A DNA stretch of 64,000 nucleotides from a virus, in IMG/VR virus record IMGVR_UViG_3300043540_000321, positions 131,212 to 195,211 of that record; one strand, 5' to 3'. How positions within the stretch are numbered: position 1 is the first letter of the stretch; every line of letters begins with the position of its first letter. The notes under the pieces are model-generated. The model ran no database searches and had not been told where the DNA came from. It was given only the letters and a program-made list of their open reading frames with translations. This document shows, one piece after another, positions 1-64,000 of this stretch. Both the position numbers and the translations under genes were made by a program.

Positions 1-132
1 GGAACGGTGAGCACGCGATCACGAGCTACGTCGCATACCCCCTTATGCCTCGAGAAATTGTGGATCTGGGGTTCGATGAGGAAGATTACGCGATGCTCGA
101 AGAAATATGGGCGCAACAAGCGTGAAATAGAC

Positions 133-160
133 CGGAAAGGGTGCGATCGCACCCTTTCCG
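133..160. repeat. Perfect 28-bp palindrome centred on a HIP1 site
   Basis: CGGAAAGGGTGCGA|TCGCACCCTTTCCG, exact reverse complement with no spacer. Confidence 0.95.
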
Positions 161-480
161 AGTAGTACACTTTTGAGAAAATTGTTGCTTCTACCCTGGT
201 GATAAAGGGCAGCTCGATCGCTGGAAGTCCCATTCTTACGTTCGCAAAATGCGATCGAAAAGTAGTACACTTGGGACTGGAAAGGAGTTAAAGCGGACTC
301 AGTATGAGATAAAGGGGTTTGAAGGTGATTTTGAGAGGGTTGAAGTAGGGGTCAAACACTAGATGTGGAATTATACGGCTGTATGAAAAGCCAATTTCAA
401 CTAGCTGATTTGAGTTTGGTAGGGGTCCATATATAGTGTTTAGGGTGGAAAACATAAGAGAAGTGTGGTGCAACCCACAC

Positions 481-540
481 CCTCTCACCCGATCGCACCC
501 TTCCGCATTTCCTCTCATCCGATCGCACCCTTCTGTTATT
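481..540 (+). repeat. Two imperfect 30-bp tandem repeats containing the palindrome half-site
   Basis: CCTCTCACCCGATCGCACCCTTCCGCATTT / CCTCTCATCCGATCGCACCCTTCTGTTATT; CGATCGCACCCTT is shared with 133-160. Confidence 0.9.
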
Positions 541-650
541 TTTCTATCAGAATATTCTGGATATAAATCTTATGTGAGTCTCAACCGACTCGTGAGTGTA
601 GGTTATGAATATTTAAGCTATTACATTAGTGGTTACAGAGTGAGGTCATC

Positions 651-2707
651 ATGTCGAGCACAACGATAATAGACCGAATACAGCGGAGAGCGTCTCAGCC
701 TCCCAAAACTCCTTTAGGGGCGTATCTAATGCTGCGAGAGGTGTTCTTCAACCAGGGATATAAAGAAATTCCTGAGGAGTTTGCCAACAAGGTAGTAGAT
801 AACCTGCGCCAGGTGGAGACTGAAGCTACGGCTACTGTCGAGTAGCCTCAAGCGCACGCAAGCCAGTGTAGGTCTTCGGACTGACGGGCTGGGAATCGAA
901 TTCCTCATGCGCGATTAACTCAACTCCTTGTGGGAAGGGTGGGGCAGTCTTTAGGGGCTGCCCGTTTTCTTATGTCCACTTTTATTAAATTGCGAGGTCA
1001 AGTTTATGTTGAAAGAGAGAGATTTCATTGTTCGGTTACAGGGTGAGACCCTGCGGCATAACCCGGCGGTGTATGTCCATACTGTCAAAGCCTATACCTT
1101 CGCAGAAGCTCTGGAGAAGATGCTTCGTATATGGAACCTGGCATTCAGCGGGCGTCCGAGCTGGTGCAGGGTGTCTTCCGTTGAATGGCACGGCCGCAGG
1201 CTGGAAGTAGTAACGTGGAAGGTCGGTGCGGTATGAGTGAAGTGAGTGAGATACTAGCGAGCGATGGTCCGTTGCTCTACAAAGCGATCGCGCTCGTCGT
1301 TCTGTTTTTCGTGCTGTAATTTGGAAACTTACCGGGCGGGTCTGTTCGGTAAGTTTGTAATGTCACGGAGGTGACTATGTCGCTCGAAGAGAAAATCAAC
1401 AAAATCATCGAGGCTATGTATAACCTTTCTCTAGCTATGGAGTATAGGGAGTGGGGAGACGAGGTGCTCGATGATGAAATTAAAAGACTAAAGAGTGAGT
1501 TCAGAAGGTTAACCGATGAGCTCTGGCAATCAATATAGGATCGAACAGCTCTGGAACTTTCGGGTTCCACCTGACGTCTGGTTGGCGACCAGACGGTCTA
1601 ATTGCGTATCCATATGACCTCCAATCGATGGTACGCCAGGGGTCTTACCAACCCCTTTCTTAATTGACAAATAAATACTCGAGGTAAATTATGTTTACTC
1701 TAAAATGGACAACGTTTGAAGGTGAGGAGCGATCGCAAGTGGTCGGCTCCTACGATTATGCAGTCGGACAAGCCAACTATCTCGGTTCGGCAAATGGTCC
1801 GGCCAGTGTTTTGGATACGAACGGCAACGAACTCTATCGCGTTCAATAGGAGGTGGCGATTATGGTAGCCACAGCTAGTTACTACGTTCAGTGGGAAATC
1901 CCCAAGAAAGTTCATACAGCGAGCTGGAGCCGCAGTCGGCAGCGTACATTCAACGACCACGACAAAGCGATCGCCTTTGCTAGTAAGTTGGGCGAGGGGC
2001 TAAATGTAGTGGTCTACAACCACGAAAGCATGGTTGTATACGGCAAACCTTAAGTTATGCTGTAAATGTCATCTATAGCAATGCGGGTTGAGGTAGGTTC
2101 TCCTGGGGTTCTCGGAGGCCTACCTTTTTCTTTTTTATTAAAATTGTTTATTAAAGTTCGAGAGATTAAACATGCTAGAAGACTGGCAAAATATCTATTA
2201 CTGGAAGTGGACCATCCTAGAGGGAAGTGAGAAATACTTTTCCAAACTCCAAGGCAAACGAGAGAGCGAAAATATCTTGGTGAGACTGGAGGGTTGGATT
2301 ACTAGGACAAAGGGAAATAAATCCTACGGATATAGCTGCCCGGAGTTTAATTCCGATGTGTTCGGGAGAATGGGGAATTATATCTATAAACCCATCCACC
2401 TGAGTAAATCAGAGAAAATCCGGTTCCGGAGATGGCTGCAGGACGCCCTGGCAAACGCGAAACTGATAGAAACAGCCAGCCTTGATGACAGTTCACGTTA
2501 GGAGGCTCTATGTTTGAAGTCTTACTATTTGCAGTCGCCGTATCCATCATCGGTGCGAGGTTCTTCCCCAATACAGACTCCTCAAAGGTGATGACGATCG
2601 CGTTGGTTCTGACGGGTCTCTGTATCACAGGGAAGCTCCTGTACGATCGCGGCTACAACGATGCTTTGTACGACCACGGTTGGAACAGTCCAGCACAACT
2701 TAAGTAA
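651..2707 (+). other. Run of small hypothetical phage-like genes
   Basis: ORFs 651-845, 1006-1236, 1853-2053, 2172-2501 and 2510-2707 (membrane), plus two unlisted <60-aa ORFs near 1377 and 1690; most have SD-like motifs. Confidence 0.6.
2091..2136 (+). terminator. Intrinsic terminator
   Basis: AGGTAGG...CCTACCT stem followed by a T-run. Confidence 0.7.
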
Positions 2708-2917
2708 AGAAATTTTATGGAAGAAACAATCGATACCAGCAAAGGCGATCGACCATCTGTGACAGGGGTGGGAGGGACGGGCTCTGCGATCGCCTTCGCC
2801 GGTTATGTTTTGACTACTTGGGCACGTCACGTTTGGAAGTGGAAGCGATGATAGCCGCTAGGAATGTTCGAGTCATTCCGTGCCCGCATTGTTAACGTAT
2901 TCCGAAAGGAGAAAATT

Positions 2918-3091
2918 ATGAACATCCCAGTTGACGCGATCGTATTCGCGATGCTGTTCGTGTGCTGGTACCTCACCTTCTTAGAGTTGAGTAAGCCAGA
3001 TAAGAAAGATGATGACGACGACGATGACTGGAACGGTGGGCATCCCGTTGGGCATGTCTATCCTATGCCAGTGTGTCAGGAGGTAGCATGA
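2918..3091 (+). CDS. Small membrane protein with poly-Asp/Gly tail
   Basis: AAGGAG SD then ATG 2918; one TM helix followed by DDDDDDDWNGG. Confidence 0.65.
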   Translation: MNIPVDAIVFAMLFVCWYLTFLELSKPDKKDDDDDDDWNGGHPVGHVYPMPVCQEVA

Positions 3092-3519
3092 TCCACGAAG
3101 GTCTCAAATTGGACATGACCAAAATGGTCTGGTCTGAATGGAAGAGACACACATGGCAGTTTGATGATGGCAATACTGTTCCGTATTTTGAATCGACCTG
3201 CGAGGTCGACGTAACTGATACGTTTGACCTTGCTCCAAGGTATGTACTATCGGTCAAGCGATGGCCCAAAAGCATGACTATGACCGTAGTGATTTGCTAC
3301 GCCTACAGTCCAAAAGGCAGTACCCGAATCGAGAAACTTCCCACCAAAGATTTTATCGACCAGTGGGAAGATATCTTGAAACGAGCCCTCGACAAAATCG
3401 TGGAGGACGCCTCGTATTACGACGGAGAGTCTGAGGACTACGACGGCAGTATGGAATGGTGGGGATGGGGAAGTTACGACTATGGTGACTCGCCCTGGAA
3501 AGATTGGTATTACAAATAA
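3088..3519 (+). CDS. Hypothetical protein, acidic/aromatic C-terminus
   Basis: AGGAGG SD, ATGA overlap with the upstream stop. Confidence 0.7.
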   Translation: MIHEGLKLDMTKMVWSEWKRHTWQFDDGNTVPYFESTCEVDVTDTFDLAPRYVLSVKRWPKSMTMTVVICYAYSPKGSTRIEKLPTKDFIDQWEDILKRALDKIVEDASYYDGESEDYDGSMEWWGWGSYDYGDSPWKDWYYK

Positions 3520-3532
3520 CTACCCAAGTCGC

Positions 3533-3565
3533 GAGGGGCGTGCTTTTCACGTCCCTCCTTTTTTT
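3533..3565 (+). terminator. Intrinsic terminator
   Basis: GAGGGGCGTG/CACGTCCCTC stem plus T7. Confidence 0.8.
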
Positions 3566-3717
3566 AATAAACTCAGTTCGAACCGTTCGTTTATTAAAAC
3601 TGATGTATCCTTGAGAGGGCTTGTAGGATGTCTGGATTTGGACTAGCATCTTCAGAGAACCGCAAGGGATTATTAAAACCAGTAGGTGTGAAGCATTTGT
3701 ATTAAAGGAAAAATCTT

Positions 3718-4467
3718 ATGTCGAGCATTGCTGAAACTGAAACTGGATTTGAACATGCCGGTGAGAAAAATAGCCTGGCAGTCATGCGTCCCAATCCACC
3801 TCAACCAATTGCTCACGAAGCCGCTGGAGTAGACCCCACTGAGGAGAAACCAGCGATCGAGGAGTCCCTGGAGTCTGTGGAGACAGGAGACGGCGTAGAT
3901 GTCAGCGGTATTGAAGCTCAGATGATCCACGGATGGGTCATGTCTGCCGTAGAGAAATACGGCATGATCGGCATGGACTTAGCGGTCTATAAGATCAACG
4001 GCACACGCATTCAAAACAACTACGCAGTGGACCCCAAGAACTCGAACATGATTGTTGTTCGGGTCAAACTTCCCTTTGTAAGTCTCCAATACGAAGAGGT
4101 GACGAAGGGAGATGGGGAAAACAGCGTCACGAAAAGTGTTCTGTCCAGTTTCGTCTTACCAGCAGAAAGGCTAAACCGTCCGGAGAGAGGTGACCAGATG
4201 ATCTGGGTCGCAAACTCATGCTCACTGATTATTGTGTTGCCCGATGAAAGTCGAATCCATCCGATCATCAGGAATGGAGAGCACGCCCGTCTGAGAAAGG
4301 GACAGGGTGAGTATTTGCACACCATTTACAACTTCAAGGAGGCAAAGGTTGCCTCAGTGCGGTGTAAGAAAGTGACTCCTAAGCCTGTTCTAAAACCAAG
4401 GTCAAACTTCACTAAAGGAGCAGACGAATGTTCAAGCCAATTATTATTGGCGTCGTCGTCTGTCTGA
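3718..4467 (+). CDS. Hypothetical protein (249 aa)
   Basis: Long ORF, acidic N-terminus, no recognised motif. Confidence 0.7.
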   Translation: MSSIAETETGFEHAGEKNSLAVMRPNPPQPIAHEAAGVDPTEEKPAIEESLESVETGDGVDVSGIEAQMIHGWVMSAVEKYGMIGMDLAVYKINGTRIQNNYAVDPKNSNMIVVRVKLPFVSLQYEEVTKGDGENSVTKSVLSSFVLPAERLNRPERGDQMIWVANSCSLIIVLPDESRIHPIIRNGEHARLRKGQGEYLHTIYNFKEAKVASVRCKKVTPKPVLKPRSNFTKGADECSSQLLLASSSV

Positions 4468-4829
4468 TGCTCATCGGCGTCGGACAGAGAGGGGCTAAAA
4501 AGAATGTCTCCCTCTGCGACGCCGAATCAGCCCAGGAGGGCACCTTCATCTTTGATGCTCAGGCTGGAAATGCGAACAATGGAGTAGTCACCCTTTCAAA
4601 CGGGGGCTGCTCCATTTCTGTATTTACCCAGATTGATGTCAAAGGTATTCATGGAAAGGCAACCGCTATCAAATCAACGAATGGGAGTTACGAACTGCAA
4701 AGTTGGAACCCTGTCGATGACATCGAGTGGGTGAGAGTCAATCGGATTGTTCCGAAGGGCGGGCACACCTACGGTCAAGATGATAAAGGAGCCTGGTTCA
4801 GAGTCAATTCGGCTGACCTGGCACAATAG
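4428..4829 (+). CDS. Putative secreted or membrane-anchored protein
   Basis: AAGGAG SD; hydrophobic N-terminus MFKPIIIGVVVCLMLIGVG. Confidence 0.65.
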   Translation: MFKPIIIGVVVCLMLIGVGQRGAKKNVSLCDAESAQEGTFIFDAQAGNANNGVVTLSNGGCSISVFTQIDVKGIHGKATAIKSTNGSYELQSWNPVDDIEWVRVNRIVPKGGHTYGQDDKGAWFRVNSADLAQ

Positions 4830-5025
4830 CAAGGCGATCGCGGTATCATAAGTCAATCCAACAAGGATGATGCCGCGGAGTCAGCCGATGTTGGATTTTA
4901 TGGCGAGCCAGACAATCTGGTGGCCGTTTCGGGCGGAAGGCTGGAGCTTGCTCTCCCTTCCGTCCGTTACAAAGTTTCAAGAGCGCCCCGTACCCAGCCG
5001 GACAGGATAGGTTGAAGTCCTCCAA
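4810..5025 (+). ncRNA. Candidate structured RNA with a pseudoknot
   Basis: Helices 4810-4817/4880-4887, 4839-4849/4867-4877, loop-to-downstream 4855-4863/4889-4897, and 4931-4940/4956-4965 with an inner CUUG tetraloop. Confidence 0.55.
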
Positions 5026-5074
5026 AATATTGCTCTAGTCATTAACCATTTACTGATTTTCTAGGAGAAAGACA

Positions 5075-6175
5075 ATGCTTACACTACTCGCGGGAGGAGT
5101 GCTTGGCACCGCCGTGGGGTGGTTGTTCGCACGTATCCCTGGACTCTCTTCAATGCACGCGATGTGGCTGTCCATGATCATTGGATTAATAAATCCTGCA
5201 GCCAGTGTCGCAGCAGTAGCATCGAGCTACATCGTTTCAACATTCCTGGGCTCAGCTAAAGAAGCACTGACCCCAATGTTGTCGGGCGATATTAATGCAG
5301 TAGCGGCTGGAGACCCAGCGGCGGCTGTGTACCTAGACACAAAAGATTTCGCTCAGAACATTTTCTGGGGGAAATTCGCAGGTCTGGTTGCTGGTTTAAT
5401 GGCTGGATGTTTCATGTGGTGGCTGATGCCTGGAAGCATAGGGATGCTAGTGGCGATCGCACTCATGGCGATCAGTACCCGCAGGCTCGGAAACAAATGG
5501 GTGAACCTCGCGTTCATCCTGGTCAGTCAGCTATTCTTCTGGGTAGCTCCAATAGTCGGAATCAGTCAACCCATATTTGCTCTGGTTACAAGTTTTTACA
5601 TGATTCCATCGTGCCTGGGCGCTCATTTTACAGAGAACATAGGCTATGGAACAGACAAGGTCTCCTTCAAGAACGAAGGAACGAAAGGGTTCTTCAGTGC
5701 AATCCTATCGCTGGTATCGCCCGGTATGAGTCCAGGGTTCCTGGTGCTCAGCACGGCGAAGAAGACCAACCCCGCTATTCAGGTCGCGGTGGCTGGAGCC
5801 AGTATGTTCTTAGAAGGGTTCGCCATCTCGGCTGCCCTCAATGGAAGAACCGTTCATAAGGCTGTCCTCGGAATCGAGGTGGGAGAGCAAAATATCACCA
5901 CGCCATTGGCAATTATGCTATTGGTGCTGGCGATGCTCTGTCAAAGATGGCTACCCCAGACCTACACACATTATCTGGCGATAGTCCGAAACAAACGCAA
6001 CTTCGAAATGGCGAAGCATATCTCACTCGTAGCAGCTATTGGCACATGTGCTGTCTGTGCAGGCTGGCTTAGTGTGGTGCTAATTCCAGTTGGGCTGCTG
6101 CTCAATAGTCTAATTAAAGAGACTGGAACGCCTGGCACCGTACGATCGATGTTATTCGCCGGGGCTTTGCTATAG
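5075..6175 (+). CDS. Polytopic membrane protein, TctA (tripartite tricarboxylate transporter permease)-like
   Basis: About 10 or more hydrophobic segments; G..G.L...IPGL near the N-terminus and a second SPGMSPG motif mid-protein, resembling the internally duplicated TctA motifs. Confidence 0.5.
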   Translation: MLTLLAGGVLGTAVGWLFARIPGLSSMHAMWLSMIIGLINPAASVAAVASSYIVSTFLGSAKEALTPMLSGDINAVAAGDPAAAVYLDTKDFAQNIFWGKFAGLVAGLMAGCFMWWLMPGSIGMLVAIALMAISTRRLGNKWVNLAFILVSQLFFWVAPIVGISQPIFALVTSFYMIPSCLGAHFTENIGYGTDKVSFKNEGTKGFFSAILSLVSPGMSPGFLVLSTAKKTNPAIQVAVAGASMFLEGFAISAALNGRTVHKAVLGIEVGEQNITTPLAIMLLVLAMLCQRWLPQTYTHYLAIVRNKRNFEMAKHISLVAAIGTCAVCAGWLSVVLIPVGLLLNSLIKETGTPGTVRSMLFAGALL

Positions 6176-6514
6176 TAGGAACAGGTTTTTCGTAGTGAAA
6201 ACCTTCTTTTTTTGTAATTTACAGAAGGGCTGGTACTCCAGCCCTTCTTTGTGCCTTATACTGAAAGGGCTTATTGGGTTGTGTGCCTTACTAAAAAGGA
6301 TGGAGAAATTCTCCGTCCTTTTTTTATCAATAACAGGACGTAAAACCGAACACCGTAACGCAGCCCACCTAGAATAGAGAAGTGATTGGGAATGGGAGCT
6401 TTCGGTCTCCTTTTTTAATGCCCACAGGACGCGATCGCAGATAATGTCAGCACCCCGCACTGAAGTGACGGGGCTTCTCGGAGGTTCCGGTGAAAAATCC
6501 TTAGAGGTATTTTT

Positions 6515-7072
6515 ATGGATGACGCTAGAAATTTATTCAGCCCAGCTCTCACATTTGCCCAAAAGGAATTTGCTGAGATATTCCTCGACTATATGGTGGC
6601 AGACACCTGGTCGAAGCTCATTTATTTAGAGGCGGAATACAGAAAGGAGGTCACCCGTAGAATTTCTAAGTCACCCGATGCAGATATTCAAAGGCTCCAG
6701 CTCGGTCTACAGCAGATGGCAAACAGCCGAGAGATACGCCCACCCTATGAGGAGCCAGGAGGGCTCAGTGCCCATAAGATATTCTCCAGGATAGCTGTAG
6801 TAAGTGAATACCCACTCCCCTACGAAGGCGATAGGGAATGGGCATTAAAGCAGATGAGAGAGATTAAGGAGCGGGTTGGTCTCGAAGACCATGCCATAAT
6901 CCAGAAGATTTCCCTGAACCAGACCGAGCTCGGCAGACTATTTGAAGTAGGGGGAGACCTGTACTTCCGATCGTTTATTTGCTGGCAGGAGGGGTGTGAG
7001 GGATACGACCACGATTGTATTCGAGAGCGGATAGATTGGCTGAATGAGGCTGGATTACTGGCTGAGCGTTAG
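6515..7072 (+). CDS. Hypothetical protein (185 aa)
   Basis: AGAGG SD, open ORF. Confidence 0.65.
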   Translation: MDDARNLFSPALTFAQKEFAEIFLDYMVADTWSKLIYLEAEYRKEVTRRISKSPDADIQRLQLGLQQMANSREIRPPYEEPGGLSAHKIFSRIAVVSEYPLPYEGDREWALKQMREIKERVGLEDHAIIQKISLNQTELGRLFEVGGDLYFRSFICWQEGCEGYDHDCIRERIDWLNEAGLLAER

Positions 7073-7603
7073 CCTTTAGGGTCTCCCTTAAAGACACTCC
7101 ACAACCACTCAAGGAAACGACCAAATCCCTTCTCATCAAAGGGGCCGTCATCCAATGCGGGTGGTGGGACAGGCGTTACGTGTCTATCTTGATCTTTCTT
7201 GTCGAAGGCACAATGAACGACGGGGCCGAACCCTGTTGTAGTGTGTTGGAAAGTAGAGTCCGTTTCAAGGAATCTCTGGTTGAATTTTGTGACGCGCTCT
7301 CCACTTAGATACACATACTCCGCGCTTGTATTGAAAGCGACCTTCGTATTGGGGGCTACAGTGCCTATGTAGTGAGTCCAAATCAAAGTTCGAGTTAGAT
7401 TAAACCGGGAGTTTGGAAAGGCAGAGGGTCCAAACGAGGTAACAACCGGAATGATGGCTCCATCGTTGATAGTGAGTGCGGCATGAACTTTATTTGCTCC
7501 TCTGGAGAAGTAAAGGTCGTAATTCTGAGAATGAGGTGCGTTTGGGTTTAAGAAAATAGTGGCACTTGCGGCTACCACGCCCTGAAGAGTAGACTTGTTG
7601 CTT
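7069..7603 (-). pseudogene. 5'-truncated member of the secreted two-Cys family
   Basis: Frame open to ~7603 (SNKSTLQGVVAAS...), where it meets the IS5 end; WTHYIGTVAPNTKV and GPVVHC resemble WMQQLGIITPGTQL and YPSVLC of 60252-60980. Confidence 0.6.
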
Positions 7604-8272
7604 TATAAGGTAGATTAATTTTATCTTCTGATAAGGTATCAGACTATGCTCAACCTTCATCGTGCGCTGGAAAATGACCGCCTGTTGAGGGCGTTAACTG
7701 GGCTGAATCGCAAAGCGTTTGACGAGTTGTGCGAGATCTTCGGTGCAGTCTATCAAGAGACACTCCAAAGCGATCTTAAACCACGAAAACGAGCTAGAGG
7801 CGGGGAGAGGAAAGCTCGGTTGGGGAGTATGGCAGCCAAACTATTCTTCATCTTGTTCTATTTCAAGTGTTACCCGACGTTCGATGTTTTAAGCTTCCTG
7901 TTTGATTTAGAACGGGGCCGAGCGAATCGGTGGATGCATCGTCTACAAAGGATTCTGGAAACAGCTCTGGGTAAGAAGATGGTGTTACCCGAACGGAAAC
8001 TCGAAAGTATTGAGCAGTTTCTAGAACGGTTTCCAGCGGTGAGGGAGGTGATTTTGGGTGGGACAGAACGTCCCGTGCAGCGTCCCAAAGATACCGAGAA
8101 ACAGAAGCAGCATTACTCTGGCAAGAAGAAACGGCATACTCGCAAGCACATCACGGGTAGCACGCGAACCAAGCGAGTGATTATCCTGACCCCAGCCAGA
8201 GCTGGGAAGATGCATGATAAGCGGCAACTGGATGAAGCAGATTTGGTGGGCCTGGTGTGCGATCAATGTTAA
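7604..8272 (+). mobile_element. Truncated IS5-family (DDE_Tnp_4 type) transposase remnant
   Basis: ORF 7646-8272 has LFFILFYFKCYPTFD (HTH) and TERPVQRP...YSGKKKRHT; first catalytic Asp appears as Gly (VILGGTERP); sequence diverges after DEADLVG; left boundary approximate. Confidence 0.85.
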
Positions 8273-8285
8273 CTGAGAGGACTCG

Positions 8286-10295
8286 ATGAGAATTTCAGAC
8301 CCAGCCGAAACCAACGAAGCATTTTACACTCTACAGAAGGCTGTGGAGCAAAGAAACTTTCTAGTCGCATTGATCGAAGGGAAGTATCAAGCGTATTGTC
8401 TCCTACGGGCGGAAGCACAAACCACAGAGGAATTCCTTATCCTCCTGGGTGCTAATCTAGTCCTGGAACGTTTACTGGAAGAGATCGGCAAGGGCCATCT
8501 GTGTGACCCTGAGTTCGTCGAACCGAGTCTTCTAAAGAAAGCCCGCTTGCCCTATTTCTTTGGTAATGAGTATGACTATGCCCTCGGAGAAGATAACAGC
8601 GACGGCTGAAAATTTAATTCAGCATTCGATTGAGTTCGTCTACAAAGGAATGGTCATTAAAGGGGAGATCCTGACCCGTTTGCGCCCAGACACGGCCACT
8701 CTGGAGCAACCTTACCTGAGAGTAAATGGGCGGAACCCTGTGCTGATTCCATACAGTCTTCAGATGACAGCGGTTAAAATCATCTCTGCGCAGCGAATGG
8801 ACGATGAATACAATAAGCTGTGCGAAAAACTTTTTCGAGGTTGTTTATTTCCATAGAGGGAAAGAAATATGAACTTTAAGGCACGTTTCCTAACGACGTT
8901 AGCCTGCCTCCTACTCGGGTTTGCTGGGTTTGCTACAGCAGGCGGTAAGAGGTTCGCCAGCAACCTTTCCGCTGTGTTAATCGGAGTTGGAGTTGGGATG
9001 ACCCTGAACGAAGCCTTCCGGCGAGAGGACGAAGTTTTTGGGGATGAGAATGATGACAGTCGTTTTTACTAAATATGCCGCAGAGTTAAGGACAGATATC
9101 AAGCAGCGGACTCGACTCTGCGGTATTAAGAACAATACCTATGGGTCGGGGCTAAACCTTATAGCCAAGATGGTGGCGCTGGCAAAGACCGACTTCCCTT
9201 TCCTCATTGACGGAGACTTCTGGGTAGTGTCTTATGACGGCGACCGCTGGAAGAGGCAAACTGGTATCGAATTTGAAGTACCCACTGAATGTCCACTGCC
9301 TAAGGATTACCAAGTGTGCGATCGCCTGGAGTATATCTTCGCTGGGAATAAATCTTGATCGATTGATGGAGCAAGTATGAAGCCAACGCAAATATTTTAC
9401 ACAGGAGTAGTTATAATAGTCCTGGGGATTGCTGGAGCCTTTGGGGGTCTCTGTACCGGGAGTAAAGGGCTGTCGCTCTTTAGCCTTTTCGGTCTAGCCT
9501 TCGGAGGAGGAGTGATGACGGCTGGAGTTTTAGCATCGGCGAAACCTGACAATGACCTCTACTAACACAAAACGAAGAACCGACCACTGGTGGGAGTTCT
9601 CTCACGATTTAATAAAAACTCACGCTTTTCCAGGCGTAGTTGAAAATGTCAATTTGCGATGGCAGTCCCCCAGCTCCGGACGGGATATCGATATGATACC
9701 GCTCGGTAACGACCTGGCCCTCATCCTGCCGATCGGACTGAACGATACGGAGGAAGACCCAGAGCTGGATCAGGCTCTAATAAACGCAGAGAGGATAGAA
9801 GCCCATTGGAGGAGTTACTGTGAGGAAAACGGACTTCCTACTTCTAAGGTAAGTACGAATGTTGAAAGTATCCTGTCTCTTGTCTACCCATTTGTCGATC
9901 GCATTGCGGGCAGTACTGTTCCTTACGTCATCACCTTTAACCAGAACGACCTGACTGAGTATTTTACAGCTCAGATAAAGGAGCGGGACTGGGAGTTTAT
10001 TAAGCAAAAGGCCCTCTCCAATACTGAAGAAGTCTGTGGAGAGCCCGACTTGAGAGAGGGGTCTGCATTCCTTGGTTCAGTGATGAGCCTTACGCCCAGT
10101 GGCAAGGTGTATATGCCCTGGTCTTCTAATGTGACCCATGAGGAAGCCTGGATTGACTCTGTTTGGTGGGAGGCCTTGGAGAGTGTCGCCGAACAGTATG
10201 GGATGTATGTGGGGTGTGGTGAAGAGTGTGCGAGTGATGTGTTCGCGTTTATAGAGGTCAAAGTCGAGGAGGACGCTGATGACGACGACCGTTAG
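8286..10295 (+). other. Run of hypothetical genes
   Basis: Overlapping or coupled ORFs 8286-8609, 8560-8856, 8869-9072 (TM), 9038-9358, 9377-9565 (TM) and 9552-10295 (acidic). Confidence 0.65.
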
Positions 10296-10774
10296 CAATG
10301 TAGGCGAGTCTATTATCCTGCGCTTGCCCGAGTTCGGAGAGCATCTAGACAAAGGACTCGAGATGATTATTGGAATCTATATGAGCTGTATACCTTTTTG
10401 ATCGAGCTGCTTAAGCAGTTCGGAAATCTCGATGTCCGGATTAAAGGAGGAGACCTCTGAAGTCTCTCTTCTCTTATCTGCGTATTGCAGGTACTGGGTT
10501 TGAGTCTTACGTCGACGAAGAAAGTGTCAAGAAGTGGTTGAAAGTCAATAGACCGGATGATTACGGAATCCTTTTTCAAGAGGAGGAAACTGATGACGAT
10601 CTACTTTAGATCGCTTAAAATCGAACCTGAAGAGACCGTAGCTGTATGTGATGTCTACAGCGCGGGACGGGATTACTACTAACTTGTGATGTCAGTTATT
10701 AGTGAAATGAACCAAGGGAGCCCCTGTGAATAAGGCTCCCTTTCTTTGCCCAGAGGTTTCTCCCGTTGAAGTTG

Positions 10775-10819
10775 GAAGCCCGCGCTCTATCGCCTAGCGA
10801 TGAGCGTCGGGTAATTCAC
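10775..10819 (+). mobile_element. Orphan IS200/IS605 right end (TnpB reRNA-type)
   Basis: GAAGCCCGCGCTCTATCGCCTAGCGATGAGCGTCGGGTAATTCAC: subterminal hairpin ending TCAC, with no tnpB upstream. Confidence 0.7.
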
Positions 10820-10865
10820 TAATCAACCGGAGGTGCTCGAGGAGTGCCAACCTATAACATAAAGA

Positions 10866-10936
10866 TGCCCCCAATAGGAATTGAACCTATGTAGACCCTT
10901 TTAAGGAGGGTTGCATAACCACTATGCTATGGGAGC
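10866..10936 (-). tRNA. tRNA-like gene with anticodon UUA (ochre suppressor-type or pseudo-tRNA)
   Basis: GCTCCCA-TA-GCAT-AGTGGTT-ATGC-A-ACCCT-CCTTAAA-AGGGT-CTAC-ATAGG-TTCAATT-CCTAT-TGGGGGC-A; complete cloverleaf with U8/A14, G15/C48, G18G19 and TTC; C33 is atypical; CCA not encoded. Confidence 0.85.
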
Positions 10937-10976
10937 AAGTTAATAGAGTGTTCATCCATTTTAACGAGAGGACATT

Positions 10977-11650
10977 ATGTCTGTACCTATCCTTCAAAAT
11001 TCTACCACAGTCCTGAACGCGCTGTTGAGAGGTCGGGTCGAAGGAGTTCTTACCGTGCTGGACCAGCATTGCAAATTAGAGGGCGAGGAGTTGTATAAAA
11101 CCTTCGTCGAGATTTGTGCAATCCATCTACAAATGGATGAAGAAGAAGTTAATTACTGGGCAAGAGATTATTTTGCAGAATATGTCAAAGACGAAGGAAG
11201 AGACCCCTCTTAGGGACCTAGATTACAGACCAGAGTTCCGCCGTCTGGTCTTGAAAGAAGACTCAACCTATTGGAAAAAAAGAGTTTGTCGAGAAGTGCG
11301 GTGGGGCTATCTATGCTGTCTACGTCTACGACTCTCGCGAAGTCACGCACCTGTGTGAACTAGACCCAAGTTACTGCTGCTACCTGGTGGAGTATTACCC
11401 GGAAGAGATGCCAGAGGATGAGTGGGAGCATGAGAGGCTCTTAGACGAGCTCGATGAGGCATGCAACTTAAGCTGTTTCGACGGCGATCGCGTCACCTAC
11501 TTTCACTGCTCTCAAGTTGACAAAATTCCGTTGGATAATACTCACCCGTGGTTAAGTAAGCACGCTGTCATGATTGATTATGAGACCAGTCCAGAAGACT
11601 GGGACTTAACCTACGAAGAAGCACTTAGTGAAGTCATAAGCGAGGCTTGA
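10977..11650 (+). other. Small hypothetical genes
   Basis: ORFs 10977-11213 and 11387-11650, acidic and phage-like. Confidence 0.55.
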
Positions 11651-11692
11651 CAAAAGAGGGGAAGTTAATAAACTTCCCCTCCTGCGTTACTA

Positions 11693-12253
11693 CTACTGCT
11701 GTGGGATTGAGGCAGGCACCGTTCCTTGAAGAGGTGCCGCGTTCGTCACAACTGTACTAGGGTCGATCGGAAGAGATTGGATGAGTTGAGTCAGAGTGGA
11801 TACTGGGACAGGCGCAGCCGAAGTAGCGACCGGAGCTGACTTGCCATCACGAGCTGCGAGATAATCGTCGATCGCGCTGCCGACCTGATCGTGAATTTTC
11901 TTCACAGGGTCGGGCAGCGCGACGGGAATATCCTTGGCGATCGCTTGCTCAAAACTGGAGTTCTCGAGGATGTGGTCGATCAGGTAAGAGATGTCTTTAT
12001 CTGAAACGCCTTCACCGAGGAAAAGTTTAACCGCAGACTCGACAGCTAAAAGATAAGCGTTATCATCCATAGCAGGGTAACGCGATCGCACAGCGGCGTC
12101 GACTGCATCGTAGATAGGTTTAATGAGAGCCTGGTATTTAATAACAGTGGCTTGCTTAAGATAAGGAGCAACCATGTTATTAATGACTTGAGTTAGGTAG
12201 CTCGCCACGAGATTAGACAGGGCTGGTAGAAGCTGAACAAGAGGTTCGAACAT
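11693..12253 (-). CDS. Hypothetical helical protein with Pro/Ala/Thr-rich tail
   Basis: 186-aa ORF ending at a bidirectional hairpin at ~11654-11681. Confidence 0.7.
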   Translation of the reverse strand: MFEPLVQLLPALSNLVASYLTQVINNMVAPYLKQATVIKYQALIKPIYDAVDAAVRSRYPAMDDNAYLLAVESAVKLFLGEGVSDKDISYLIDHILENSSFEQAIAKDIPVALPDPVKKIHDQVGSAIDDYLAARDGKSAPVATSAAPVPVSTLTQLIQSLPIDPSTVVTNAAPLQGTVPASIPQQ

Positions 12254-12425
12254 GATGAGTTTCCGGAAACATCAATCCCAACCTAGATTTTTATAGTGAA
12301 CAAAAAGTACGCGAGGAATTTTTGATGCCTGAAAAAGAGCTCAAGGTTAAAAACCTCCTATTAAGTTTGTTTCGCGCAGCTCGCATCGGAATTAGCGGTC
12401 AAGTGGAAATGAGAGGAGGGTCTTA

Positions 12426-12893
12426 ATGAAGTTGATTAAACTGATTGATGAAAACAAGCAAAAATTAGCAGATGGCTGCATTTTGCCAGACGGACAGGTG
12501 GCGATTGCCTGGTGTGATCTGCTGACTCATGGCACCTACCCAGACATCGAGTCGCTTGTAGCCATTCAATCGAAGATTCCAGGGCGAGAAATTGTAGACC
12601 ACGTGACTGACCTTAATCAGAAATGGTCCGGGATCGATTTCTACGGTTTCTCGCTAGTCAGAGATGAAGATGTAACAGGGGTAAGCGGTAAGGGTGTCGT
12701 TGCTGTAGGGTGCAAGTTCCCCCGTCGGATGGTAGTGTTGCAATGGGTAGTTGGCATCCCTTCGACCTTCTGGTATCCAAACCTTGAAACTTTAAGGGTT
12801 TTACATGGACACAACGGAAAAACTCGGATCGTTCCGTGTCTGAAGTCAGGGGTTTCCGCTCCCTCCCCAACCCACGGAGGATTCGATGAGTAA
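12426..12893 (+). CDS. Phage hypothetical protein with an internally duplicated domain
   Basis: AGGAGG SD; FSLVRDEDVTGVSGKGVVAVG...HGHNGKTRIV motif; N-half DGCILPDGQVAIAW echoes C-half GCKFPRRMVVLQW. Confidence 0.65.
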   Translation: MKLIKLIDENKQKLADGCILPDGQVAIAWCDLLTHGTYPDIESLVAIQSKIPGREIVDHVTDLNQKWSGIDFYGFSLVRDEDVTGVSGKGVVAVGCKFPRRMVVLQWVVGIPSTFWYPNLETLRVLHGHNGKTRIVPCLKSGVSAPSPTHGGFDE

Positions 12894-13932
12894 AGTTATT
12901 TGGCTTCTTATAGAAACGGAGTTCCGAGGCCCTTACATTATTGAGATGACAAAGGAAGCCATTCTCAGAGTTCAAGAGTTGGCCGCTCATGTCTTGTCTA
13001 TCAGAGGAATGTGGTCCGTCAAGATTGACCTCAGCACCATAGGTGGGATCACCGTTTACAAGGTCGGCGACAACGAACAAGTTCTCGCCCAGTTTGACCA
13101 CAAAAATTACACCGTCGTATCTGAAGAGTCTTCCAGACCCAAAGAGGCGTTTTTCGTCTCTCTATGTGTCGCTGAGGTCTTAGCAGGTATGGAAGAGGCA
13201 ATGGTCATTCAGTTCGCCGCGGATGGTGGAGATGATGAGACCGAAGAAATGTTTACCATCCCTAATTTATTGGAGGAGTTTGAACGAATTTAGCCTGCAC
13301 TCCCCCATCCTCGCCAGCAGGTGGGGGAGCTTCATCGGTATGTGTTTAGGAGAATTAGACGGGAAGCCCAGCGCTGTACCGCTTCGGTCAGCGTCGGGTA
13401 AGTCACCGCGTGAGAGCAAGGAGAAATAATGCTATCTCAAAATCTAATCAAGACTATTTGTACGGAGATGACAGGAGGCTCTTCCTGTTATTTCATCCAG
13501 GGGCACAACCTGGCGATCTGTCATCTGGAGATGGATGAAGCGGACTGGGTCTTCATTGATAAAGTGCGGAGTTCGAGTGTCGATCGCATGTTCGACATGC
13601 GAAACCAACGGTTATTAAAGTACGAGCCAGCGGTTAGATGGCTGCGCCCAGTTCTCGAAGAGTACTTCCAAATGAGAGACCTGAGCTGGAGCGACGAAGA
13701 CCAGCAGAACGCCCTCCGAGAAGGGTGGGGGCTCTTCCACGTAGACGACGTCTACCCTGAGATCCAGAAGTTCGACGAGGCTTGCGTCTTTGAATCTGAC
13801 GCCAGCGCGGTCGCTCACATTATGGGTGCTGTTAAGTTCTCTGATGATTGTCCGGAGTACTACAGAAAAGCCTGGGCGATTCACAGCCTATTCGCCGCAC
13901 ATTCCCTCAACAGAAATCCGATCCAGGTATGA
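12886..13932 (+). other. Hypothetical genes
   Basis: ORFs 12886-13293 and 13429-13932. Confidence 0.65.
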
Positions 13933-14840
13933 GTCAAGCCGAGCATAGTGAACTGAGAGATATCCCAGGTCTGGAGGGGATATATGGAATCACGCCAGAC
14001 GGGCGGGTGTGGAGCTACCGAACCCAACGGTGGGCGACCCGCTATTACACCAAGACGAGCACCCGTCGCCTGGAAGTATCTCTTGGAGTCGGGGGTCGCA
14101 GGTTATCTTTTCGAGTCGACCATCTCCTTGCTATCACCTACGTTCCCAACCCAAACCACGATCGCTATGCTCGGTTTATTAATCCGGATGGACCTGTCCA
14201 TGTGAGTAATGTCGGTTGGTTCCCTGAACCCGACCAACGAGAGGAGAGTCCGATCAGTCGAGAATCGATAATGGCTCGCCTCTCGAGAGAACGAGGTCAG
14301 GAGGATGGGTTCGAAATTATTAAAAAGGACATTTTGCCCGATGAGGAGCTACTTGAAGTTCCCGACGTGCCGGATGTCTTAGTGACCCGAACCGGTCGAG
14401 TATTCAAACGCCACCCTCGGCAGCATGTTCGGGATTATCGAGAGCTTAAGACCTATTCCAACTCAAAGGGGGTTGGAACGCCTAAGGTAACCGTAGAGGG
14501 AAAGACCTACAAGGTGAAAGACCTTTTAGCACGAGCCTTCTGTGAGAATCCAAACCCCATCCGATTTCGATACGTCCGGCATGTCAACAACTTGCTGACC
14601 GATATTCACGTAGACAACCTCTACTGGGCAGAGCGCCCTTACTCCCCCTACGACCGATTAGAAGTTCAAGAGCTTCGTCAGGTCTCTCAAAAGCGCGGGA
14701 TATCCAGTCACGGGCAGGATCGGGAAGACCTTATTTTCAAACTTGTTGAAAAAGACCTCGAATCCAGGCTGACATCTGGATTACAAGAGTGGATTGATTA
14801 TTTTTCTAGAAAATCTAATGGAGACCCGAATGACACCTAA
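13929..14840 (+). CDS. Tandem NUMOD4/HNH-like protein with a C-terminal Rho_N/HeH-like domain
   Basis: Repeat 1 IPGLEGIYGITPDGRVWS...VDHLLAITYVPNP...VSNVGW; repeat 2 VPDVPDVLVTRTGRVF...VKDLLARAFCENP...RHVNNLLTDIHVDNLYW; likely start ATG 13929. Confidence 0.75.
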   Translation: MSQAEHSELRDIPGLEGIYGITPDGRVWSYRTQRWATRYYTKTSTRRLEVSLGVGGRRLSFRVDHLLAITYVPNPNHDRYARFINPDGPVHVSNVGWFPEPDQREESPISRESIMARLSRERGQEDGFEIIKKDILPDEELLEVPDVPDVLVTRTGRVFKRHPRQHVRDYRELKTYSNSKGVGTPKVTVEGKTYKVKDLLARAFCENPNPIRFRYVRHVNNLLTDIHVDNLYWAERPYSPYDRLEVQELRQVSQKRGISSHGQDREDLIFKLVEKDLESRLTSGLQEWIDYFSRKSNGDPNDT

Positions 14841-15599
14841 ACAGTTCAAAGAACTCTATCTGCAAGAAGACCACGTCCTTGAGTTTCAAGACTATCAGCA
14901 GGCTATCGACGCCCAGAACGCCATTAACGCATCTGGGCTGATCTTTAGCTTGGGACGGGTCATGGAGAAGATTAATAAAGAGGCGACCGAGCGGAACCAG
15001 GGCGGAACCTTTCGCAATTCCCACCCTATTCTTCGAATGTATCTGGAACAGCTCACGTTCTTGTGTGGTTATGACCTGGACGAGCAAGAGGCGCACGGTC
15101 TTCAGATCACAGAGTGTGAGAAAGCAGGGATGCCCTACATGACCGCGTACGACATCTGTATGGAAAAGGCGAGGTTGGAGGATGTCTGAATTCAGTCCGA
15201 AAGAACTGGCGACAGTGCTCGCCGCCCTGCGGTTCTGGCAACGGTCAGTTAAAGGAACAACACCCCGAATTATTGAAGGATACGAGCACTTCATTGTCTC
15301 AGAGCAAACGCCTCTGGAAGACCATGAAATAGACAACCTGTGCGAGAGACTAAATTTTGGAGAAGAGTATGACTGTAAAAGCGAGTCGACTTCCGACTCA
15401 CATTCAAGTTGACCTTTACTACAGAACGGTATCCAGGCATCGAAATTAAATCTATGTATGCCAATTATGATGGCACTGTCTATGTCAGCTTCAGTTTTCC
15501 CGGCGGCAAGTATACCACTGAGTGGAGGCTTGAGGACGGAGTGGAGAAGCTGTTCATTAGAAGAGATGATCTAGATGCCTGGAACGAGTATGTCGACTA

Positions 15600-15770
15600 A
15601 TCGATCGACTCAATATTAAAACTCTCAGACATCTCGCCTGGGGACGAAAAATTTCTATCCGAGAAGGAGCAAGAATCCTATCGAAGGAGGAATTAATTAT
15701 TAAAATCGTCCAGGCCGACCTGAGAAGTGATGCAGTAGGGATTGTGGAGTGGGAAGATTATTTCTCTAGA
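15600..15770 (+). CDS. Small Rho_N/HeH-like ORF paralogous to the C-terminus of 13929-14840 (start unclear)
   Basis: IDRLNIKTLRHLAWGRKIS...SKEELIIKIVQADL...IVEWEDYF versus YDRLEVQELRQVSQKRGIS...DREDLIFKLVEKDL...LQEWIDYF. Confidence 0.55.
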
Positions 15771-17089
15771 CAAAACCAAACGCTAAGCTGATAGATGATT
15801 TCTACAGAAGAAGTCGTAGACTTCGAAGGCTTCGCTGACCTAACAGGTCTGGGATACAGATCTTATACGGAGCGAGTGTTAAGCGTGCTGGATGTTCCTA
15901 TCGAAGTGTGGGACTACGCCGCGACATTATCCAAAATGATAGATGAGAATATGCTCTGCTTGAACCTTGAGCGAGCGATTTACATCTGTGAGTACCCTGT
16001 CCGTAGAGGAGAGGAGCTGCCAGAGCAGGCCGCGAAATTATTAATAATCTTACGCCAAGCCAGATTTCTAGGATACGAATTCGTCTTCTTATTTCACGGA
16101 GAATTTTGATGGCCCTTAGCCCGAACGTTAAAACCTTTATTAATTTTCTTGAGAAAGAGTGGGCAGTCGAACCTGTAACTCTCGAGAATTTATCGACACT
16201 GGTAGACAAGTTCCAACTGGAGTATCCTTACGACGAAACCAAAGACATTCTGCCGTACTGGTGTGCTGAGGATGCAAAAACTGCTGCCGGCATGTGTAAA
16301 CCAGGGATGACATTGTCGGATGATGATGCTGAAATAGTGCTGGAACATGCGGCTGACAAATTTGATGCCAACCTCGGAATCAATTGGGACATCTTACAGT
16401 TCCATATTCAGTATCTCCTCGACATAGAGGAGATTACTCTGATTTCTGACCCAGACTACGTGTTAGAAGGATCGGAGGATTTCTAATGTTGCCGGTAGAA
16501 ATAAAAGACCAGTTAATGCGGCGATCGCTCCAAGATGTTCGCCAGCTCAGGCTGGAGGCTGAGAACTTCTTTAATTACGGGCATCTTCCCACTGCCTCTA
16601 CAGAGTTCGGGAGGTTAATTCTCGAAACCAAGGGAGAAATCACACGTCCGAACATTCAGACGGCAGCCACCGGCATATACTTGGCGGCGATCGAGATGCG
16701 TGAGTACCGCTACGAAGGAGACCCGCAATGATAGATTTCAGCGCTATGTCTCTGGAGCAACTTCTTGCCATTGACACCAAGAGTCTCTCTAATGAGGACC
16801 TCCGCGCTTCTACGAAGAGCTCGCGAAGCATGAGGTGAAGATGACCTACTTAACACGCCAGAGGAATACCAATGCCTAACTACGTTGTTGCCGTGCGCGA
16901 GGTTCATATCGCATATTACGACGTGAGCGATGCGTCTGACCCCGTAGACGCGATAAAAGCCGTCAAAGAAAGAAGAGCAAACACCACTTATGTGGAGGGA
17001 GCGCTCGAATATTCCCATGAGCTTGACTCCTCGACCTGGAGTGTGGAAGACGAGGAAGGGCAGGTAATAACGTATCCGCTGCAATAACC

Positions 17090-17121
17090 AAAGAGTCCCT
17101 GACCACCCAGGGACTCTTTTA
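17090..17121 (+). terminator. Intrinsic terminator
   Basis: AAAGAGTCCCTG/CAGGGACTCTTT stem plus T-run. Confidence 0.85.
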
Positions 17122-17494
17122 ATAAAACTTCAATTGCGAATGAGGAAGAGATGACTGAAAGTAAAACCAATATTACCGAAGAGCTACGATCTCACTTTCA
17201 AGCGATCGTGTCTGGGAAATACGACAACTTCTGTCTGCTCTCGTGTTTCGTTAACGACGAACCCGGGGCAGCTATCTGCGCTGTAAGTGTCAGTGAAGAA
17301 GGAGAAGAGTTTGTTATCGAGCCTCTATTCGTGTCCGTCACACCCTCCATGAGGATTGTCGACCATGAGGGAAGGGAGGCGAGAGAAGAGAATGAGTGAA
17401 GTAGAGCTATACACCGGCATTTTTGGCTGGAACAGAGCCGAGCGCATTACTGACCGGTATGGGTCGGTCAAACTGTTTAATAAGGAATCTAAAA

Positions 17495-17689
17495 ATGGAC
17501 ATCTCTAAGCAAGTTTACGAACTAGCCTTGATTGCTGTAGAAGAAAACGAAGATTGCGTGGGGTTCTGTCTAGCCTGCGGGACGGAGCACAGTGATGTCG
17601 AACCCGATGCCCAAGAATATGAGTGTGAAGCCTGTGGCGAACCTGCCGTGTATGGTGCTGAGCAAATCGTTATTATGGGCGGGTTCTGA
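17495..17689 (+). CDS. Small zinc-ribbon protein
   Basis: CLACG...VEPDA...CEACG motif; likely start ATG 17495. Confidence 0.75.
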   Translation: MDISKQVYELALIAVEENEDCVGFCLACGTEHSDVEPDAQEYECEACGEPAVYGAEQIVIMGGF

Positions 17690-17695
17690 CGAACT

Positions 17696-18349
17696 ATGAA
17701 AATGACTGAAACTCAAACCCGGGTTAGCCTCGGGCGTTTACAGGAATTATTAAAGTCTACGTGGTTGCCTATTGTCGAAGGTCTGCACGATGAATTCGAC
17801 TACCTGGATATCTACAAAAATACGAAGCCTCATGTTGGCTACGAAGGATATATCCCTTTCGTTGATGGGGGAGCTGAGTTTTGGGTGATGATTAGCTCCT
17901 GGGAGATTATTGAGAACTCTTGGTTCCAGACCACGATCGGGCCTGCGCTGCAAAAGTCCTTCTGGGATGAAGTTAATACAGCGGACGACGCTGAGTCCGG
18001 CAAGGACGAAAAGTTCTTTGATGAGCAGCTAGATTACTACGACTCGTATGAGGCCGGTGTCTGGCTGAAATGCCGATGCTTGGTGGAAGAGTTGGAAGAT
18101 GGGTCTTGGGAAGCTTCCTTCGATAGCTACCTCTGTGAAGATAATTACGGACGAGACTACATCTCCTGGCTGAGGTGCTACGGTGCGAATCCTAACCAAA
18201 CCGTCGGCGACTTCCTTGAGGTTGTCCACCAAAACGACTTCGAGACGGAAGAGGGTCTAGTGAAGTTCCTTCGGAATGTAGCCCAACAACAGGTCGACTA
18301 CCTTAAGCAGTTAAGAGATGGGATAGAGGAAAAAGAGGAGGAGAGTTAG
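17696..18349 (+). CDS. Acidic hypothetical protein
   Basis: 217-aa D/E-rich ORF. Confidence 0.7.
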   Translation: MKMTETQTRVSLGRLQELLKSTWLPIVEGLHDEFDYLDIYKNTKPHVGYEGYIPFVDGGAEFWVMISSWEIIENSWFQTTIGPALQKSFWDEVNTADDAESGKDEKFFDEQLDYYDSYEAGVWLKCRCLVEELEDGSWEASFDSYLCEDNYGRDYISWLRCYGANPNQTVGDFLEVVHQNDFETEEGLVKFLRNVAQQQVDYLKQLRDGIEEKEEES

Positions 18350-19035
18350 TGGAAAGTCAACCTATCGGTGAGAAAGTTATGCACTTAGACGACATTGTAA
18401 AAAGGTTCTTGCATACGAATGAGGTTTCCCTCAAGTACGAACTGGTCGAAGAGACAGAAGACTTTACAGTATTCCGTATACAACTTAATCCCCTTCTGGA
18501 AGAAACTGCCCCCAAACGCTGGGAGTACTGTGTTTACATTCCAAGCTTGGATGCCTTCTACTGTGAAGAGACGGCTGACGATGCCATTCGGTTAGGACAG
18601 AAAATGTCCAAGGTCGAGATCATTTGCCCGAACGACATCTATAATGCCCCAGTTCTTTCTTCTAGAACTGCCCTATGGACTTTGACCGATGGTTGGCATC
18701 GTCATTTGGAAGAGCTGCCTGATGGTTTCTTAGATGATATCGAGCAAGACCAGGTCTTGCTCAAGATCCACGTCGATGAGGACCTCGATGGCGAACGGTG
18801 CATCCAAATTGGTTCTGTGTGGTTCCAAGACCATCCGGTTATGATCTATCGTCATGCCGGACGTGGAGGACATGACCAGTATGGACGGTTCATCACTGAC
18901 CCCGTCCGATTTGAACAGATGATCAGTTATCTTCGAAGTCTGAAACAGCAAGTCGAGCCCGAGTACAACGTCTATGACCCGAACGAACCCTCTCTCGACT
19001 TGACCTACTTCTATGGGGTGTACTGGAACTTTTAA
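18349..19035 (+). CDS. Hypothetical protein, paralog A
   Basis: Shares CPNDIYNAP, GSVWF..PVMIYRHA, RFIT and YDPNEPS with 19304-19945. Confidence 0.8.
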   Translation: MESQPIGEKVMHLDDIVKRFLHTNEVSLKYELVEETEDFTVFRIQLNPLLEETAPKRWEYCVYIPSLDAFYCEETADDAIRLGQKMSKVEIICPNDIYNAPVLSSRTALWTLTDGWHRHLEELPDGFLDDIEQDQVLLKIHVDEDLDGERCIQIGSVWFQDHPVMIYRHAGRGGHDQYGRFITDPVRFEQMISYLRSLKQQVEPEYNVYDPNEPSLDLTYFYGVYWNF

Positions 19036-19043
19036 CAAACACG

Positions 19044-21089
19044 ATGACTAAAAGTTGCACCTGCTGGAAAATCCCAGATGGATTTCCACCTGTTATGGGC
19101 GATGCCCTTTTTTCTAAACCTGGACAGAAAGGAACTAGCTGCGGCAAAGTTCACGCCCGAGGTGATGAAGGCTGCTGGATGTACATTAACGACCGCCGTC
19201 CTTCAAGGGAGGCAATTTTAGAGGGAGTTCTAGAAGACAAGTCGCAGTACACATTAATTAGGTACTGCGAAGAGGTTTACGAAGTTGAGTTTGAGGATAA
19301 ATCATGCTAAAGGAAGAAGTACTCAAGGAAGTATTTCCATACGCAGATAAGACGGAGCTTATAGAATGTGAGCTCGTATTTCAAAATGAAAACTTCGCAA
19401 TCTTAAGTTTTCCGTCGAGTCTGCCTCTCCAAGACCGAACTTATGTGATATACGTCTTTAACGTCGAAGACTGGTTTGCAGAAAGTAGCTACGAAAAAGC
19501 GGTAGCCATCGGCGAGAAGTTAACTCACTCACTTCTCTGCCCAAACGATATTTACAACGCGCCGTACGAAGAAACTTATCACTTAGGTGTCTTAACCAAC
19601 AGGTGGTACCTACACCTTCCAGAGTTGCCCGAGGGCTCGCTCGATTCTGTTGAGCAGACCAGAGTGATGTGTCGAACTCACATCAACGGCGAGAGATGCT
19701 TCATCGTCGGCTCCGTTTGGTTCGATGGCAAACCTGTAATGATTTACCGTCACGCCTGGCAAGGAGGTCGAGATGTGTGCGATCGCTTCATCACAGAGGG
19801 GGAACTGTTCGACGAGATGATTCGATATCTGAGAAGTCTTCTCCCAGTAAAAGGTGAGAAAAAGGTCTACGACCCGAACGAGCCGTCTGTGGAATTGAGC
19901 AGGTTTTACGGACGATTTATAGAGGTTCCAAAAGGAAATGCCTGAGACGAACCAGTGGGTTAGCACAAGAGAAAGAATGCCGACGGAGTTTGGTCGTAAA
20001 TACCTGATTTTCCATAGACACGACGAGCTCCAACTAGCGTATTTCGACGGAAAGCATTGGTGGGACCACGAAGATTCTGACTACGAATATATGTCCTCGG
20101 TACTCTTTTGGATGGATGTAGAACTTCCTCGACGAATCTATGACCGACAATAAGAAATACACTCTTGTTAAATTTCGCGGAGAGCGCTACAAAGTCGAGT
20201 TTCTCGACCCAGGGTGGGACGGCTGTCCTCTGTTCCTATTTGGACATGAGTTCGGTCCCACCCATCTTATTCGTGCTGACCATTATGGCTCGGCGTGGGA
20301 AGAGTGGTTAGATGAGCAACCACCCATTAAAAAGGATGACCTGTGGCTGGCGTATGGGTTCAACTCCGAAGATTCTTACAAAGCGTTCTGCCTCCTGTTC
20401 CAAATGGGATTGAAGGAGCAAGCCTGGGCGATCGCCAAGTCCGAGGGAATCGACGGGTCTGGCGTTTCAGTACCAGAGGACTATCCCCCTATCATCGAAG
20501 GGTATGACTACCAGCCCAACGCCACCGGCACTGGCATCGTGGATGTGGGACACTACGTTTGGGTCGCTCAACTCAGAAATGGAGAGTGGGTTCGTATATG
20601 AGTGAGCTAGAAGAGGCAATTAAAGGCTGGGAAGAGGCTGCTCAGCACGAAGAAGCAGTGTTTAAGGGAACCAACGGTCGACTTGGCAACCTCAACCTTG
20701 CGAATACCTGTCGGCGGGCAGCCGAAGCTCTGAGAATTCGGCAGAGGACTGGGAAGGTTGTTTGTGTCTGCCACTTTCTACCCTATGAAGCTTGTCGGAG
20801 GTTAAAGGGAAAATGAAAGAGGTCGAGTGCCTCAAGAATTGATTGATAGGAGCGATCACTTTTCAGACCCGCCTATTTGCCAGCATAGAAGCTGAACCAT
20901 TTGGGCACTCGTATGAAGGTTAAACTCTCTCCGGAGTTGAAAACAAAACTCATCTCCTTTATCAGCACCTACGCGATCGCATTTTTCACAGGCTCCGTCA
21001 GCGACTTGGGTGTGTTGGGTGCCACCCTTCAAGAGCTGGCTGACCTGGTGAAGGCTGAGGACGCTAAGGAAAATCCCAGCAAGCAGTAG
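19044..21089 (+). other. Further small hypothetical genes
   Basis: ORFs 19044-19310, 19938-20153 (DUF551-like WVSTRERMP start), 20140-20601, ~20598-20816 and ~20913-21089. Confidence 0.6.
19304..19945 (+). CDS. Hypothetical protein, paralog B
   Basis: Shares the motif set of 18349-19035. Confidence 0.8.
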   Translation: MLKEEVLKEVFPYADKTELIECELVFQNENFAILSFPSSLPLQDRTYVIYVFNVEDWFAESSYEKAVAIGEKLTHSLLCPNDIYNAPYEETYHLGVLTNRWYLHLPELPEGSLDSVEQTRVMCRTHINGERCFIVGSVWFDGKPVMIYRHAWQGGRDVCDRFITEGELFDEMIRYLRSLLPVKGEKKVYDPNEPSVELSRFYGRFIEVPKGNA

Positions 21090-21103
21090 TTTTCTCGTAG
21101 ATG

Positions 21104-21139
21104 AAAAGAGGTAGCCGGCGGCGGCTACCCCTTTTTTTT
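21104..21139. terminator. Bidirectional intrinsic terminator
   Basis: AAAAGAGGTAGCC/GGCTACCCCTTTT between convergent genes. Confidence 0.8.
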
Positions 21140-21159
21140 ATTAAATGAACCGTTCAAAC

Positions 21160-22017
21160 TTACAACTTGAATTTGCGAAGAGCCAGCTTAATAGCCGCAT
21201 TGTGAGCTTCGTCAAGGTCGTCGACGTAAAGACGAGGTGTCATGTCCTCAACGTACGCCACCGCTCTTAGACCCTCTTCCTCAGGAATGTAGTTGCGCCC
21301 AATAGAGGAGTCCCCTGAGACACACTCCCAGACTCGTACCATCTCGGCCTTACGGAGACCGAAGAGTCCTAAATAGACATGGTCTGTCCACTTGGCGTAT
21401 CTCCCTTCAGGGTCATTTTGCTGCAAAAAGTCCGTATATCGTTTACGACAGAGAACTCCTGCATTTCGAGCTTCCATCCATTTAGTTGTAGCTCGGCTGT
21501 CTTTCGCGGTGTAGACACCCTTAATAGCCGTATACGCTTCAGCGTAGAAACCTTTAATCGCAAACCACCGAATAAAATCTACAAGCTTTCTCTTAAGACT
21601 CTTGTCTGTTTTACCGGGATTGACTATAAGGTCTGCTGCTAGGTCAAACCAATCTGAAGCTTCGATAACTGTATATGAGTTACGGTCAGCTCCAAAGATT
21701 TGCATCACCCTCAAACTCTTACCAGACGGGAGTTCGAGACAGTCGTAACCGTCTTTCTGAATCACCCATCTTGAAAGAGTCGACTGGGCAATACCGATAT
21801 GTCTCTCAGCCATTCGAAGACCAAAACCGACAGAAGGTTGCCCTTCTCCTAACCCATTTGGGTCAACAACTATCGCTTCAAACTCACGACCTTCAAAAAC
21901 CAGTTTGATACGATCGCCTTGTTCACAGTGAAAAGAAGATGTCATACTAACCTTAGTCCAGGCCATACCTGGGCGAGTCGTCACTGGACAGGTGTGTGTT
22001 ACCTCCCAGTGGCGCAT
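21160..22017 (-). CDS. Cyanobacterial mobile-element DNA-binding protein (antirepressor-like, tentative)
   Basis: FEGREFEAIVVDPNGLG..QPSVGFGLRM...QSTLSRWV HTH-like region; start may be ATG 21945. Confidence 0.5.
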   Translation of the reverse strand: MRHWEVTHTCPVTTRPGMAWTKVSMTSSFHCEQGDRIKLVFEGREFEAIVVDPNGLGEGQPSVGFGLRMAERHIGIAQSTLSRWVIQKDGYDCLELPSGKSLRVMQIFGADRNSYTVIEASDWFDLAADLIVNPGKTDKSLKRKLVDFIRWFAIKGFYAEAYTAIKGVYTAKDSRATTKWMEARNAGVLCRKRYTDFLQQNDPEGRYAKWTDHVYLGLFGLRKAEMVRVWECVSGDSSIGRNYIPEEEGLRAVAYVEDMTPRLYVDDLDEAHNAAIKLALRKFKL

Positions 22018-22164
22018 TTTTTTGTCTTTTCTATTCTAATAAGCCAGATTAGTCATTAACCGGACAGTTCAGAAATCAGCAAATGCACACCTATCAGCTA
22101 GGTGCTAGGATTAAGCTGGATTAGATTTGGGTACCTTCGATGCCTGAAGGCGTTGAGCAAAGCA

Positions 22165-22290
22165 AACCCGATCGACCTCCTCGAAGTCCTTTGCATTGTT
22201 AGGAGGATACCTCTGATGCCGTTAGGCGATGGTTATAACCCAATCGAACTCCTGGAAATCCTTTGTACTGTTAGAGGAATACTAATCATG
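22165..22290 (+). repeat. 72-bp-period imperfect tandem repeat, each unit ending in SD+ATG
   Basis: Units 22165-22218 and 22237-22290 encode NPIDLLEVLCIVRRIPLM and NPIELLEILCTVRGILIM. Confidence 0.85.
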
Positions 22291-22617
22291 GTCTCTCCTG
22301 CTGATTTCAACTCTCACCTGGCCGCCTACGAGCAATCTGTGCTCGATCTGATCGACAAGACCAAAACTCAAGTTGACGAATACTACCAGAACTTGATTGC
22401 TAAGGCTGTAGCTGACGCGATCGCTCCTTTCCAAGCCAGCATTGATGCAGGCGACACTGAACTGGGTAAGGCTCTGGCCGCAGTCCAAGCAAAATTGGGT
22501 GCGATCGTTCCCGCTGCTCAAGCTCTGCCTACTCCTGCCCCTGTGGTAGCTGCTCCTCCCGAAGCATCTGCTCCTGTAGCTCCTGTAGCTCCCGCTGCTC
22601 CCGCTGCTGGTCAGTAA
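22216..22617 (+). CDS. Helical protein with Pro/Ala-rich tail
   Basis: Candidate starts at 22216 (AGGAGG) or 22288; terminator at 22664-22694. Confidence 0.7.
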   Translation: MPLGDGYNPIELLEILCTVRGILIMVSPADFNSHLAAYEQSVLDLIDKTKTQVDEYYQNLIAKAVADAIAPFQASIDAGDTELGKALAAVQAKLGAIVPAAQALPTPAPVVAAPPEASAPVAPVAPAAPAAGQ

Positions 22618-22707
22618 GCTATAATGGACACAATGTCCTAGAGTTATTCAAACTCAACACGCTAAACCCTGGGTTTACAGACCCAGGGTTTTTTAAGGAG
22701 AAATTTT

Positions 22708-23082
22708 ATGGACTTTTTACCGGAAGAGCTGACAAAAGAACCCATCGTCGACCTGATTAGACTCTTCGAGTCTCGCCATCAAGCGAGCATCGACTCCTTC
22801 TGGAGAATCAATAGACAATGCAGAGTTAATGCAGGTCGCGATGTTGCTGTTGAAATTTTCTATAGCAACACTACTCGGTATGTTCAAATTTACGAACGGG
22901 GTAGTGATGAGTATTTCCTCTACGCTCTGTTACAAGGTGGCATTCGGATTTTAGGAGCGAAAGCAAAGTCTATAGATTTCGTCATCAATCTGTTAGAGAC
23001 AGCGGTTGACCACTTCGACCACCGTTATCAGTTCGTCGATCCAGACCGTCCGGTCGTTGACTCTGCCGTTGGAGTGTCTTAA
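22708..23082 (+). CDS. Hypothetical protein
   Basis: AAGGAG SD, 124 aa. Confidence 0.65.
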   Translation: MDFLPEELTKEPIVDLIRLFESRHQASIDSFWRINRQCRVNAGRDVAVEIFYSNTTRYVQIYERGSDEYFLYALLQGGIRILGAKAKSIDFVINLLETAVDHFDHRYQFVDPDRPVVDSAVGVS

Positions 23083-23605
23083 ACGCGGCATGACTTCGCG
23101 GGTCTATGAAAGAGTGGTGAATCTGATGCAGACTTTCCCTCAAAATGTTGCGGATGGTCAGCCGCAGCTCTTCGTCTTGATCGGAGCGGTTCTCCTGAGC
23201 TAAGTGAATAATGTTCTTCACCACGTCCAGGCGACGTTGGATCTCCTCCGGACAGACCAGGGGTGCGTGTCCTTCCTGCTCCTCTCGCATAGGCGACAAA
23301 ATCTCCTCAAAGACCCATTTCCACAGCGGGAGGGCGAGAGGAGACTTGCTGCACCCAATCACATAGTACAAACCGCCCTCAAGCAGGGTATAAACGGACT
23401 GTTCGCCGGATGTTGTCTGAACCACTCTGAGCGATTGCCACTCTTTGGGCACTTTTGCCATTAAAGGGGCGATGGCCTCATTTCGACGATCTTTCACGTC
23501 GTAGAGCAGAGGCAAAATATCGCTGGCAAACCATTCAGGCTTATCAATGGTTCCTATGAATCGAATGCTGTATTGCCCCTGGAAGACAAAAGTTTGTGGA
23601 AGCAT
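22985..23605 (-). CDS. Bro-N domain protein (phage antirepressor-like)
   Basis: QTFVFQGQYSIRFIG...PEWFASDI...EGGLYYVIGCSKSPLA...WKWVFEEIL. Confidence 0.85.
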   Translation of the reverse strand: MLPQTFVFQGQYSIRFIGTIDKPEWFASDILPLLYDVKDRRNEAIAPLMAKVPKEWQSLRVVQTTSGEQSVYTLLEGGLYYVIGCSKSPLALPLWKWVFEEILSPMREEQEGHAPLVCPEEIQRRLDVVKNIIHLAQENRSDQDEELRLTIRNILRESLHQIHHSFIDPRSHAAFKTLQRQSQRPDGLDRRTDNGGRSGQPLSLTD

Positions 23606-23845
23606 TTTTTTTTGAACTGTTCAAGATTTGCCTCCATTCTGCCAAAATTTGAGACTTCTGAAAATAGGGAATTTGAGCCATTTTCCTTTTTTTAGAGAAA
23701 AACCAATATAGGACCCAGCGCGATTTTTTTCGAGATCTGAATTTTTTCCAATTTCGCCTACTAAACAAAATCGAACGATTTTCAAGGCGATGACTTTCGC
23801 TAAATTGGAGGTAGGTGATTCCTTATTTACTTATAGTGCAGAGTT

Positions 23846-24664
23846 ATGAAACTGAAATTCGCGTGGTGGCAACTGTTTGGGTGTGTTTTAGGGATTGTTG
23901 CGACGACTGTTCCGGCTGACACCGCCGTCCTTTATCACGAACCCTCTGACAATGGGGGCTATGGGTACGTTGACCATCGTGAAGACTTCCATCGGGAAGC
24001 CAGAGTCTTTTACAGAAACGGATTACTCCTCAGAGAGCATCCAGGCTGGGGCGAGGTGTTTGGACATCTTGACTACCTCGATCGCATTGTTGTGATTCAG
24101 TGTGCGGGCAGACATAAGCATCGTCCCTGGGTGAAGGTCTACGTTCCGCAGTTAGGTGTGGTGGGATATGTCGCGGCGAACAATCTCGAGCAGACCTTCG
24201 CAGACCAATGCCCAGGATTAATAAAACCGTGGGATGAGATCGCCGGAGGCCCAGACTACTGGAGAAACGTCGGTGATCGAGATGGGGACGACAGCGATTG
24301 GTATCGAACGGGTAGACATCACCATCACCGCCGTCGTGATTGTGACGATCCTTGCGAAGAGCAAGAGCCTAAGTGCGATAATGGAGCTGTACCACAGCCT
24401 GCCCCTTCTCCATCTCCATCTACTCCACCCGACAGAGATGATGGGGGAGCTAATATCTTTCGTTCGCAGCGTCGTGTTCCAATTCATAATCGATTCGATT
24501 TACCTGTTGATGACGATGGCTGTCCTCGAGTTACTGCTATTGTTTCTGAGGATAATCTCTCAAACCTAGCTGAGGTTAATGACCTTAGCTGCGATATCCA
24601 GACTGCGTGTTATCGGCAAGAGTTAAAGACCTACCATAGGGTGCCCGCCAGCCCTCTGCTCTAG
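23846..24664 (+). CDS. Secreted SH3b-like protein; C-terminus probably derived from the IscB-element end
   Basis: Signal peptide; LLLREHPG...WVKVYVPQLGVVGYVAANNL; Pro-rich linker. Confidence 0.7.
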   Translation: MKLKFAWWQLFGCVLGIVATTVPADTAVLYHEPSDNGGYGYVDHREDFHREARVFYRNGLLLREHPGWGEVFGHLDYLDRIVVIQCAGRHKHRPWVKVYVPQLGVVGYVAANNLEQTFADQCPGLIKPWDEIAGGPDYWRNVGDRDGDDSDWYRTGRHHHHRRRDCDDPCEEQEPKCDNGAVPQPAPSPSPSTPPDRDDGGANIFRSQRRVPIHNRFDLPVDDDGCPRVTAIVSEDNLSNLAEVNDLSCDIQTACYRQELKTYHRVPASPLL

Positions 24665-24899
24665 AACTGAACAGTTAAACAGGAACAGGGTTTGTATAAA
24701 TGTCCAGTGCTGTTTGGAAAGTACCGACCGATAACAATGTCGAGGCAAACATTACAAGAAATTGGCACTCACAACCATGAGTAATTTCGTTTTTGTATTG
24801 GATACGAATCGAAAACCTCTGACTCCTTGCAAACCTTCAAAGGCGAGAATGCTATTGAAAGCGAGCAAGGCAGCAGTTTTCCGGCGGTATCCGTGTTGA
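24595..24899 (+). mobile_element. iscB: IscB (RRXRR/PLMP) remnant: partial omegaRNA scaffold plus 40-codon iscB stub
   Basis: ATG 24777 MSNFVFVLDTNRKPLTPCKPSKARMLLKASKAAVFRRYP then C-stop; upstream GTTATCGGCAAGAGTTAAAGACCTACC...CTGCTCTAGAAC...CAGTTAAACAGG...GATAACAATGTCGAGGCAAACATTAC resembles HEARO/omegaRNA; 5' boundary approximate. Confidence 0.85.
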
Positions 24900-25014
24900 G
24901 GGGCTGACAGTAGACCTTAACTGTGAAACTGCGCCTATCCGCTATACCTTAAAAGACTTCAAGTATACCGTTGCTGAAGACGCATTAAGTCATGCCACAA
25001 CGCAAAACTGAGCG

Positions 25015-25145
25015 GTCACGTACCCCGCTCTGAAGAGACGGGGCTTGAATAAACTCTCGCCAAAGAGTTGCCTCAAGACTAAACGCGAGACTAGACGCTA
25101 CGGGCAACCGTAGGTCAACCAACTGAACGATTTACTGCCCGTACG
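25015..25145. mobile_element. Orphan IS200/IS605-superfamily end with structured RNA (omegaRNA 5' part on +, or TnpB right end on -)
   Basis: GTCACGTACCCCGCTCTGAAGAGACGGGGCTTG terminal hairpin; CTACGG-GCAA-CCGTAG hairpin; TACGGGCA/TGCCCGTA alternative pairing. Confidence 0.65.
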
Positions 25146-25187
25146 ACAGTGTAGAAGAGTGTGTTATTCCAGATCCAGGAGCTTGAT

Positions 25188-25829
25188 ATGGGAAACCGAA
25201 TTACAACCGAGTACAAACCAGGCAAAGGTGACTTGGGGTACTCCGAAATCATGCACGGGCTGGTCTTGAGGAAAGACCACCCTGCTTGTGAGGTGCAAGG
25301 TGCCTTCGAGGAAGTTCGGTCGGCGATCGAGTCTGTGTTGGTATTAGACCCAACCGTTCAGGACTGTAACTTAAAAGATGTTCTCATATACATCGATCGA
25401 AATATATTCTCCTTAGGTTCCTTCTGCTACAAGAAGGGAGATTCTAGCCGGCATGTGTTGCCTGAGTCTTTATTAAATTTTCTGAACCAGGAGACCGAAC
25501 GTTTGAAGCAGACGTTAGGTAACTGCCCGGACTTTGTAGGGTATTCTCATCCTCTTCTTGTCGCCCTCGACCGGTGTCGAGTCGAGGTGAGGAAAGCTGA
25601 GCGTCGCTATAATGCGTGGAGATTCTGCGATGAGATGACAACTCATGTCGTCTACAACAATCATCTAGAGGGCAACATCTGCCTGCACGCCGCTATCCTC
25701 AATCGCTTAAGTGCCTACTTATTCGAGGCAACCCGGCAAGAGGCTATGTTCCTTGTAGCTACGGGGCTAAATGCCGAGCCTCGAGTCTGGCAATCAGAAG
25801 TCGAACCCTTCTGTACCACATCAATCTAG
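25188..25829 (+). CDS. pduO: PduO-type cob(I)alamin adenosyltransferase-like protein
   Basis: KGDLGYS...RKDHP..EVQGAFEEVRSAI; RVEVRKAERR; ILNRLSAYLFEATR match the PduO pattern (GD.G.T, KD..R.EA.G..DE, RT.CRRAER, YLNRLSD.LF..AR); AGGAG SD before ATG 25188. Confidence 0.8.
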   Translation: MGNRITTEYKPGKGDLGYSEIMHGLVLRKDHPACEVQGAFEEVRSAIESVLVLDPTVQDCNLKDVLIYIDRNIFSLGSFCYKKGDSSRHVLPESLLNFLNQETERLKQTLGNCPDFVGYSHPLLVALDRCRVEVRKAERRYNAWRFCDEMTTHVVYNNHLEGNICLHAAILNRLSAYLFEATRQEAMFLVATGLNAEPRVWQSEVEPFCTTSI

Positions 25830-25891
25830 CTCCAGTAAATCGATCACAATTCTTCAGACGTTCTCTCTTAAGTTGAGGGAACGTCTGATTT

Positions 25892-28800
25892 TTGCAACCC
25901 TACACCCAACGACGACCTATGTACGACCTCCGTTACGTCGATGTTATAAACCCGATCTACCTGACAAAGGAATTCTTAGAGCCCTACGCAGCAAAGGAAC
26001 CTCCCTTCGCAAATGCCGTCGCCCTCATCACAGCGATGAGAACTTACCTTCGCTTCGTCGACGAGTTCGGGCGGCGGGAGAAGTGGTGGGAGATGTGTCT
26101 CCGAGTTACGGAGTACAGCCTGTCTCTATACCGTGGACCCGCCTCGTTTGAAGAACTGAAGAAGGAGGCTGAGGAGTTCTTCGATCACATCTTCAACCTG
26201 AAGATATTTCCTGCCGGCAGAACGATGTGGATTGGCGGAACGAAAGTTACCGACACCGACGGAACGAGCAACATGAATTGCAGCTTCAGAGTGATAGACT
26301 CTCTCGATGCCTATTCGGAGATGCTCTACCTATCTCTCTGTGGGTCTGGAACCGGGTTTTCTGTAGAACGACGATACGTTGATAAATTACCCAAGTTGAT
26401 TGTTCCTGAGGTAATCCACCAACCGTACAACCCTAAACCAAAGGACAAGCGGTACGAGAACACGATCGTTAAGGTTGGGACGAAGGAGTTCTCTCTTCGA
26501 ACTCCTTATCTAATTAATAAATTTGACAGTTGCCTGGAGCGTCATGCCGACTCTGTCTCTGCCTTCGAGGCATCCATCACCGTCGGGGATAGCAAAGTCG
26601 GCTGGGCTGTAGCCGTCAAGGCTCTTTTAAGACTGCTGACTTGTTATTCCATCAAGCAGATCATCATTAACTACGACAGCATTCGAAGGGCTGGCGAGAG
26701 GTTGATGACGTTCGGCGGGCGAGCGTCTGGGCCCGACCCTCTCCGTTGGTCGATCGGGCGCGTGATGGAAATTATTAAAGCGTGTGACGGAAGGTTGAGT
26801 TCGAGGGATGCGATGGATATCTCCAACATCCTCGGGTTCGCTGTCGTATCGGGTGGCGTCCGGCGCACCGCTCAGATTACCCTGGGAGACATAGACGATG
26901 TGGACTTCATCACGGCCAAGTATGGGCTGTGGGATGAGAAAAACCACCCCGAGCTGAAGATATTCCAGGAAACGAGATCGCTCAGCAACAACTCCGTCCA
27001 TGTGTGGAAGAAGCCACCGCTGAAACAACTTAAGGATATTCTTGCTCGCGCTCGGTACAACGGCGAGCCCGGATTCTACATCGCAGAAAACGCGCTGAAG
27101 CGTCATCCTAGATACAAGGGTACTAACCCATGTGGAGAGATCTTGCTGGACTCTTCTCAAACTTGTAACTTGTGTGAGGTAGTCGTTTCAGCCTTTGTCA
27201 AGAACGGTCGCTTCCAGTACAAAGAGTTCGAGTACGCTCTGCGTTTAGCCACTCGCCACGGCAGCCGAATTACTAATATTCAGATGTGGCATCCCGATTG
27301 GGATGTCATCCAAAAACGCGATCGCCTGCTCGGTGTCTCTCTAACCGGACAGGTTGACGCTTGGCAGATGTTGGGCTGGGCGTATCAGATTAATGAAAGT
27401 GGATCCTACACCCACGGCACAGACGAGCGCGTCCAGGATGTGCTTCACCTGGCGAAGCAAGCTGTTCGAACGGAGGCTGATAGCTATCATGCCGAGATGG
27501 GCATCCCTCAGTCGTTGTTAACAACATGCGTCAAACCCAGTGGTTGTAGACCCTGGAATGCTTTAACGACAACAGACCAAGGGGTATTAACTTTGGAGGA
27601 GTTGTTGGAGAAGCACCCAGACGATAAGGTTTGGGGTGATATGGAGGGGTACAGAGCAGTAAATGAGGGAGTGCTGAGCAAAATTACCAAGTCATATAAT
27701 AACGGAGTCGAAACTGTACACGACATACAGCTCTCTCTAGGGTTTAGACTTCAGTCAACCGGAAATCACCGCTGGTTTGTGAAAGAACGAGTAGTGCGTT
27801 CGGCAAACTCTAAGAGACGATTGGTACGATTGGTAGATGTGCATCAGTGGGTCGAAACTAAAGACCTTCAACCAGGAGATGTAATAGAAGTTCGGCCGAA
27901 CACCTACAACAAAGTTGAAGAGGCCCCTCTACAGAGAGTAAATAAGCTTGCTTTTTCTATGCGGAACGATGCAACGCCTATCCTCCAACCAGACCGAATG
28001 AACCCAGAACTCGGCTGGTTGTTAGGGTACCTCTGGGGAAATGGAGCCATGTCTCAGGGTGGATATAGAATCCGGTTTGTGGACGAGCTGCAAACCAAGT
28101 TAGAAAAGGTCGAACAGATATTGAGAAGTCAATTTGGTATTGACAGCTCTGTTCGAAAGTTAAATGACCGCAAGGCATTTTCTTTAGAGGTGGGTAGCAA
28201 ACATCTATGGCACTGGCTGATAAAGAACGAGGTATGGAAGTACTATGCTGATGGGTTGGACATTATTCCAAAAATAGTGCGCTCTTCATCGAGGGAAACT
28301 ATTATTGCGTTCATTGCTGGTCTAGTTGACTCGGATGGATGGGTAGGTTACTCGAGAAAAGAACAACAGGTAAAAACTGTAGTCTTGTCGAGCGCGTACG
28401 ACCTATTTGCAGAACATCTTCAGCATGTAGCTCTATCTGTGGGTTTGTGTATCGGAAGGTCGCTAAACTCAAAGGGAGATAACCTACAGGAACAAAAACA
28501 TATCTGGTTGATGGGGTTCAACCAATATTCCGATTCAGAAAGTTTTGAAATTCTTTCAAAACACTCTCTGAAGATTCAATCCATCTACCATTTACCTGGT
28601 AGATGGGTTCATGAAAACCCTGCCCGGAATACTAAACCTCTAGGAGAGGTTATATCGATACAAGAAAGTGGCGAAATGCCTACCTTCGATATCGAAGTCG
28701 AAAACACTCACTGGTACTATGCCGGAGCGTTTAAGAGTCATAACACCGTTAGCCTGGTCGCTGGCTGTAGCTCGGGTGCTCATATGGGATATGCCCCCTA

Positions 28801-29338
28801 CTACATCCGTCGGATGCAGATTGATCGTCATGACCCTCTCGCTCATGCACTTCTGTCCAAGGGTCTGAACCCCCGTCCAAAGAACAACCAGGGCGACGAC
28901 CTCTACGGAGAAGGCGTAACAACCTGGGTGTTCGACTTCCCCATGACTTCCAACACTCCTATCCGAGCGATCGACGAGCCCGCGGTTTCGCAACTCGAAC
29001 GGTATAAAGAGTTGATGCGACTGTACGTGGAACATAACGTCAGCTTCACCTGTTCAGTCGACGACCACGAATGGGATACAGTTGCGGAGTGGGTTTACAA
29101 GAACTGGGATGACATTGTGGGGATAGCCTTCTTCCCTAAATTCGATCCTACGATCGGCACGCCAAACCCAGACCTCGCCTATATCCCCTGTAGTAAAGAG
29201 GCCTACCAGGAACTGGCGGCGACCATGCCTCAGTTTACCGAATCAGAACTGAACGACCTGGTCGCTCAGTTCGAGACGGAATATGAGGAGTACAGCCTGG
29301 ATTCAGAGTGCTCCACCGGAGCTTGCCCAGTTCGTTAA
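25892..29338 (+). CDS. nrdJ: Class II (adenosylcobalamin-dependent, monomeric RTPR-type) ribonucleotide reductase containing an intein
   Basis: FPAGRTMW, NCSF, GSGTGFSV, VVSGGVRRTAQI, TNPCGEILL...CNL, TCVKPSG|TVSLVAG, C-terminal ECSTGACPVR. Confidence 0.95.
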   Translation: MQPYTQRRPMYDLRYVDVINPIYLTKEFLEPYAAKEPPFANAVALITAMRTYLRFVDEFGRREKWWEMCLRVTEYSLSLYRGPASFEELKKEAEEFFDHIFNLKIFPAGRTMWIGGTKVTDTDGTSNMNCSFRVIDSLDAYSEMLYLSLCGSGTGFSVERRYVDKLPKLIVPEVIHQPYNPKPKDKRYENTIVKVGTKEFSLRTPYLINKFDSCLERHADSVSAFEASITVGDSKVGWAVAVKALLRLLTCYSIKQIIINYDSIRRAGERLMTFGGRASGPDPLRWSIGRVMEIIKACDGRLSSRDAMDISNILGFAVVSGGVRRTAQITLGDIDDVDFITAKYGLWDEKNHPELKIFQETRSLSNNSVHVWKKPPLKQLKDILARARYNGEPGFYIAENALKRHPRYKGTNPCGEILLDSSQTCNLCEVVVSAFVKNGRFQYKEFEYALRLATRHGSRITNIQMWHPDWDVIQKRDRLLGVSLTGQVDAWQMLGWAYQINESGSYTHGTDERVQDVLHLAKQAVRTEADSYHAEMGIPQSLLTTCVKPSGCRPWNALTTTDQGVLTLEELLEKHPDDKVWGDMEGYRAVNEGVLSKITKSYNNGVETVHDIQLSLGFRLQSTGNHRWFVKERVVRSANSKRRLVRLVDVHQWVETKDLQPGDVIEVRPNTYNKVEEAPLQRVNKLAFSMRNDATPILQPDRMNPELGWLLGYLWGNGAMSQGGYRIRFVDELQTKLEKVEQILRSQFGIDSSVRKLNDRKAFSLEVGSKHLWHWLIKNEVWKYYADGLDIIPKIVRSSSRETIIAFIAGLVDSDGWVGYSRKEQQVKTVVLSSAYDLFAEHLQHVALSVGLCIGRSLNSKGDNLQEQKHIWLMGFNQYSDSESFEILSKHSLKIQSIYHLPGRWVHENPARNTKPLGEVISIQESGEMPTFDIEVENTHWYYAGAFKSHNTVSLVAGCSSGAHMGYAPYYIRRMQIDRHDPLAHALLSKGLNPRPKNNQGDDLYGEGVTTWVFDFPMTSNTPIRAIDEPAVSQLERYKELMRLYVEHNVSFTCSVDDHEWDTVAEWVYKNWDDIVGIAFFPKFDPTIGTPNPDLAYIPCSKEAYQELAATMPQFTESELNDLVAQFETEYEEYSLDSECSTGACPVR
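27545..28744 (+). mobile_element. 400-aa intein with LAGLIDADG endonuclease domain
   Basis: Inserted in KPSG/T; begins Cys (CRPWNAL), ends KSHN, +1 Thr; LLGYLWGNG and FIAGLVDSDG motifs. Confidence 0.95.
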
Positions 29339-29354
29339 TAAAAAGTTAAGTCTT

Positions 29355-29398
29355 AAGATAGAGGGAATCCAGACCTGGATTCCCTCTATCTTTTTTTT
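29355..29398 (+). terminator. Intrinsic terminator, 18-bp perfect stem
   Basis: AAGATAGAGGGAATCCAG-AC-CTGGATTCCCTCTATCTT plus T-run. Confidence 0.9.
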
Positions 29399-29409
29399 GA
29401 ACTAGAACG

Positions 29410-29582
29410 ATGTTGAAACACCAAGAAAATGATATCGCTGCGATCTGGCAGCGAACTCCTGTGATTCGTTACTCAGGTGGCACACTTGACGGGGCCTTAA
29501 TTAATGAGATTGGCGACGAGATGCTCCAGCAACTTATTGCTGAAACAGAACTCAGCGTCATGGATATTAAGAACCAGCTCAC
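29410..29582 (+). pseudogene. 5' part of a small gene split by IS605; 3' part at 31704-31740
   Basis: Joining 29582 to 31704 restores ...KNQLTSLEVVKEVTEA-stop, overlapping the ATG at 31737. Confidence 0.75.
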
Positions 29583-29644
29583 AGAAGCGGAGCTGGAAGC
29601 CCCCGCGATTCATCCGGGGGAGGAAAGCGAGAGGCTGAATTTAT

Positions 29645-30043
29645 TCAGCCATGATGCGGGTCATTGATGTAGTCAAGGATTTTCTGAGTACTGATCTTGC
29701 CAGTTGTATCGAAGCCATACGAATGCGTCCACAAGCTAGGCAATTTAAGCAACTCTGGAAACTCCTGTCTGAGAATGCGAGCTGACCTTCCTTTGAATGC
29801 TTTGACGACTTGTGCAATGGAATGAGTTGGATCATATTCCACCAACAAATGCACGTGGTCTGATGCAATCTCTAACGCCTTGATAAACCATCCCTGCTCC
29901 TTCGCTACGCCATAGAAAATCTCGGCACAGCGCTGCTTTAGGTCTTCGCGTCGGTAAAAGATTTTCCTGCGCCTGCATGGAATCCATATCAAGTGGACTG
30001 TTGCCAGCCCAACCGCGTGATTGTAATGTTTGTATTCCGTCAT
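29645..30043 (-). CDS. tnpA: IS200-type Y1 transposase TnpA
   Basis: HLIWIPCRRR, DHVHLL (HUH), LWTHSY. Confidence 0.95.
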   Translation of the reverse strand: MTEYKHYNHAVGLATVHLIWIPCRRRKIFYRREDLKQRCAEIFYGVAKEQGWFIKALEIASDHVHLLVEYDPTHSIAQVVKAFKGRSARILRQEFPELLKLPSLWTHSYGFDTTGKISTQKILDYINDPHHG

Positions 30044-30107
30044 TGTAGATAGCTAGCACTCATCTACAATCTATAGTACAATAAAACTATCTGTTAAATT
30101 CCTCGGT

Positions 30108-31658
30108 ATGCCCCGTAGCAGCACTCCCACCTTCATAACCGATGTCCCGCTCATTGTGACTAGTACTGATGAGCGAGAATTAACAGCGCGGTTTAATGCC
30201 GGGTTAAGGCTGCTCAACAATTGCCTGGGTGAAGCGCAAACTCGAATGAGGCTTGTCCGAAAAAGCGAGCTATTTCAGCAAGCTTTGAAATTGCCCAAGA
30301 CAATCAAAAACGACAAGGGCAAAGATGTAGCAAACCCATTGCGGAGAGACGCTTTCAAAGCAGCGCGGGAGGCGCATCGCTATTCAGAGTATGATCTTCA
30401 TGCGTATGCAGGCAGGGTTGCCAAAGACGCAGTATGGATAGCCCAAAAGCTCGATGCGAATACTATCCAAAAGATTGCAACACGGGTATTCAAAGCAACT
30501 GAAAGGGTGCTTTTGGGCAGAGCTAAGAAGATTCGCTTCAAGGGCTTCAATCGCTTCCGCTCGGTAGAAGGCAAGTCAAACAAGACTGGGATTCGCTGGA
30601 AAGATAATCAGCTTGTTTGGGGAGATCTGATTCTTCAGCCACTGATTGGTGAAAATGATCCAGTTCTACTGCATGGGCTAAACAGCCCAGTGAAGTATGT
30701 CCGGCTAATCAAGAGAGAGTTGAATGGCAAGACGCGCTATTTCGCTCAACTAGTCAACGAAGGACTGCCATTTCAGAAACCCAAAAACACAGTCGGGGAT
30801 GATCTAATTGGACTGGATCTCAATGTCAGCGCTGTGGCTGTAGTTGGGGATACTCGGTCTGAGTTGCTGCCTTTTGCCAATAAAGTCCCAACCTACGACA
30901 AAGAGATTGCAGCGCTTCAACGGCAGATGCAGCGCTCTCAGAGGACTAGCAATCCAGAGAATTACGAGCCAAACTTTGAGGCTCGCAAAGGTCGAAAGAC
31001 CGTAACCAAGCTTGGTAAACCCAAGAAGGGCAAACGCAAGTGGCGTAAGTCAAAGCGCTACCTGCGAATCGCCCAAAAGAAACGGGAATTGCAGCGGCGT
31101 AAAGCCGCCTATGCAAAGTCCGAGAACAGGAAACTGGTCAATGATACGCTGCGTATCGGCAAGACCATCAAAACTGAGAACGTCTCAGTCAAAGGCTGGC
31201 AAAAGCGCTACGGTAAAGCTATCGGTGCAAAGTCGCCTGGATTCTTCATGAGTGAACTTGTTCGCAAGGCTGAAAGGGCTGGTGGACAAGTCATTAAGTT
31301 TTCGACCCAGAGAACCGCACTATCTCAAACTCATCTCAGTGGTGAGCGCGTCAAGAAGTCTCTCTCAGAGCGCATCCACAAGGATGTGACAGGTTTCGAG
31401 ATGCACCGAGATTTGTTCAGTGCGTTTTTGGCTCGATACGTTGTTGAGGATCAGTTGCTATTGCAGGCTGCTCAATTTGAGTATCCAGGGCTGGAACCAG
31501 CCTTGATGGAGGCATGGCAACGCTATCTCCAATCCGCAAATCAAGTAGGCTCGTCCGAACGTAGGCAGGCTCAACCTCCCTCAGAGCGGATCTCCATTAA
31601 TTCCGAAAAAGCCAACCAGATAGGAGACTCCTGTAAGTCAGTCCGACAAGTTGGTTAA
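30108..31658 (+). CDS. tnpB: TnpB RNA-guided nuclease
   Basis: RuvC motifs GLDLNV, TENVSV and HRDLFSA present; zinc-finger cysteines absent (QTHLSG...HKDVTG). Confidence 0.95.
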   Translation: MPRSSTPTFITDVPLIVTSTDERELTARFNAGLRLLNNCLGEAQTRMRLVRKSELFQQALKLPKTIKNDKGKDVANPLRRDAFKAAREAHRYSEYDLHAYAGRVAKDAVWIAQKLDANTIQKIATRVFKATERVLLGRAKKIRFKGFNRFRSVEGKSNKTGIRWKDNQLVWGDLILQPLIGENDPVLLHGLNSPVKYVRLIKRELNGKTRYFAQLVNEGLPFQKPKNTVGDDLIGLDLNVSAVAVVGDTRSELLPFANKVPTYDKEIAALQRQMQRSQRTSNPENYEPNFEARKGRKTVTKLGKPKKGKRKWRKSKRYLRIAQKKRELQRRKAAYAKSENRKLVNDTLRIGKTIKTENVSVKGWQKRYGKAIGAKSPGFFMSELVRKAERAGGQVIKFSTQRTALSQTHLSGERVKKSLSERIHKDVTGFEMHRDLFSAFLARYVVEDQLLLQAAQFEYPGLEPALMEAWQRYLQSANQVGSSERRQAQPPSERISINSEKANQIGDSCKSVRQVG

Positions 31659-31736
31659 AGGTTCGGAGGGAACCCCCTGTTTTCTAAACGGGGGAGGGTT
31701 CAGCTCATTGGAAGTTGTTAAGGAAGTGACCGAAGC

Positions 31737-33220
31737 ATGACTGAGACAAAAAAGTTCGAATCGTTCGTTGAAAGGGAACGCTACCTGATGGAGTTCCCTC
31801 TGTATTATGTTGATGACGAAGCCCGGCGAATAAAAATTCTCAAGTGGCAGAAAGATGCCACACGGGTGGCGGGCGCTAAGCGAATTAATGGTTCGCCTGA
31901 AATAATTATGGCGACCGGAGTTATTGAGTCGGTCGATCGTGGGGTATGGGGGTTCGGAGGCGACTCCTGGGCCGTGACGATCGACGGCGAAGTGGTACCG
32001 TCTCATTTAGTAAAGCTGGCAGCCTGAACATGAGAATAACTGACGAGCAGGAGCGCTACCCCTATTACCTGGGAGCAGCCGCGAAGAATTTAATCACGGG
32101 CGAAGAGGGATACGTCTCTTCTATCTGGATAGACGACACGGGAACTCTGTACCCTCTAATCCGTGTCTATGACGGCAGTCGCCCGACGCATGAATCAATC
32201 CATAGTCTGACTGATGCAGGCTGGACGATCGATACTCGTGATTCAGAAGTAACCGAGAGGAAGCAATGTTTGAACGGTTCAAGCAACTTTTAACAGACAA
32301 GACTTTTGTAGTCCGAGCCGGAATCGCCGCTCTAACAGTCACGATCGTCGGATCTTTGTGGTCGGACGTTCTATGGGTGCGACTTTTGGGAGACGTGGCC
32401 TTCTTCTCCTGGATGGTTGGGTGTATCCCTCTCTACAGGGAGAGAAGTTCTTCTAAAATGCCTATTTACTACGGCATCCTGGCCGCGAACTTTATCCTCT
32501 TCTTTGTTAACCTACCGACAGTTTTGTTGTTCTTAAAGTTAGCTGTCGCGGCCTGGTTGATCCTTCCGAACGACGATGACGATGATGATGGAGGGCTCTT
32601 CGACGTTGAGTTCGATGGCGACGACTTTAATCCAGCGAACTTGGAGGCTGCTAGATGAGTGAAGTTCATCTAACGCTCCAGCAGGTCGAGATAGCCGTCT
32701 ACATCGGTGCTGAGTACGAGGCGAACCTTCCACCATCACAATCGGAGAGGCGCGTCAGGCTCTAGCCTTCGATGTTTTCGGCGTGGAGAAGTGGACAGGA
32801 CTAACGACTGAGCAGAGAGAGGTCGCTCTGCTCTACTTTAATCAAGGAAGAGATAGGGAGAAGCAATATCCGGTTCCAGAAGGTTAACCTGACCACATTA
32901 CGGACAAGTCGGGCGGGTAGGTTAGCGATAGCCTACCTGTTTTGTTTATGACAGACTCTTCAAAAAGACCGCCAGCACCGTTCAGTTTTGCTAAGTTCAT
33001 TACATTCTTCGGCGGTACAAAACTTCTGGCCCTGCTGACAGTCGGGTTAGTTGTGATGGTCAACCGTTGGTGGGTCGTCTACCTGATGGGTCTCCTTTTA
33101 TTAAATGCGATGATCGCAATGCTGGTCACGCGATCGCATGAGGAAGACCACCTCGCCGCCTGGATCATTACCTGGCTGGTGGATTTATTAATTCTGACGC
33201 TGGGAGCCTACTTCTGGTGA
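31737..33220 (+). other. Small hypothetical genes
   Basis: ORFs 31737-32027, ~32030-32293, 32266-32658 (multi-TM with DDDDDDGG) and 32942-33220 (TM). Confidence 0.65.
32655..32887 (+). pseudogene. Probable frameshifted small gene
   Basis: MSEVHLTLQQ...PSQSER stops early; a second frame RQALAFDVFG...YPVPEG-stop stays open from ~32750. Confidence 0.45.
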
Positions 33221-33226
33221 TATCTA

Positions 33227-33619
33227 ATGCTGGTCATTTTTATAGCGGACCCACAGCCTACGACGCCCACGCCTCCAGTATCACCCTCGCCTGTAACTTC
33301 AGACTCTTCCTCCTCCTCCTCCTCAGCGAGCGCTCGGATACAGAACACCATTAACATTCAGCTCCAGGGCTCGCCGCCGGAACGACCGACCTGTTCCTCT
33401 GGCTGCCGACCTCGGATCATTGTCATCCACTCCTGTAATGGCAGTGTGTCCTGTGCCAATGTCAGAGATGCTCCAGGCGGGAATGTGATTGATGCGCTAC
33501 AACCCGGAGACCAGGTTAGTGTGATCGATCTGCAAGGTAGCTGGAGTAGAGTTCGGTACGGGAATGGGTCTGAAGGGTGGATTCACCAGTGCTTCGTCGA
33601 GGGATCGAGAAATTATTAA
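33227..33619 (+). CDS. SH3b (SH3_3) domain protein with Pro/Ser linker
   Basis: ANVRDAPGGNVIDALQPGDQVSVIDLQGSWSRVRYGNGSEGWIH. Confidence 0.85.
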   Translation: MLVIFIADPQPTTPTPPVSPSPVTSDSSSSSSSASARIQNTINIQLQGSPPERPTCSSGCRPRIIVIHSCNGSVSCANVRDAPGGNVIDALQPGDQVSVIDLQGSWSRVRYGNGSEGWIHQCFVEGSRNY

Positions 33620-33875
33620 TAATCGAATTTTCTTCTTTCCAAAAAAAACCCAAGAAAGAAGGAAAGGAGGAAAGACAGAGCGAAGGCGAAGACAGGAGGC
33701 GGAGGCGAGGAAGAACGGAGAAGGAGAGCAAGGAATGAGGGTGAGGAGAGGAGAGGAAGCGCCGAACCGGCGCTGGGATGGGTACCGAGGTACAAACCCC
33801 ACAACCCTTCACTAATAGCCCTTTGAGGGCTATTTCAACTTTCGTAACCCCCTCACATCGCTGGAATGTGTAGAC

Positions 33876-33908
33876 AAAAAAAATAACCCCTGGGGCAGCC
33901 CAGGGGTT
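33876..33908 (-). terminator. Minus-strand intrinsic terminator
   Basis: AACCCCTGGG/CCCAGGGGTT stem with A8 on + (T8 on -). Confidence 0.8.
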
Positions 33909-33987
33909 TAGTCATAGCTAATGAGAAAACAAGTTACAAGTCGACCAGTAATCTGCCACTTGGCCGATTGTATGTGTATACCTCCTT

Positions 33988-34017
33988 ATTATAGATGGTT
34001 GGCTTGCCTACATCCAA
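33988..34017 (-). promoter_or_regulatory. Candidate sigma70-type promoter on the minus strand
   Basis: TTGGAT-18 nt-TATAAT pointing towards the terminator at 33876-33908. Confidence 0.4.
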
Positions 34018-34108
34018 TCAAGTATTTACAAGGAAATTATCAGCTACTCCTCTTTATCGTTCATTAGTCTATAATCGTCTCAGCTAATGAGCGACAAGAG
34101 CATCCAAT

Positions 34109-35884
34109 ATGTATATCCTCACAAAGGGTGTCTTCTGGACGTTAGAGGAAGACAAAACCCACGAAGAATTCTTAAAGCATCGTCAAGTACCTGAAGACAA
34201 CATCCTCGCAGCTCGCCACATCTCTGCTCAACTGATTGTCTCAGGTCGAAAAAATAATGGATACGATGATATACCCCGGCGGCATCTGTTCAACCCCTTC
34301 TATTTCATAGGAGAAGACCGGAAGTCTGTATGTATCCCCTGCGGTTACTTTGAAGAGGCGAAAGTCAGCAAAGAAGTCCTCATCGACTTAGAAATTTATC
34401 TGCAAACCGAGTACAGCCACGACTTAGGTATCGCTCGCACCTATATGTATGGGCAAGAACTGGAAGACGCCCTACTCGAAGCGAAGTTCTCTACGATCGA
34501 TAATTTACATCCGGTGATGGTCGACATCCTCACGAGAAAAAGAGTTCTCAAGGCGTCCAAGAGCACACGTTACGACGAGAAGAGGAACTCTTTTCCAGAG
34601 AAGATAGTTGAGGCAATGGCCGCTATACCAACCAGCCTTATTAATGTGCCCGCGACGATCGCCTATCTAAGGAGGACTGAGGAAAAGATCAAGTCTCTGC
34701 GGCGACAGTATGGACCAAACCACAAAGAGTATCGTCTCGCTTGCGACCAGTTCCATAATGACTCTGGAGTATGGAACGTTATCAGGAGACAGGGTTTGAG
34801 TCCTTCACCCGAACATGGACCTGGCATATATACTTACCCAACAGCATTTGAAGTGCAGCTTGGAGGGCGCATCGGATTTGTTGGAGGAGGCCCAACCTGT
34901 GCCTCTAAGAAGATGAAAGGTGCTATGTACTCCGGTATTGAAGGGTTAATAAACTACGATATCCGTTCTGCCCAAGTCCACGCTTTACTTTTCAGAATGA
35001 AACAGGCTGGAATTGAGTGTGAGTGGTTGGAGAGCTACGTTAATAACCCCAGAGGTAAATATGAGTTGGCAACTAAGGTCGGAGTGTCCGAAGAATTCTC
35101 TGGAGTCTTGAAGACAGCCGTCATTCAAGAGTGTATGTGCGCCCACAATAGTGACGACATCAGTAAAGTCAGCGGCCATTCATCCCTCTATAAGCTATTT
35201 AAGAAAGAGTTCCCAGACAACTGGGAAGAGGTGTGGCAACGCTATAACCAAGAGACTGTAGAGTTTCGAAAATCACTAAGGCGATTTAGAAGTTACCTAT
35301 GGAAGAGATGGTTACCCCAGAACGCCAAGTATCTCAAAGACGGAAAGCGCTACTGGGTCAATGCGACTGGAATGAAGTTACATGAGGATAAATTGGACGA
35401 AGTTAAGTCTTGGCAGCGAAAAATGGCTAAGTTGTCAGCATTTCTACTTCAAGGCGACGAAGCCTGCTTCATTCACAACCTCACTCTATTGAGCGAGAAG
35501 TATGATTTTATGGTATACATGAACGAGTACGACGGTTTAATAACAATCGGAGAAATTCCAGTAGAAGCCGTGGCTGAGGCTCAGCGCATCTCTCGTATGA
35601 CCTGGGCTATTTTAGAAATCAAGGAGTTCTATAAAGAATGTCAAAGTCAGGAAAAAGTTTTACAGCCAGAGTCAGAATGGCAACGGCCACGAGAACAGAA
35701 GAAGGTTTGGTACCAGTTTTACACCTCGTTGAAATTAGGGAGGGAAAGACGGATGACGTTGTTGTTAACTCACTCTGGATTGATGGACGGGAGTGGAATG
35801 AAGGGGTTAATGTCCAGAGCGGCGACATTGTACAATTTGAAGCTTCCCTTGTCTGGCCTCATAAGAGAGGTTTTGGTGAGCTGA
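34109..35884 (+). CDS. Family-A-polymerase-like protein (TV-Pol-like), no exonuclease domain seen
   Basis: GGRI, motif A-like INYDIRSAQ, LLQGDEA, motif C-like YMNEYDGLIT; last ~82 codons overlap the next gene. Confidence 0.6.
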   Translation: MYILTKGVFWTLEEDKTHEEFLKHRQVPEDNILAARHISAQLIVSGRKNNGYDDIPRRHLFNPFYFIGEDRKSVCIPCGYFEEAKVSKEVLIDLEIYLQTEYSHDLGIARTYMYGQELEDALLEAKFSTIDNLHPVMVDILTRKRVLKASKSTRYDEKRNSFPEKIVEAMAAIPTSLINVPATIAYLRRTEEKIKSLRRQYGPNHKEYRLACDQFHNDSGVWNVIRRQGLSPSPEHGPGIYTYPTAFEVQLGGRIGFVGGGPTCASKKMKGAMYSGIEGLINYDIRSAQVHALLFRMKQAGIECEWLESYVNNPRGKYELATKVGVSEEFSGVLKTAVIQECMCAHNSDDISKVSGHSSLYKLFKKEFPDNWEEVWQRYNQETVEFRKSLRRFRSYLWKRWLPQNAKYLKDGKRYWVNATGMKLHEDKLDEVKSWQRKMAKLSAFLLQGDEACFIHNLTLLSEKYDFMVYMNEYDGLITIGEIPVEAVAEAQRISRMTWAILEIKEFYKECQSQEKVLQPESEWQRPREQKKVWYQFYTSLKLGRERRMTLLLTHSGLMDGSGMKGLMSRAATLYNLKLPLSGLIREVLVS

Positions 35885-36045
35885 GAAAGGCAAAGAAAGG
35901 GATTGAACCAACCATTGATGATATATCCAACCTTTGCGTTCTTTCTACGTCCAGGGTTAGCATCGAACAGAGGCAGGAAGCGTCCTCAAAGGTCACGTTC
36001 TGCTCTCAAACTATCTCGGAATATATAGCCGAACTGAATGCTTGA
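35638..36045 (+). CDS. Hypothetical OB-fold-like protein
   Basis: AAGGAG SD; LWID...EGVNVQSGDIVQFEA. Confidence 0.55.
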   Translation: MSKSGKSFTARVRMATATRTEEGLVPVLHLVEIREGKTDDVVVNSLWIDGREWNEGVNVQSGDIVQFEASLVWPHKRGFGELRKAKKGIEPTIDDISNLCVLSTSRVSIEQRQEASSKVTFCSQTISEYIAELNA

Positions 36046-36800
36046 AGATCAAGAGTATGAGGACTACAGTGACCGATAACGAAAAAATCTACCAATTATT
36101 AATGGGCATAGATTTCACCCTCCTGCCTCCTCATGTGCAGCAGGAGAATATCCAGGCATTATTAAAAGTTGCCAGCACCCCGGAGGTGCAAGCCAATATA
36201 GCGGGGGGCGAGCCTCCTAAAGTCGAGCCGTCCAAAGTTGCTCCGCCTGAATACCTGGAACTTCTTCGAACGGTTCGAGGTTTAACGAACACTCAATCAG
36301 CAGTCCAATGATTCCAGGTTTCAATCACAACATTTACTACGGCATCGTCCAGCTATCAACCGGCGGGCTGCTTCGCCTCGATAAAGAAAAGAATGTAAAC
36401 GCCCCCAGACCAGTTCAAGTTAGGAGACCTGCTCTAGAAGGAGTACTACGATGCTCCTTACCAGATCGTGCAGATTAACAACGACCCGGACGACGATTAC
36501 TTCGACCTAATTGTCGAGGACTATGTGCAACCCCTAAACCATACTGAGACATCGATCAAGGAGTAACCTATGTCAGACCCATTAGAAGATTTTTTAAGGG
36601 CCGAGACCGTCCTTCTCAGAGTTCAAGAAATAAGTGACGAAGTTTCAAGGGCTATGCTTCTTGTTGACCAACGAGCCAGAAGTGGTCGTGTCGTATCCGA
36701 TCAAGAGATAAAAGACGTTCACAACGTAGTCGTTGGTAAGTGCATGGAGCTTGCCTGTATAGGATACACCGAAGGGTTTGGAAGGAGTCTTAAGCGGTGA
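36042..36800 (+). other. Small hypothetical genes including one probable pseudogene
   Basis: ORFs 36042-36311 and 36570-36800; 36308-36566 needs a frameshift and read-through of TAG 36435. Confidence 0.5.
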
Positions 36801-37309
36801 CGATCGTATGTGCTGTTGACCCAGGCCCCCAAGTCCTGGGCTATGTCTGCTGGGATACGGCAGAACAAAAGTTACTGGTGAAGGAGAACATCTCAAGTGA
36901 GGAGTTCATCCAGAAGATCTCCGACCCGACGCTTGTCCCAGGTGAGATGCTACTGGTCGAGCAAGCCGTAATCTACCAAAAGTCCGCCGCCTCTATCCAC
37001 GACACAATCTTCTATTACGGTCGACTGTGTCGGGACTGGCAGATCCGACGCGGCGATAACATTCTTCTTGTTCCTCGCTTAACCATCATCGGTCATATCT
37101 TAGGACCAGAACTTCGGAAAGCCTGTTTTGGGAAGAAGAATATGAGCAGAGACTCTGCCGTCATTGCAGAACTGACGTCCCGCTACGGAGGGAAAGGGAC
37201 AAAGGCAGAGCCCGGGTTCTTCTTCGGCGTCAGCTCTCATATGTGGAATGCGATCGCTCTGGCAGTCTACTACCAGGATTGCGTAGAGAAAAAGGAAGTG
37301 GCGGCATGA
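36797..37309 (+). CDS. RuvC-like Holliday junction resolvase
   Basis: CAVDPG, LLVEQ, HMWNAIALA (last Asp appears as Asn). Confidence 0.75.
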   Translation: MTIVCAVDPGPQVLGYVCWDTAEQKLLVKENISSEEFIQKISDPTLVPGEMLLVEQAVIYQKSAASIHDTIFYYGRLCRDWQIRRGDNILLVPRLTIIGHILGPELRKACFGKKNMSRDSAVIAELTSRYGGKGTKAEPGFFFGVSSHMWNAIALAVYYQDCVEKKEVAA

Positions 37310-37820
37310 TTTTAATTGAATCTGAGTTAGGAAAAGTTGAGCTGAGACCTGGTGAGTACAAACCTGTCTCGGATATTCACACACCTGACCCTTATTACTG
37401 GGTGGACTTTGACGTAGCTGAGGCCATAGCCGCCATCACAGAGAACAGAAACCTCCAGTGGTGCTTCAGTATGGAAAAGAAAATTCTCTACTTAGTTCAT
37501 CACGAGAGCGTGTCAGTAGCTGCAGTTTGTGAAGTCGTCAGTGTTAAGTTTGATGGACCGGGACGCCCCGTTGATTATCTTGCTCCAACTGATTACCTTG
37601 CAGTCCTGACTCCTTAAGAGGTGAGCTTATGATTATTGAACGCTTAGCAACCCGACTTGCACAATATATTATGGCGAAGGCTGTTATTGAATGGTTGCAG
37701 AACAAGAACCTGGTAGATAAGGGTCTGTCCGCAAAAGACTTAGCGGTCGAGTTCGCCTTTCCTCATGCTCAGCGGGGTGTGGTGAAGGAGTTAGAAAGCT
37801 GGAAGGAGTATCAGAGTTGA
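37308..37820 (+). other. Two small hypothetical genes
   Basis: ORFs ~37308-37617 and 37629-37820. Confidence 0.55.
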
Positions 37821-38416
37821 CCATTCTCGGAAGAAAGTCCCTGAAAGAGTTGTGTGACGAGGGGCTGTTAAGTCCAACAGAAGAATCTTTAATTGGGCAC
37901 TCCTCTATTGATGTCCGCGTGGGGTACTCAGCGCTGTTAGAGACAAAGCCATTGGACATACCCCAGTACGAGTTCGAGAAGAGCGGTCGCCCAGAGAATG
38001 TTTTCACTCCAATCGACCTCAACCACTTCTCAAAAGAAAGTCCTCTTATGTTACCTCCAGGTGGGTTTGCTCTGGTGGCGACGCTTGAGACTTTTAATGT
38101 ACCCCTCGGGTATACCTGCGAGTTTAGAATTACCTCCTCCTGCGCTAGGGCAGGCTATGATAATGCCTTAGCTGTCTGGGTCGAGGGCGGATTTAATAAT
38201 TCCGTCTTGACCCTGGAAATCAAAAATAACCTTCAGTACCACGACCGACCTCTCTTTCCGGGGTTGGTGATCGGGCAGGTCATCGTTCATACAGTGGATG
38301 GTGAGTCCTCTATCTATAAAGATGACGGCAGGTACAACGGGGATTCCAAAGTGTCTGCCAGCAAGGGCTTGAAAGTCTTACTGCCCGGTCGACAGTTAGA
38401 AAAAGTGGAGATTTAA
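37817..38416 (+). CDS. dcd: dCTP deaminase
   Basis: SSIDVRVG, FALVATLE, SSCARAG, GGF...LTLEIKN, PGLVIGQ. Confidence 0.9.
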   Translation: MTILGRKSLKELCDEGLLSPTEESLIGHSSIDVRVGYSALLETKPLDIPQYEFEKSGRPENVFTPIDLNHFSKESPLMLPPGGFALVATLETFNVPLGYTCEFRITSSCARAGYDNALAVWVEGGFNNSVLTLEIKNNLQYHDRPLFPGLVIGQVIVHTVDGESSIYKDDGRYNGDSKVSASKGLKVLLPGRQLEKVEI

Positions 38417-38417
38417 C

Positions 38418-38595
38418 ATGGGTTATACAACGGAGTTCGAGGGGGTGTTTCAAATCACCCCTCCCCTTCGGTACGATCACCATCGAAGATAACGTCGTCT
38501 CTGTTCAAAAGGGTCTAAGGATTACAGAGGAGGAGAAAGCTATCCGCTACTTGGAGGCGAGAGGCTATCAAGTGGCCAAGTCTTCGCTAGAATAA
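38418..38595 (+). pseudogene. Frameshifted or internally deleted small gene
   Basis: MGYTTEFEGVFQITPPL joined out of frame to TITIEDNVV...AKSSLE-stop. Confidence 0.5.
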
Positions 38596-38618
38596 GCGGC
38601 ATCTATCTCCTCATAGAT

Positions 38619-38653
38619 AAAAGCGAGGCGTAGACCAACACCTCGCTTTTTTT
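38619..38653 (+). terminator. Intrinsic terminator
   Basis: AAAAGCGAGG/CCTCGCTTTT plus T-run. Confidence 0.85.
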
Positions 38654-38752
38654 GTTGACGCGACCGCTCCTGCATTCCACGAAGGGTTTTCTTGGTCAGT
38701 TGGCGACCTCTCTTTCAAACGACAATGCCTATGGTCTCTTACATAGGTACTT

Positions 38753-41700
38753 ATGGCAGGACATACTTTAGTCGCGGCAACGCTTTTGACCGTTGCCCTG
38801 GGCACAGGTTCCGTCTCCGACACGTTCAGTGCTACGCCTGGACAGCCGGACTTCTATAAATTGAATCTTCCTTATCAGTCAGCCCTGCAGTTATCCACTA
38901 CAGGGCTGACGGCTAATACGACTCTGAAGTTGCTGGACTCTAGCGGTAATACTATTCAGACCTCTACGGCGACCGCGCCCAGTCTGGGAGGTACGAACAA
39001 CTTCATCATCAACACGTTGGGGGCGGGAACTTACTACTTGGAGATTATTCCTCCAAGCGCTGATGCCAGTACAACGTATACGTTGAACTACAAAGCTAAA
39101 CAGAACTTAGAGTCAGACATTGTCTGGCGGTCTCCGAGTCAGGATAAGGAGTACCGCTGGTACATGAATGGCCTGAGCTTTGTGTCTTCCGTTCAGTTCT
39201 ATCCCTATAGCGTAGGAAGCACCTGGTATGTCTTGACCACAGGGTCATTCGACCTGGATGGAGTTCCGGATATCGTTTGGGCTAATACCAGCACTTCCAA
39301 CTTCGTGATCTGGTTCATGAATAGGGATATGACGGTCAAAAGTTCTCAGTACATTGTAGATACGAACAACAACCCCATCGTTGTAGGAACTCCCTGGTTT
39401 CTAGAGGGGGCGGCAGACTTCAACTACGACGGTCTCTCAGACCTCGTTTGGTACAACAACTCAACCGGGCAGATTAACATCTGGTATCTCAATGGCAACA
39501 AGTATTCGTCCTACGGTACGGTATCAACTACAGTAGGCAGTCCTTCCCAGTGGTTGATGCAAGGTGGTGCTGGAGACATGAACGGGGATAATAAACCCGA
39601 CCTGATCTGGAAGAACACCACAACCGGTGCGGGCACTATCTGGCTGCTGAACGGTCTGACTTACAGCACCTTTACCAGTCTGCCAACCATTGCCGACCTG
39701 AACTGGTCGATGAACGGTAACGCCGACTTCACTCAGGACGGAAAGACTGACATCCTCTGGCACAATAGCTCTACCGGCCAGAACGTAGTCTGGACTATGA
39801 ACGGCACCAGCTACGTGTCCTCAACCTATATTCAGACCTCAGGTGACACGAGCTACTACGCTCGAGCACCTTATCTCTTTGAGAACGGGTCACCTCTGAA
39901 CTACGACCTGGCGGCTGCCAGCACAGCGAGCGCTCCTACGATCGCGGCTGACCTTGTAACGGCAGGCAATCAACTTATCCTCGGTTCGGTCGGCAATACC
40001 TTCGAGTACTACAAGATCGGTAACGCTTCTGGATATACGGTAGACATTAATGCCACCCTGACCGCCGCCGCCGGAATCACTGTTCAGGTAGTTGATGCCA
40101 ACGGCAACGTGATCAATAACAACCCCACGCTGTCTACAACTGCGGCTTGGAATATCCCCGCCGCAACTACTACCTACTACCTCAAAGTCACGGGCTCTGG
40201 ATTAAGTGGGACGACCAACTACAAAATCGCTCTGGCTCCAGTAAGAGGGCAGGTTCAGTTACTGAGCAATATAAACCCTGGAACCTCTGGTCTGGACTTT
40301 GCTGCAACTGCCATTCTCAATGGAACAGAAGTTGCCCTAGCCAGCGGAGTGGGTGCTGAGGGTATCTGGACAATCTCAGCTAATGGAACACCGACTAAGG
40401 TGAACTCCACGGTAGTCCCGACCTACCCCTACCAGCTCGTTCCTATGGGTAGCAAGCTGTACTTTGCAGGTTACGACCCAAACAACGCGACGACTCAGGG
40501 TGTTGAGGTCTACTCCTTCGATGGCACTACTGTCAACCGGATCAGCAATATCGGGAATGGGAACGATGCCAACCCTTCTGACTTCGCTGTACTGAGCAAT
40601 ACTCTTTACTTCGCAGCGACTGATGGTTCAGCCAACAACAACGTAGGGACTGAACTTTATAAGTACGACGGCACATCAGTCAACTTGGTGAAGGACATCA
40701 ACTCCGGCACCGGAAGTTCCAATCCGTCTTATCTAACAGTCATTGGATCGAAGATTGTCTTCGGGGCTGATGATGGTTCTCATGGAAATGAGCCCTGGGT
40801 CACCGATGGCACTGGTGCGAACACATCTTTACTCAAGGATGTTTACGCAGGCAGCACCAATAGCGTGCCGAACGCCTCCAACCCCGGACCGTTCGTTGCC
40901 TTCGCCTCGAAGCTCTACTTCCAGGCGACCGACTCTACCAACCCAGGTGGACTGTGGACGACCGATGGCACCACGGCAAACACCTCTCTGGTTGCGAGCA
41001 CCGATGGCACTGCTCCTTACGGTCTGACTCCTTCCAGCGATGGTACCAAGTTGTTCTTTGCCTCGACTGGTGTGAGTGATGGTACAGAGCCTCGCTACAT
41101 CTCTAGTGGTGCTCCAACCACCGTGGCAACAGTAGCCGACATTTACACGGGTGCGAACAGTTCCTACCCATCGTCGTTCTCGCCTGCTGGTGCGACCAAT
41201 GAAGTGTTCTTCACCGCCTCTCCAGATGGGACGAACAACCGCACTTACCGCTCGACTGGGTCAGGCGCGACTCAAGTGTCCTCCAGCCTGCTCAATGGGT
41301 ATGGCTACACCAACTTCAACAGTAACGTTTACTTTACTGCGACGGATAACTCGACCGGGTATCAGGTCTACTACACTCCAGTAGCAGGCGGTGCCGCTAC
41401 GAAGCTCACAAGCTTCAATGGCAACACTGACTCCTACCCTTACGGGTTCACTCCTGTGACTCTGAGTGGTAGCAACTACTTGCAGTTCATGGCACTGTCA
41501 AATGCCGCCGGGTTCGAGAGTCACTCGATCAACACCTCTAATGCTGTTGATAGTCTGGCCGGAGACAACCAGGATACGAACACCACGGTAGCGAACTACC
41601 CGGTCTTCCAGTCGGATTCAAACCTGGATACGACCAACCCTGCGTTTCAGAGAACGGTGAAGGCTGGAGGATATGAGTTCTTCGTGGGCTACGGTCAAGA

Positions 41701-43867
41701 CTACGGTTACGAACTCTTCTTCACAGATGGAACAACCTTGAAGGTGGTTGACATCAACCGAGGCATCAACAGTTCCAACCCTTCATCGCTGGCTGAACTT
41801 AGCGGGCAGGTACTCTTCTCTGCTGATGATGGCAGTGGTACCGGAGCGGAGCTATGGAGATTCGACCCTGTAGCTGGGAAGGCCACGCTGGTTGCTGACC
41901 TGAACACAACCACTGGAGTAGGTTCTAACCCAACCGCCTTGGTCAACACCTACACCGTTACAGCAGATGCGATGCAGTACGACCTGGATATGACGGGTAC
42001 GGGTTCAGATACTCCGAAGCCTACGATCGCTACGCAGCCCATCCTCTTCTTCGCGGCCTTAGACACGAATGGTCATACCAACGTCTACACCCTGACCTCT
42101 CCTTCTGGAACTCCGACGCTTGTTAAGACGATTAACACGACGGGCGACCCGGTTCTCGACGCTCAGGGTCAAGGGCTGTACTACTTCGTTGCGACGGACG
42201 GTACTCATGGGTACGAAATGTGGAGGTCCGATGGCACCTCTGCTGGGACCATTATGCTGGCGGATATCAACTCCGGATCTGGAGACTCCTTCCCTTACGG
42301 GATGATGCCCGCTGAGGCGAACTGGTACTACGACGATAGGCCCTCTCCTAATGCGACAGTTCCATCTACCTATGTGATTCAGCCGGTAGGTAAAACCACA
42401 GTAGGGACTGGGATGCAGTTCTTCGCCTTTGATGGAACTAGCACTAAGCTCTATTTAACAGACGGGTACGCACCAACGACCACCTTGTCGACACTGGCAC
42501 CTCCAGCCGGAATAAGTGAGACGGAAGGGTTCTTCACCACACCGACGGCTGGTATCTACAAGCTCCCGACGACAACTCCCGGAGCGTTTGAAAGTGCCGT
42601 TGGCCTCAACGGATACCAAATCGGTCAGAACATCGCGGTCGAAGAGGATAAAACCATACAGGGTATACCCCCAGCCCCTGGTAGTAGCGAGCAGCCCTTC
42701 AACTGGACGCCCGTACCTAACGGTTCTCCAGCCGGCACCTACACTCTTAGAGTGTATGACAGGTATGTTCTGCAAGTTTGTAATTCGGGAGCACCTTGTT
42801 CATACGAGTCCTACCCGAACACTTACACAGACTATTCCCTTCCGATCGGGGCTCAGATAGTAGAGACTTCTAACGTTGCCTCAAACCTTCCTACCAACTT
42901 CTTTGAGTCCAATGGGGCTGGTATCAAGGACCCGAATACAGGTGTAATCACATCGATAACTAATGGTTCGTCCTATAGTTTCAGGTACACCTCTCCCGCT
43001 AATTGGAGCCAAATTACCGCGGTAGTAATGGGAGAAATGGTAGTCCTTTACAACGGACAACCAATTAACCCGCCCAACCCAAATCCTTACAAACCTTACC
43101 CAGGAGTGCCTCAGGGAAGATTTGCTCCAATTCCCAATTTGCCAGTGCCTACTCAGTCTGGAGTCCCTGACCCGAACACCACTCCATCAATGTGGGCACC
43201 TCTTACCACACCACCGTCAAGTCTCGTGCCTAACTATCCTCCAAAGACTGTTAAGCACACGAAGGTAGTAATGACTCTCATTCCTACCTACCTAGACTCG
43301 ACAACTGGGTTTGAGCCCTATCTCATCTACTCCGGTAACTTCTTCGGAGACCCTTACAACGAGTACGGGACAGGGGCGATCGCACAGAGTAACACCATCG
43401 CGTTCAACGTCAAGAAATTTGACCTAGACGCAACAGCCGGAAACGGTTCGGGTGCTATCCCCTCGATCGTTCTTAAGGACTCTAGCGGCAACCAGTACGA
43501 GTTGATTTCAGCCACGACTGCTGCGAACGGAAACGAACCTTACGTTCTGTATGTCCCAGCGGACACCAACTTTACCAACGTTGACTCGAAGGTAACGTTG
43601 ACTCTTCTGAGCGATATCGTCTCCGGTTCGGGCAGTTCGAACCCCCGATTCTTTGTTCCCAACTCCAACAACCAGACCGGCTACTTCGTAGTCGACACGG
43701 CTAACGGAACTCAGATCTGGAGTACGAACGGAACGGCTGGAGGAACAGGGCTCGTTCAGTCGGTGAGTAACATCATCTACATGGATAAGCTCGGCAGCAA
43801 CCTGATGGTCTGGACGTATGACTCGGTTAACCGGGTGTTCAACGTCCAGAAGATAGCTGCAAGCTAA
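38753..43867 (+). CDS. 1704-aa surface/adhesin-like protein: PPC-like domain, FG-GAP repeats, ELWxxDGT repeats, Pro-rich insert
   Basis: DFYKLNL...LKLLDSSG...GTYYLEI (PPC); DFNYDGLSDLVW, DMNGDNKPDLIW, DFTQDGKTDILW (FG-GAP); GTELYKYDGT, GNEPWVTDGT, GYELFFTDGT, GYEMWRSDGT. Confidence 0.9.
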   Translation: MAGHTLVAATLLTVALGTGSVSDTFSATPGQPDFYKLNLPYQSALQLSTTGLTANTTLKLLDSSGNTIQTSTATAPSLGGTNNFIINTLGAGTYYLEIIPPSADASTTYTLNYKAKQNLESDIVWRSPSQDKEYRWYMNGLSFVSSVQFYPYSVGSTWYVLTTGSFDLDGVPDIVWANTSTSNFVIWFMNRDMTVKSSQYIVDTNNNPIVVGTPWFLEGAADFNYDGLSDLVWYNNSTGQINIWYLNGNKYSSYGTVSTTVGSPSQWLMQGGAGDMNGDNKPDLIWKNTTTGAGTIWLLNGLTYSTFTSLPTIADLNWSMNGNADFTQDGKTDILWHNSSTGQNVVWTMNGTSYVSSTYIQTSGDTSYYARAPYLFENGSPLNYDLAAASTASAPTIAADLVTAGNQLILGSVGNTFEYYKIGNASGYTVDINATLTAAAGITVQVVDANGNVINNNPTLSTTAAWNIPAATTTYYLKVTGSGLSGTTNYKIALAPVRGQVQLLSNINPGTSGLDFAATAILNGTEVALASGVGAEGIWTISANGTPTKVNSTVVPTYPYQLVPMGSKLYFAGYDPNNATTQGVEVYSFDGTTVNRISNIGNGNDANPSDFAVLSNTLYFAATDGSANNNVGTELYKYDGTSVNLVKDINSGTGSSNPSYLTVIGSKIVFGADDGSHGNEPWVTDGTGANTSLLKDVYAGSTNSVPNASNPGPFVAFASKLYFQATDSTNPGGLWTTDGTTANTSLVASTDGTAPYGLTPSSDGTKLFFASTGVSDGTEPRYISSGAPTTVATVADIYTGANSSYPSSFSPAGATNEVFFTASPDGTNNRTYRSTGSGATQVSSSLLNGYGYTNFNSNVYFTATDNSTGYQVYYTPVAGGAATKLTSFNGNTDSYPYGFTPVTLSGSNYLQFMALSNAAGFESHSINTSNAVDSLAGDNQDTNTTVANYPVFQSDSNLDTTNPAFQRTVKAGGYEFFVGYGQDYGYELFFTDGTTLKVVDINRGINSSNPSSLAELSGQVLFSADDGSGTGAELWRFDPVAGKATLVADLNTTTGVGSNPTALVNTYTVTADAMQYDLDMTGTGSDTPKPTIATQPILFFAALDTNGHTNVYTLTSPSGTPTLVKTINTTGDPVLDAQGQGLYYFVATDGTHGYEMWRSDGTSAGTIMLADINSGSGDSFPYGMMPAEANWYYDDRPSPNATVPSTYVIQPVGKTTVGTGMQFFAFDGTSTKLYLTDGYAPTTTLSTLAPPAGISETEGFFTTPTAGIYKLPTTTPGAFESAVGLNGYQIGQNIAVEEDKTIQGIPPAPGSSEQPFNWTPVPNGSPAGTYTLRVYDRYVLQVCNSGAPCSYESYPNTYTDYSLPIGAQIVETSNVASNLPTNFFESNGAGIKDPNTGVITSITNGSSYSFRYTSPANWSQITAVVMGEMVVLYNGQPINPPNPNPYKPYPGVPQGRFAPIPNLPVPTQSGVPDPNTTPSMWAPLTTPPSSLVPNYPPKTVKHTKVVMTLIPTYLDSTTGFEPYLIYSGNFFGDPYNEYGTGAIAQSNTIAFNVKKFDLDATAGNGSGAIPSIVLKDSSGNQYELISATTAANGNEPYVLYVPADTNFTNVDSKVTLTLLSDIVSGSGSSNPRFFVPNSNNQTGYFVVDTANGTQIWSTNGTAGGTGLVQSVSNIIYMDKLGSNLMVWTYDSVNRVFNVQKIAAS

Positions 43868-43876
43868 CTCTCAAAG

Positions 43877-43906
43877 GAAGAGAGGTGACACTCGTCACCT
43901 CTCTTC
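43877..43906 (+). terminator. Hairpin terminator
   Basis: GAAGAGAGGTGAC-ACTC-GTCACCTCTCTTC. Confidence 0.75.
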
Positions 43907-43948
43907 TTGCATGTTAGGTTGGTTCTGTTCTTTACGAGTCAACCTAAC

Positions 43949-44320
43949 ATGCTCCCAATCCTCTTAGCTCTCCAACTCGCACAGACCCCAGTAACTCCAG
44001 TCATTACTCCTGTGGACCCTACGCCGGTTCTTTCTACAGGCCCAGTACCACTTGTTACACCTGCTCCAACACCTTTTCCTCTCACAGATACACCCGTTAT
44101 TCCTTCTACGACAACTTCTTGTGTCAGTCCAGGAGAGATACTTTACCCTCGTCAAGATTGGACGCCCGGACAGTCTCTCTTAGAGGCCCCTGTCTGCCTT
44201 CCAACACAAAAGCGATCGAAGGAGGACCCGGTTGACCTCTATCTTAGGATTCGAAATGAAACTCCAAGTGTTTGTCAGACCTCTCCTCTGCCTATTTGTC
44301 ATCCTGTCAGTTCTCACTAG
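43949..44320 (+). CDS. Pro/Thr-rich secreted protein
   Basis: MLPILLALQLAQTPVTPV..., low-complexity, three to four Cys. Confidence 0.55.
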   Translation: MLPILLALQLAQTPVTPVITPVDPTPVLSTGPVPLVTPAPTPFPLTDTPVIPSTTTSCVSPGEILYPRQDWTPGQSLLEAPVCLPTQKRSKEDPVDLYLRIRNETPSVCQTSPLPICHPVSSH

Positions 44321-44909
44321 TCCGTACGCGGCTATTGCCGGAAATGCCGACCTGAATGGAACACTTAGTACCACTAACTTATTTGTAGGGTCAGCGCAAA
44401 TTGGAAGGATGAGTTGTGAAAATCTCTTTTTTGTCGACTCTACCCTCAAAAATTATGTCCCCAAGTCCCAGGCGGCATACATCGTTAGATTAGGAACGAT
44501 ATCTATTAGAGGCAACTCGAGCTTAACCGCCTATACTGACCCTGAAACTAATATCTTTGGAGTCTCTGTCAATGACCCAAGGGTTAAGAAGGACTCTTCA
44601 GTTGCTGACCCGTCTGCGGAAGAGCTAGATAGAAAGCTTCAGGCGTATGTCTCGACAATAAGTCTATTGGGTGCTCAGAAGTTACCTGAGTCGGAAGCAC
44701 CAACGATCAAATTGAAAGCCTTTTATAAAGACGCTAGGAACAACATCTACCCGATCTCTATCTATCAGGGAGTAACTCCTCCAGACGGGGTTTCAACTCT
44801 TTCCTGCCCGATAGGAGACCCTCCTGATGGGGGACACAAGCCCGGACCCAGTCTTCCTACTGACTGGCCGACGTACAGATCTCAGAGGTTCAATTACGTC
44901 TTCAACTGA
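44256..44909 (+). CDS. Secreted two-Cys family protein
   Basis: Signal peptide ...PYAAIA; IGRMSC and STLSC are the only mature Cys; terminator at 44963-44991. Confidence 0.7.
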   Translation: MKLQVFVRPLLCLFVILSVLTSPYAAIAGNADLNGTLSTTNLFVGSAQIGRMSCENLFFVDSTLKNYVPKSQAAYIVRLGTISIRGNSSLTAYTDPETNIFGVSVNDPRVKKDSSVADPSAEELDRKLQAYVSTISLLGAQKLPESEAPTIKLKAFYKDARNNIYPISIYQGVTPPDGVSTLSCPIGDPPDGGHKPGPSLPTDWPTYRSQRFNYVFN

Positions 44910-45199
44910 TTTTGTCCTTTCATCAGGAGACTTATATCGCCTGAGAAGATAGTCAGCTAACTCCCGCGAGCTAGTGTCTCGCGGGTTTTTTAATGTAATT
45001 TCTAGTCTAAAATCGACATCTATGAATCTTATCCTCCACTCATAGAGGCAGACATCCATGAACAATCGACTCCTCACCCAAATTATTAAAACGATCGCAC
45101 TATGCCCTGTGTCGGAACTCCGATCTCTGGGAACAAAGGTTCGCCTGGAGTTCTTTCTACACGGCGTCACAAACAGAGTTAACCTCGAAGAAAACTATC

Positions 45200-47304
45200 G
45201 TGCCCAAGCCGCCCGACACCATCATGGAAACTAATTACGAACTTGTAATCGAAGCGACTTTAACAACACAGCAAGTGCCCGTCGCAATTCGAGGACTACC
45301 CGAACCCTTTAGGGTGTCTCAAGCCTATCCGTCCGAGCGACGAACCGGAAAGCTCTGTTACTGTTCAGAGTTGCACCTACCGGAGCCGGACAGGAGTATT
45401 ATCACAGCTCTCTTCAACGATGCTGGAAAGTCCTGGGTTCCGTTATGGTCTATTGGGATCAACACATTCCGACCGGAGGTACAGATCCTATTCGCCCGGC
45501 TAAGGTCGGAGGGGTTTGATTACGTCGTCTTTCTCCCCTCGCTCCAGACCTATTCTGATTTCACAGCCTTTCCCGAAGGCGAGCCGCTCAATTGCGAAGA
45601 AAAGACAAGGATCTGCGAACGCCTGATGCAACAGGAACAATCCTACGATTGAGAGGACACCTTCAATCTGCATCAAGATGGATTACCGAGACGAGTTCCT
45701 GAATTTGTTACACGACCCAGACGAGTGTGTCGACCGTATGAATGAGGCGATCGACAATCGGGATGTCGAGGACTTCCTCAGTCTGTTTGACGACATTAGT
45801 GAGGTGAACGGATGCACCTTCCCTCAACTTACTGAAGAAGGTGTCCGAGGACTCTTTGAATTTGTTAATGACCTGAACCTCCTGGGCATGACCTTGATGA
45901 TCTTGCCTTATGAGAGAACGGTCGTGATCGATGCGCTAGAATAACTTAAGCCGAATAGGCACGCTAAAAATACACCTCGGAAGGGCACCTCTACAGGTGC
46001 CTTTTGTCTATGCCAGATACTTACGTCTATAATGGCGTCCGCCGTTACGCAGCGGACTGGGCGCGAGAGCTAAACATTTCAGTCCAAGCGTTCCACTACC
46101 GGTGGAAGCAATTTGAGATGGGTAATAAGGAACTGGATCAAGTGTTCAAACCCAATCCGGTTCGAGACCGTCTCCTCTACCCAGTAGAGAAGGATTTACT
46201 AGCGGCCGTCGCGGAAGGAAACACCATTCAGGCCGCCGCAGAGATTGTAGGAGTGACCTATAACGTAGCGCGGCACTGCCTGGAGGAAGCTGAGAAGAGA
46301 CTGACCCATCCCGTGGCGATCGCGATCCCCACGGCATGGGTATATTGACTACACACTATTTGAACTTGGAGATTAATAAATGCCCGAAGAATTCAAAATC
46401 AAGATTGGAAGTTCCGTCAAATGGACTTCTCAGGTAGCCGGCAACTATACAGAAAAAGAAGGGATTGTGCGAGCGTATCTACCGTCTAGGTCGGGTGGAG
46501 CTGCAGTACTTCAGTTCTTCAAAACCTACTACGTGGGCGACATCACCGATAAGAAACTTCAGAAGTTGATGAAGAACTTTCAAGGGAACTCGGTGTACGA
46601 TCGCTACCTGGTAGAGGTATCTCGAATTAATAAAAGGACTGGAGCCATTTTGGAATCAGCCTGGTACGCACCTAATAAAGGTGTGATTGAATCCCAGAAC
46701 AATGTTTGAACGGTTCGAACTATGCCGCAAGTAACTGTGCCCGATTGGGCGATCGAACAATTAATTGAGTTCGCTGACGAGCGGATCGATGAAGGGGCCG
46801 CAGAAGAAATTCTGACCAGTTTGATTACCGAAGGCGAGGTTAGACTGGACAATAATGCGCGAAACCTCATTATGGATGTCGACTGGGCGATCCTTTTGAG
46901 TGAGGTGAACAAATACATAGTCGAGTGTTAGTATAAGTCGGAAGACGTTCCGGTGTTTTTATATGACGACCAAGTTCTATGCGATCGCGTTACAAGTTGT
47001 AGCCAACCAGCTCTCTCAGCTCGACCTGATCTTCGTGCCTAGCCAAGACTCAGAAGATATGTCTGCATCAGACCTCGCTTTTGCAAGGGCGAAAGATTTT
47101 GTGAACAAGAGATACGGTTACAACGCCTTCATCAACAGTTTCACAATGGCTGAGCTGACCCCGGACTTTATTTTCTCTGCTGCTAACCAGATAACAGCGG
47201 AGCAGCAATCGAGTGAGAGTGAGAGCAGCGGCGAGAGTAAAAACGGGGCACGCTCTGCTCTCGAACTGGTCCTTGAATCTAAATCTGCCCCACCTTTGGA
47301 GTAA
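45200..47304 (+). other. Run of hypothetical genes
   Basis: ORFs 45200-45652, 45678-45944 (weak addiction-antidote-like), 46004-46348 (two HTH-like segments), 46380-46709, 46722-46931 and 46963-47304. Confidence 0.6.
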
Positions 47305-47306
47305 TT

Positions 47307-47504
47307 ATGGATAAGCCAATCGAACTGACTTTAGAACAGCAATTTACACTTGCATCATTCGAGACCGAAGTCAAAAAGATGTCGGAACAGCAGGCCAAGG
47401 ATTTCTTGGTTAAGCTCCACCAGCAAATGGTCATTAGGGAGGAGTATTACAAGCACTTCCTCCGCCATTCTTGGGGATTGGAGCCTGGACCTCGATTCAA
47501 GTAA
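47307..47504 (+). CDS. nblA: Phycobilisome degradation protein NblA
   Basis: PIELTLEQQF...KMSEQQAKDFLVKLHQQMVIREEYYKHFLRHSWGL matches the NblA pattern. Confidence 0.95.
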   Translation: MDKPIELTLEQQFTLASFETEVKKMSEQQAKDFLVKLHQQMVIREEYYKHFLRHSWGLEPGPRFK

Positions 47505-47561
47505 ACCCTGTCATCGTCTATCCTGGAGGCGCGGTGAATATTCACCGCGCCTCATTGTTGT

Positions 47562-48483
47562 ATGGGAGGAACCATGCGCCAAATACATCTAATATTCAAA
47601 ACCTTCATGGGGTTTTTTCGAGTCCTGGCTCCAATCGGAATCGTATTCAGCCTTATTATTCGAGGGTCTCTTCAAGATGCTGTTGTCGTAGCTCTGTTGA
47701 TATCGATCGGAATGACAATCTGGTGCTGTGCGCCCTGGATCAGACGAAAGATTGACGAGGCAATCGGCGCACTTATCGATCGCCTGCTGGACATCTATCG
47801 GGGTAGTTAATCCCAGTCATTGTCGTTTCAGCCGAAACGAATTAAGCTGGATCAAATGTTTTCAAAACAGAAAGAATTGTGACTGCTATTTACGACCAAG
47901 TAGGGAAACAAACAAGACTTGTTCAGTTTCTTAAGCCCATTAGCTCAAAAGAAACCTGGGCTCACCAGGACTATTTGAAGAAGTTGAGAAGGTACAGGTG
48001 GACTATCCACAAAAAACTCACCTGTCCTTACAGTGACCTGTACATTTTGTTTCTAGGAGAAACAAACGATGATTATTAAAACACCCCTGCGTCCACACCC
48101 GGACTTCAGATTTCTACATACGCTTAAGATAGTAACGTGGCAACTTCTAATTGCCTGCTGTGTCTTTGGTTGGTGCGATCGGAGTTACGATTGGTACCGC
48201 CACTGGCGACAAGTGGGTCCCTCTATAGTCATTGCTCAGTTCTTCACTGTCTTATTTTTTACCGCCGGCCTCGCTATTCTTAAGCCGAAAGATGGACGTG
48301 ATTCTTAGATTTCTGAGGAAGAACCTCGCCGCCATTATCGTGATCGCCTTGGCGATGGTCTTCGCCGCTATTCTTGGAGTGCTTGTGCAAGTCTTAACCG
48401 ATAACCCTTTCCTACCTCCTATTCTTGGGGTAGCGATCGGACTTGGAGCGGGCGCATTAGCCACGATGATGGATTCTCATTAG
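47562..48483 (+). other. Small membrane and hypothetical genes
   Basis: ORFs 47562-47810, 47879-48079, 48069-48308 and ~48291-48483, mostly 2-TM. Confidence 0.55.
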
Positions 48484-48540
48484 CCTGGATTTATTAAATC
48501 CAGGTGGTAAACAACAAGGTGCAATTGCAAGGAGGGACTA

Positions 48541-49479
48541 ATGGATAGTCCTTATTTTTTGGTGTTCGGACCTTTCGGCTCCCAGTCGGAATTTCATTTA
48601 CGACCTGCCAAGTCCAGTTGGACGGTAGGGCGAGGAAAGAAGTGTGACCTTCAGTTGAGGGAGAGTGATAAAGTATCGCGTTCCCATTTAATAATCAATC
48701 GAGTGTACCCCGGAGAAGATATCTTTCGTGTGACTGACCTGGGTTCAACTAATGGAACTCTCTGTGCGATTAATGTGAACGGCGTTACTAAAACCCGACC
48801 TCTCACCGCAGCCAAAATGCTACGCGCAGGCGACCGCCTTCACATCGGGGAGTATACACTTCAGTTCGTACACAGTCTAGACCGCGAAGACGAGGAGGGG
48901 ACCGTCTGTGGTGATGATCCAGGGACTGAAATTCATCATCTCGATCGCATCGTGACGACCTTGATGGTGGACATCAGAGGCTACTCGCAGCTCTGCATCA
49001 CCGTTGCTCCCGATATTATGGACAAGTTGATGGACGAATGGATCTCTACTTTGGGAGAGATCGTTCAGGCGAACGGCTCTACCATCGATAAGTTCATTGG
49101 GGACGCGGTTATGTCCGGATGGGTTCACCCTCCCAATAAACCCGCGACCCTCGACTCAGCCCTTAATGCTCTTCGCCAGATTGTTAAGGCTACTCAAGCC
49201 ATCGGTCAGAAGTACGAGGTCAATCTCCGGATAGGTGCGGGCATCTCGACCGGACGAGCCAAAGTTGGGTTCTATGGAGAGCAGGATTATACAGCGATGG
49301 GTGACGCTATCAACCTGGCTGAGCGCTTGGAGAAGGCGACAAAAGAACTGGGTAGCAACGTCTGCATCTGCGAAGCGTCTTACGAGGTCTCAGACCTTCT
49401 CAAACTTCGCAGAGCAACTATCGTGGTCAAAGGTATTGGGCAGGTGACATGCTGGCACGGAATGTTCGACGACATCTAA
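48541..49479 (+). CDS. FHA-domain class III (IIIb-type) adenylyl cyclase
   Basis: FHA: VGRG...VSRSH...DLGSTNGT; cyclase: MVDIRGYS, IDKFIGDAVM, YTAMGDAINLAERLE. Confidence 0.9.
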   Translation: MDSPYFLVFGPFGSQSEFHLRPAKSSWTVGRGKKCDLQLRESDKVSRSHLIINRVYPGEDIFRVTDLGSTNGTLCAINVNGVTKTRPLTAAKMLRAGDRLHIGEYTLQFVHSLDREDEEGTVCGDDPGTEIHHLDRIVTTLMVDIRGYSQLCITVAPDIMDKLMDEWISTLGEIVQANGSTIDKFIGDAVMSGWVHPPNKPATLDSALNALRQIVKATQAIGQKYEVNLRIGAGISTGRAKVGFYGEQDYTAMGDAINLAERLEKATKELGSNVCICEASYEVSDLLKLRRATIVVKGIGQVTCWHGMFDDI

Positions 49480-49850
49480 CTGACAACACCCCGTGACTTC
49501 TAGCCACGGGGTTCTTTAGGTTATCGGTTTCTCCCCCAGGCTCTCGCACGAAGCTACAGCATCCTGGGTCTTAAAATCTTCCCCTAAAGCTTTCGAGACG
49601 ACCCTCTCCGACGCAGCGTTGTCACTACGTTGACAAACCATCGGTTTGCCGATTGAAGATTGGTTATAGCGCGTGGTCGCCTGTTGCCAAGCCGTCATCA
49701 GGATGGTGTCCCAACCTTGACCCCAGACTTGACTGGCTAGAGTCGCATTGAAACAGGCGGTTTCAAGATCCACAAATTGACCCAAGAATCCGCTAAACAG
49801 ATCCCGTTGGGAAATAATGCCGCACTCACAGCGATGCACTCGCATACTGA
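49480..49850 (-). mobile_element. 3' fragment of tnpB with right end (same family as 30108-31658)
   Basis: RVHRCECG...QRDLFSGFL; end hairpin ACCCCGTGGCTAGAAGTCACGGGGT then GTTGTCAG. Confidence 0.85.
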
Positions 49851-50193
49851 CTGAGAATAAGTTTGTCGAAGTTGGCGGTAAAGTCGAGCTAGTCTATCCT
49901 AGAGGGACTTCTTCGTGGGCATATGACGGGTCTGGACGGTTGAAACGGAGCAAGAAAAACTACGCTCAGGCAACCTTTCAAACTGGCAAGCAATTCAACG
50001 CTGACCTCAACGGCTCCTACAATATCGGTGCCCGATACTGGGCATACAAACTTAAGCTGGCGTACAGAAATGGTCGTCAGTTGTCTTCCAGCAAAAGCTC
50101 TGGAGACAAACAGAGAATGCCTGTTACCCTGTCTCAACTTTGGGATAGGGAAGCCGCTTATGTACGCTCTGCGTCATGAGTCGGTGCATTCAC
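49850..50193 (+). mobile_element. 3' fragment of a different tnpB family with right end
   Basis: VYPRGTSSWAYDGSG...NADLNGSYNIGARY; end GAAGCCGC...TCGGTGCATTCAC. Confidence 0.8.
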
Positions 50194-50248
50194 CAGTGAG
50201 GTGTGGGAGTTCGCAGTATCCGTAACAGAAGAATTGTAGGAGAAAATC

Positions 50249-50841
50249 ATGACCAGAAAAATTGATAGACGCGCCGTTGAACTTCTTTGCGTCGACCCTT
50301 TGATCACAAAAGTTAATGGTGAGCTTTATGTGGGGTTAAGAGAAAGTTTCTTGACCGACTATAGAGAGGTACCTCCAACCTCTTACGAGGTGGAGTTCTT
50401 GCCAGGAGAACTCCCTCCAAACAGGAACCGGCTAAACACTCTGGTTCCTTGGCAGTATCGAGACCTCAATATCCTCTGGCCCTCAGTACCCATTCAGTAG
50501 CGTCGACATATATGAAGTCTAGAGTCTACCGTCTCTTATTAGAAGCCCTTAGACGTTACTGCCAGTTCCACTCGGGTGAGCCTCTCACCCAGGCGTGGAC
50601 AGGATTAGGCACCCTCACTGAGTATAAATCAGTTCTGGATGAGGGATATATGCAGCCCGCCCTCCTGATGGGCCAGTACAACGCTGGCCCGCACAGACCG
50701 AGGGAGAACAGTTGGTTCAGGTTAACCGAGAAGGGAGCCGAGATCGTCCAGAGTTGGATGGACCAGGGGTTCACCCACGAGGATATCCTCGACTTTTATT
50801 TCTCTCGTAGTAGCAACCTTCCGCCCATACCCAGACCATGA
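50249..50841 (+). other. Two hypothetical genes
   Basis: ORFs 50249-50500 and ~50512-50841. Confidence 0.6.
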
Positions 50842-51371
50842 ACTATTCCACTAAAACCTATCCAAGGGCGTACTTCGCCGATTTAGATGCCTATAATGCC
50901 GGTCGCTTAAAAGGAGTCTGGATAGACTTCTATGATCACATCACTCCGGATGAGGTGATGGAGCAGGTAGAAGAGATGCTCGGCCCCGATGGCGAAGAGT
51001 GGGCTATCCACGATAGCGAAGGGTTCGGCGACCTGGTGTCTGAATACATGGCGATCGACTTACTCTGTGACATTGCAGAGCTGATCAACCAGCGGGGAGA
51101 GGATGCCGTCGTTGGATTTATAAACCACAGTGGGGTTGAATACCTCTCTGAGTTTGAGAATTGTTACGTTGGAGAGTACGAATCGGAAGAGGAGTTTGTT
51201 GAAGAACACTTCTCCGAGTTGTTAGACAAGGCTCTCGACATTGAGTTCCCCTGGGGGAGTCGACTCTTCTCTTACGTGGACTTGCAAGCGATCGCCAATG
51301 ATTGTTTCTGCGGCGATTACTGGAGCTACGAGCCGCATTACGGCCAGTGCCATGTTTACATCAGTAGCTAA
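50838..51371 (+). CDS. ardA: Antirestriction protein ArdA
   Basis: AYFADLDAYNAGRLKGVWID...EEWAIHDSEGF; acidic composition. Confidence 0.9.
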   Translation: MNYSTKTYPRAYFADLDAYNAGRLKGVWIDFYDHITPDEVMEQVEEMLGPDGEEWAIHDSEGFGDLVSEYMAIDLLCDIAELINQRGEDAVVGFINHSGVEYLSEFENCYVGEYESEEEFVEEHFSELLDKALDIEFPWGSRLFSYVDLQAIANDCFCGDYWSYEPHYGQCHVYISS

Positions 51372-51604
51372 GGCTCAGATTCTGGTGCGAGAGCATCGAA
51401 AGAGGTTGGATGCTCTACTTATAGAATTCATGCGGCTCCAGGGCTGGCCTATCACACCGGAGTATATCCAAGCCCATTTGAGTATCGGTTATCCCGCCTC
51501 TGATATCATCCACGTCTGGCATGATGGAGAGGTAGTCCTCGAATTAAAGACGCGGTGGGAATACTCGCAAACATCTATCAAGTTCACCATTCAAGTAAAC
51601 GACG

Positions 51605-52045
51605 ATGAAATTTGATTTAGACAACACTTACTGGGACAACAACGGCCGGTTTACAAACCAATCTAGAGTCCTCAAATCGATGATTTCTATTTTTGGAGGC
51701 TGCGATAAAAGGCTCCTGGAGTTCTTCCGAATCGTTTCAAATACCTATTACGACATCTATAACAACGGAGCCTGCAACCCCGAAAGGTTCCAGCCTCTCG
51801 AAGCCGCACTTCGCCTTTATGCTAATGACCTTCGAGCCCTGGACTCTAGTTACCCCGCGCAATTCAATGAACTGATTGAGTGGATAAGCAGAGCAGCGAA
51901 CAATAACGACTTCGACTACATTCTGCAGTACTTAGACGGTCTAACTGAGGATGAGTTCAAAGTACTGCAGCAGATGGAGCGCCTTGTCGATCTGGCAACC
52001 GCACTTGCCTGGAAAGAACACACAGGGGAAGACCTGACCGCTTAG
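51605..52045 (+). CDS. Hypothetical protein
   Basis: TYWDNNGRF...YYDIYNNG; terminator at 52064-52106. Confidence 0.7.
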   Translation: MKFDLDNTYWDNNGRFTNQSRVLKSMISIFGGCDKRLLEFFRIVSNTYYDIYNNGACNPERFQPLEAALRLYANDLRALDSSYPAQFNELIEWISRAANNNDFDYILQYLDGLTEDEFKVLQQMERLVDLATALAWKEHTGEDLTA

Positions 52046-52104
52046 TAGCTACTGGTTTCCATTACATAGGAGATGACCTTTCCAGGCATCTCCTATGTCT
52101 TTTT

Positions 52105-52686
52105 TTGAAGAAAATTCTGATTCTATTTCTGCTCGGCGTTTTAGTATTTCTTCCAGTCCAGTCTGCTCAGGCTGGAAAAACCCCGCTGTGGTACGTGACG
52201 GATTCAAGTGATGAGTACTCGTCCTTGCCTCAAGGGTATTTAACCTGTTACAGACAACCGCCTTTCTTCACCTCTTCTAAAGTCACTCTGCACTTAGACC
52301 GATATGTTAACGGCGGGCACACGGAGCTTCAAAAAGTTTACGCCGGCGTTTACGTGGCTCCATATGGTGGAATAACGTACTTCGACAAACATCCTCCACA
52401 GTTCGGGGGATATCAGAGCAGTCGAAATATAGGCAGTGGGATACTCGTGGCATTTCAAGTTCGGATGCCTGTAGACACCAAGCAAAGAAATGTTCTCACG
52501 ACAGACAAGGGTTACAACCCTATCAAGGGAAGACTGTACCCGGGACAGATCTCGTTAGATGTTCCCGCTGTAAACTGCGAGGGGATATTATACGATAGGG
52601 TGCCAGTTACCGTCAAAAATCCCGTTCAGAAGATGGAAGCGCCTGTTGAAGCGCCCGAGCCACCTATTTCTGTTCCTGTACCTTAA
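52105..52686 (+). CDS. Secreted two-Cys family protein
   Basis: Signal peptide ...QSAQA; QGYLTC and VPAVNC are the only Cys. Confidence 0.7.
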   Translation: MKKILILFLLGVLVFLPVQSAQAGKTPLWYVTDSSDEYSSLPQGYLTCYRQPPFFTSSKVTLHLDRYVNGGHTELQKVYAGVYVAPYGGITYFDKHPPQFGGYQSSRNIGSGILVAFQVRMPVDTKQRNVLTTDKGYNPIKGRLYPGQISLDVPAVNCEGILYDRVPVTVKNPVQKMEAPVEAPEPPISVPVP

Positions 52687-52694
52687 GACTAACC

Positions 52695-53231
52695 ATGCTA
52701 ACACTCAGCCCTTCCGAGCCAGTGCCGCCTTACCTCGAGCTAAAACTGGTTCGGAAGTTTTTTGAAGATGGAAAGACCGCAATAGTAGAGGATGTGGTGC
52801 CGAGAAAACTCTCAACGGCTGAGAGGTTCCTATATGAACATCGCCAGCGAGTCGAGGGACCAGTTTACTATCCGACCAACACACACGGGGAGTTTCTTAT
52901 CAGTCGGAAAAAGACCCTCTTTCTATGCGAAGTACCTCCGACCGACTACGACTTTGTTATAGAGTTCCTTATTACAGCCGACCTGGCTGTGATGGACGCG
53001 GACTCTTTCAAAGTCCTCCGCTGTTTATTAAATGTGTCGTCTGCTCAAGAAGCATTTGACCGACTAGAAGAGTTCCCAGGCTACAAGGGAGTTTACTACA
53101 AGGCAAGGAGTGGAAAGACTTTGGTCGCGTTGAGTCCCAAAGTCGACTTAGATTTTACGCCTTCTTATCGAGAGTACCTTAATGGAAGTGCTCAGTTCCT
53201 GCCCGAAACGGCCTTCGCGAACTATCATTAG
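52695..53231 (+). CDS. Hypothetical protein
   Basis: 178-aa ORF convergent with the Dps-like gene. Confidence 0.65.
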   Translation: MLTLSPSEPVPPYLELKLVRKFFEDGKTAIVEDVVPRKLSTAERFLYEHRQRVEGPVYYPTNTHGEFLISRKKTLFLCEVPPTDYDFVIEFLITADLAVMDADSFKVLRCLLNVSSAQEAFDRLEEFPGYKGVYYKARSGKTLVALSPKVDLDFTPSYREYLNGSAQFLPETAFANYH

Positions 53232-53740
53232 CTCGCTTTAGATGCAAACGAGGTGCTGAGTTGAGAGTGCAGAAGATATAACCACGACTCAACCAGCACC
53301 ATCAGGTCTCCAATCAAGGTGTTCGTCCCTAAGAGTTCAGGCTCTCTCGATAGCCGAGCCACTTCAATTAAATTATCATGGAGGGCGACTGCGTCTACCA
53401 TCACCAGCCTCATGTAGGAGATCCCTTTACTCGGTTTTGGAATCGTCGCTCCCTGGGCAAACGCTTCGGCATCGTCTGGTAGTTTGATACCGTAGCATCC
53501 CCGGATGTGCTCTCCCAACCCATCAATCTCTTCACCCGCCTCGTTATAAATTCGCTCCAGTAAGAGATGGGCGGTAAAGAATTCCTGCCCAGGCTCGCTC
53601 GTAATGTTGCGGTGCGCGGACTGGGTGATCGCATAGAACTGCTGCCAGTTGCAGTAGAGATTTATTAAAAACTTCTCCAGCTCCGGGCGAGGCTCGCTCA
53701 GAACAATTAGCTGGTCATCTTTAATTACAAATCGGTTCAT
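53228..53740 (-). CDS. dps: Dps/ferritin-like protein
   Basis: AHRNITS...FFTAHLLLERIY...IDGLGEHIRG matches the Dps H-W-N...F..LH..FE..Y...D..AER pattern. Confidence 0.75.
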   Translation of the reverse strand: MNRFVIKDDQLIVLSEPRPELEKFLINLYCNWQQFYAITQSAHRNITSEPGQEFFTAHLLLERIYNEAGEEIDGLGEHIRGCYGIKLPDDAEAFAQGATIPKPSKGISYMRLVMVDAVALHDNLIEVARLSREPELLGTNTLIGDLMVLVESWLYLLHSQLSTSFASKAS

Positions 53741-53814
53741 GAAATTTACCGAGCGTTTCTTTTATTAAATTTCGCTGAACTATCCAAATTGCACTCAATC
53801 TAGGAGGTTGCACT

Positions 53815-54051
53815 ATGGTCATTAACTATGAGTTAGCACGACAATTAATTAGCAAGCACCTCCGCCCTCTGAAAGAAAACCAGACGGCGTGGTGGGCATA
53901 CCTGCGATCGCCGGAGTTCCGGGTTGGATTGCAGGATTCATTCTTCCTGATCTGGTCGGAGGAGCCGTCCGAACAAGACAACTCTTGGTACGCGATAGGC
54001 TACCGACTCGGACAGGAAATTCAGGCACTTGAAGGTATCGATTGCGATTGA
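53815..54051 (+). CDS. Hypothetical gene whose stop is supplied by the IS605 right end
   Basis: AGGAGG SD; TGA 54049-54051 lies inside the element end TTGACATC. Confidence 0.6.
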   Translation: MVINYELARQLISKHLRPLKENQTAWWAYLRSPEFRVGLQDSFFLIWSEEPSEQDNSWYAIGYRLGQEIQALEGIDCD

Positions 54052-54105
54052 CATCCTCTACGACCAACCCTACGGGTATGGACGCAGATTCCGGGAGTTG
54101 ATTAC

Positions 54106-55509
54106 TCATGCTCCCCTCCGCTCAATCAAGGACTGAGGGTTCCCCGGCTCACCAGCTAACGCCAGTGATAACTCCAAGGGCGTACTTTTACCCAGTTTTA
54201 CGGGGACTCCGCATACTGCATCTAACGAAATACCAAGCTCCATCATGCCTCTAAGCCTGAGATTAGATGAGGCGTTTGTGTCTGCGTCATCTAACTTGCC
54301 GCAGCTTTCACAGAGGAACTTTTCATCCTCCCGATTGGTGGGGCTAACAAAGTGACAGTCTGAGCATTCCTGAGACGATTGGTATGGGTTGGTACTCCAG
54401 ACGAGATTGCCTGACTTTGCAGCCACAGCCATCGACTTCTGTTTAAGTTCGCCCCATGCCGCATCTAGGATCGCCTTGTTCAGACCAGCTTTCGCCGCCT
54501 GACCATTGCCAATAAAGTTGCCCTTTTCATCCTGTTTCGGTTTGCACCGCTTCACCATCCCTTTGATATTGAGATCCTCAAAAATCAAACATTGCGCCTG
54601 ACGATTGAGCTTGTTAGCAACCTTCCACTGGTAATCCGTGCGTCGTTGCTCTACCGTCTGGTCTAATCGCGCTAACCGTTGATAGGCTTTGCGTCGATTG
54701 TTTGACCCTTTCACCTTGCGACTGGCACGACGCTGCCGAATACGTTTACGTCGCTCTACTTGTTGAGCAAAGCGAGGATTAGCAATCATCTCGCCCGTAC
54801 TCAGTGCTGCCAGCTTGCGAACGCCCACATCGACTCCTAAGACGGTTTTCACTTCGCTCGGTTGCAGGGTTGGGATAGTGGGTACATCTTTGTTTTCCAG
54901 TCTCACTGACATATACCAGCCATCGACTTTACGCCTGACTGTGACCGTTCGCACGGTATACCCTTCAGGTATCGGGCGGGATCTGAAAAAACACGTCCAC
55001 CCGATACCAGGTAAGTACGCTCGGTTGCCGTTGAGCTTGGCAACGCCAGGGGGATAGCTGAAGGAGCGAAAGTGGCTGCGACGCTTGAAAGCAGGATAAC
55101 CACGCCCATGCTCAAAAAAGTTCTTGAAGGCTGTATCTAGCTGTCTGAGGGTTTGCTGCGTCGCCTGAGCATTGACCCGTTTATACCAGGGACGCGATTC
55201 CTTCATGTCCAGCAGTGAGGCACATTGCATCTCAAACGCACTACGCCGCTTGTGGTTGCCGTCTCTGTCTACCTTCCAGGGGTAAGCGTGACTGGCAGAT
55301 TTGCTCACAGAGCAGGTTAAAGGACAGCACTCACCTTGATTATCGAGGCGACAAAAATCACCCATGACCGGGGCCTTAACCTGTTCGTATGCCTCCATTC
55401 GCTCTCTGAGTGCGAAGTTGTACAGCCCACGCAGCATATCGAGCCAGTCACTCATTGTTTGTGACTGGCGGGGAGAAGGCTTGAGTTTATAGCAATACGC
55501 GGTTAGCAT
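54106..55509 (-). CDS. tnpB: TnpB RNA-guided nuclease
   Basis: Start MLTAYCYKLKP (55509); GVDVG, FEDLNI, DADTNA; intact CSDC/CESC zinc finger. Confidence 0.95.
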   Translation of the reverse strand: MLTAYCYKLKPSPRQSQTMSDWLDMLRGLYNFALRERMEAYEQVKAPVMGDFCRLDNQGECCPLTCSVSKSASHAYPWKVDRDGNHKRRSAFEMQCASLLDMKESRPWYKRVNAQATQQTLRQLDTAFKNFFEHGRGYPAFKRRSHFRSFSYPPGVAKLNGNRAYLPGIGWTCFFRSRPIPEGYTVRTVTVRRKVDGWYMSVRLENKDVPTIPTLQPSEVKTVLGVDVGVRKLAALSTGEMIANPRFAQQVERRKRIRQRRASRKVKGSNNRRKAYQRLARLDQTVEQRRTDYQWKVANKLNRQAQCLIFEDLNIKGMVKRCKPKQDEKGNFIGNGQAAKAGLNKAILDAAWGELKQKSMAVAAKSGNLVWSTNPYQSSQECSDCHFVSPTNREDEKFLCESCGKLDDADTNASSNLRLRGMMELGISLDAVCGVPVKLGKSTPLELSLALAGEPGNPQSLIERRGA

Positions 55510-55537
55510 GGAACCATTATAGCCATTTAGCCCTACC

Positions 55538-55936
55538 ATGCGTAAGTATTCTGGTGGAACTGTTTCAGACTTAAGGATGCACTTAGTCCTAGTAACAAAA
55601 TATCGTCGTAAAGTCATCACAAAAACCGTACTGGAACGCTTGCATGAACTCATTGCGGCTACTTGTGCAAAATGGGACTGCGAGTTGCAGCAGTTCAATG
55701 GCGAACGCAACCATGTGCATCTGCTGATTGAATACACACCCAAAATGGAAATCTCAAAGTTTGCCAACAACCTCAAAACCGTGAGCAGTCGGCTCATCCG
55801 CAAAGAGTTCCCGGCGGTCAAAGACGCATTCAGAAAGGATGTTTTCTGGAAGGTTGGGTACTACGTCGGCTCTTGTGGTGAGGCATCATTAGAAGCTGTG
55901 AAGCGCTATATCGAACAGCAAGACCCTCCCGACTAA
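55538..55936 (+). CDS. tnpA: IS200-type Y1 transposase TnpA
   Basis: HLVLVTKYRR, NHVHLL, FWKVGYY, YIEQQ. Confidence 0.95.
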   Translation: MRKYSGGTVSDLRMHLVLVTKYRRKVITKTVLERLHELIAATCAKWDCELQQFNGERNHVHLLIEYTPKMEISKFANNLKTVSSRLIRKEFPAVKDAFRKDVFWKVGYYVGSCGEASLEAVKRYIEQQDPPD

Positions 55937-56174
55937 CGGCGTGAGAGTGTGGTGGTTTCCGTGCCTCCAACCACCCGCCTATCCCCCATACGACCAAACG
56001 GAGTACCGTTATGGTCGCAGCACTCCGGCGATTGCGAGTAGCACTATGACCGAGAAAACCATCCGGCTCCCACGCAAGGAGCCCTCAAATTCGCTAGAGA
56101 AACGTTGGCAGTCTTCCCGATATACCGGGCGTACCACTGGGTATGAGGTTCGGAACGGGCAGACTGTCGGCGGC

Positions 56175-56204
56175 GGGCGGAAGAGGAAAGGGCGGAAGAG
56201 GAAA
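56175..56204 (+). repeat. 15-bp tandem duplication
   Basis: GGGCGGAAGAGGAAA x2. Confidence 0.9.
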
Positions 56205-56219
56205 TGATCCTCTCAACCG

Positions 56220-56242
56220 GGGTTATAATTGTGTTATAACCC
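56220..56242. promoter_or_regulatory. Palindromic operator upstream of the TA module
   Basis: GGGTTATAA-TTGTG-TTATAACCC, 16 bp before the antitoxin ATG. Confidence 0.7.
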
Positions 56243-56258
56243 CGCCTACTTTTAAGTT

Positions 56259-56516
56259 ATGTCTTCAGATGAAATTAAGGGAGATAAATTTGTGGCAGTA
56301 TTAAAAGTTAGGAGAGTGGGCAACTCCCTCGGAGTAACTTTGCCTCAAGAAGTTATTGGGAAATTGAATGTGAGTGAAGGCGACAACCTCTATGTGGTTG
56401 AGACGCCTACCGGACTTGAGATGTCTCCTCTTGACCCAGACTTTGAAGCTTCCATGCAGGCTTATGAACGAACAGAGAAGAAGTTTCGGAACGCCTTTCG
56501 TGAGTTAGCCAAATGA
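56259..56516 (+). CDS. AbrB/MazE-fold antitoxin
   Basis: LKVRRVGNSLGVTLPQE...GDNLYV. Confidence 0.9.
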   Translation: MSSDEIKGDKFVAVLKVRRVGNSLGVTLPQEVIGKLNVSEGDNLYVVETPTGLEMSPLDPDFEASMQAYERTEKKFRNAFRELAK

Positions 56517-56917
56517 AAGAGCCTGCTTGGCTATCTGAAAAGTCGGTCAGAGAGATTCACTGCCGACTCATCCATCGTTTTGGTGGAGAGCAAGGTTTGT
56601 TGGACGAGGGTCGATTCAAAGCGACCCTTGCAAAGCCTATCAATCTTTACGTCTACGGCGAGGATGTTGGGCTATTCGACCTGGCGGCTGCCTACGGCTA
56701 CGGATTTATCAAAAACCACTGCTTCATAGACGGGAACAAGAGGATAGCCGTTGCCTGTATTGATGTGTTCTTACAGAAGAACGGCTGGGAATTAGTAGCA
56801 GAAGAGCCTGCAGTTGTTCTCTACTTTCTGGAACTGGCGGCATCATCAGGCTCGTCTGAAGAACAACAGAATGCCTTGGCTCAGTGGATTAAGACTCACG
56901 CCCAGAAGCTTAGCTAG
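56513..56917 (+). CDS. doc: Doc/Fic-family toxin
   Basis: HCFIDGNKRIA Fic motif; ATGA coupling to the antitoxin. Confidence 0.92.
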   Translation: MKEPAWLSEKSVREIHCRLIHRFGGEQGLLDEGRFKATLAKPINLYVYGEDVGLFDLAAAYGYGFIKNHCFIDGNKRIAVACIDVFLQKNGWELVAEEPAVVLYFLELAASSGSSEEQQNALAQWIKTHAQKLS

Positions 56918-57185
56918 TCTTCCTTCTTCTCTTGATCGGAGGAGCGATCGCTGAAACTATCGCCCTTCAAAAAGGCACAGATGAGGAACGCCATCCCAAT
57001 CACCAGGGGAATCGTCAGAGCAGCGAGGATGTAAGCGAGGATTGTACCTATTGTGAACAGCATAAAAATGGAGGAGAACCTGTCTCCTCCATTTCAACGT
57101 GCAGATGTGGTCGAAAAGTTTGCGCTAGAACCAGAGCCTTGTTATAACTAGATCGCGCCTTTCTCTATCCTAAGTAGACAAGAAA

Positions 57186-57824
57186 TTGTTAGAACTGGAA
57201 TTCCTATTTTCAGCCTTTTACTTCCATTCAGGAGTATCCCTGAGGACTGAAGATATTATTGAGATTATCGATGATAGAGCGTCTGTTTGCGTCCAGACTG
57301 CGTGGCAATCACTCAGACTTACTCTCAGCAGCTCTTATAAGATGAGAAAGTTTCTGCATGAGTTAGAGCCTTCTAACGAAATGCTCGAAGAAATTGAGGA
57401 TTATGTTAATAAAAAGCAGCTAACCGATGATGCTGGACTAAATCTACAAGAAGAGTTAAAGGATTTTACACAGAGACTCAAGAAGCATTATCTTTGGGGG
57501 CGATCGGAGCGGAACAAGGGTATTCATCGAGAGCTAAATCAATTTATAGTTCAGCATTGTCCAGTAAACTCACTTTTATACGACACTCGCCATAACAGCA
57601 AATGTCAGGAGATCTTACGGAGTAAGAATCTACCTTTCTTTAGCGGGTTCAATATAGTGTCTGTTCCAGGACCAGAGGTAAGAGTCTACAAATTTGTAGA
57701 CTCTTACCCTGAAATGTATCTGGTGGTTCATCCTTCGTTCTTTGAACCTTCTGCCTTTACAGAAGAGAGCGTTGAGAACATGAGGAGGTCTTTAGACTCA
57801 TCGAGCCTGATTATTTCTGATTAA
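57186..57824 (+). CDS. Hypothetical protein
   Basis: 212-aa ORF; true start uncertain. Confidence 0.55.
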   Translation: MLELEFLFSAFYFHSGVSLRTEDIIEIIDDRASVCVQTAWQSLRLTLSSSYKMRKFLHELEPSNEMLEEIEDYVNKKQLTDDAGLNLQEELKDFTQRLKKHYLWGRSERNKGIHRELNQFIVQHCPVNSLLYDTRHNSKCQEILRSKNLPFFSGFNIVSVPGPEVRVYKFVDSYPEMYLVVHPSFFEPSAFTEESVENMRRSLDSSSLIISD

Positions 57825-58654
57825 GGAGCTGGGCAGACATCCAAGAGAATGCACGCTGCTCCGCCAAGACCCTCTCCTGCTGCCTCTATCCCAAACAAAA
57901 ACCAGCCTGGGGCTTTTTCAGCCAGGACATCGGCGGTTAACTGTCCTGCATAAGTCAAAGGAATTGGAGAACCTGTCTGTAGTGAAAGACCTGTAGCAAT
58001 AGCCAAGTCCTTCGTATACTTACTGTCGGTAGCGTTACCAAAGGCAAACTCTTCTTGTTGTTTGAGCTTCGGATAACAGGTGACTGTTGGGACTGAACCT
58101 ACCACAGGCACGAAGTTATCATTAATGACTTGACCAACTACGATATCTGCGTTTCTTGTAACCAACCCACTCTTTTGAAACTGATGGGTGTCAATAAGAT
58201 TAACAATTGAGTCTAGAGTTGCTTGGGTCGGGACGGCTATAGGATTAGGACTTTTAGCTCTAACGCGCACTTCGGTAGTCAACGGTTTATCAAAACCAGG
58301 AAACTCCTGGAGGCGACCCTCACCGCCGGTTATAGGTAACTCTTGACCCCCCAACTTCACAACAGCAGATATAGACTCTATACCTATACCTATCTGTTTG
58401 AGGTGGTTTTTAACCTCAACGCTTACAAATACCGTGGGTATATTGTCTTTGCTTACTGAGCACTGCATAGTGCCCTCTGTCCAAGGTATATAGAAACCCC
58501 CAGGACCGGTTGGAACATGTGGATCGTACTCGACGATGGTGATGTCTGGCATAGCAGAAGACGCATCATAGGCCCAGGCTGGCTTTGAATTCGAAACAAT
58601 CCCAGCTACTAGAAGCAAGCAGGATAGGATACTCGCTATTATTCTTTTGAACAT
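57821..58654 (-). CDS. Secreted two-Cys family protein with hydrophobic Gly/Ala C-terminal tail
   Basis: Signal ...KPAWA; EGTMQC and VPTVTC separated by 127 aa; tail ...GEGLGGAACILLDVC. Confidence 0.75.
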   Translation of the reverse strand: MFKRIIASILSCLLLVAGIVSNSKPAWAYDASSAMPDITIVEYDPHVPTGPGGFYIPWTEGTMQCSVSKDNIPTVFVSVEVKNHLKQIGIGIESISAVVKLGGQELPITGGEGRLQEFPGFDKPLTTEVRVRAKSPNPIAVPTQATLDSIVNLIDTHQFQKSGLVTRNADIVVGQVINDNFVPVVGSVPTVTCYPKLKQQEEFAFGNATDSKYTKDLAIATGLSLQTGSPIPLTYAGQLTADVLAEKAPGWFLFGIEAAGEGLGGAACILLDVCPAP

Positions 58655-58899
58655 TCAATAACTCCTTAAAGCTTCAACCTAATTAGAAGGCAAGGTCCTA
58701 CGCGAAAAATGCGCGTCGATTCCAATGAAAAAAGGGAGTGAATAATCACTCCCTTTCCAAATGTTTTCTAGATGGCTAAAGTCCGATGGAAGACTGCGCT
58801 CTGACTGTTTAGTCGTTTCGACTTTATGAAAGATGAACAGATACTGGATATCAGCGTCAGCTAACGTGATGGAGACTATTCAACAACCTCAAAAAAAAT

Positions 58900-59526
58900 A
58901 TGATAACCAAACTTAAAGCGTTACTTGTGGCATGTTTTGCTGTGGTAGTGTTTCTAGTTGGAATGACTCCAGCACTCGCTCAAAACAGTGCAGCGAGAAC
59001 TCACATCTATGCGTTTATACCAGGGTCTAGTCCAGAAGAAACAGGCGCATGGGTAGCTGAGGGAGATATTACCTGCTTACCGAGTCACGGTTGGGGGTTA
59101 GGACACCTATATAAAGCAACCCTTCTTGGGTTTAACACGGCAGAGGTAAGAGGTACGATGAGGGGTTATGAATATACCCCAGGCCATTACGAAAAGTTCA
59201 GTGAGTTTTATATAGACCTTCAGCCTGACTACTCAAAGCTTCCTCTACACTTCGCCTGGCCCGGTAATTCACCCAGTGTGCTTCGATACAACTGGCATCT
59301 ACTAAACACTCAACAAGGTAAAGGTTATAATATGACAACTCTACCAGGTCTTCCCAAAGATCAAGCTGGGAGTTCATCGTTTGCTTTATCTGTTCAGCTC
59401 GCCCAAGTCGCTCCTTTGATCCTGGAGAACAGCTATTTATTCACAAATAATGTCGGAGCTGTTCCAATCGGTGATCGTAATGGAAGGACAAATTTCAAAT
59501 TGTCTTGCCAACTTTACTTTCCCTGA
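58900..59526 (+). CDS. Secreted two-Cys family protein
   Basis: Signal ...TPALA; EGDITC and FKLSC are the only mature Cys. Confidence 0.7.
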   Translation: MITKLKALLVACFAVVVFLVGMTPALAQNSAARTHIYAFIPGSSPEETGAWVAEGDITCLPSHGWGLGHLYKATLLGFNTAEVRGTMRGYEYTPGHYEKFSEFYIDLQPDYSKLPLHFAWPGNSPSVLRYNWHLLNTQQGKGYNMTTLPGLPKDQAGSSSFALSVQLAQVAPLILENSYLFTNNVGAVPIGDRNGRTNFKLSCQLYFP

Positions 59527-59529
59527 CCT

Positions 59530-59949
59530 ATGCCCTACCTTCTCTATCTCGATTCGGGACTAGACCTCTATATCCCTAATACCAACGTAATTCGGTTGAC
59601 TAAAGAGGTCTACACGATAGGAAGGGCACCAGAAAGAGACATAGTTGTAGATTGTATAGGAGTCTCTAGACTGCACTGTACGCTTCTCATGCAAGAAGGT
59701 AGTTACTTTTTAGTAGATGGAGATGGAACATCGAAGTCTAGCCTCAATGGCACCTCTATTCTCAGCAGAGCTGCAAAGGTATATTGCAGCTCTGCTGTTC
59801 CTTTAAGTGATAGAGACGTAATTATGCTCGGTGGTAAAGACTTTTTTGAGTACTTCGCAGATGACCTTACATTAGACGAGGGAGACGAAGGAACGGGAGT
59901 TCCAGCTCGTCTCCCTAGATATCCAGGTGGACTATCTACTGCATCTTAA
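59530..59949 (+). CDS. Stand-alone FHA domain protein
   Basis: IGRAPERDI...VSRLHC...SLNGT. Confidence 0.9.
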   Translation: MPYLLYLDSGLDLYIPNTNVIRLTKEVYTIGRAPERDIVVDCIGVSRLHCTLLMQEGSYFLVDGDGTSKSSLNGTSILSRAAKVYCSSAVPLSDRDVIMLGGKDFFEYFADDLTLDEGDEGTGVPARLPRYPGGLSTAS

Positions 59950-60178
59950 TCTGGTCGCCTGTAGGGTCAACCTTTGTCCTGAAGTCCTTGGCTGCAAGAC
60001 CAATACCTCCGACTCCTAGCCAGCAAGCATAGCGAGAGATCGATACAATCAGGCTGTCGGGACCTCCAAAGAACTGAGGGAAAGCGACAGCGAACCCAAA
60101 ACCAGCGGCAATGATACCGCTAATACTGGTCCGCCAGTTTTTGACGATCGCATCCTTTAGACTGTTAGACAAGCTCAT
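59936..60178 (-). CDS. Small holin-like membrane protein
   Basis: KNWRTSISGIIAA...GIGLAAKD two-TM pattern; start ATG 60178. Confidence 0.5.
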   Translation of the reverse strand: MSLSNSLKDAIVKNWRTSISGIIAAGFGFAVAFPQFFGGPDSLIVSISRYACWLGVGGIGLAAKDFRTKVDPTGDQIKMQ

Positions 60179-60251
60179 AGTTTTTGTAGAACGAGTAGCT
60201 ACTCTATTCAAGCTCGCTCTCAAGGTCGAAAAGTTCTCGCCTCGTTCGTAC

Positions 60252-60980
60252 CTAGAGCAGGGGATTCTTATCACCTAGAAGACTGCCTATCTGTTGAAGT
60301 GCCCAAATAGCACTGACACCTATTGGACCAACAATATTCGTGATACCGTTTGACACATTTGCCGCAAACTCCAGGAGCCAGGCAACTTTTTTCTGGATCT
60401 CTTTTGTGGTGGATAGGTCGTCATCATCGACATTGCAGAGCACTGATGGGTAGACGCTAGGAGTAAACCCTTCAGTGTACTCACGAAAGTGATGTGTGTA
60501 ATAAGCAGGAAAGTCTGGCTTGCTGAGTCCTAGTATGGTCACTGTGCCTAGAGCCGTTAACTGTGTTCCAGGCGTTATGATGCCAAGTTGCTGCATCCAA
60601 AACCAGGACCACCACACAGATTTCGTCTTGAAGTAGTCTGTACTCGACCCAGGATTCACCCGTCTCTCAAGACCTACGCCTTTTAAGCCAATCTTTGAAC
60701 CGCCAGACAGAATGAAAGTCACGTAGGCTCTGGTTATGTAGTACCTTGAAGGGCGGTAGATGTTTCGCACCCTGGTGTACATAAACGCCGTTGCCCAATT
60801 AGTCTGCGGGTTAACAATACACATCAACTGTCCGGCAACAACCTTGGTTCGGTTGCCATCAAGGTCATAGTTAACGTGTTCCGTCACTGGGAGGATAGAG
60901 GCGAAGGCGGGACTACTAAACTCAAACGACAAAACCCCTGTAAGAATAATGCAGAGGATGGATCGAAGAAGGACCTTCAT
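60252..60980 (-). CDS. Secreted two-Cys family protein with amphipathic C-terminal tail
   Basis: Signal ...SPAFA; AGQLMC and YPSVLC separated by 127 aa. Confidence 0.75.
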   Translation of the reverse strand: MKVLLRSILCIILTGVLSFEFSSPAFASILPVTEHVNYDLDGNRTKVVAGQLMCIVNPQTNWATAFMYTRVRNIYRPSRYYITRAYVTFILSGGSKIGLKGVGLERRVNPGSSTDYFKTKSVWWSWFWMQQLGIITPGTQLTALGTVTILGLSKPDFPAYYTHHFREYTEGFTPSVYPSVLCNVDDDDLSTTKEIQKKVAWLLEFAANVSNGITNIVGPIGVSAIWALQQIGSLLGDKNPLL

Positions 60981-61591
60981 TAGTAAACGATTTCCTCGCT
61001 ACCGAGATAGTTTTCGGAGTACAGCTCAGGCTGGAAGACATCGGAGCATTCCTCTTTGTCTTCGGCATCATTCTTCATGCCGCCCTTCGCTTTGGACTTT
61101 GCCTTCGCTTTTTTAGCTTTCTCAGCAGCAGGGTCAGCCATCTTGACCTCGGACTTGTCAGTAGCCTTCTGGTGAGGGTGCTCCTTCATTACGTCGAAGC
61201 CACCTTTCTTGGAGGATTTCTTAGCCATAGTTTTCTTCTCTTTCGCTTGAGGGTAGGGGATATCGGGCGAGGGCCAGGAGGGACAGTTGGGTAGTTGACC
61301 CGCTGGAGTTCCAGCTAGGTCTTGAGATTCAGTAGATTCTGAAAGCTTGCCGGCCGCCTTGTCTGCCTTGCGAGCAGCCTTTGCAGCTTCAGGCGCATAC
61401 TTGGCGGCACGAGAGATAATGCTGCTGCGCTCCTGGGGAGAGCTGGCGTGCCCTCTCAACTTGAGAGCTGCTTCTGCGCTGCGTTTAGACGCGATCGGAA
61501 AGCTGCCGTCTTTCTCTCCGTGGTCTGCTCGCCCCTTCGCAGTTACATTACCTTTAGCTGTTCTAAAACCTTTGGGTTCCCCAGAGGACAT
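60980..61591 (-). CDS. Lys/Ala-rich basic protein with a small phage-type N-terminal domain (DUF6582-like, tentative)
   Basis: GSFPIASKRSAEAALKLRGHA; KKAKAKSKAKGG tail. Confidence 0.5.
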   Translation of the reverse strand: MSSGEPKGFRTAKGNVTAKGRADHGEKDGSFPIASKRSAEAALKLRGHASSPQERSSIISRAAKYAPEAAKAARKADKAAGKLSESTESQDLAGTPAGQLPNCPSWPSPDIPYPQAKEKKTMAKKSSKKGGFDVMKEHPHQKATDKSEVKMADPAAEKAKKAKAKSKAKGGMKNDAEDKEECSDVFQPELYSENYLGSEEIVY

Positions 61592-61643
61592 AGCTCCAAA
61601 TTATTAAACCTGTCCCATTTAAGCGTGAAGTGCTATTCGAGTA

Positions 61644-63854
61644 GTGCTCGAGGTAAAGTCCGATAAGATCGACTTCAACTCAATAAGGAGAATCGAGATG
61701 TCTACCATTGCTGTTCGTATCTTTCAAGCATTTGAAGTATTGGAGAACCTCATGAGCGCATACTTTCGGCTGCATTTATTAAAAGAGGCGGTCGACGCCG
61801 CCCGAGTTACAATGTCCGACTACCTCATCTATAACTTGTGCCGAGAGCATGGGTTTACAGAGGATGAGATCAAAGCCGCTGGGTTGACTATAGAGAGGTC
61901 AAGAACCCCCACCTGCTTAGGCGAGGTGGGGGCGTGAAACAGCCAGATTTCACCGCAAGTCTTGACTAGACCATGAGGCGATGTACGGAAAGGACTACCG
62001 GACGTTTTCCTAATCCGGGCTACCTCCAAGCTCTCTGGTTCAGAGCGCCTGAAGAAAGGACATCCTTACATCGGCTGGTCGAAGGAACACGTTGTTTTTG
62101 GATTATCTCCATGAACTCCAACACTCGAATTTCAGTATTGGCTATTGAGAAAGGTATACGACGCTATTTCTAAGTGGAAAGCGATCGCGAGGAAGGAAGA
62201 CTAGGAGTTGGAAGCTGATGAAAGTTGACGTGACATTTGAGGTCACAGTCTCTATCGACCCCAAGTCAGAGACATTATTAATTCCGGAAGCCGAACTATT
62301 CGAAAGACTGTCTGACGAAGAAGTGGAGCAAGCGGTAGAAGCTGCGATAAGACGAGTCGTTGAGTACGGAATAAGTCCAGAGGATATTAGCGACGTAGCG
62401 TTCTACGACGAACAAGAAGGAGTAAACCCATGACACAAATCGTCGAGGTTACATTGTGCCTGCGCTTGGGAGAACCCGAACCTTTACAAGACATTCCTGG
62501 GCTGCTGGAGAATATTATGGACGCGATCGAGCGCCAAGCTTTTAACTCCGGACTGACCTCTTCTCATGAGGAGGAGAATTGGGTTTCGGAGTTCTGGGCC
62601 GGGGTCGGCGGTACTACTGAGTATGATACAGTGCCCATCCAGCTATATTCCCCTCCCTCGAAGATGATGAGGAGGACGCCGATGACTGACAGTGAAAAGT
62701 TATACGAGGAGATGGGCCTTAGTTCCTGTGAATCTCGGACTCTCGTTCTGAGTTCTCTGCCCGCCAGTCTTATAGACCAGGCAGAAGCTATAGGAAGTTG
62801 GGTTTCATTTTTCGACGGCGACTCCGGAGCCATTATCGATTTGAATGATGTCCCCGTAGATTTACCCAAAGGAACCAACCCCATGCTCGTCAAAATCATA
62901 GAGCGAGCGGTCGCCGACGGATATGGTTATCTAATAATGTTTGGATAGGAGCAAGTCATGACGAATGACGACACGCACTTTTTACTGAATAGGTTGGAGC
63001 AGGCGAGAGCGGCGGATGGTCAGCAACTCTTTCAAACATTTATCCTCGTGGAAGTGTTAAGTGATCGCCCCTGCGCTGGTCTTGGACTGAAGGAGATTGC
63101 TCGAGAGATTGAAGAAGGGGACTTCAGCGGACAGTACGATGTCGTCTTCTCACGACGAGTCACTCCAAAAGAGATGTCCGAACTATTAATTGAGCAGGGT
63201 AGTGACCCTGACTTTCTTGGCTGCGGAACTGAAGAGGAGAATGAACAGTGGCATTAGACAAATGCAAGCGTTGCGGCTCGCAAATTAAAGACGGTTTCTG
63301 TAGCGACATTACTTGCCCTTATCACGACTGGGAACAAAAAGTTGAGGAGTCCTGCTTGTATGAGATGACTCAGGAGCAGATCGAACAACTATTCGGCACT
63401 CAAAAGAGGAACAACTGCTTCGATGCCTGGAGCTCCTCAAGTTCTGAAAAGGACCCACCCGCATTAAGACAAGTCGCCGCCGACCAGCCCTCCGACTACG
63501 TTCTTGACGGACGTTCCTGTTGGATTGCAGGAAAAAAGTTGACTCTCTTTATAGCCCAGGAGAAAGACGGCACAATGTACGTCGAAGTCTTTGAGAACAG
63601 CGACCAAGATGACCCTATTAGAGAGCTTGTTGTCCGACCGAGTAACTATGATGAGGACGAAGAGGATGAAAATCACAGCTAGTTTCGATATAGACCTCGA
63701 TCAACTGAGGTCGTGCTTAGAAGATGCAGGGTCAGAACTCAACGACTTAGAGGATGCTCTTATAGGAGAGTTTGGCTGGGTCCAGGCTAGTGGAATCTAT
63801 CTAGATAGCCTGAGGATAGAGGAGGAAGAGGAGTTGACGTACTCCCCCCGATGA
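61644..63854 (+). other. Run of small acidic hypothetical genes
   Basis: ORFs 61644-61937, 62218-62433, 62430-62948, 62958-63257, 63248-63682 and ~63666-63854. Confidence 0.6.
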
Positions 63855-63870
63855 ATCAGGGGGATTCTTA
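63834..63870 (+). mobile_element. IS200/IS605 left end
   Basis: TTGAC then GTACTCCCCCCGATGAATCAGGGGGATTC hairpin, similar to the hairpin at ~29600. Confidence 0.7.
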
Positions 63871-63873
63871 AAG

Positions 63874-64000
63874 TGTAATAGTTAAGACTTAATCTGACAT
63901 TCCTTGTAAACTCAATACAGGTCAGGAGTGTCAAAATGAATACACAGGACAAGATCATCCAAAACAAACTGGGTGTACTCAATCTCGCCAAGATGCTGGG
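63874..64000 (+). mobile_element. IS481-family element, 5' end (runs off the window)
   Basis: Starts TGT; ORF from 63936 MNTQDKIIQNKLGVLNLAKMLG resembles the IS481 transposase N-terminus. Confidence 0.75.

What the first reader, a model, noticed from the sequence alone, without database searches (positions are those of the whole stretch)
4810..5025. Pseudoknotted ~200-nt structured RNA candidate ahead of the TctA-like gene
The sequence shows P1 CGGCTGAC/GTCAGCCG (8 bp) enclosing an 11-bp helix (4839-4849/4867-4877). The loop AATCCAACA of that helix pairs perfectly with TGTTGGATT (4889-4897) just after P1, forming a 9-bp pseudoknot. A small hairpin follows, then a 10-bp helix capped by GAG-CUUG-CTC. 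CGGACAGGA (~4999-5007) can alternatively pair with the 3' strand of that helix, which is switch-like. I do not recognise it as any riboswitch or ribozyme class I know. Its position suggests a cis-regulator of a transporter-like gene or an independent phage ncRNA.
Basis: partly seen in the sequence, partly recalled or inferred. Interest (0 to 1): 0.7.

Follow-up and report, generated by a model that had tools for sequence, protein, structure and literature searches.

The report
Orphan folded spacer inside phage operon

Summary
P1 is 9 bp rather than 8 (4809-17/4880-88). P2 is 11 bp, the loop-to-tail pairing is 9 bp and perfect, and the P3 and P4 hairpins are present. The + strand of 4805-5010 folds with z = -3.9 (0 of 400 shuffles); the - strand gives -1.3. 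At 56% GC the block exceeds every comparable intergenic window of this 195-kb phage. It ends sharply at about 5010, ahead of a 34%-GC unstructured leader carrying the ribosome-binding site.

No known family matches (Rfam, ARAGORN). No homologue was found in the phage's own genome, its distant relatives, 490 cyanobacterial genomes, IMG/VR or JGI metagenomes. All four neighbouring proteins are singletons among 15 billion, so covariation cannot be tested. Homologues of the downstream membrane protein exist (29% identity), but their upstream regions are unrelated. That protein shows no TctA signal. The proposed switch pairing is weak (-11.8 against -22.4 kcal/mol).

The spacer lies inside a three-gene unit that has classical terminators only at its outer ends. 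My best reading, at 0.4, is a lineage-specific structured intercistronic mRNA element.

One new lead: the upstream gene's UAG lies 9 nt before P2, the frame stays open for 61 codons, and a ribosome on that stop would melt P1. That leaves a textbook H-type pseudoknot, so a readthrough signal is possible but unproven.

The parts
4428..4829 (+). Upstream ORF of 133 aa with an N-terminal hydrophobic segment and TAG stop at 4827-4829. Its last codons contain the P1 5' strand.
   Evidence: A weak full-length homologue (139 aa) in the JSC-12 prophage ends at the same position.
4809..4817 (+). P1 5' strand, pairing with 4880-4888. It lies inside the coding sequence.
   Evidence: pair probability 0.5-0.9.
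4834..4841 (.). HIP1 octamer GCGATCGC, overlapping the base of P2. It explains all the short BLAST hits in cyanobacterial DNA.
4839..4877 (+). P2 hairpin: 11 bp (4839-49/4867-77, one G-U) with a 17-nt loop.
   Evidence: probability about 1.0.
4855..4863 (+). Pseudoknot 5' strand (AAUCCAACA) in the P2 loop.
   Evidence: Duplex energy -11.3 kcal/mol against an opening cost of 4.7.
4880..4897 (+). Continuous 18-nt strand made of the P1 3' strand (4880-88) and the pseudoknot 3' strand (4889-97).
4902..4925 (+). P3 hairpin (3 + 6 bp, CAA loop).
   Evidence: -13.6 kcal/mol.
4930..4966 (+). P4 hairpin (11 bp plus 4 inner pairs, CUUG loop). No U-tract follows it.
   Evidence: probability about 1.0; -23.9 kcal/mol; not called as a terminator.
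4830..5015 (+). In-frame open continuation of the upstream ORF past its TAG: 61 sense codons, then TGA at 5013-15. Coding status is unresolved.
   Evidence: The codon-usage likelihood ratio is about 0.9. No homologue was found.
5011..5074 (+). AU-rich (34% GC), unstructured leader with Shine-Dalgarno AGGAG at 5063-67 ahead of ATG 5075.
   Evidence: z +1.0.
5075..6175 (+). Downstream gene: a 366-aa polytopic membrane protein of a small uncharacterised family. No TctA signal.
3533..3566 (+). Classical intrinsic terminator upstream of the three-gene unit.
6176..6420 (+). Cluster of hairpin-plus-U-tract terminators after the 366-aa gene.

Best explanation
Window 4809-5008 is a lineage-specific, GC-rich block of stable RNA helices in the sense transcript. 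It fills the gap between the second gene (133 aa) and third gene (366 aa membrane protein) of a three-gene phage operon.

It most likely works at the mRNA level without sensing a ligand. The stacked hairpins P1/P2, P3 and P4, with an optional loop-to-tail pseudoknot, sit directly behind the upstream cistron. An unstructured AU-rich leader carrying the ribosome-binding site follows them. In that position they would act as a barrier or processing landmark that sets the relative stability and translation of the two cistrons. This is the role played by intercistronic stem-loops in other polycistronic mRNAs, and by the hairpins in this phage's own hairpin-plus-hammerhead cassettes.

Shown: the helices exist, beat shuffles, favour the + strand, form a GC outlier with a sharp 3' boundary, and lack terminator U-tracts. 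Terminators flank the three-gene unit.

Inferred: co-transcription, formation of the pseudoknot, and the stabilising or segmenting function.
For: - Structure is significant and strand-biased: z = -3.9 on + and -1.3 on - for 4805-5010, and both sub-domains reach z < -4.3 on +. There are 4 G-U pairs and no A-C.
- Composition: 56% GC against a 45.6% mean for intergenic gaps. None of 160 windows of 180 nt in other gaps reaches it. GC drops to 34% in the last 64 nt.
- No U-tract follows any helix here, whereas the neighbouring gaps at 3520-3717 and 6176-6514 carry textbook hairpin-plus-U-run terminators. No sigma-70-like + strand promoter lies in the gap. Readthrough transcription from the upstream genes is therefore the simplest reading.
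- The same phage places strong hairpins between small genes of its early operon.
- Relatives also have hairpin-containing, moderately structured but non-homologous spacers before the homologous membrane-protein gene, with z from -2.3 to -2.8.
- The small ORFs in other frames score as non-coding: -0.09 and -0.08 against a coding mean of +0.13.
Against: - There is only one sequence, so no conservation or covariation evidence exists.
- There are no transcript data, so co-transcription and any processing are inferred.
- By whole-gap z-score (-2.9) it ranks only about 18th of about 50 strand-tests among this phage's long gaps, so strong folding is not unusual in this genome.
- A 200-nt, four-helix, pseudoknot-capable block is more elaborate than a simple stabiliser needs.
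- The spacer sits at a junction where relatives carry extra genes, so it could be a rearrangement relic.
Confidence: 0.4

Rival explanations
1. It is a non-functional relic. The spacer would be left over from gene loss or rearrangement at a variable junction, and its helices would be leftovers (for example of palindromic or HIP1-rich sequence) with no role.
For: - In the JSC-12 prophage, the weak homologue of the 133-aa gene and the membrane-protein gene are 5.7 kb apart, with four other genes between them including nblA. Gene content at this junction therefore differs between relatives.
- The element is unique, with no copy in its own genome.
- The frame after the TAG is open and its first half has coding-like codon usage, +0.18. 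That would fit a decaying coding remnant.
- A HIP1 site lies inside P2.
Against: - z = -3.9 with a clear + strand bias, and four independent strong helices.
- GC is above every other intergenic window, whereas decaying sequence would be expected to drift towards the intergenic mean.
- No translated similarity to any gene of the relatives.
Confidence: 0.25
2. It is a genuinely new cis-regulatory RNA: a riboswitch aptamer, a protein-binding operator or a self-cleaving ribozyme, using the P1/P2/pseudoknot fold.
For: - A multi-helix GC-rich fold with a 9-bp pseudoknot that is energetically favourable before loop penalties: -11.3 kcal/mol against a 4.7 opening cost.
- The position is 5' of a membrane-protein gene.
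- This phage demonstrably uses ribozymes that Rfam fails to score, so the Rfam negative is weak.
Against: - No Rfam hit even at E <= 10.
- By eye, no hammerhead core and no fit to HDV-like dimensions.
- No expression platform.
- Not associated with the gene family in five relatives.
- Singleton in all collections searched.
Confidence: 0.15
3. It is a recoding signal. A ribosome stopping on UAG 4827-29 covers and melts the P1 5' strand. P2 (11 bp) and the 9-bp loop-tail helix then form a classical H-type pseudoknot 9 nt downstream. This promotes readthrough, possibly by the phage's own tRNA with anticodon UUA, into a 61-codon extension ending at TGA 5013-15.
For: - The frame stays open for 61 codons after the TAG; the chance of that is about (61/64)^62, roughly 0.05.
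- Spacer and loop lengths (9 nt spacer; L1 5 nt, L2 3 nt, L3 11 nt) follow directly from the coordinates. They match the 6-9 nt spacer rule for viral stimulatory pseudoknots (PMC3835772).
- The extension ends exactly where GC and structure drop.
- A tRNA with anticodon UUA lies 6 kb away. That ochre suppressors also read UAG by wobble is textbook knowledge and was not tested here.
Against: - The homologue in JSC-12 ends at the TAG position.
- The extension has no homologue. It is not recognised as protein-like by the language model, with recognition 1232 against a 2300 benchmark.
- Its codon usage is uninformative overall (LR 0.9) and non-coding-like in the second half.
- To my knowledge no pseudoknot-stimulated readthrough is known in bacteria.
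- A 5% coincidence is easy to find after the fact.
Confidence: 0.08
4. It contains a small protein gene: the 47-aa + strand ORF 4867-5010 (in-frame ATGs at 4867, 4870, 4888 and 4900; GGAG lies 7 nt before ATG 4888), or the 59-aa - strand ORF 4846-5025.
For: The ORFs exist, and a GGAG sits at a good distance from ATG 4888.
Against: - Codon scores of -0.09 and -0.08 equal the non-coding mean.
- No homologue and no Pfam hit.
- The start codon and SD are buried in P1 and P2.
- The - strand ORF has a TTG start and no SD, and all neighbouring genes are on the + strand.
Confidence: 0.04
5. It is a DNA-level site (origin, recombination or packaging site), or an independently transcribed small RNA.
For: The inverted repeats would also form in single-stranded DNA. 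The - strand sub-domains still fold at z = -2.9 to -3.3.
Against: - The strand asymmetry favours the sense RNA.
- No direct repeats or iterons, no integrase or replication gene next to it, and no + strand promoter or terminator.
- No similarity to the ends of the phage's TnpB elements.
Confidence: 0.05

Closest known systems
Intercistronic stabilising or segmenting stem-loops in polycistronic mRNAs (for example Rhodobacter puf, E. coli malE-malF REP hairpins; from general knowledge, not checked here)
   Same: Stable hairpins without U-tracts, directly behind an upstream cistron inside an operon and followed by the next gene's ribosome-binding site. No ligand is involved.
   Different: This element is much larger (about 200 nt, four helices, a possible pseudoknot). 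It is unique in sequence, and nothing is known about its transcripts.
Hairpin-plus-hammerhead cassettes of this same phage (L002 361-441, 659-745, 1288-1372; earlier notes e1-5807150 and e1-5807151)
   Same: Strong hairpin(s) between small genes of a phage operon, just before the next Shine-Dalgarno site, on the sense strand.
   Different: There is no hammerhead core here (no CUGANGA/GAAA arrangement, and no GCUGGG/CCCAGC stem I at the right place). There is also no sequence similarity.
Viral H-type recoding pseudoknots (MuLV gag-pol UAG readthrough, coronavirus-type frameshift pseudoknots; PMC3835772)
   Same: A stop codon, then a 9-nt spacer, then stem 1 of 11 bp. The loop pairs with downstream sequence (9 bp) with workable loop lengths, and the frame beyond the stop is open.
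   Different: The setting is a bacterial virus, where no such signal is known. The extension is not conserved and not clearly coding. P1 competes with this fold when no ribosome is present.
HDV-like ribozyme P1.1 topology (from memory)
   Same: The loop of a hairpin enclosed by P1 pairs with the nucleotides immediately 3' of P1, giving a nested pseudoknot.
   Different: The dimensions are far off: 11-bp stem, 17-nt loop and 9-bp pairing here, against a 3-bp P3 and 2-bp P1.1. No P2 partner for the 21-nt joining strand was found, and there is no Rfam hit.
Phage T4 gene 32 translational operator (from memory)
   Same: A 5' pseudoknot followed by a long unstructured AU-rich leader running up to the ribosome-binding site.
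   Different: The downstream gene here is a membrane protein, not a single-strand nucleic-acid-binding autoregulator. There is no sequence relation.

Membership tests
Any described RNA family (Rfam 15: riboswitches, ribozymes, sRNAs, tRNA-like, tmRNA) | Scores against a curated covariance model | tested here: not met
   There is no hit in the gap at gathering thresholds or at E <= 10. ARAGORN finds nothing. Caveat: Rfam also misses this phage's own divergent hammerheads.
Riboswitch (generic) | Aptamer conserved across homologous or functionally related genes, with covarying helices | tested here: not met
   Five homologous gene copies in relatives have unrelated leaders. No homologue turned up in the phage's own genome, the JSC-12 genome, 90 + 401 cyanobacterial genomes, IMG/VR or JGI metagenomes.
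Riboswitch (generic) | Expression platform: an intrinsic terminator or an SD-sequestering helix that competes with the aptamer | tested here: not met
   No hairpin-plus-U-tract lies in 4830-5074. The SD sits in an unstructured 34%-GC leader. The alternative pairing is worth -11.8 against -22.4 kcal/mol.
Hammerhead ribozyme (including this phage's variants) | Three-stem junction with a CUGANGA...GAAA core and an NUH cleavage site | tested here: not met
   Reading by eye against the phage's three cassettes finds no core arrangement. There is no Rfam hit.
Self-cleaving ribozyme (any class) | Site-specific self-cleavage | not testable with these tools
   This needs an in vitro transcription and cleavage assay.
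Intrinsic (factor-independent) terminator | GC-rich hairpin immediately followed by a U-run | tested here: not met
   P4 is followed by GUUACAAAGUUUCAAG, and the scan calls none in the gap. Neighbouring gaps do have them.
Recoding (readthrough) H-type pseudoknot | Stop codon 5-9 nt upstream of stem 1, with sterically workable loop lengths | tested here: met
   TAG is at 4827-29 and P2 starts at 4839, a 9-nt spacer. L1 is 5 nt, L2 3 nt and L3 11 nt once P1 is melted. The spacer rule comes from PMC3835772.
Recoding (readthrough) H-type pseudoknot | The in-frame extension is a real, conserved coding sequence | tested here: inconclusive
   The frame is open for 61 codons. However, the codon likelihood ratio is 0.9, there is no homologue, and the JSC-12 homologue ends at the stop.
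Recoding (readthrough) H-type pseudoknot | Measured readthrough that depends on the pseudoknot | not testable with these tools
   This needs a reporter assay.
TctA / tripartite tricarboxylate transporter (downstream gene) | Match to Pfam PF01970 or NCBIfam TctA models | tested here: not met
   None of 25 family members hits TctA in Pfam at E <= 0.1. The window protein gives no hit at E <= 10. The PDB profile search is empty. The best fold match is the YS1/OPT transporter at Z 9.4, rmsd 7.5, 261 aligned residues, which is inconclusive for a helical protein. NCBIfam was not searched.

The most novel reading that the evidence does not exclude
A bacteriophage uses a eukaryotic-virus-style recoding signal. 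The UAG of the 133-aa gene is followed 9 nt later by an H-type pseudoknot that forms only once the terminating ribosome has melted P1. Together with the phage's own UUA-anticodon suppressor tRNA, this yields a fraction of protein carrying a 61-residue C-terminal extension.
Probability: 0.07. Interest if true: 0.8.

Novelty: new member of a known kind. Interest (0 to 1): 0.3.

Why it matters
If the fold is functional, it would be an orphan structured RNA from a thermophilic cyanophage lineage that already uses unusual ribozymes and encodes its own RNA polymerases. It would then be a good place to look for new RNA biology.

The stop-codon-plus-pseudoknot geometry would also give the phage's so far purposeless suppressor tRNA a concrete, testable target.

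As things stand it is a single sequence with no comparative support. Its practical value is as a well-defined candidate for one inexpensive round of probing and reporter assays. It also serves as a caution: 'structured, with a pseudoknot on paper' does not make a riboswitch.

Tried and rejected
- **Rfam and ARAGORN.** Rfam at gathering thresholds and at E <= 10 gave only a chance P10 hit inside the upstream ORF. ARAGORN found nothing.
- **Cultured phages.** Nucleotide and translated searches found nothing.
- **Single-protein locus searches.** Both flanking proteins and the helicase found nothing in IMG/VR or GTDB genomes.
- **Route that worked for neighbours.** Helicase homologues led to contigs and then to the homologous membrane gene in L003. 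A profile search gave 36 family members, and four more loci were fetched. Their leaders are unrelated to this spacer.
- **Degenerate nblA.** Rejected. The phage's own nblA is at window 47286-47480, and nothing in the gap resembles it.
- **IS200/605 end or orphan TnpB guide RNA.** Rejected. The phage has TnpB genes, but the gap resembles no other part of the genome.
- **Single-sequence covariance model R1.** It finds only itself in the phage's genome and nothing in the JSC-12 genome. The single hit among 90 genomes of that order lacks P2 and P4, so it is chance.
- **Pattern scans.** The pseudoknot arms and P4 arms in IMG/VR gave 158 chance hairpins, none matching R1 beyond the pattern itself. 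Two specific patterns in JGI metagenomes gave zero hits.
- **Population variants.** None are available. All four neighbouring proteins are one-member clusters on one contig.
- **Interrupted longer gene.** Not supported, because the homologue ends at the TAG.
- **Small ORFs.** Not supported.
- **HDV-like fold and hammerhead.** Checked by eye and rejected.
- **Not available here.** Pseudoknot-aware folding software was not on hand. The pseudoknot energetics are a duplex-minus-opening-cost estimate only.

Full report
**Setting.** The window is bases 131212-195211 of a 195-kb IMG/VR phage record. Earlier notes of this scan describe it as a hot-spring cyanophage. The finding lies in the 245-nt gap between a 133-aa ORF (4428-4829, +) and a 366-aa ORF (5075-6175, +), and it overlaps the last 20 nt of the upstream ORF.

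**Observation.**
- P1 is one pair longer than stated, 4809-17/4880-88.
- P2 is 4839-49/4867-77 with one G-U.
- The loop segment 4855-63 is perfectly complementary to 4889-97.
- P3 (4902-25) and P4 (4930-66) are stable hairpins of -13.6 and -23.9 kcal/mol.

In the nested ensemble P1, P2 and P4 have pair probabilities of about 0.9 to 1.0. The structure exceeds chance. Two perfect 9-bp stems within 120 nt occur in 1.8% of shuffles. The block 4805-5010 has z = -3.9, with 0 of 400 shuffles as good. The reverse strand gives only -1.3, partly because 4 of the 44 pairs are G-U.

The pseudoknot helix is worth -11.3 kcal/mol as a duplex, against 4.7 kcal/mol to free both strands. It is plausible, but loop penalties are not included.

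Two parts of the description are weaker than written. The 'switch' pairing of 4999-5007 is half as stable as P4. Also, the P1 and pseudoknot 3' strands are contiguous, so all three helices can coexist only if P2 folds back along P1. That last point is my geometric reasoning and was not computed.

**What distinguishes the block.** It has 56% GC, against a mean of 45.6% for intergenic gaps and 50.5% for coding sequence. No 180-nt window in any other gap reaches that value. At about 5010 GC falls to 34%, and the last 108 nt are unstructured, z = +1.0.

Neighbouring gaps (3520-3717, 6176-6514, 1961-2171) contain textbook hairpin-plus-U-run terminators. This gap has none, and no sigma-70-like + strand promoter either. 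The simplest reading is a three-gene unit (3718-4467, 4428-4829, 5075-6175), bounded by terminators, with the structured block inside it.

Measured over the whole gap, the z-score of -2.9 ranks only about 18th of about 50 strand-tests among this phage's long gaps. Strong folding as such is common in this genome.

**Known families.** Rfam gives nothing in the gap at gathering thresholds or at E <= 10, and ARAGORN gives nothing. This negative is weaker than it looks, because Rfam also fails to score the phage's own hammerhead cassettes at E <= 0.1. Reading the gap by eye against those cassettes shows no hammerhead core. The loop-to-3'-of-P1 pairing has the topology of HDV P1.1, but the dimensions are far off.

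**Search for relatives.** No nucleotide or protein relatives of the gap or its flanking genes were found among cultured phages or by single-protein locus searches.

The nearby helicase did lead to relatives at 40-58% identity, which gave a 220-kb JGI contig. On that contig a syntenic 377-aa protein is a full-length homologue of the 366-aa protein, at 29% identity and E = 2e-32. An exhaustive profile search found only 36 family representatives. Loci were fetched for four more.

In two of these loci the gene follows nblA. Their upstream regions (92-460 nt) are unrelated to this spacer by inspection, by sensitive blastn and by a covariance model of P1-P4. They mostly consist of a terminator or palindromic hairpin plus a Shine-Dalgarno site, with z from 0 to -2.8.

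The model finds only itself in the phage's own genome and nothing in the JSC-12 genome. One marginal hit among 90 genomes of that order lacks P2 and P4. Pattern scans of IMG/VR returned only chance hairpins, and two specific patterns returned nothing from JGI metagenomes.

The four neighbouring proteins are each a one-member cluster on one contig among about 15 billion proteins.

**The downstream gene.** No Pfam family, TctA included, matches any of 25 family members, and there is no PDB sequence match. The AlphaFold model is confident (pLDDT 87, pTM 0.88). Foldseek finds nothing. The best representative-wide match is the YS1/OPT transporter at Z 9.4, rmsd 7.5, with 261 residues aligned. That is suggestive of a transporter-like helical fold but below the level that is safe for helical proteins. 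The ligand guesses tied to 'TctA' have no basis.

**A new lead.** The frame of the upstream ORF stays open for 61 codons past its TAG, to TGA 5013-15. That end coincides with the end of the GC-rich block. The TAG lies 9 nt before P2.

A ribosome on that stop covers the P1 5' strand. P1 is then melted, and P2 plus the loop-tail helix become a classical H-type pseudoknot with loops of 5, 3 and 11 nt. This matches the spacer and layout of viral recoding pseudoknots (PMC3835772). The phage also carries a tRNA with anticodon UUA.

Against this:
- An open frame of that length has about a 5% chance.
- The extension's codon usage is uninformative overall, LR 0.9, with a coding-like first half and a non-coding-like second half.
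- It has no homologue and low protein-likeness.
- The JSC-12 homologue of the 133-aa protein ends at the TAG position.

I keep it as a low-probability, high-interest rival.

**Other rivals.**
- The 47-aa and 59-aa ORFs in other frames score as non-coding and have no relatives.
- A relic of rearrangement is plausible, because relatives carry 5.7 kb of other genes between the two flanking genes. The GC excess and the strand-biased folding argue for maintained structure.
- A DNA-level site or a stand-alone sRNA has nothing specific in its favour.

My best reading, at 0.4, is a lineage-specific structured intercistronic mRNA element that shapes the stability or translation of the two cistrons. I file it as a new member of a known kind and score interest at 0.3. 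It is a clean candidate for probing and reporter assays, but a singleton with no comparative evidence.

Noticed in passing
window 5075-6175; L006 3573-5131; L007 3538-5137: The 366-aa membrane protein belongs to a small uncharacterised family: 36 representatives in 1.8 billion, no Pfam hit, and a confident AF2 model. In the JSC-12 prophage and on a 191-kb contig its gene directly follows the phycobilisome-degradation gene nblA. In this phage nblA sits elsewhere, at about 47286-47480.
   Followed up: partly
L002 361-441, 659-745, 1288-1372 (genome 120361-121372): Rfam 15 does not score this phage's three hammerhead cassettes, even at E <= 0.1. Rfam-negative results in this genome are therefore weak evidence against ribozymes.
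   Followed up: no
genome 3623-4204 and 928-1234; window 22618-22984 and 1961-2171: Several other long intergenic gaps fold far better than the one studied, with z from -5 to -8.5, often on both strands. They were not examined.
   Followed up: no
window 13294-13428; genome 115413-115523: These are the two short intergenic gaps with the highest GC, 58%. They are possible further structured RNAs or missed small genes.
   Followed up: no
window 6176-6420: Three to four consecutive hairpin-plus-U-run terminators follow the membrane-protein gene. That is unusually heavy termination.
   Followed up: no
L003 19676-19745: Direct repeats of AAACCTGACCAGGTCTGGTGT, each an internal palindrome, lie about 230 nt upstream of the homologous membrane gene in the 220-kb relative. 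A TnpB gene sits next to them. They may be an operator or iteron-like site.
   Followed up: no
L010 1757-1805: Tandem TACCCATTAG / TACCCAG-like units lie directly upstream of another family member.
   Followed up: no
window 4780-4807 (- strand): A sigma-70-like promoter match (TTGACT, 16-nt spacer, TATCAT; 10 of 12) points antisense into the 133-aa ORF, at the left edge of the element. It may be chance.
   Followed up: no
genome 185470-185667, 23382-23576, 181061-181237, 162456-162635: There are four TnpB/Cas12f-like zinc-ribbon matches in the phage, two of them above the Pfam cut-off.
   Followed up: no

Follow-up and report, generated by a model that had tools for sequence, protein, structure and literature searches.

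Predicted exported orphan proteins with a common cysteine layout in the accessory arm of a cyanophage genome

In the accessory arm of a cyanophage genome, five intact genes and a broken one have in our estimate about an even chance of being a set of genes for orphan accessory proteins exported into the host envelope. The window (the whole stretch of DNA analysed, 64,000 nucleotides) covers the final 64 kb of a 195-kb record, and the portal protein of this phage is 25–28% identical to those of Ma-LMM01-type phages. In the original prediction, the genes were considered a dispersed family of up to six diverging secreted proteins, and a previously undescribed system was suggested. The present evidence points to orphan exported proteins that have a layout in common, and not to a new system; we regard the set as a heterogeneous collection built on a common design rather than as a demonstrable gene family. 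Little is known about proteins that cyanophages send into the host envelope, and those that are exported accessory proteins could have functions in superinfection exclusion, receptor masking or lysis control.

All five intact open reading frames (ORFs) were found where they had been predicted, and codon-usage log-odds favour the assigned frame in six of six ORFs. Export of the five proteins is supported by Sec-type signal peptides, called by a rule-based reading of the translations: in each of them, a charged n-region is followed by a hydrophobic h-region and an A-x-A site. The first mature cysteine lies 21–37 residues into the mature chain, in the context G-x-[MLI]-x-C in five of five, and the glycine at position −4 is invariant. 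Around the second cysteine, proline occurs at −4 in four of six ORFs and valine or leucine at −2 in all six. The signal peptides and the first-cysteine motif had been claimed originally and were confirmed, as was the identical spacing of the two cysteines in two of the proteins (57821 and 60252, named here, like the others, by the first coordinate of the gene), which is 128 residues in both; it is 130 in 44256, 110 in 52105 and 144 in 58900. The two-cysteine architecture itself holds exactly for four of the five mature chains, whereas 57821 has two more cysteines in its tail. Other exported proteins of the same genome also have two mature cysteines, but these are spaced by 7–37 residues, and long-range spacing in five of five was calculated to have a probability of about 1e-4 under random placement. 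A lipoprotein reading (of the Llp, Cor or Bor type) was rejected, as the signal peptide does not end in a lipobox cysteine; the early cysteine (residues 10–12) is located inside the h-region and is followed by 12–16 hydrophobic residues and then by the A-x-A site. A reading as unimolecular spanins was rejected too, with no lipobox and with all C-terminal windows below the KD19 threshold of 1.6.

The individual genes differ in their setting and in the tails of their products. The gene at 44256–44909 (plus strand) encodes 217 aa with a signal peptide ending AIA/G, Cys54 in GRMSC, Cys184 in STLSC and a 33-residue Pro/Gly-rich C-terminal tail. A TTG codon at 44232, preceded by an AAGGAGG site, would extend the product to 225 aa and may be the true start; a terminator is present downstream of the gene, at 44963–44985. 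The gene at 52105–52686 (plus strand, TTG start) encodes 193 aa with AQA/G, Cys48 in GYLTC, Cys158 in PAVNC and a Pro-rich C-terminal tail. Its start codon is directly abutted by a strong terminator hairpin with a U-run (52064–52098), and no ribosome-binding site was found before it. The longest product (277 aa; AWA/Y, Cys65 in GTMQC, Cys193 in PTVTC) is encoded at 57821–58654 on the minus strand by a gene with an AAGGAG ribosome site, and its 84-residue tail has a Gly/Ala-rich end with the additional Cys268 and Cys274. The aromatic-rich protein of 58900–59526 (plus strand, 208 aa; ALA/Q, Cys59 in GDITC) carries its second cysteine, Cys203 in KLSC, five residues before the C-terminus, and its codon-usage coding score (0.060) is the lowest in the set; a gene for an FHA-domain protein (59530–59949, Pfam FHA, E 2.9e-12) begins 4 nt past it in the same orientation. 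Finally, the gene at 60252–60980 (minus strand) encodes 242 aa with AFA/S, Cys54 in GQLMC and Cys182 in PSVLC, and the latter is followed by an acidic DDDD stretch and a C-terminal helix. The addition of C-terminal tails, predicted originally for two or three members, was borne out by hydropathy analysis, in which the tail of 60252 is strongly amphipathic and that of 57821 mildly hydrophobic. The arrangement of most genes in terminator-bounded cassettes was found only in part: 44256 has its downstream and 52105 its upstream terminator, but 58900 and 60252 belong to operons and no terminator was found for 57821. Upstream regions of the genes also showed no shared promoter or regulatory motif, any single 8-mer being common to at most two of them.

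All five intact genes fall inside a 17-kb stretch, with three of them packed into 3.2 kb, and the neighbouring genes encode ArdA, a MazE/Doc toxin–antitoxin pair, an IS200 TnpA with TnpB, and FHA proteins; no integrase or resolvase was found in the phage. Because the genes occupy a mobile-element-rich arm beside counter-defence and signalling genes, the most likely site of action of the proteins is the host envelope, where during lytic infection they might, for instance, block secondary phages or adjust lysis. The proposals of superinfection exclusion, receptor masking or antagonism fit the genomic context as guesses. For the five proteins we infer a disulfide, a beta-sandwich fold, a compartment and a function in the following way. 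The Sec signal peptide of each protein would be cleaved after A-x-A by signal peptidase I, and the beta-rich mature chain, about 130–180 residues long, would fold in the oxidising periplasm or possibly in the thylakoid lumen. There, a host thiol oxidase would join the only two cysteines into one long-range disulfide, which would pin the N-terminal strand (G-x-hydrophobic-x-C) to the C-terminal strand ([P]-x-V/L-x-C). The differing tails (Pro-rich, amphipathic helix, Gly/Ala-rich) might direct each protein to a location or partner of its own. Known phage accessory (“moron”) envelope proteins, such as Lom and Bor of lambda, Llp of T5, and Imm and Sp of T4, are known or presumed to change the host envelope and to exclude other phages. 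The likeness of the five proteins to them consists in small size, an N-terminal export signal and genes placed outside the structural and replication modules; however, no sequence relation of the five to these proteins was found, and they have no lipobox of the Llp/Bor kind and no Lom barrel signature. The outer-membrane proteins of large phages are comparable in the same way, and such phages are reported to encode envelope proteins which might exclude others (bioRxiv 10.64898/2026.10.24.761521). The five proteins form a useful short list for expression and localisation work in a cyanobacterial host.

The broken gene lies at 7069–7589 (minus strand), within an open frame of 177 codons (7069–7602) that contains one cysteine, in GPVVHC, and has a coding score of 0.156 in its true frame. 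It is interrupted by an insertion sequence (IS) fragment with a DDE transposase (7590–8255, plus strand), which was aligned to cyanobacterial copies; the left inverted repeat of the fragment is TAGACTTGTTGC, its transposase shares 83% identity with a copy from Chamaesiphon, and the fragment is itself truncated at the 3′ end. Since the first 4–5 codons of 7069–7602 are the left inverted repeat of the IS, which starts near 7590, the ORF is 5′-truncated. Both the IS junction and the open frame were seen, and the claim of an IS-truncated ORF with a cysteine in GPVVHC is correct. About 50 N-terminal residues are missing, and these would cover a signal peptide and a first cysteine. From its sequence, the remnant is possibly a distant paralog of 60252 and 57821.

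It is possible, though rather doubtful, that the five proteins belong with the remnant to one hyper-divergent paralog family, built on a single disulfide-stapled beta-sandwich, in which an arms race has left only the cysteine motifs. This is supported by the invariant G-x-[MLI]-x-C, the similar context of the second cysteine, the uniformly long spacing and the clustering of the genes. The contexts of the first cysteine score above random cysteine contexts of the genome (z 4.3, P = 2e-4), as do those of the second (z 2.5, P = 0.011). The first-cysteine motif is also what comes up when the best shared block is sought without anchoring; at a width of 6 it beats 40 of 40 shuffles (z 2.4), and the probability of this unanchored recurrence is about 0.01–0.02; however, blocks 8 and 10 wide do not beat the shuffles. 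The mature chains taken as a whole gave a different picture, and a single homologous family of six was not substantiated, every sequence test on them being at chance. In BLAST among mature chains (in a six-sequence database), E was at least 0.33; the family mean in Smith–Waterman comparisons was z −0.15; and leave-one-out HMMs missed the left-out member once signal peptides had been removed. All-versus-all hhalign, proposed originally as a check, gave mature chains a probability of at most 0.3%, while a true paralog pair from elsewhere in the genome, used as the positive control, reached 98.3%. The multiple-alignment score had z 1.45 against shuffles and, when compared with reversals, shared third place among 16.

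Homology had been considered well supported for the remnant, 57821 and 60252, but this grading did not stand, as the pair signals among the three are marginal (P = 0.027–0.047). Ungapped comparison of 57821 with 60252 between the cysteines is at chance level despite their equal spacing (z −0.18); in the ungapped comparison anchored at the cysteine, the remnant has z 2.1 with 60252 and 1.8 with 57821. These three may be, judged on sequence, very old paralogs at most. The glycine at −4, the collinear motif and the 17-kb clustering do exceed a generic design, so common ancestry of the five is possible. Should they have one fold in common, a single genome would offer a compact example of extreme diversification, and the G-x-hydrophobic-x-C and P-x-V-x-C strands of such a hyper-divergent family would be the last conserved trace of that fold.

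A further difficulty for a single family is that its members have no relatives elsewhere. By sequence search, the five intact proteins are orphans among the billions of proteins searched: a word-indexed search of 5.8 billion proteins returned only the query itself for all five, and so did phmmer with 60252 against 1.84 billion representatives. No match to Pfam at E ≤ 1 and nothing significant in PHROGs, NCBIfam or PDB sequences was obtained for the candidate proteins, and the PADLOC anti-phage defence HMMs (E ≤ 1) matched none of the six ORFs, nor the two proteins encoded beside 60252 in its operon. Homologs were likewise not found in the phage records or cyanobacterial genomes searched. There were no close relatives in IMG/VR of 60252, 57821, a polymerase-like gene at 34109 or a 933-aa gene of the virion block (84384–87185 of the genome), and the six-frame translations of Ma-LMM01, MaMV-DH01 and My-WqHQDG contained no match to 60252 or 57821. 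Nothing similar to 58900 was found in five cyanobacterial genomes bearing the same IS as that at 7590–8255, and 57821, 58900, 44256 and 52105 gave one match in 301 cyanobacterial genomes, at E 0.004, which equals the chance expectation. Neither blastn with the region 57000–61600 nor tblastn with the protein encoded at 59936–60178 produced a match in 50,697 phage records. Of ten neighbouring genes, seven are present in the protein collection, all as singleton clusters at 90% identity. With no relative of any member in billions of proteins, no wider family pool is visible. It is unlikely in our view, though conceivable, that the five genes and the remnant are the only sampled members of a phage-specific hyper-divergent family of exported disulfide-stapled beta-sandwiches, with varied C-terminal effector tails, that jointly remodel the cyanobacterial envelope and so shut out competing phages.

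The predicted structures suggest, with low confidence, a generic beta-sandwich fold. AlphaFold gave pLDDT 35.7 for 57821 from its single sequence and 46.6 for 60252 from a 6-row alignment, the latter as an all-beta model. Searches with this model of 60252 (Foldseek against PDB, VIA against PDB, and BFVD) returned beta-sandwich rows at background level only, and its nearest solved folds are Ig-like sandwiches; the ESM Atlas model of the same protein (pLDDT 0.47) is also nearest to sandwiches. Ig V domains are beta-sandwiches with a single disulfide between strands B and F and with glycine and alternating hydrophobic residues before the first cysteine, and the single-disulfide sandwich proposed for the phage proteins would resemble them in both respects. 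However, the cysteine spacing is about 55–75 residues in Ig-like domains compared to 110–144 in the phage proteins, no Ig-family Pfam match was obtained for the latter, and the fold likeness comes from a model with pLDDT 47. Proteins of the LEA_2/WHy family (PF03168) are also exported beta-sandwiches, of about 160–190 residues, with cyanobacterial forms; 57821 and 60252 have a V-x-V-x-N-like strand after the first cysteine, similar to theirs, and the remnant has FLNPNAP. LEA_2 or TMEM106B is found among the weak neighbours of both predicted models of 60252: for the low-confidence AlphaFold model, plant LEA14 (1XO8) and the luminal domain of TMEM106B (8B7D) appear only as weak rows (Foldseek E 0.4–0.5; VIA Z 6.8), and the structural scores, including a TM of 0.3, are at background level. 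At the sequence level LEA_2 was rejected, hhalign against ten cyanobacterial LEA_2 proteins giving at most 1.8%, the same as control proteins, and the PF03168 HMM matched nothing in the whole phage genome at E ≤ 10.

The models also bear on the reading, improbable in our estimate, that the proteins are unrelated, have different folds, and owe their likeness to export biology and to the selection made by the reader of the sequence. One cysteine pair is common in exported proteins, and cysteines at strand ends have alternating hydrophobic neighbours. Consistent with this reading are the failure of every homology test, the exactly two mature cysteines of other exported proteins in this genome, tails that differ throughout, and Atlas models that differ as well: that of 58900 (pLDDT 0.31) is nearest to barrels of the Ail/Lom type (TM 0.35–0.38), so that this protein could be a small outer-membrane barrel like Lom of lambda, whereas 60252 is near sandwiches. 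However, both models are of very low confidence, 58900 has no match to a Pfam outer-membrane-protein family, and its C-terminus (...SCQLYFP) ends in proline and not in an aromatic residue. The recurrence of the first-cysteine motif, anchored or unanchored, and the long-range spacing in all five also argue against chance.

The last reading concerns only 60252, the second gene of a three-gene minus-strand operon (61591–59936). The preceding gene (60980–61591) encodes a 203-aa Lys/Ala-rich protein with no family match, and its stop overlaps the start codon of 60252 (TAATG), so the two genes are translationally coupled. The downstream partner (59936–60178) encodes an 80-aa membrane protein with two transmembrane segments, seen as hydropathy peaks, and matches phrog_29636 (E 4.3e-6), a phage family without an assigned function. 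The antiholin RI of T4 has a cleavable signal peptide and works in the periplasm, where its target is a small membrane protein (PMC8385771); 60252 would likewise be exported and co-transcribed with a two-TM protein, and in it a signal peptide and a beta domain are combined with an amphipathic helix at the C-terminus. That 60252 and its partners are lysis-control genes, encoding an antiholin-like or spanin-like exported protein with its membrane partner, is nevertheless very improbable: the protein has no sequence similarity to RI, which is small and helical, no holin was identified here, 60252 is a misfit for a unimolecular spanin because it has no lipobox and no true C-terminal transmembrane segment (KD19 maximum about 1.1), no endolysin gene adjoins the operon, the PHROG family gives no functional support, and such a parallel would extend to no more than one of the five proteins. 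A longer frame of the two-TM gene, from a GTG at 60274, overlaps the 3′ end of 60252.

Five open reading frames, each named here by its first coordinate (44256-44909, +; 52105-52686, +; 57821-58654, -; 58900-59526, +; 60252-60980, -), most likely encode orphan accessory proteins, predicted to be exported via Sec. Their translations agree with the description in the original prediction, and log-odds scoring of codon usage, with the long genes of the phage as training set, favours the proposed frame and disfavours the remaining five frames in these ORFs as well as in a sixth, truncated one (7069-7602, -). The lowest score of the six belongs to 58900, which is consistent with atypical codon use. 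An AAGGAG ribosome site is present for 57821, an upstream TTG behind AAGGAGG may be an alternative start for 44256, and the start codon of 60252 overlaps the preceding gene's stop codon. At the N-terminus of all five, a basic n-region precedes a hydrophobic core (12-16 residues) and an A-x-A cleavage site (AIA/G in 44256, AQA/G in 52105, AWA/Y in 57821, ALA/Q in 58900, and AFA/S in 60252).

The common layout proposed for these proteins, a signal peptide, a G-x-hydrophobic-x-C motif, and a far second cysteine, can be read from all five translations. The first cysteine of the mature chain (Cys1) lies within G-x-[MLI]-x-C, 21-37 residues past the cleavage site, and is separated from the second (Cys2) by 110-144 residues; four of the five mature chains contain exactly two cysteines, and the tail of 57821 contains a further two. 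This layout is, in part, above chance. Compared without gaps to random sets of cysteine contexts from the same genome, the five Cys1 contexts are more alike (z 4.3, P=2e-4), and the Cys2 contexts gave z 2.5 (P=0.011). When the ungapped block best shared by the five was sought blind to cysteine, at widths 6, 8, and 10 and with 40 shuffles as a control, the Cys1 motif came out on top at every width; it surpassed all 40 shuffles at width 6 only (z 2.4). The cysteine pair itself is ordinary and the long span is what is peculiar to the five, since two mature cysteines are likewise present in six further proteins of this genome that look exported, but at a spacing of only 7-37 residues.

The debatable issue is whether the five proteins form one family, as was originally proposed. 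The mature chains do not support it by any of the approaches used. BLAST among the six ORFs (six-sequence database) gave nothing below E 0.33, and the mean Smith-Waterman z of mature chains was -0.15 within the set when compared to +0.5 for pairs including control exported proteins. In leave-one-out HMMs the omitted member came near the top only with its signal peptide and was lost entirely without it. Against shuffles, the sum-of-pairs score of the five-way MAFFT alignment reached z 1.45, with 10 of 150 shuffles scoring as high or higher; in the control with subsets of the sequences reversed, its rank was joint third of 16. In the all-against-all hhalign comparison suggested as a check, every claimed pair stayed at or below 0.3%, whereas the positive control, two exported paralogs at genome positions 116727-117464 and 118319-118981, reached 98.3% (and z 32 by Smith-Waterman) and was easily found by all methods. 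These paralogs, upstream of the window, are the sole clear paralog pair among the phage's exported proteins, and each has two cysteines spaced 29 residues apart. Homology had been considered well supported for 7069, 57821, and 60252; this assessment proved too strong. The identical cysteine spacing of 57821 and 60252 is not accompanied by ungapped similarity (z -0.18), and the best values, all post hoc, were P=0.047 for the N-terminal halves of this pair and, with anchoring on Cys2, P=0.027 for 7069 with 60252 and P=0.04 for 7069 with 57821. Taken jointly, these marginal signals are suggestive of a relationship within the trio. Descent of all five from one gene seems somewhat less likely than not, and common ancestry of the trio is somewhat more probable than that.

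The sixth ORF was correctly described as truncated by an insertion sequence (IS). It is an open frame of 177 codons with one cysteine, and the left inverted repeat of the IS (TAGACTTGTTGC), aligned with intact cyanobacterial copies, was placed at about 7590; the frame therefore opens with codons that belong to the IS. Some 50 residues are lost from the N-terminus, approximately the length of a signal peptide and a Cys1 region. The IS fragment (7590-8255, +) is itself 3'-truncated, near 8255. Its DDE transposase shares 83% identity with a copy from Chamaesiphon and 77-79% with those from Stenomitos and other cyanobacteria, and its relatives, almost all cyanobacterial, are a clue to the host lineage. 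Because of these relatives and of the portal-like protein, which shows 25-28% identity to its counterparts in Microcoleus phage My-WqHQDG and the Microcystis Ma-LMM01 group, the virus (a 195,211-bp IMG/VR record with a completeness rating of 100%, of which the window covers bases 131212-195211) can be classed as a large cyanophage, and its known kin are all distant. Neither an integrase nor a resolvase was detected in it.

No match to the five proteins was found in Pfam, PHROG, NCBIfam, or PADLOC, and no relative among PDB sequences. Searches of Ma-LMM01-type genomes with 60252 and 57821, and of 301 sampled cyanobacterial genomes with 57821, 58900, 44256, and 52105, also gave no relative. Querying 5.8 billion clustered proteins with all five returned self-hits only, as did an exhaustive phmmer search with 60252 over 1.84 billion representatives. 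Seven of ten neighbouring genes looked up are in the collection, all seven as singleton clusters. AlphaFold gave pLDDT 35.7 for 57821, with no alignment to draw on, and 46.6 for the 60252 domain with a six-row family alignment. The latter, a low-confidence model, is all-beta and contains seven long strands; a Foldseek search with it gave no hit in PDB or BFVD at E<=0.001, and the best VIA hits (Z 8.2; ApaG and adaptin-ear sandwiches) are at the tool's usual background for unmatched models. In the ESM Atlas, the nearest structures were sandwich folds including LEA_2 and TMEM106B for 60252 (poor, pLDDT 0.47) and Ail/Lom barrels for 58900 (poor, pLDDT 0.31). LEA_2 was examined because a V-x-V-x-N or NPN-like strand after Cys1 occurs in 57821, 60252, and the 7069 remnant, and was rejected at the sequence level: at E<=10 its Pfam model matched nothing in this genome, and hhalign against ten cyanobacterial LEA_2 proteins was no better than for control proteins.

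In each of the exported orphans, one long-range disulfide would hold together a beta-rich domain, to which each protein would add its own C-terminal tail. In 60252 this tail is a strongly amphipathic helix; no tail of the five qualifies as a true transmembrane segment. A putative envelope role, e.g., in shutting out other phages or in controlling lysis, would be consistent with the gene neighbourhood and with envelope proteins recently reported from large phages (bioRxiv 10.64898/2026.10.24.761521). 60252 lies between two other genes in a minus-strand operon. Upstream, and translationally coupled to it, is a gene for a Lys/Ala-rich protein of 203 aa (60980-61591, -) with no family match, in which residues 29-203 are 33% charged (net charge +7). 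Directly downstream, a two-TM protein of 80 aa (59936-60178, -) belongs to a family without assigned function (phrog_29636, E 4.3e-6); it is holin-like in size and topology, and tblastn against 50,697 phage records gave no match.

The genes are located in the right-hand accessory arm, as are those for the ArdA antirestriction protein (50838-51371, +; Pfam E 7e-24), a MazE/Doc pair, IS200 TnpA together with TnpB (54106-55936), and two FHA proteins, one an FHA-cyclase and one free; the gene for the free FHA protein starts 4 nt after 58900. Terminator-bounded cassettes, proposed for most of the genes, apply to two of the five, with convincing terminators only downstream of 44256 and upstream of 52105. 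The latter terminator, a strong hairpin with a U-run (52064-52105, +; -21.7 kcal/mol, z -6.4), ends exactly at the TTG start of 52105, which has no ribosome-binding site. Among the upstream regions, no 8-mer is common to more than two. The MazE-type antitoxin and the Fic/Doc toxin (56259-56917, +; E 5.8e-8 and E 1.1e-15), whose genes overlap at their stop and start codons, are carried by this apparently lytic phage. The window also encodes a Dps-like or starvation-inducible DNA-binding protein (53228-53740, -; phrog_3636, E 9.6e-10), a tRNA with the anticodon TTA (ochre suppressor; 10864-10937, -; ARAGORN), and a B12-dependent ribonucleotide reductase (25892-29338, +; Pfam) interrupted by an intein with a LAGLIDADG homing endonuclease.

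Follow-up and report, generated by a model that had tools for sequence, protein, structure and literature searches.

The 195,211-bp genome of a large cyanomyovirus, held as an IMG/VR virus record that is rated 100% complete, contains a single tRNA gene, and the anticodon of this tRNA is UUA, which is predicted from the sequence to read the ochre stop codon UAA and, by wobble, UAG as well. The gene is 71 nt long and lies on the minus strand at positions 10866-10936 of the window, i.e., of the whole 64,000-nt stretch of DNA that was analysed (bases 131212-195211 of the record); the coordinates below are those of the window unless the genome is named. It is a genuine, intact phage gene with an ochre-reading anticodon, an accessory of a hypervariable early region, which would have originated most likely from a Lys(UUU)-type tRNA and less likely from a Glu(UUC)-type tRNA by a change of position 36. 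We infer that in the infected cell it may be expressed and charged and would suppress UAA (and UAG) non-specifically and with low efficiency, inserting Lys or Glu, the unusual C at position 33 weakening or insulating the suppressor without killing it; the benefit, if any, would consist in a low-level global read-through or in another effect on host translation. This interpretation of the gene as an accessory weak general ochre/amber suppressor, read from the sequence, is offered tentatively and falls somewhat short of an even chance.

The structure of the gene was described consistently by several programs. ARAGORN, which the earlier note on this DNA had named as a check, found no tRNA in the 64-kb window other than the one at 10864-10937 of the minus strand, which it labelled tRNA-Stop with the anticodon tta, and the Rfam model RF00005 matched 10866-10936 (minus strand) over its full length (1-71), scoring 61 bits where the gathering score is 29, with an E-value of 3e-13. 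The acceptor, D, anticodon and T stems have 7, 4, 5 and 5 bp, respectively, with zero mismatches in the 21 stem pairs and U3-G70 as the sole non-Watson-Crick pair, and the conserved tertiary positions are present. The variable loop is 4 nt long and the T loop reads UUCAAUU; the discriminator is A73, directly followed by TCT, so that CCA is not encoded. The cloverleaf is also the minimum-free-energy structure in RNAfold (-25 kcal/mol, z -3.1). The anticodon loop CCUUAAA (C32, C33, U34, U35, A36, A37, A38), closed by the stem arms ACCCU and AGGGU, has the UUA anticodon in a 7-nt loop on a 5-bp stem and the purine at position 37 that are expected of an ochre suppressor, and it has C in place of the expected U33. 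The sequence A36-A37-A38 with a purine at position 37 is usual for tRNAs reading U-initial codons, which are the substrates of MiaA. Accordingly, the cloverleaf, the UUA anticodon, C33, the U3-G70 wobble and A73, all described in the earlier note from the letters alone, proved correct throughout by ARAGORN, Rfam, RNAfold and the sequence itself, and the ambiguity of the amino-acid identity seen there persists, narrowed here to a Lys-like or Glu-like tRNA.

The identity of the phage was assessed from its structural genes. PHROGs annotations of the genome include the tail sheath, the major head protein, the prohead protease, the portal and a class II ribonucleotide reductase. The head protein found by tblastn among the GenBank phages only Microcoleus phage My-WqHQDG (34% identity) and the group of Microcystis phages Ma-LMM01/MaMV (30%), while in a large protein collection it had 117 relatives, mostly 45-67% identical, one of them from Leptolyngbyaceae cyanobacterium JSC-12, where its contig measures 5.5 Mb. 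A capsid gene of 90% identity is present on a 2.2-kb NCBI contig (P0001). Relatives were found with a capsid alignment as the query and none with the single capsid protein, and two of the capsid relatives in IMG/VR are classed as proviruses. The cyanobacterial HIP1 octamer, the palindrome GCGATCGC, occurs 78 times in the whole genome against about 3 occurrences expected from base composition. Thus, the phage is a large cyanomyovirus, and its host is probably a filamentous cyanobacterium. Four related genomes of 172-208 kb were fetched, the proteins of which are 25-60% identical to those of the phage; one of them, G410, is probably the JSC-12 provirus. One short ORF of the window (109 aa; positions 49516-49845 of the minus strand; 180727-181056 of the genome) matches part of G410 with 87-95% identity, against about 24-60% for the other shared proteins compared, which suggests a recently exchanged mobile element or a shared host pool. 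With its CxxC zinc-ribbon-like motif, the ORF may represent the C-terminal end of a nuclease of the transposon type.

The genome uses the standard code and is not recoded. With code 11, as much as 92% of the genome is already taken up by stop-to-stop ORFs of 100 codons or more, and in a greedy call of 242 genes the stop codons are TAA in 96, TGA in 86 and TAG in 60 cases, so that TAA is the commonest stop (40%); it ends the genes of the capsid, sheath, portal and nrdJ and both giant RNA-polymerase genes. The statement of the earlier note that TAA serves as an ordinary stop, e.g., in nrdJ, without wholesale recoding, is thereby borne out. No block of 5 or 10 kb in the whole genome gained coding density specifically with TAA taken as sense. 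Recoding near the tRNA was considered for the 130-135 kb block of the genome, which gained the most coverage with TAA as sense (from 0.58 to 0.95), and rejected because TAG and TGA as sense also raised it (0.84 and 0.80) and because the block consists of genes of 60-100 aa. With 40% of the genes ending in TAA, those of the capsid, sheath and portal among them, this phage would pay a high price for a suppressor that worked efficiently.

A client gene, i.e., one that would be expressed by read-through of UAA, was sought in several ways. All the TAA-ended genes with a long in-frame continuation proved to be followed by an adjacent gene, most with an ATG 1-4 codons past the stop and several of the downstream genes with a preceding Shine-Dalgarno sequence; an equal number of long in-frame continuations follows TGA-ended genes, and the number of in-frame TAA gene pairs is within chance expectation. 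Codon-usage scoring on both sides of 299 in-frame TAAs with open flanks revealed nothing beyond the adjacent gene pairs. When 1,449 stop-spanning frames with flanks of at least 25 codons were compared by tblastn with the four relatives, which are only 25-60% identical in their proteins, no TAA-interrupted gene matched a continuous ORF and no conserved read-through extension was found; five stop junctions of the called genes (four TAA and one TGA) aligned across the stop, and in the four for which the displayed alignment was long enough, G410 likewise stops at the junction or close to it. A second stop within 5 codons follows 23% of the TAA-, 24% of the TGA- and 23% of the TAG-ended genes, with no excess for TAA, and the context of stop codons showed no difference among the stop types in the genome. 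The two giant single-chain RNA-polymerase genes, of 3395 aa (genome 102011-112198) and 1442 aa (genome 123266-127594), both upstream of the window, are each preceded in-frame by a TAA-ended ORF (genome 112202-112468 and 122090-123256, respectively), with the polymerase ATG 1-3 codons after the stop; G410 keeps this arrangement with a stop of its own, and the pairs are probably a case of translational coupling.

The lack of a client gene and of conservation in the relatives counts against a suppressor; given both, the simplest functional reading of the tRNA would be a weak general suppressor rather than one dedicated to a particular gene. The first ~25 kb of the window (1-25000), inside which the tRNA lies, consists mostly of genes of 60-250 aa, only two of which (5075-6175 and 17696-18349) have homologues in the four relatives of 170-210 kb, and it is a hypervariable, ORFan-rich accessory region. 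The 247-aa neighbour gene has no relative in IMG/VR, and the nearest well-scoring neighbour, of 186 aa, found only itself among 5.8 billion proteins. A DDE_Tnp_4 transposase fragment is located 2.3 kb from the tRNA at 7646-8272, possibly continued at 8286-8609. The tRNA is antisense to its surroundings: the plus-strand genes on one side end at a G+C-rich, 11-bp terminator-like hairpin (10714-10742), and the next plus-strand gene begins at 10977. This hairpin, found by the terminator scan and in the sequence and suited to both directions, closes the upstream plus-strand operon and, read on the minus strand, follows the tRNA at a distance of ~125 nt. A consensus scan placed a promoter-like site on the tRNA's own strand at 10999-11028 (TCAACA, an 18-nt spacer and TG-TAGAAT), ~55 nt upstream of the tRNA, which would imply a leader of ~55 nt; the site falls within the plus-strand ORF 10977-11213. 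An ORF farther along the minus strand, at 10367-10579 past the tRNA, has a negative coding score and was rejected as spurious. The promoter-like site upstream and the hairpin downstream, both on the strand of the tRNA, speak for the suppressor, the former only suggestively, as the scan of the region gave two promoter-like sites where chance alone would give 1.4. The suggestion of the earlier note that the gene may be a relic of an integration site finds no footing at the locus: the tRNA is full-length, no 13-mer of the tRNA with its 60-nt flanks is repeated anywhere in the genome as an att-like copy would be, and no integrase was found near it among the ORFan neighbours, which together argues against an attachment-site relic.

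No homologue of the tRNA was encountered, and the four large relatives have none with its loop. Neither a near nor a distant DNA match to the locus or to the tRNA was found among the GenBank phages; a pattern of the D-arm and anticodon stem with the loop left free had no match in IMG/VR; the exact CCUUAAA loop with the T-loop gave no UUA tRNA among the at least 113 IMG/VR stretches listed, which are mostly short-arm tRNAs with the anticodon UAA; in 401 cyanobacterial genomes the tRNA had partial BLAST matches only (best E 5e-4); and the JGI metagenomes had no homologue, the sole match being a tRNA-Lys. The homologue search that the earlier note had proposed returned, over all these searches, neither a relative with the same loop nor the sense-anticodon homologue by which a decayed pseudogene would have been recognized. 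Nine of the 20 related IMG/VR records contain tRNAs, from 0 to 9 per record, comprising Lys(UUU) in the relatives G402 and G403, Thr(UGU), Arg(UCU), Met(CAU), Trp(CCA), Leu(UAA/UAG), Pro, Ala and one nine-gene array; the relatives of 43-61% capsid identity have no UUA tRNA and none that is identical to the ochre tRNA at more than 50 of 71 positions. The differing sets among relatives indicate that the tRNA content is highly fluid in this phage family. The tRNAs of Ma-LMM01 and MaMV-DC (Tyr, Met/Ile2) were considered and are unrelated to the ochre tRNA.

The body of the tRNA, judged by its parts, is a mosaic with a Lys(UUU)-like D-arm and loop and a cyanobacterial Glu-like acceptor and variable loop. 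On the Lys side, A73, U34, U35, C32, A37 and A38 fit, and the variable loop does not, having 4 nt instead of 5. The BLAST matches in cyanobacteria fall on tRNA-Lys(UUU) genes of tRNA arrays (L132, L133), and the tRNA-Lys(UUU) of a metagenomic Ile/Asn/Lys/Val array (L259) has A73, the loop CUUUUAA and an identical D-arm and T-loop, the identity of the last two having been required by the search pattern. On the Glu side, the nearest in the complete set of 39 tRNAs of cyanobacterium G233 is tRNA-Glu(UUC), identical at 50 of 71 positions, with 46 for the next best; its acceptor stem GCCCCCA/UGGGGGU matches GCUCCCA/UGGGGGC of the phage tRNA at 6 of 7 positions per strand, and A73 and the 4-nt variable loop match, while the D-stem (GCAU/AUGC here, GUCU/GGAC in Glu) and position 38 do not. 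UUA is reached by a single change at position 36 from Lys(UUU) and from Glu(UUC) alike, and beyond position 36 the sole difference from the Lys loop CUUUUAA is U33C. A nearest-neighbour isotype assignment over 1,139 class I tRNAs was discarded since our own search patterns had biased the tRNA set, and a scan of genome contigs with the acceptor-stem pattern, the listed matches of which were mostly actinobacterial Arg, Thr and Lys tRNAs, was uninformative on the ancestry; the same scan also led to a Cyanobium match. Cyanobacterial genomes and a related phage fragment contain dense tRNA arrays, with up to 9-16 genes per 1-2 kb (L252-L254 of cyanobacterium G017, L132, L133, L151, and L190 of the phage relative G414); the tRNAs of these arrays are A+U-rich and differ from the housekeeping set, and it is among them that the ochre tRNA had its best partial matches. 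In IMGVR_UViG_3300035182_002586 (L446; 529 kb, megaphage-sized), a canonical ochre-type tRNA with the loop CUUUAAA has the acceptor GCUCCCG/CGGGGGC and shares the U3-G70 wobble with the present tRNA, the remaining body being different.

The presumed ancestry by two loop changes bears on whether the gene is real and still maintained. That the loop of an ordinary sense tRNA was altered by assembly or sequencing deserves almost no credence: the source is a metagenome-derived virus record, but the nearest sense loop, CUUUUAA of Lys, would become CCUUAAA only through two separate base differences, and the remaining gene and the surrounding ORFs read cleanly. The main rival to a suppressor is recent decay, according to which a former Lys(UUU) or Glu tRNA suffered U36A and also U33C, is functionless and is being lost. 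The fast turnover of tRNAs in the family, with 0 to 9 of differing identities per record and Lys(UUU) among those of G402 and G403, would supply such a parent and its loss; the absence of a homologue in any search and of a client gene, together with the 25-kb setting in which only two genes are homologous in the four relatives, is also what decay would leave. However, everything outside the loop is perfect. If a canonical Lys-type ancestor is assumed, simple arithmetic gives ~0.8-1% for two neutral hits in 71 nt both falling inside the 7-nt loop, and if the first loop hit had already freed the gene from selection, a further random hit would have only a ~10% chance of landing there. The flawless body combined with both departures from the Lys loop (CUUUUAA to CCUUAAA) inside the loop is thus improbable for neutral decay and points, on the sequence, to a structure that is still maintained. 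The retained promoter-like site also speaks against decay, and on balance we regard it as unlikely.

The frequency of non-canonical residues at position 33 was surveyed among 294 distinct tRNAs of the fetched loci, where U33 was found in 288, C33 in four and A33 in two, so that the background of this sample is ~1% for C33 and ~2% for any non-U33 residue. C33 was observed in the Thr(UGU) tRNA of the phage relative G402 (L201) and in the Val(UAC) tRNA of the metagenomic array L259, and A33 in the Ile(GAU) tRNA of the phage relative G404 (L200) and in the His(GUG) tRNA of an array in cyanobacterium G017 (L253); none of the 39 tRNAs of cyanobacterium G233 has a non-U33 residue. The non-U33 tRNAs of the sample are mostly phage or array tRNAs, which would fit a relaxed constraint there and so the decay of the present gene. 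The yeast tRNA-Leu(GAG) has a natural C33, and its C33 and U33 forms are equally functional (PMC13492127). C33 is thus compatible with decoding. In the yeast tRNA as in that of the phage, the body is normal apart from a C at the position where U33 is nearly universal, and the yeast tRNA loses little function by it; it is, however, a eukaryotic sense tRNA and not a predicted stop reader.

Tentatively, by analogy, the suppressor is favoured over decay by the recurrence of intact UUA tRNAs in other viruses. An IMG/VR scan for the canonical loop CUUUAAA with the T-loop found at least 29 intact UUA tRNAs with diverse bodies, all with U33 by construction of the U33-loop pattern; one body, TCCCTAC..., is present in at least 8 of the listed loci with small differences, and about half of the listed loci look standard-coded locally. 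The IMG/VR scan also revealed at least 61 class I tRNAs with the anticodon UAA (73-78 nt, short variable arm), called Leu(taa) by ARAGORN (L318-L430, e.g., L371, L323 and L393), and 10 more are among the actinobacterial genome matches listed (L014, L021, L033 and L035 among them); many of these have a D-arm of the type GCCCAAUGGCAGAGGC. The standard tRNA-Leu has a long variable arm, from which such a class I reader of the UUA codon departs.

Natural and laboratory counterparts of the phage tRNA are known. A Sup:UUA tRNA is annotated in Bacillus phage G, its loop being left without comment (PMC12484599), and Klebsiella phage phiKp24 carries tRNA-Sup-TTA (PMC8386662). Both resemble the present case as orphan predicted UUA tRNAs, no genome-wide recoding being reported in either phage's paper. 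The loop of the phage G tRNA (JN638751, L304:2198-2271) reads CCUUACG, i.e., it also has C33, along with C37 and G38, and the gene lies within a cluster of 17 tRNA matches directly upstream of the tmRNA gene; C32 and G38 of this tRNA could pair, which would leave a 5-nt loop. The tRNA described here differs in being alone, in its canonical A37 and A38 and in the cyanobacterial host phylum.

The ochre suppressors selected in the laboratory in E. coli, supG/supL (tRNA-Lys UUU to UUA), supB (tRNA-Gln) and supC (tRNA-Tyr), are weak and also read UAG (reviewed by Eggertsson and Soll 1988). The supG/supL type is like the phage tRNA in its class I body, in the UUA anticodon one position-36 change from Lys, in A73 and in A37-A38; however, it is a laboratory-selected mutant, while the phage tRNA is natural, has C33 and is accompanied by no sense parent copy in the genome.

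In the recoded gut phages, such as the Lak and crAss-like phages, the suppressors read TAG or TGA and many in-frame stops are recoded, chiefly in late genes, and in the same study TAA suppressors were tabulated and no TAA recoding was described (10.1101/2021.08.26.457843). They share with the present phage a tRNA reading a stop codon in a host of the standard code, but in the present genome TAA is a genuine stop more often than TGA or TAG, and no gene or block is recoded.

A role outside decoding has to be weighed as well, in which the Lys/Glu-like U34-U35 arm would bind or divert a tRNA-targeting nuclease or modification enzyme of the host, the altered positions 33 and 36 making the tRNA uncleavable or excluding it from translation. 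An altered anticodon stem-loop does allow phage tRNAs to defeat defences that cleave tRNA, as with the tRNA-Lys of T5, which resists AriB of the PARIS system (PMC11464382), and a general anti-nuclease hypothesis for phage tRNAs was put forward (PMC10264068). The T5 tRNA is likewise a Lys-like phage tRNA with an anticodon stem-loop off the host consensus; the D-arm and loop of the ochre tRNA are Lys-like, C33 is found also in the UUA tRNA of phage G and in the Thr(UGU) tRNA of a relative, and the hypervariable accessory region that houses the gene may be the usual seat of counter-defence functions. However, the T5 tRNA and all the documented cases retain a sense anticodon and act by taking the place of the host tRNA that is cleaved, which a UUA tRNA cannot do, and no defence or anti-defence gene was identified adjoining the tRNA. 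For the gamma-toxin of K. lactis, which cuts Glu, Lys and Gln tRNAs, U33C did not change the cleavage and any change of the anticodon abolished it (PMC2275089), which also counts against such a role. This possibility is, thus, considered improbable. We know of no described precedent of a decoy tRNA with a stop anticodon.

A more specific proposal about the same residue is that C33 is a selected signature of natural phage ochre readers, which throttles suppression or hides the tRNA from a host enzyme. It is hinted at by the recurrence of C33 in the present tRNA and in Sup:UUA of Bacillus phage G against the background of ~1%, and we would hold it quite improbable. If it were true, C33 would be the means by which a phage of the standard code could afford a UAA reader, and as an attenuator it would explain the tolerance of an ochre suppressor by such a phage.

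The weak general suppressor therefore stays the preferred, tentative interpretation, with some probability left for roles other than those weighed here, of a gene that is a further member of a known and functionally unexplained class, the orphan stop-reading tRNAs of standard-code phages, which have been annotated repeatedly, in phage G, in phiKp24 and in many IMG/VR contigs. What distinguishes the present member is that it is the genome's only tRNA, that no client was detected for it, and that it has C33 in common with the phage G copy. A lone ochre reader in a phage that ends 40% of its genes with TAA, with no client detected, speaks against the idea that tRNAs of this kind are always there to unlock one particular gene; the readings left for it are a weak global read-through, a non-decoding role or a recent decay.
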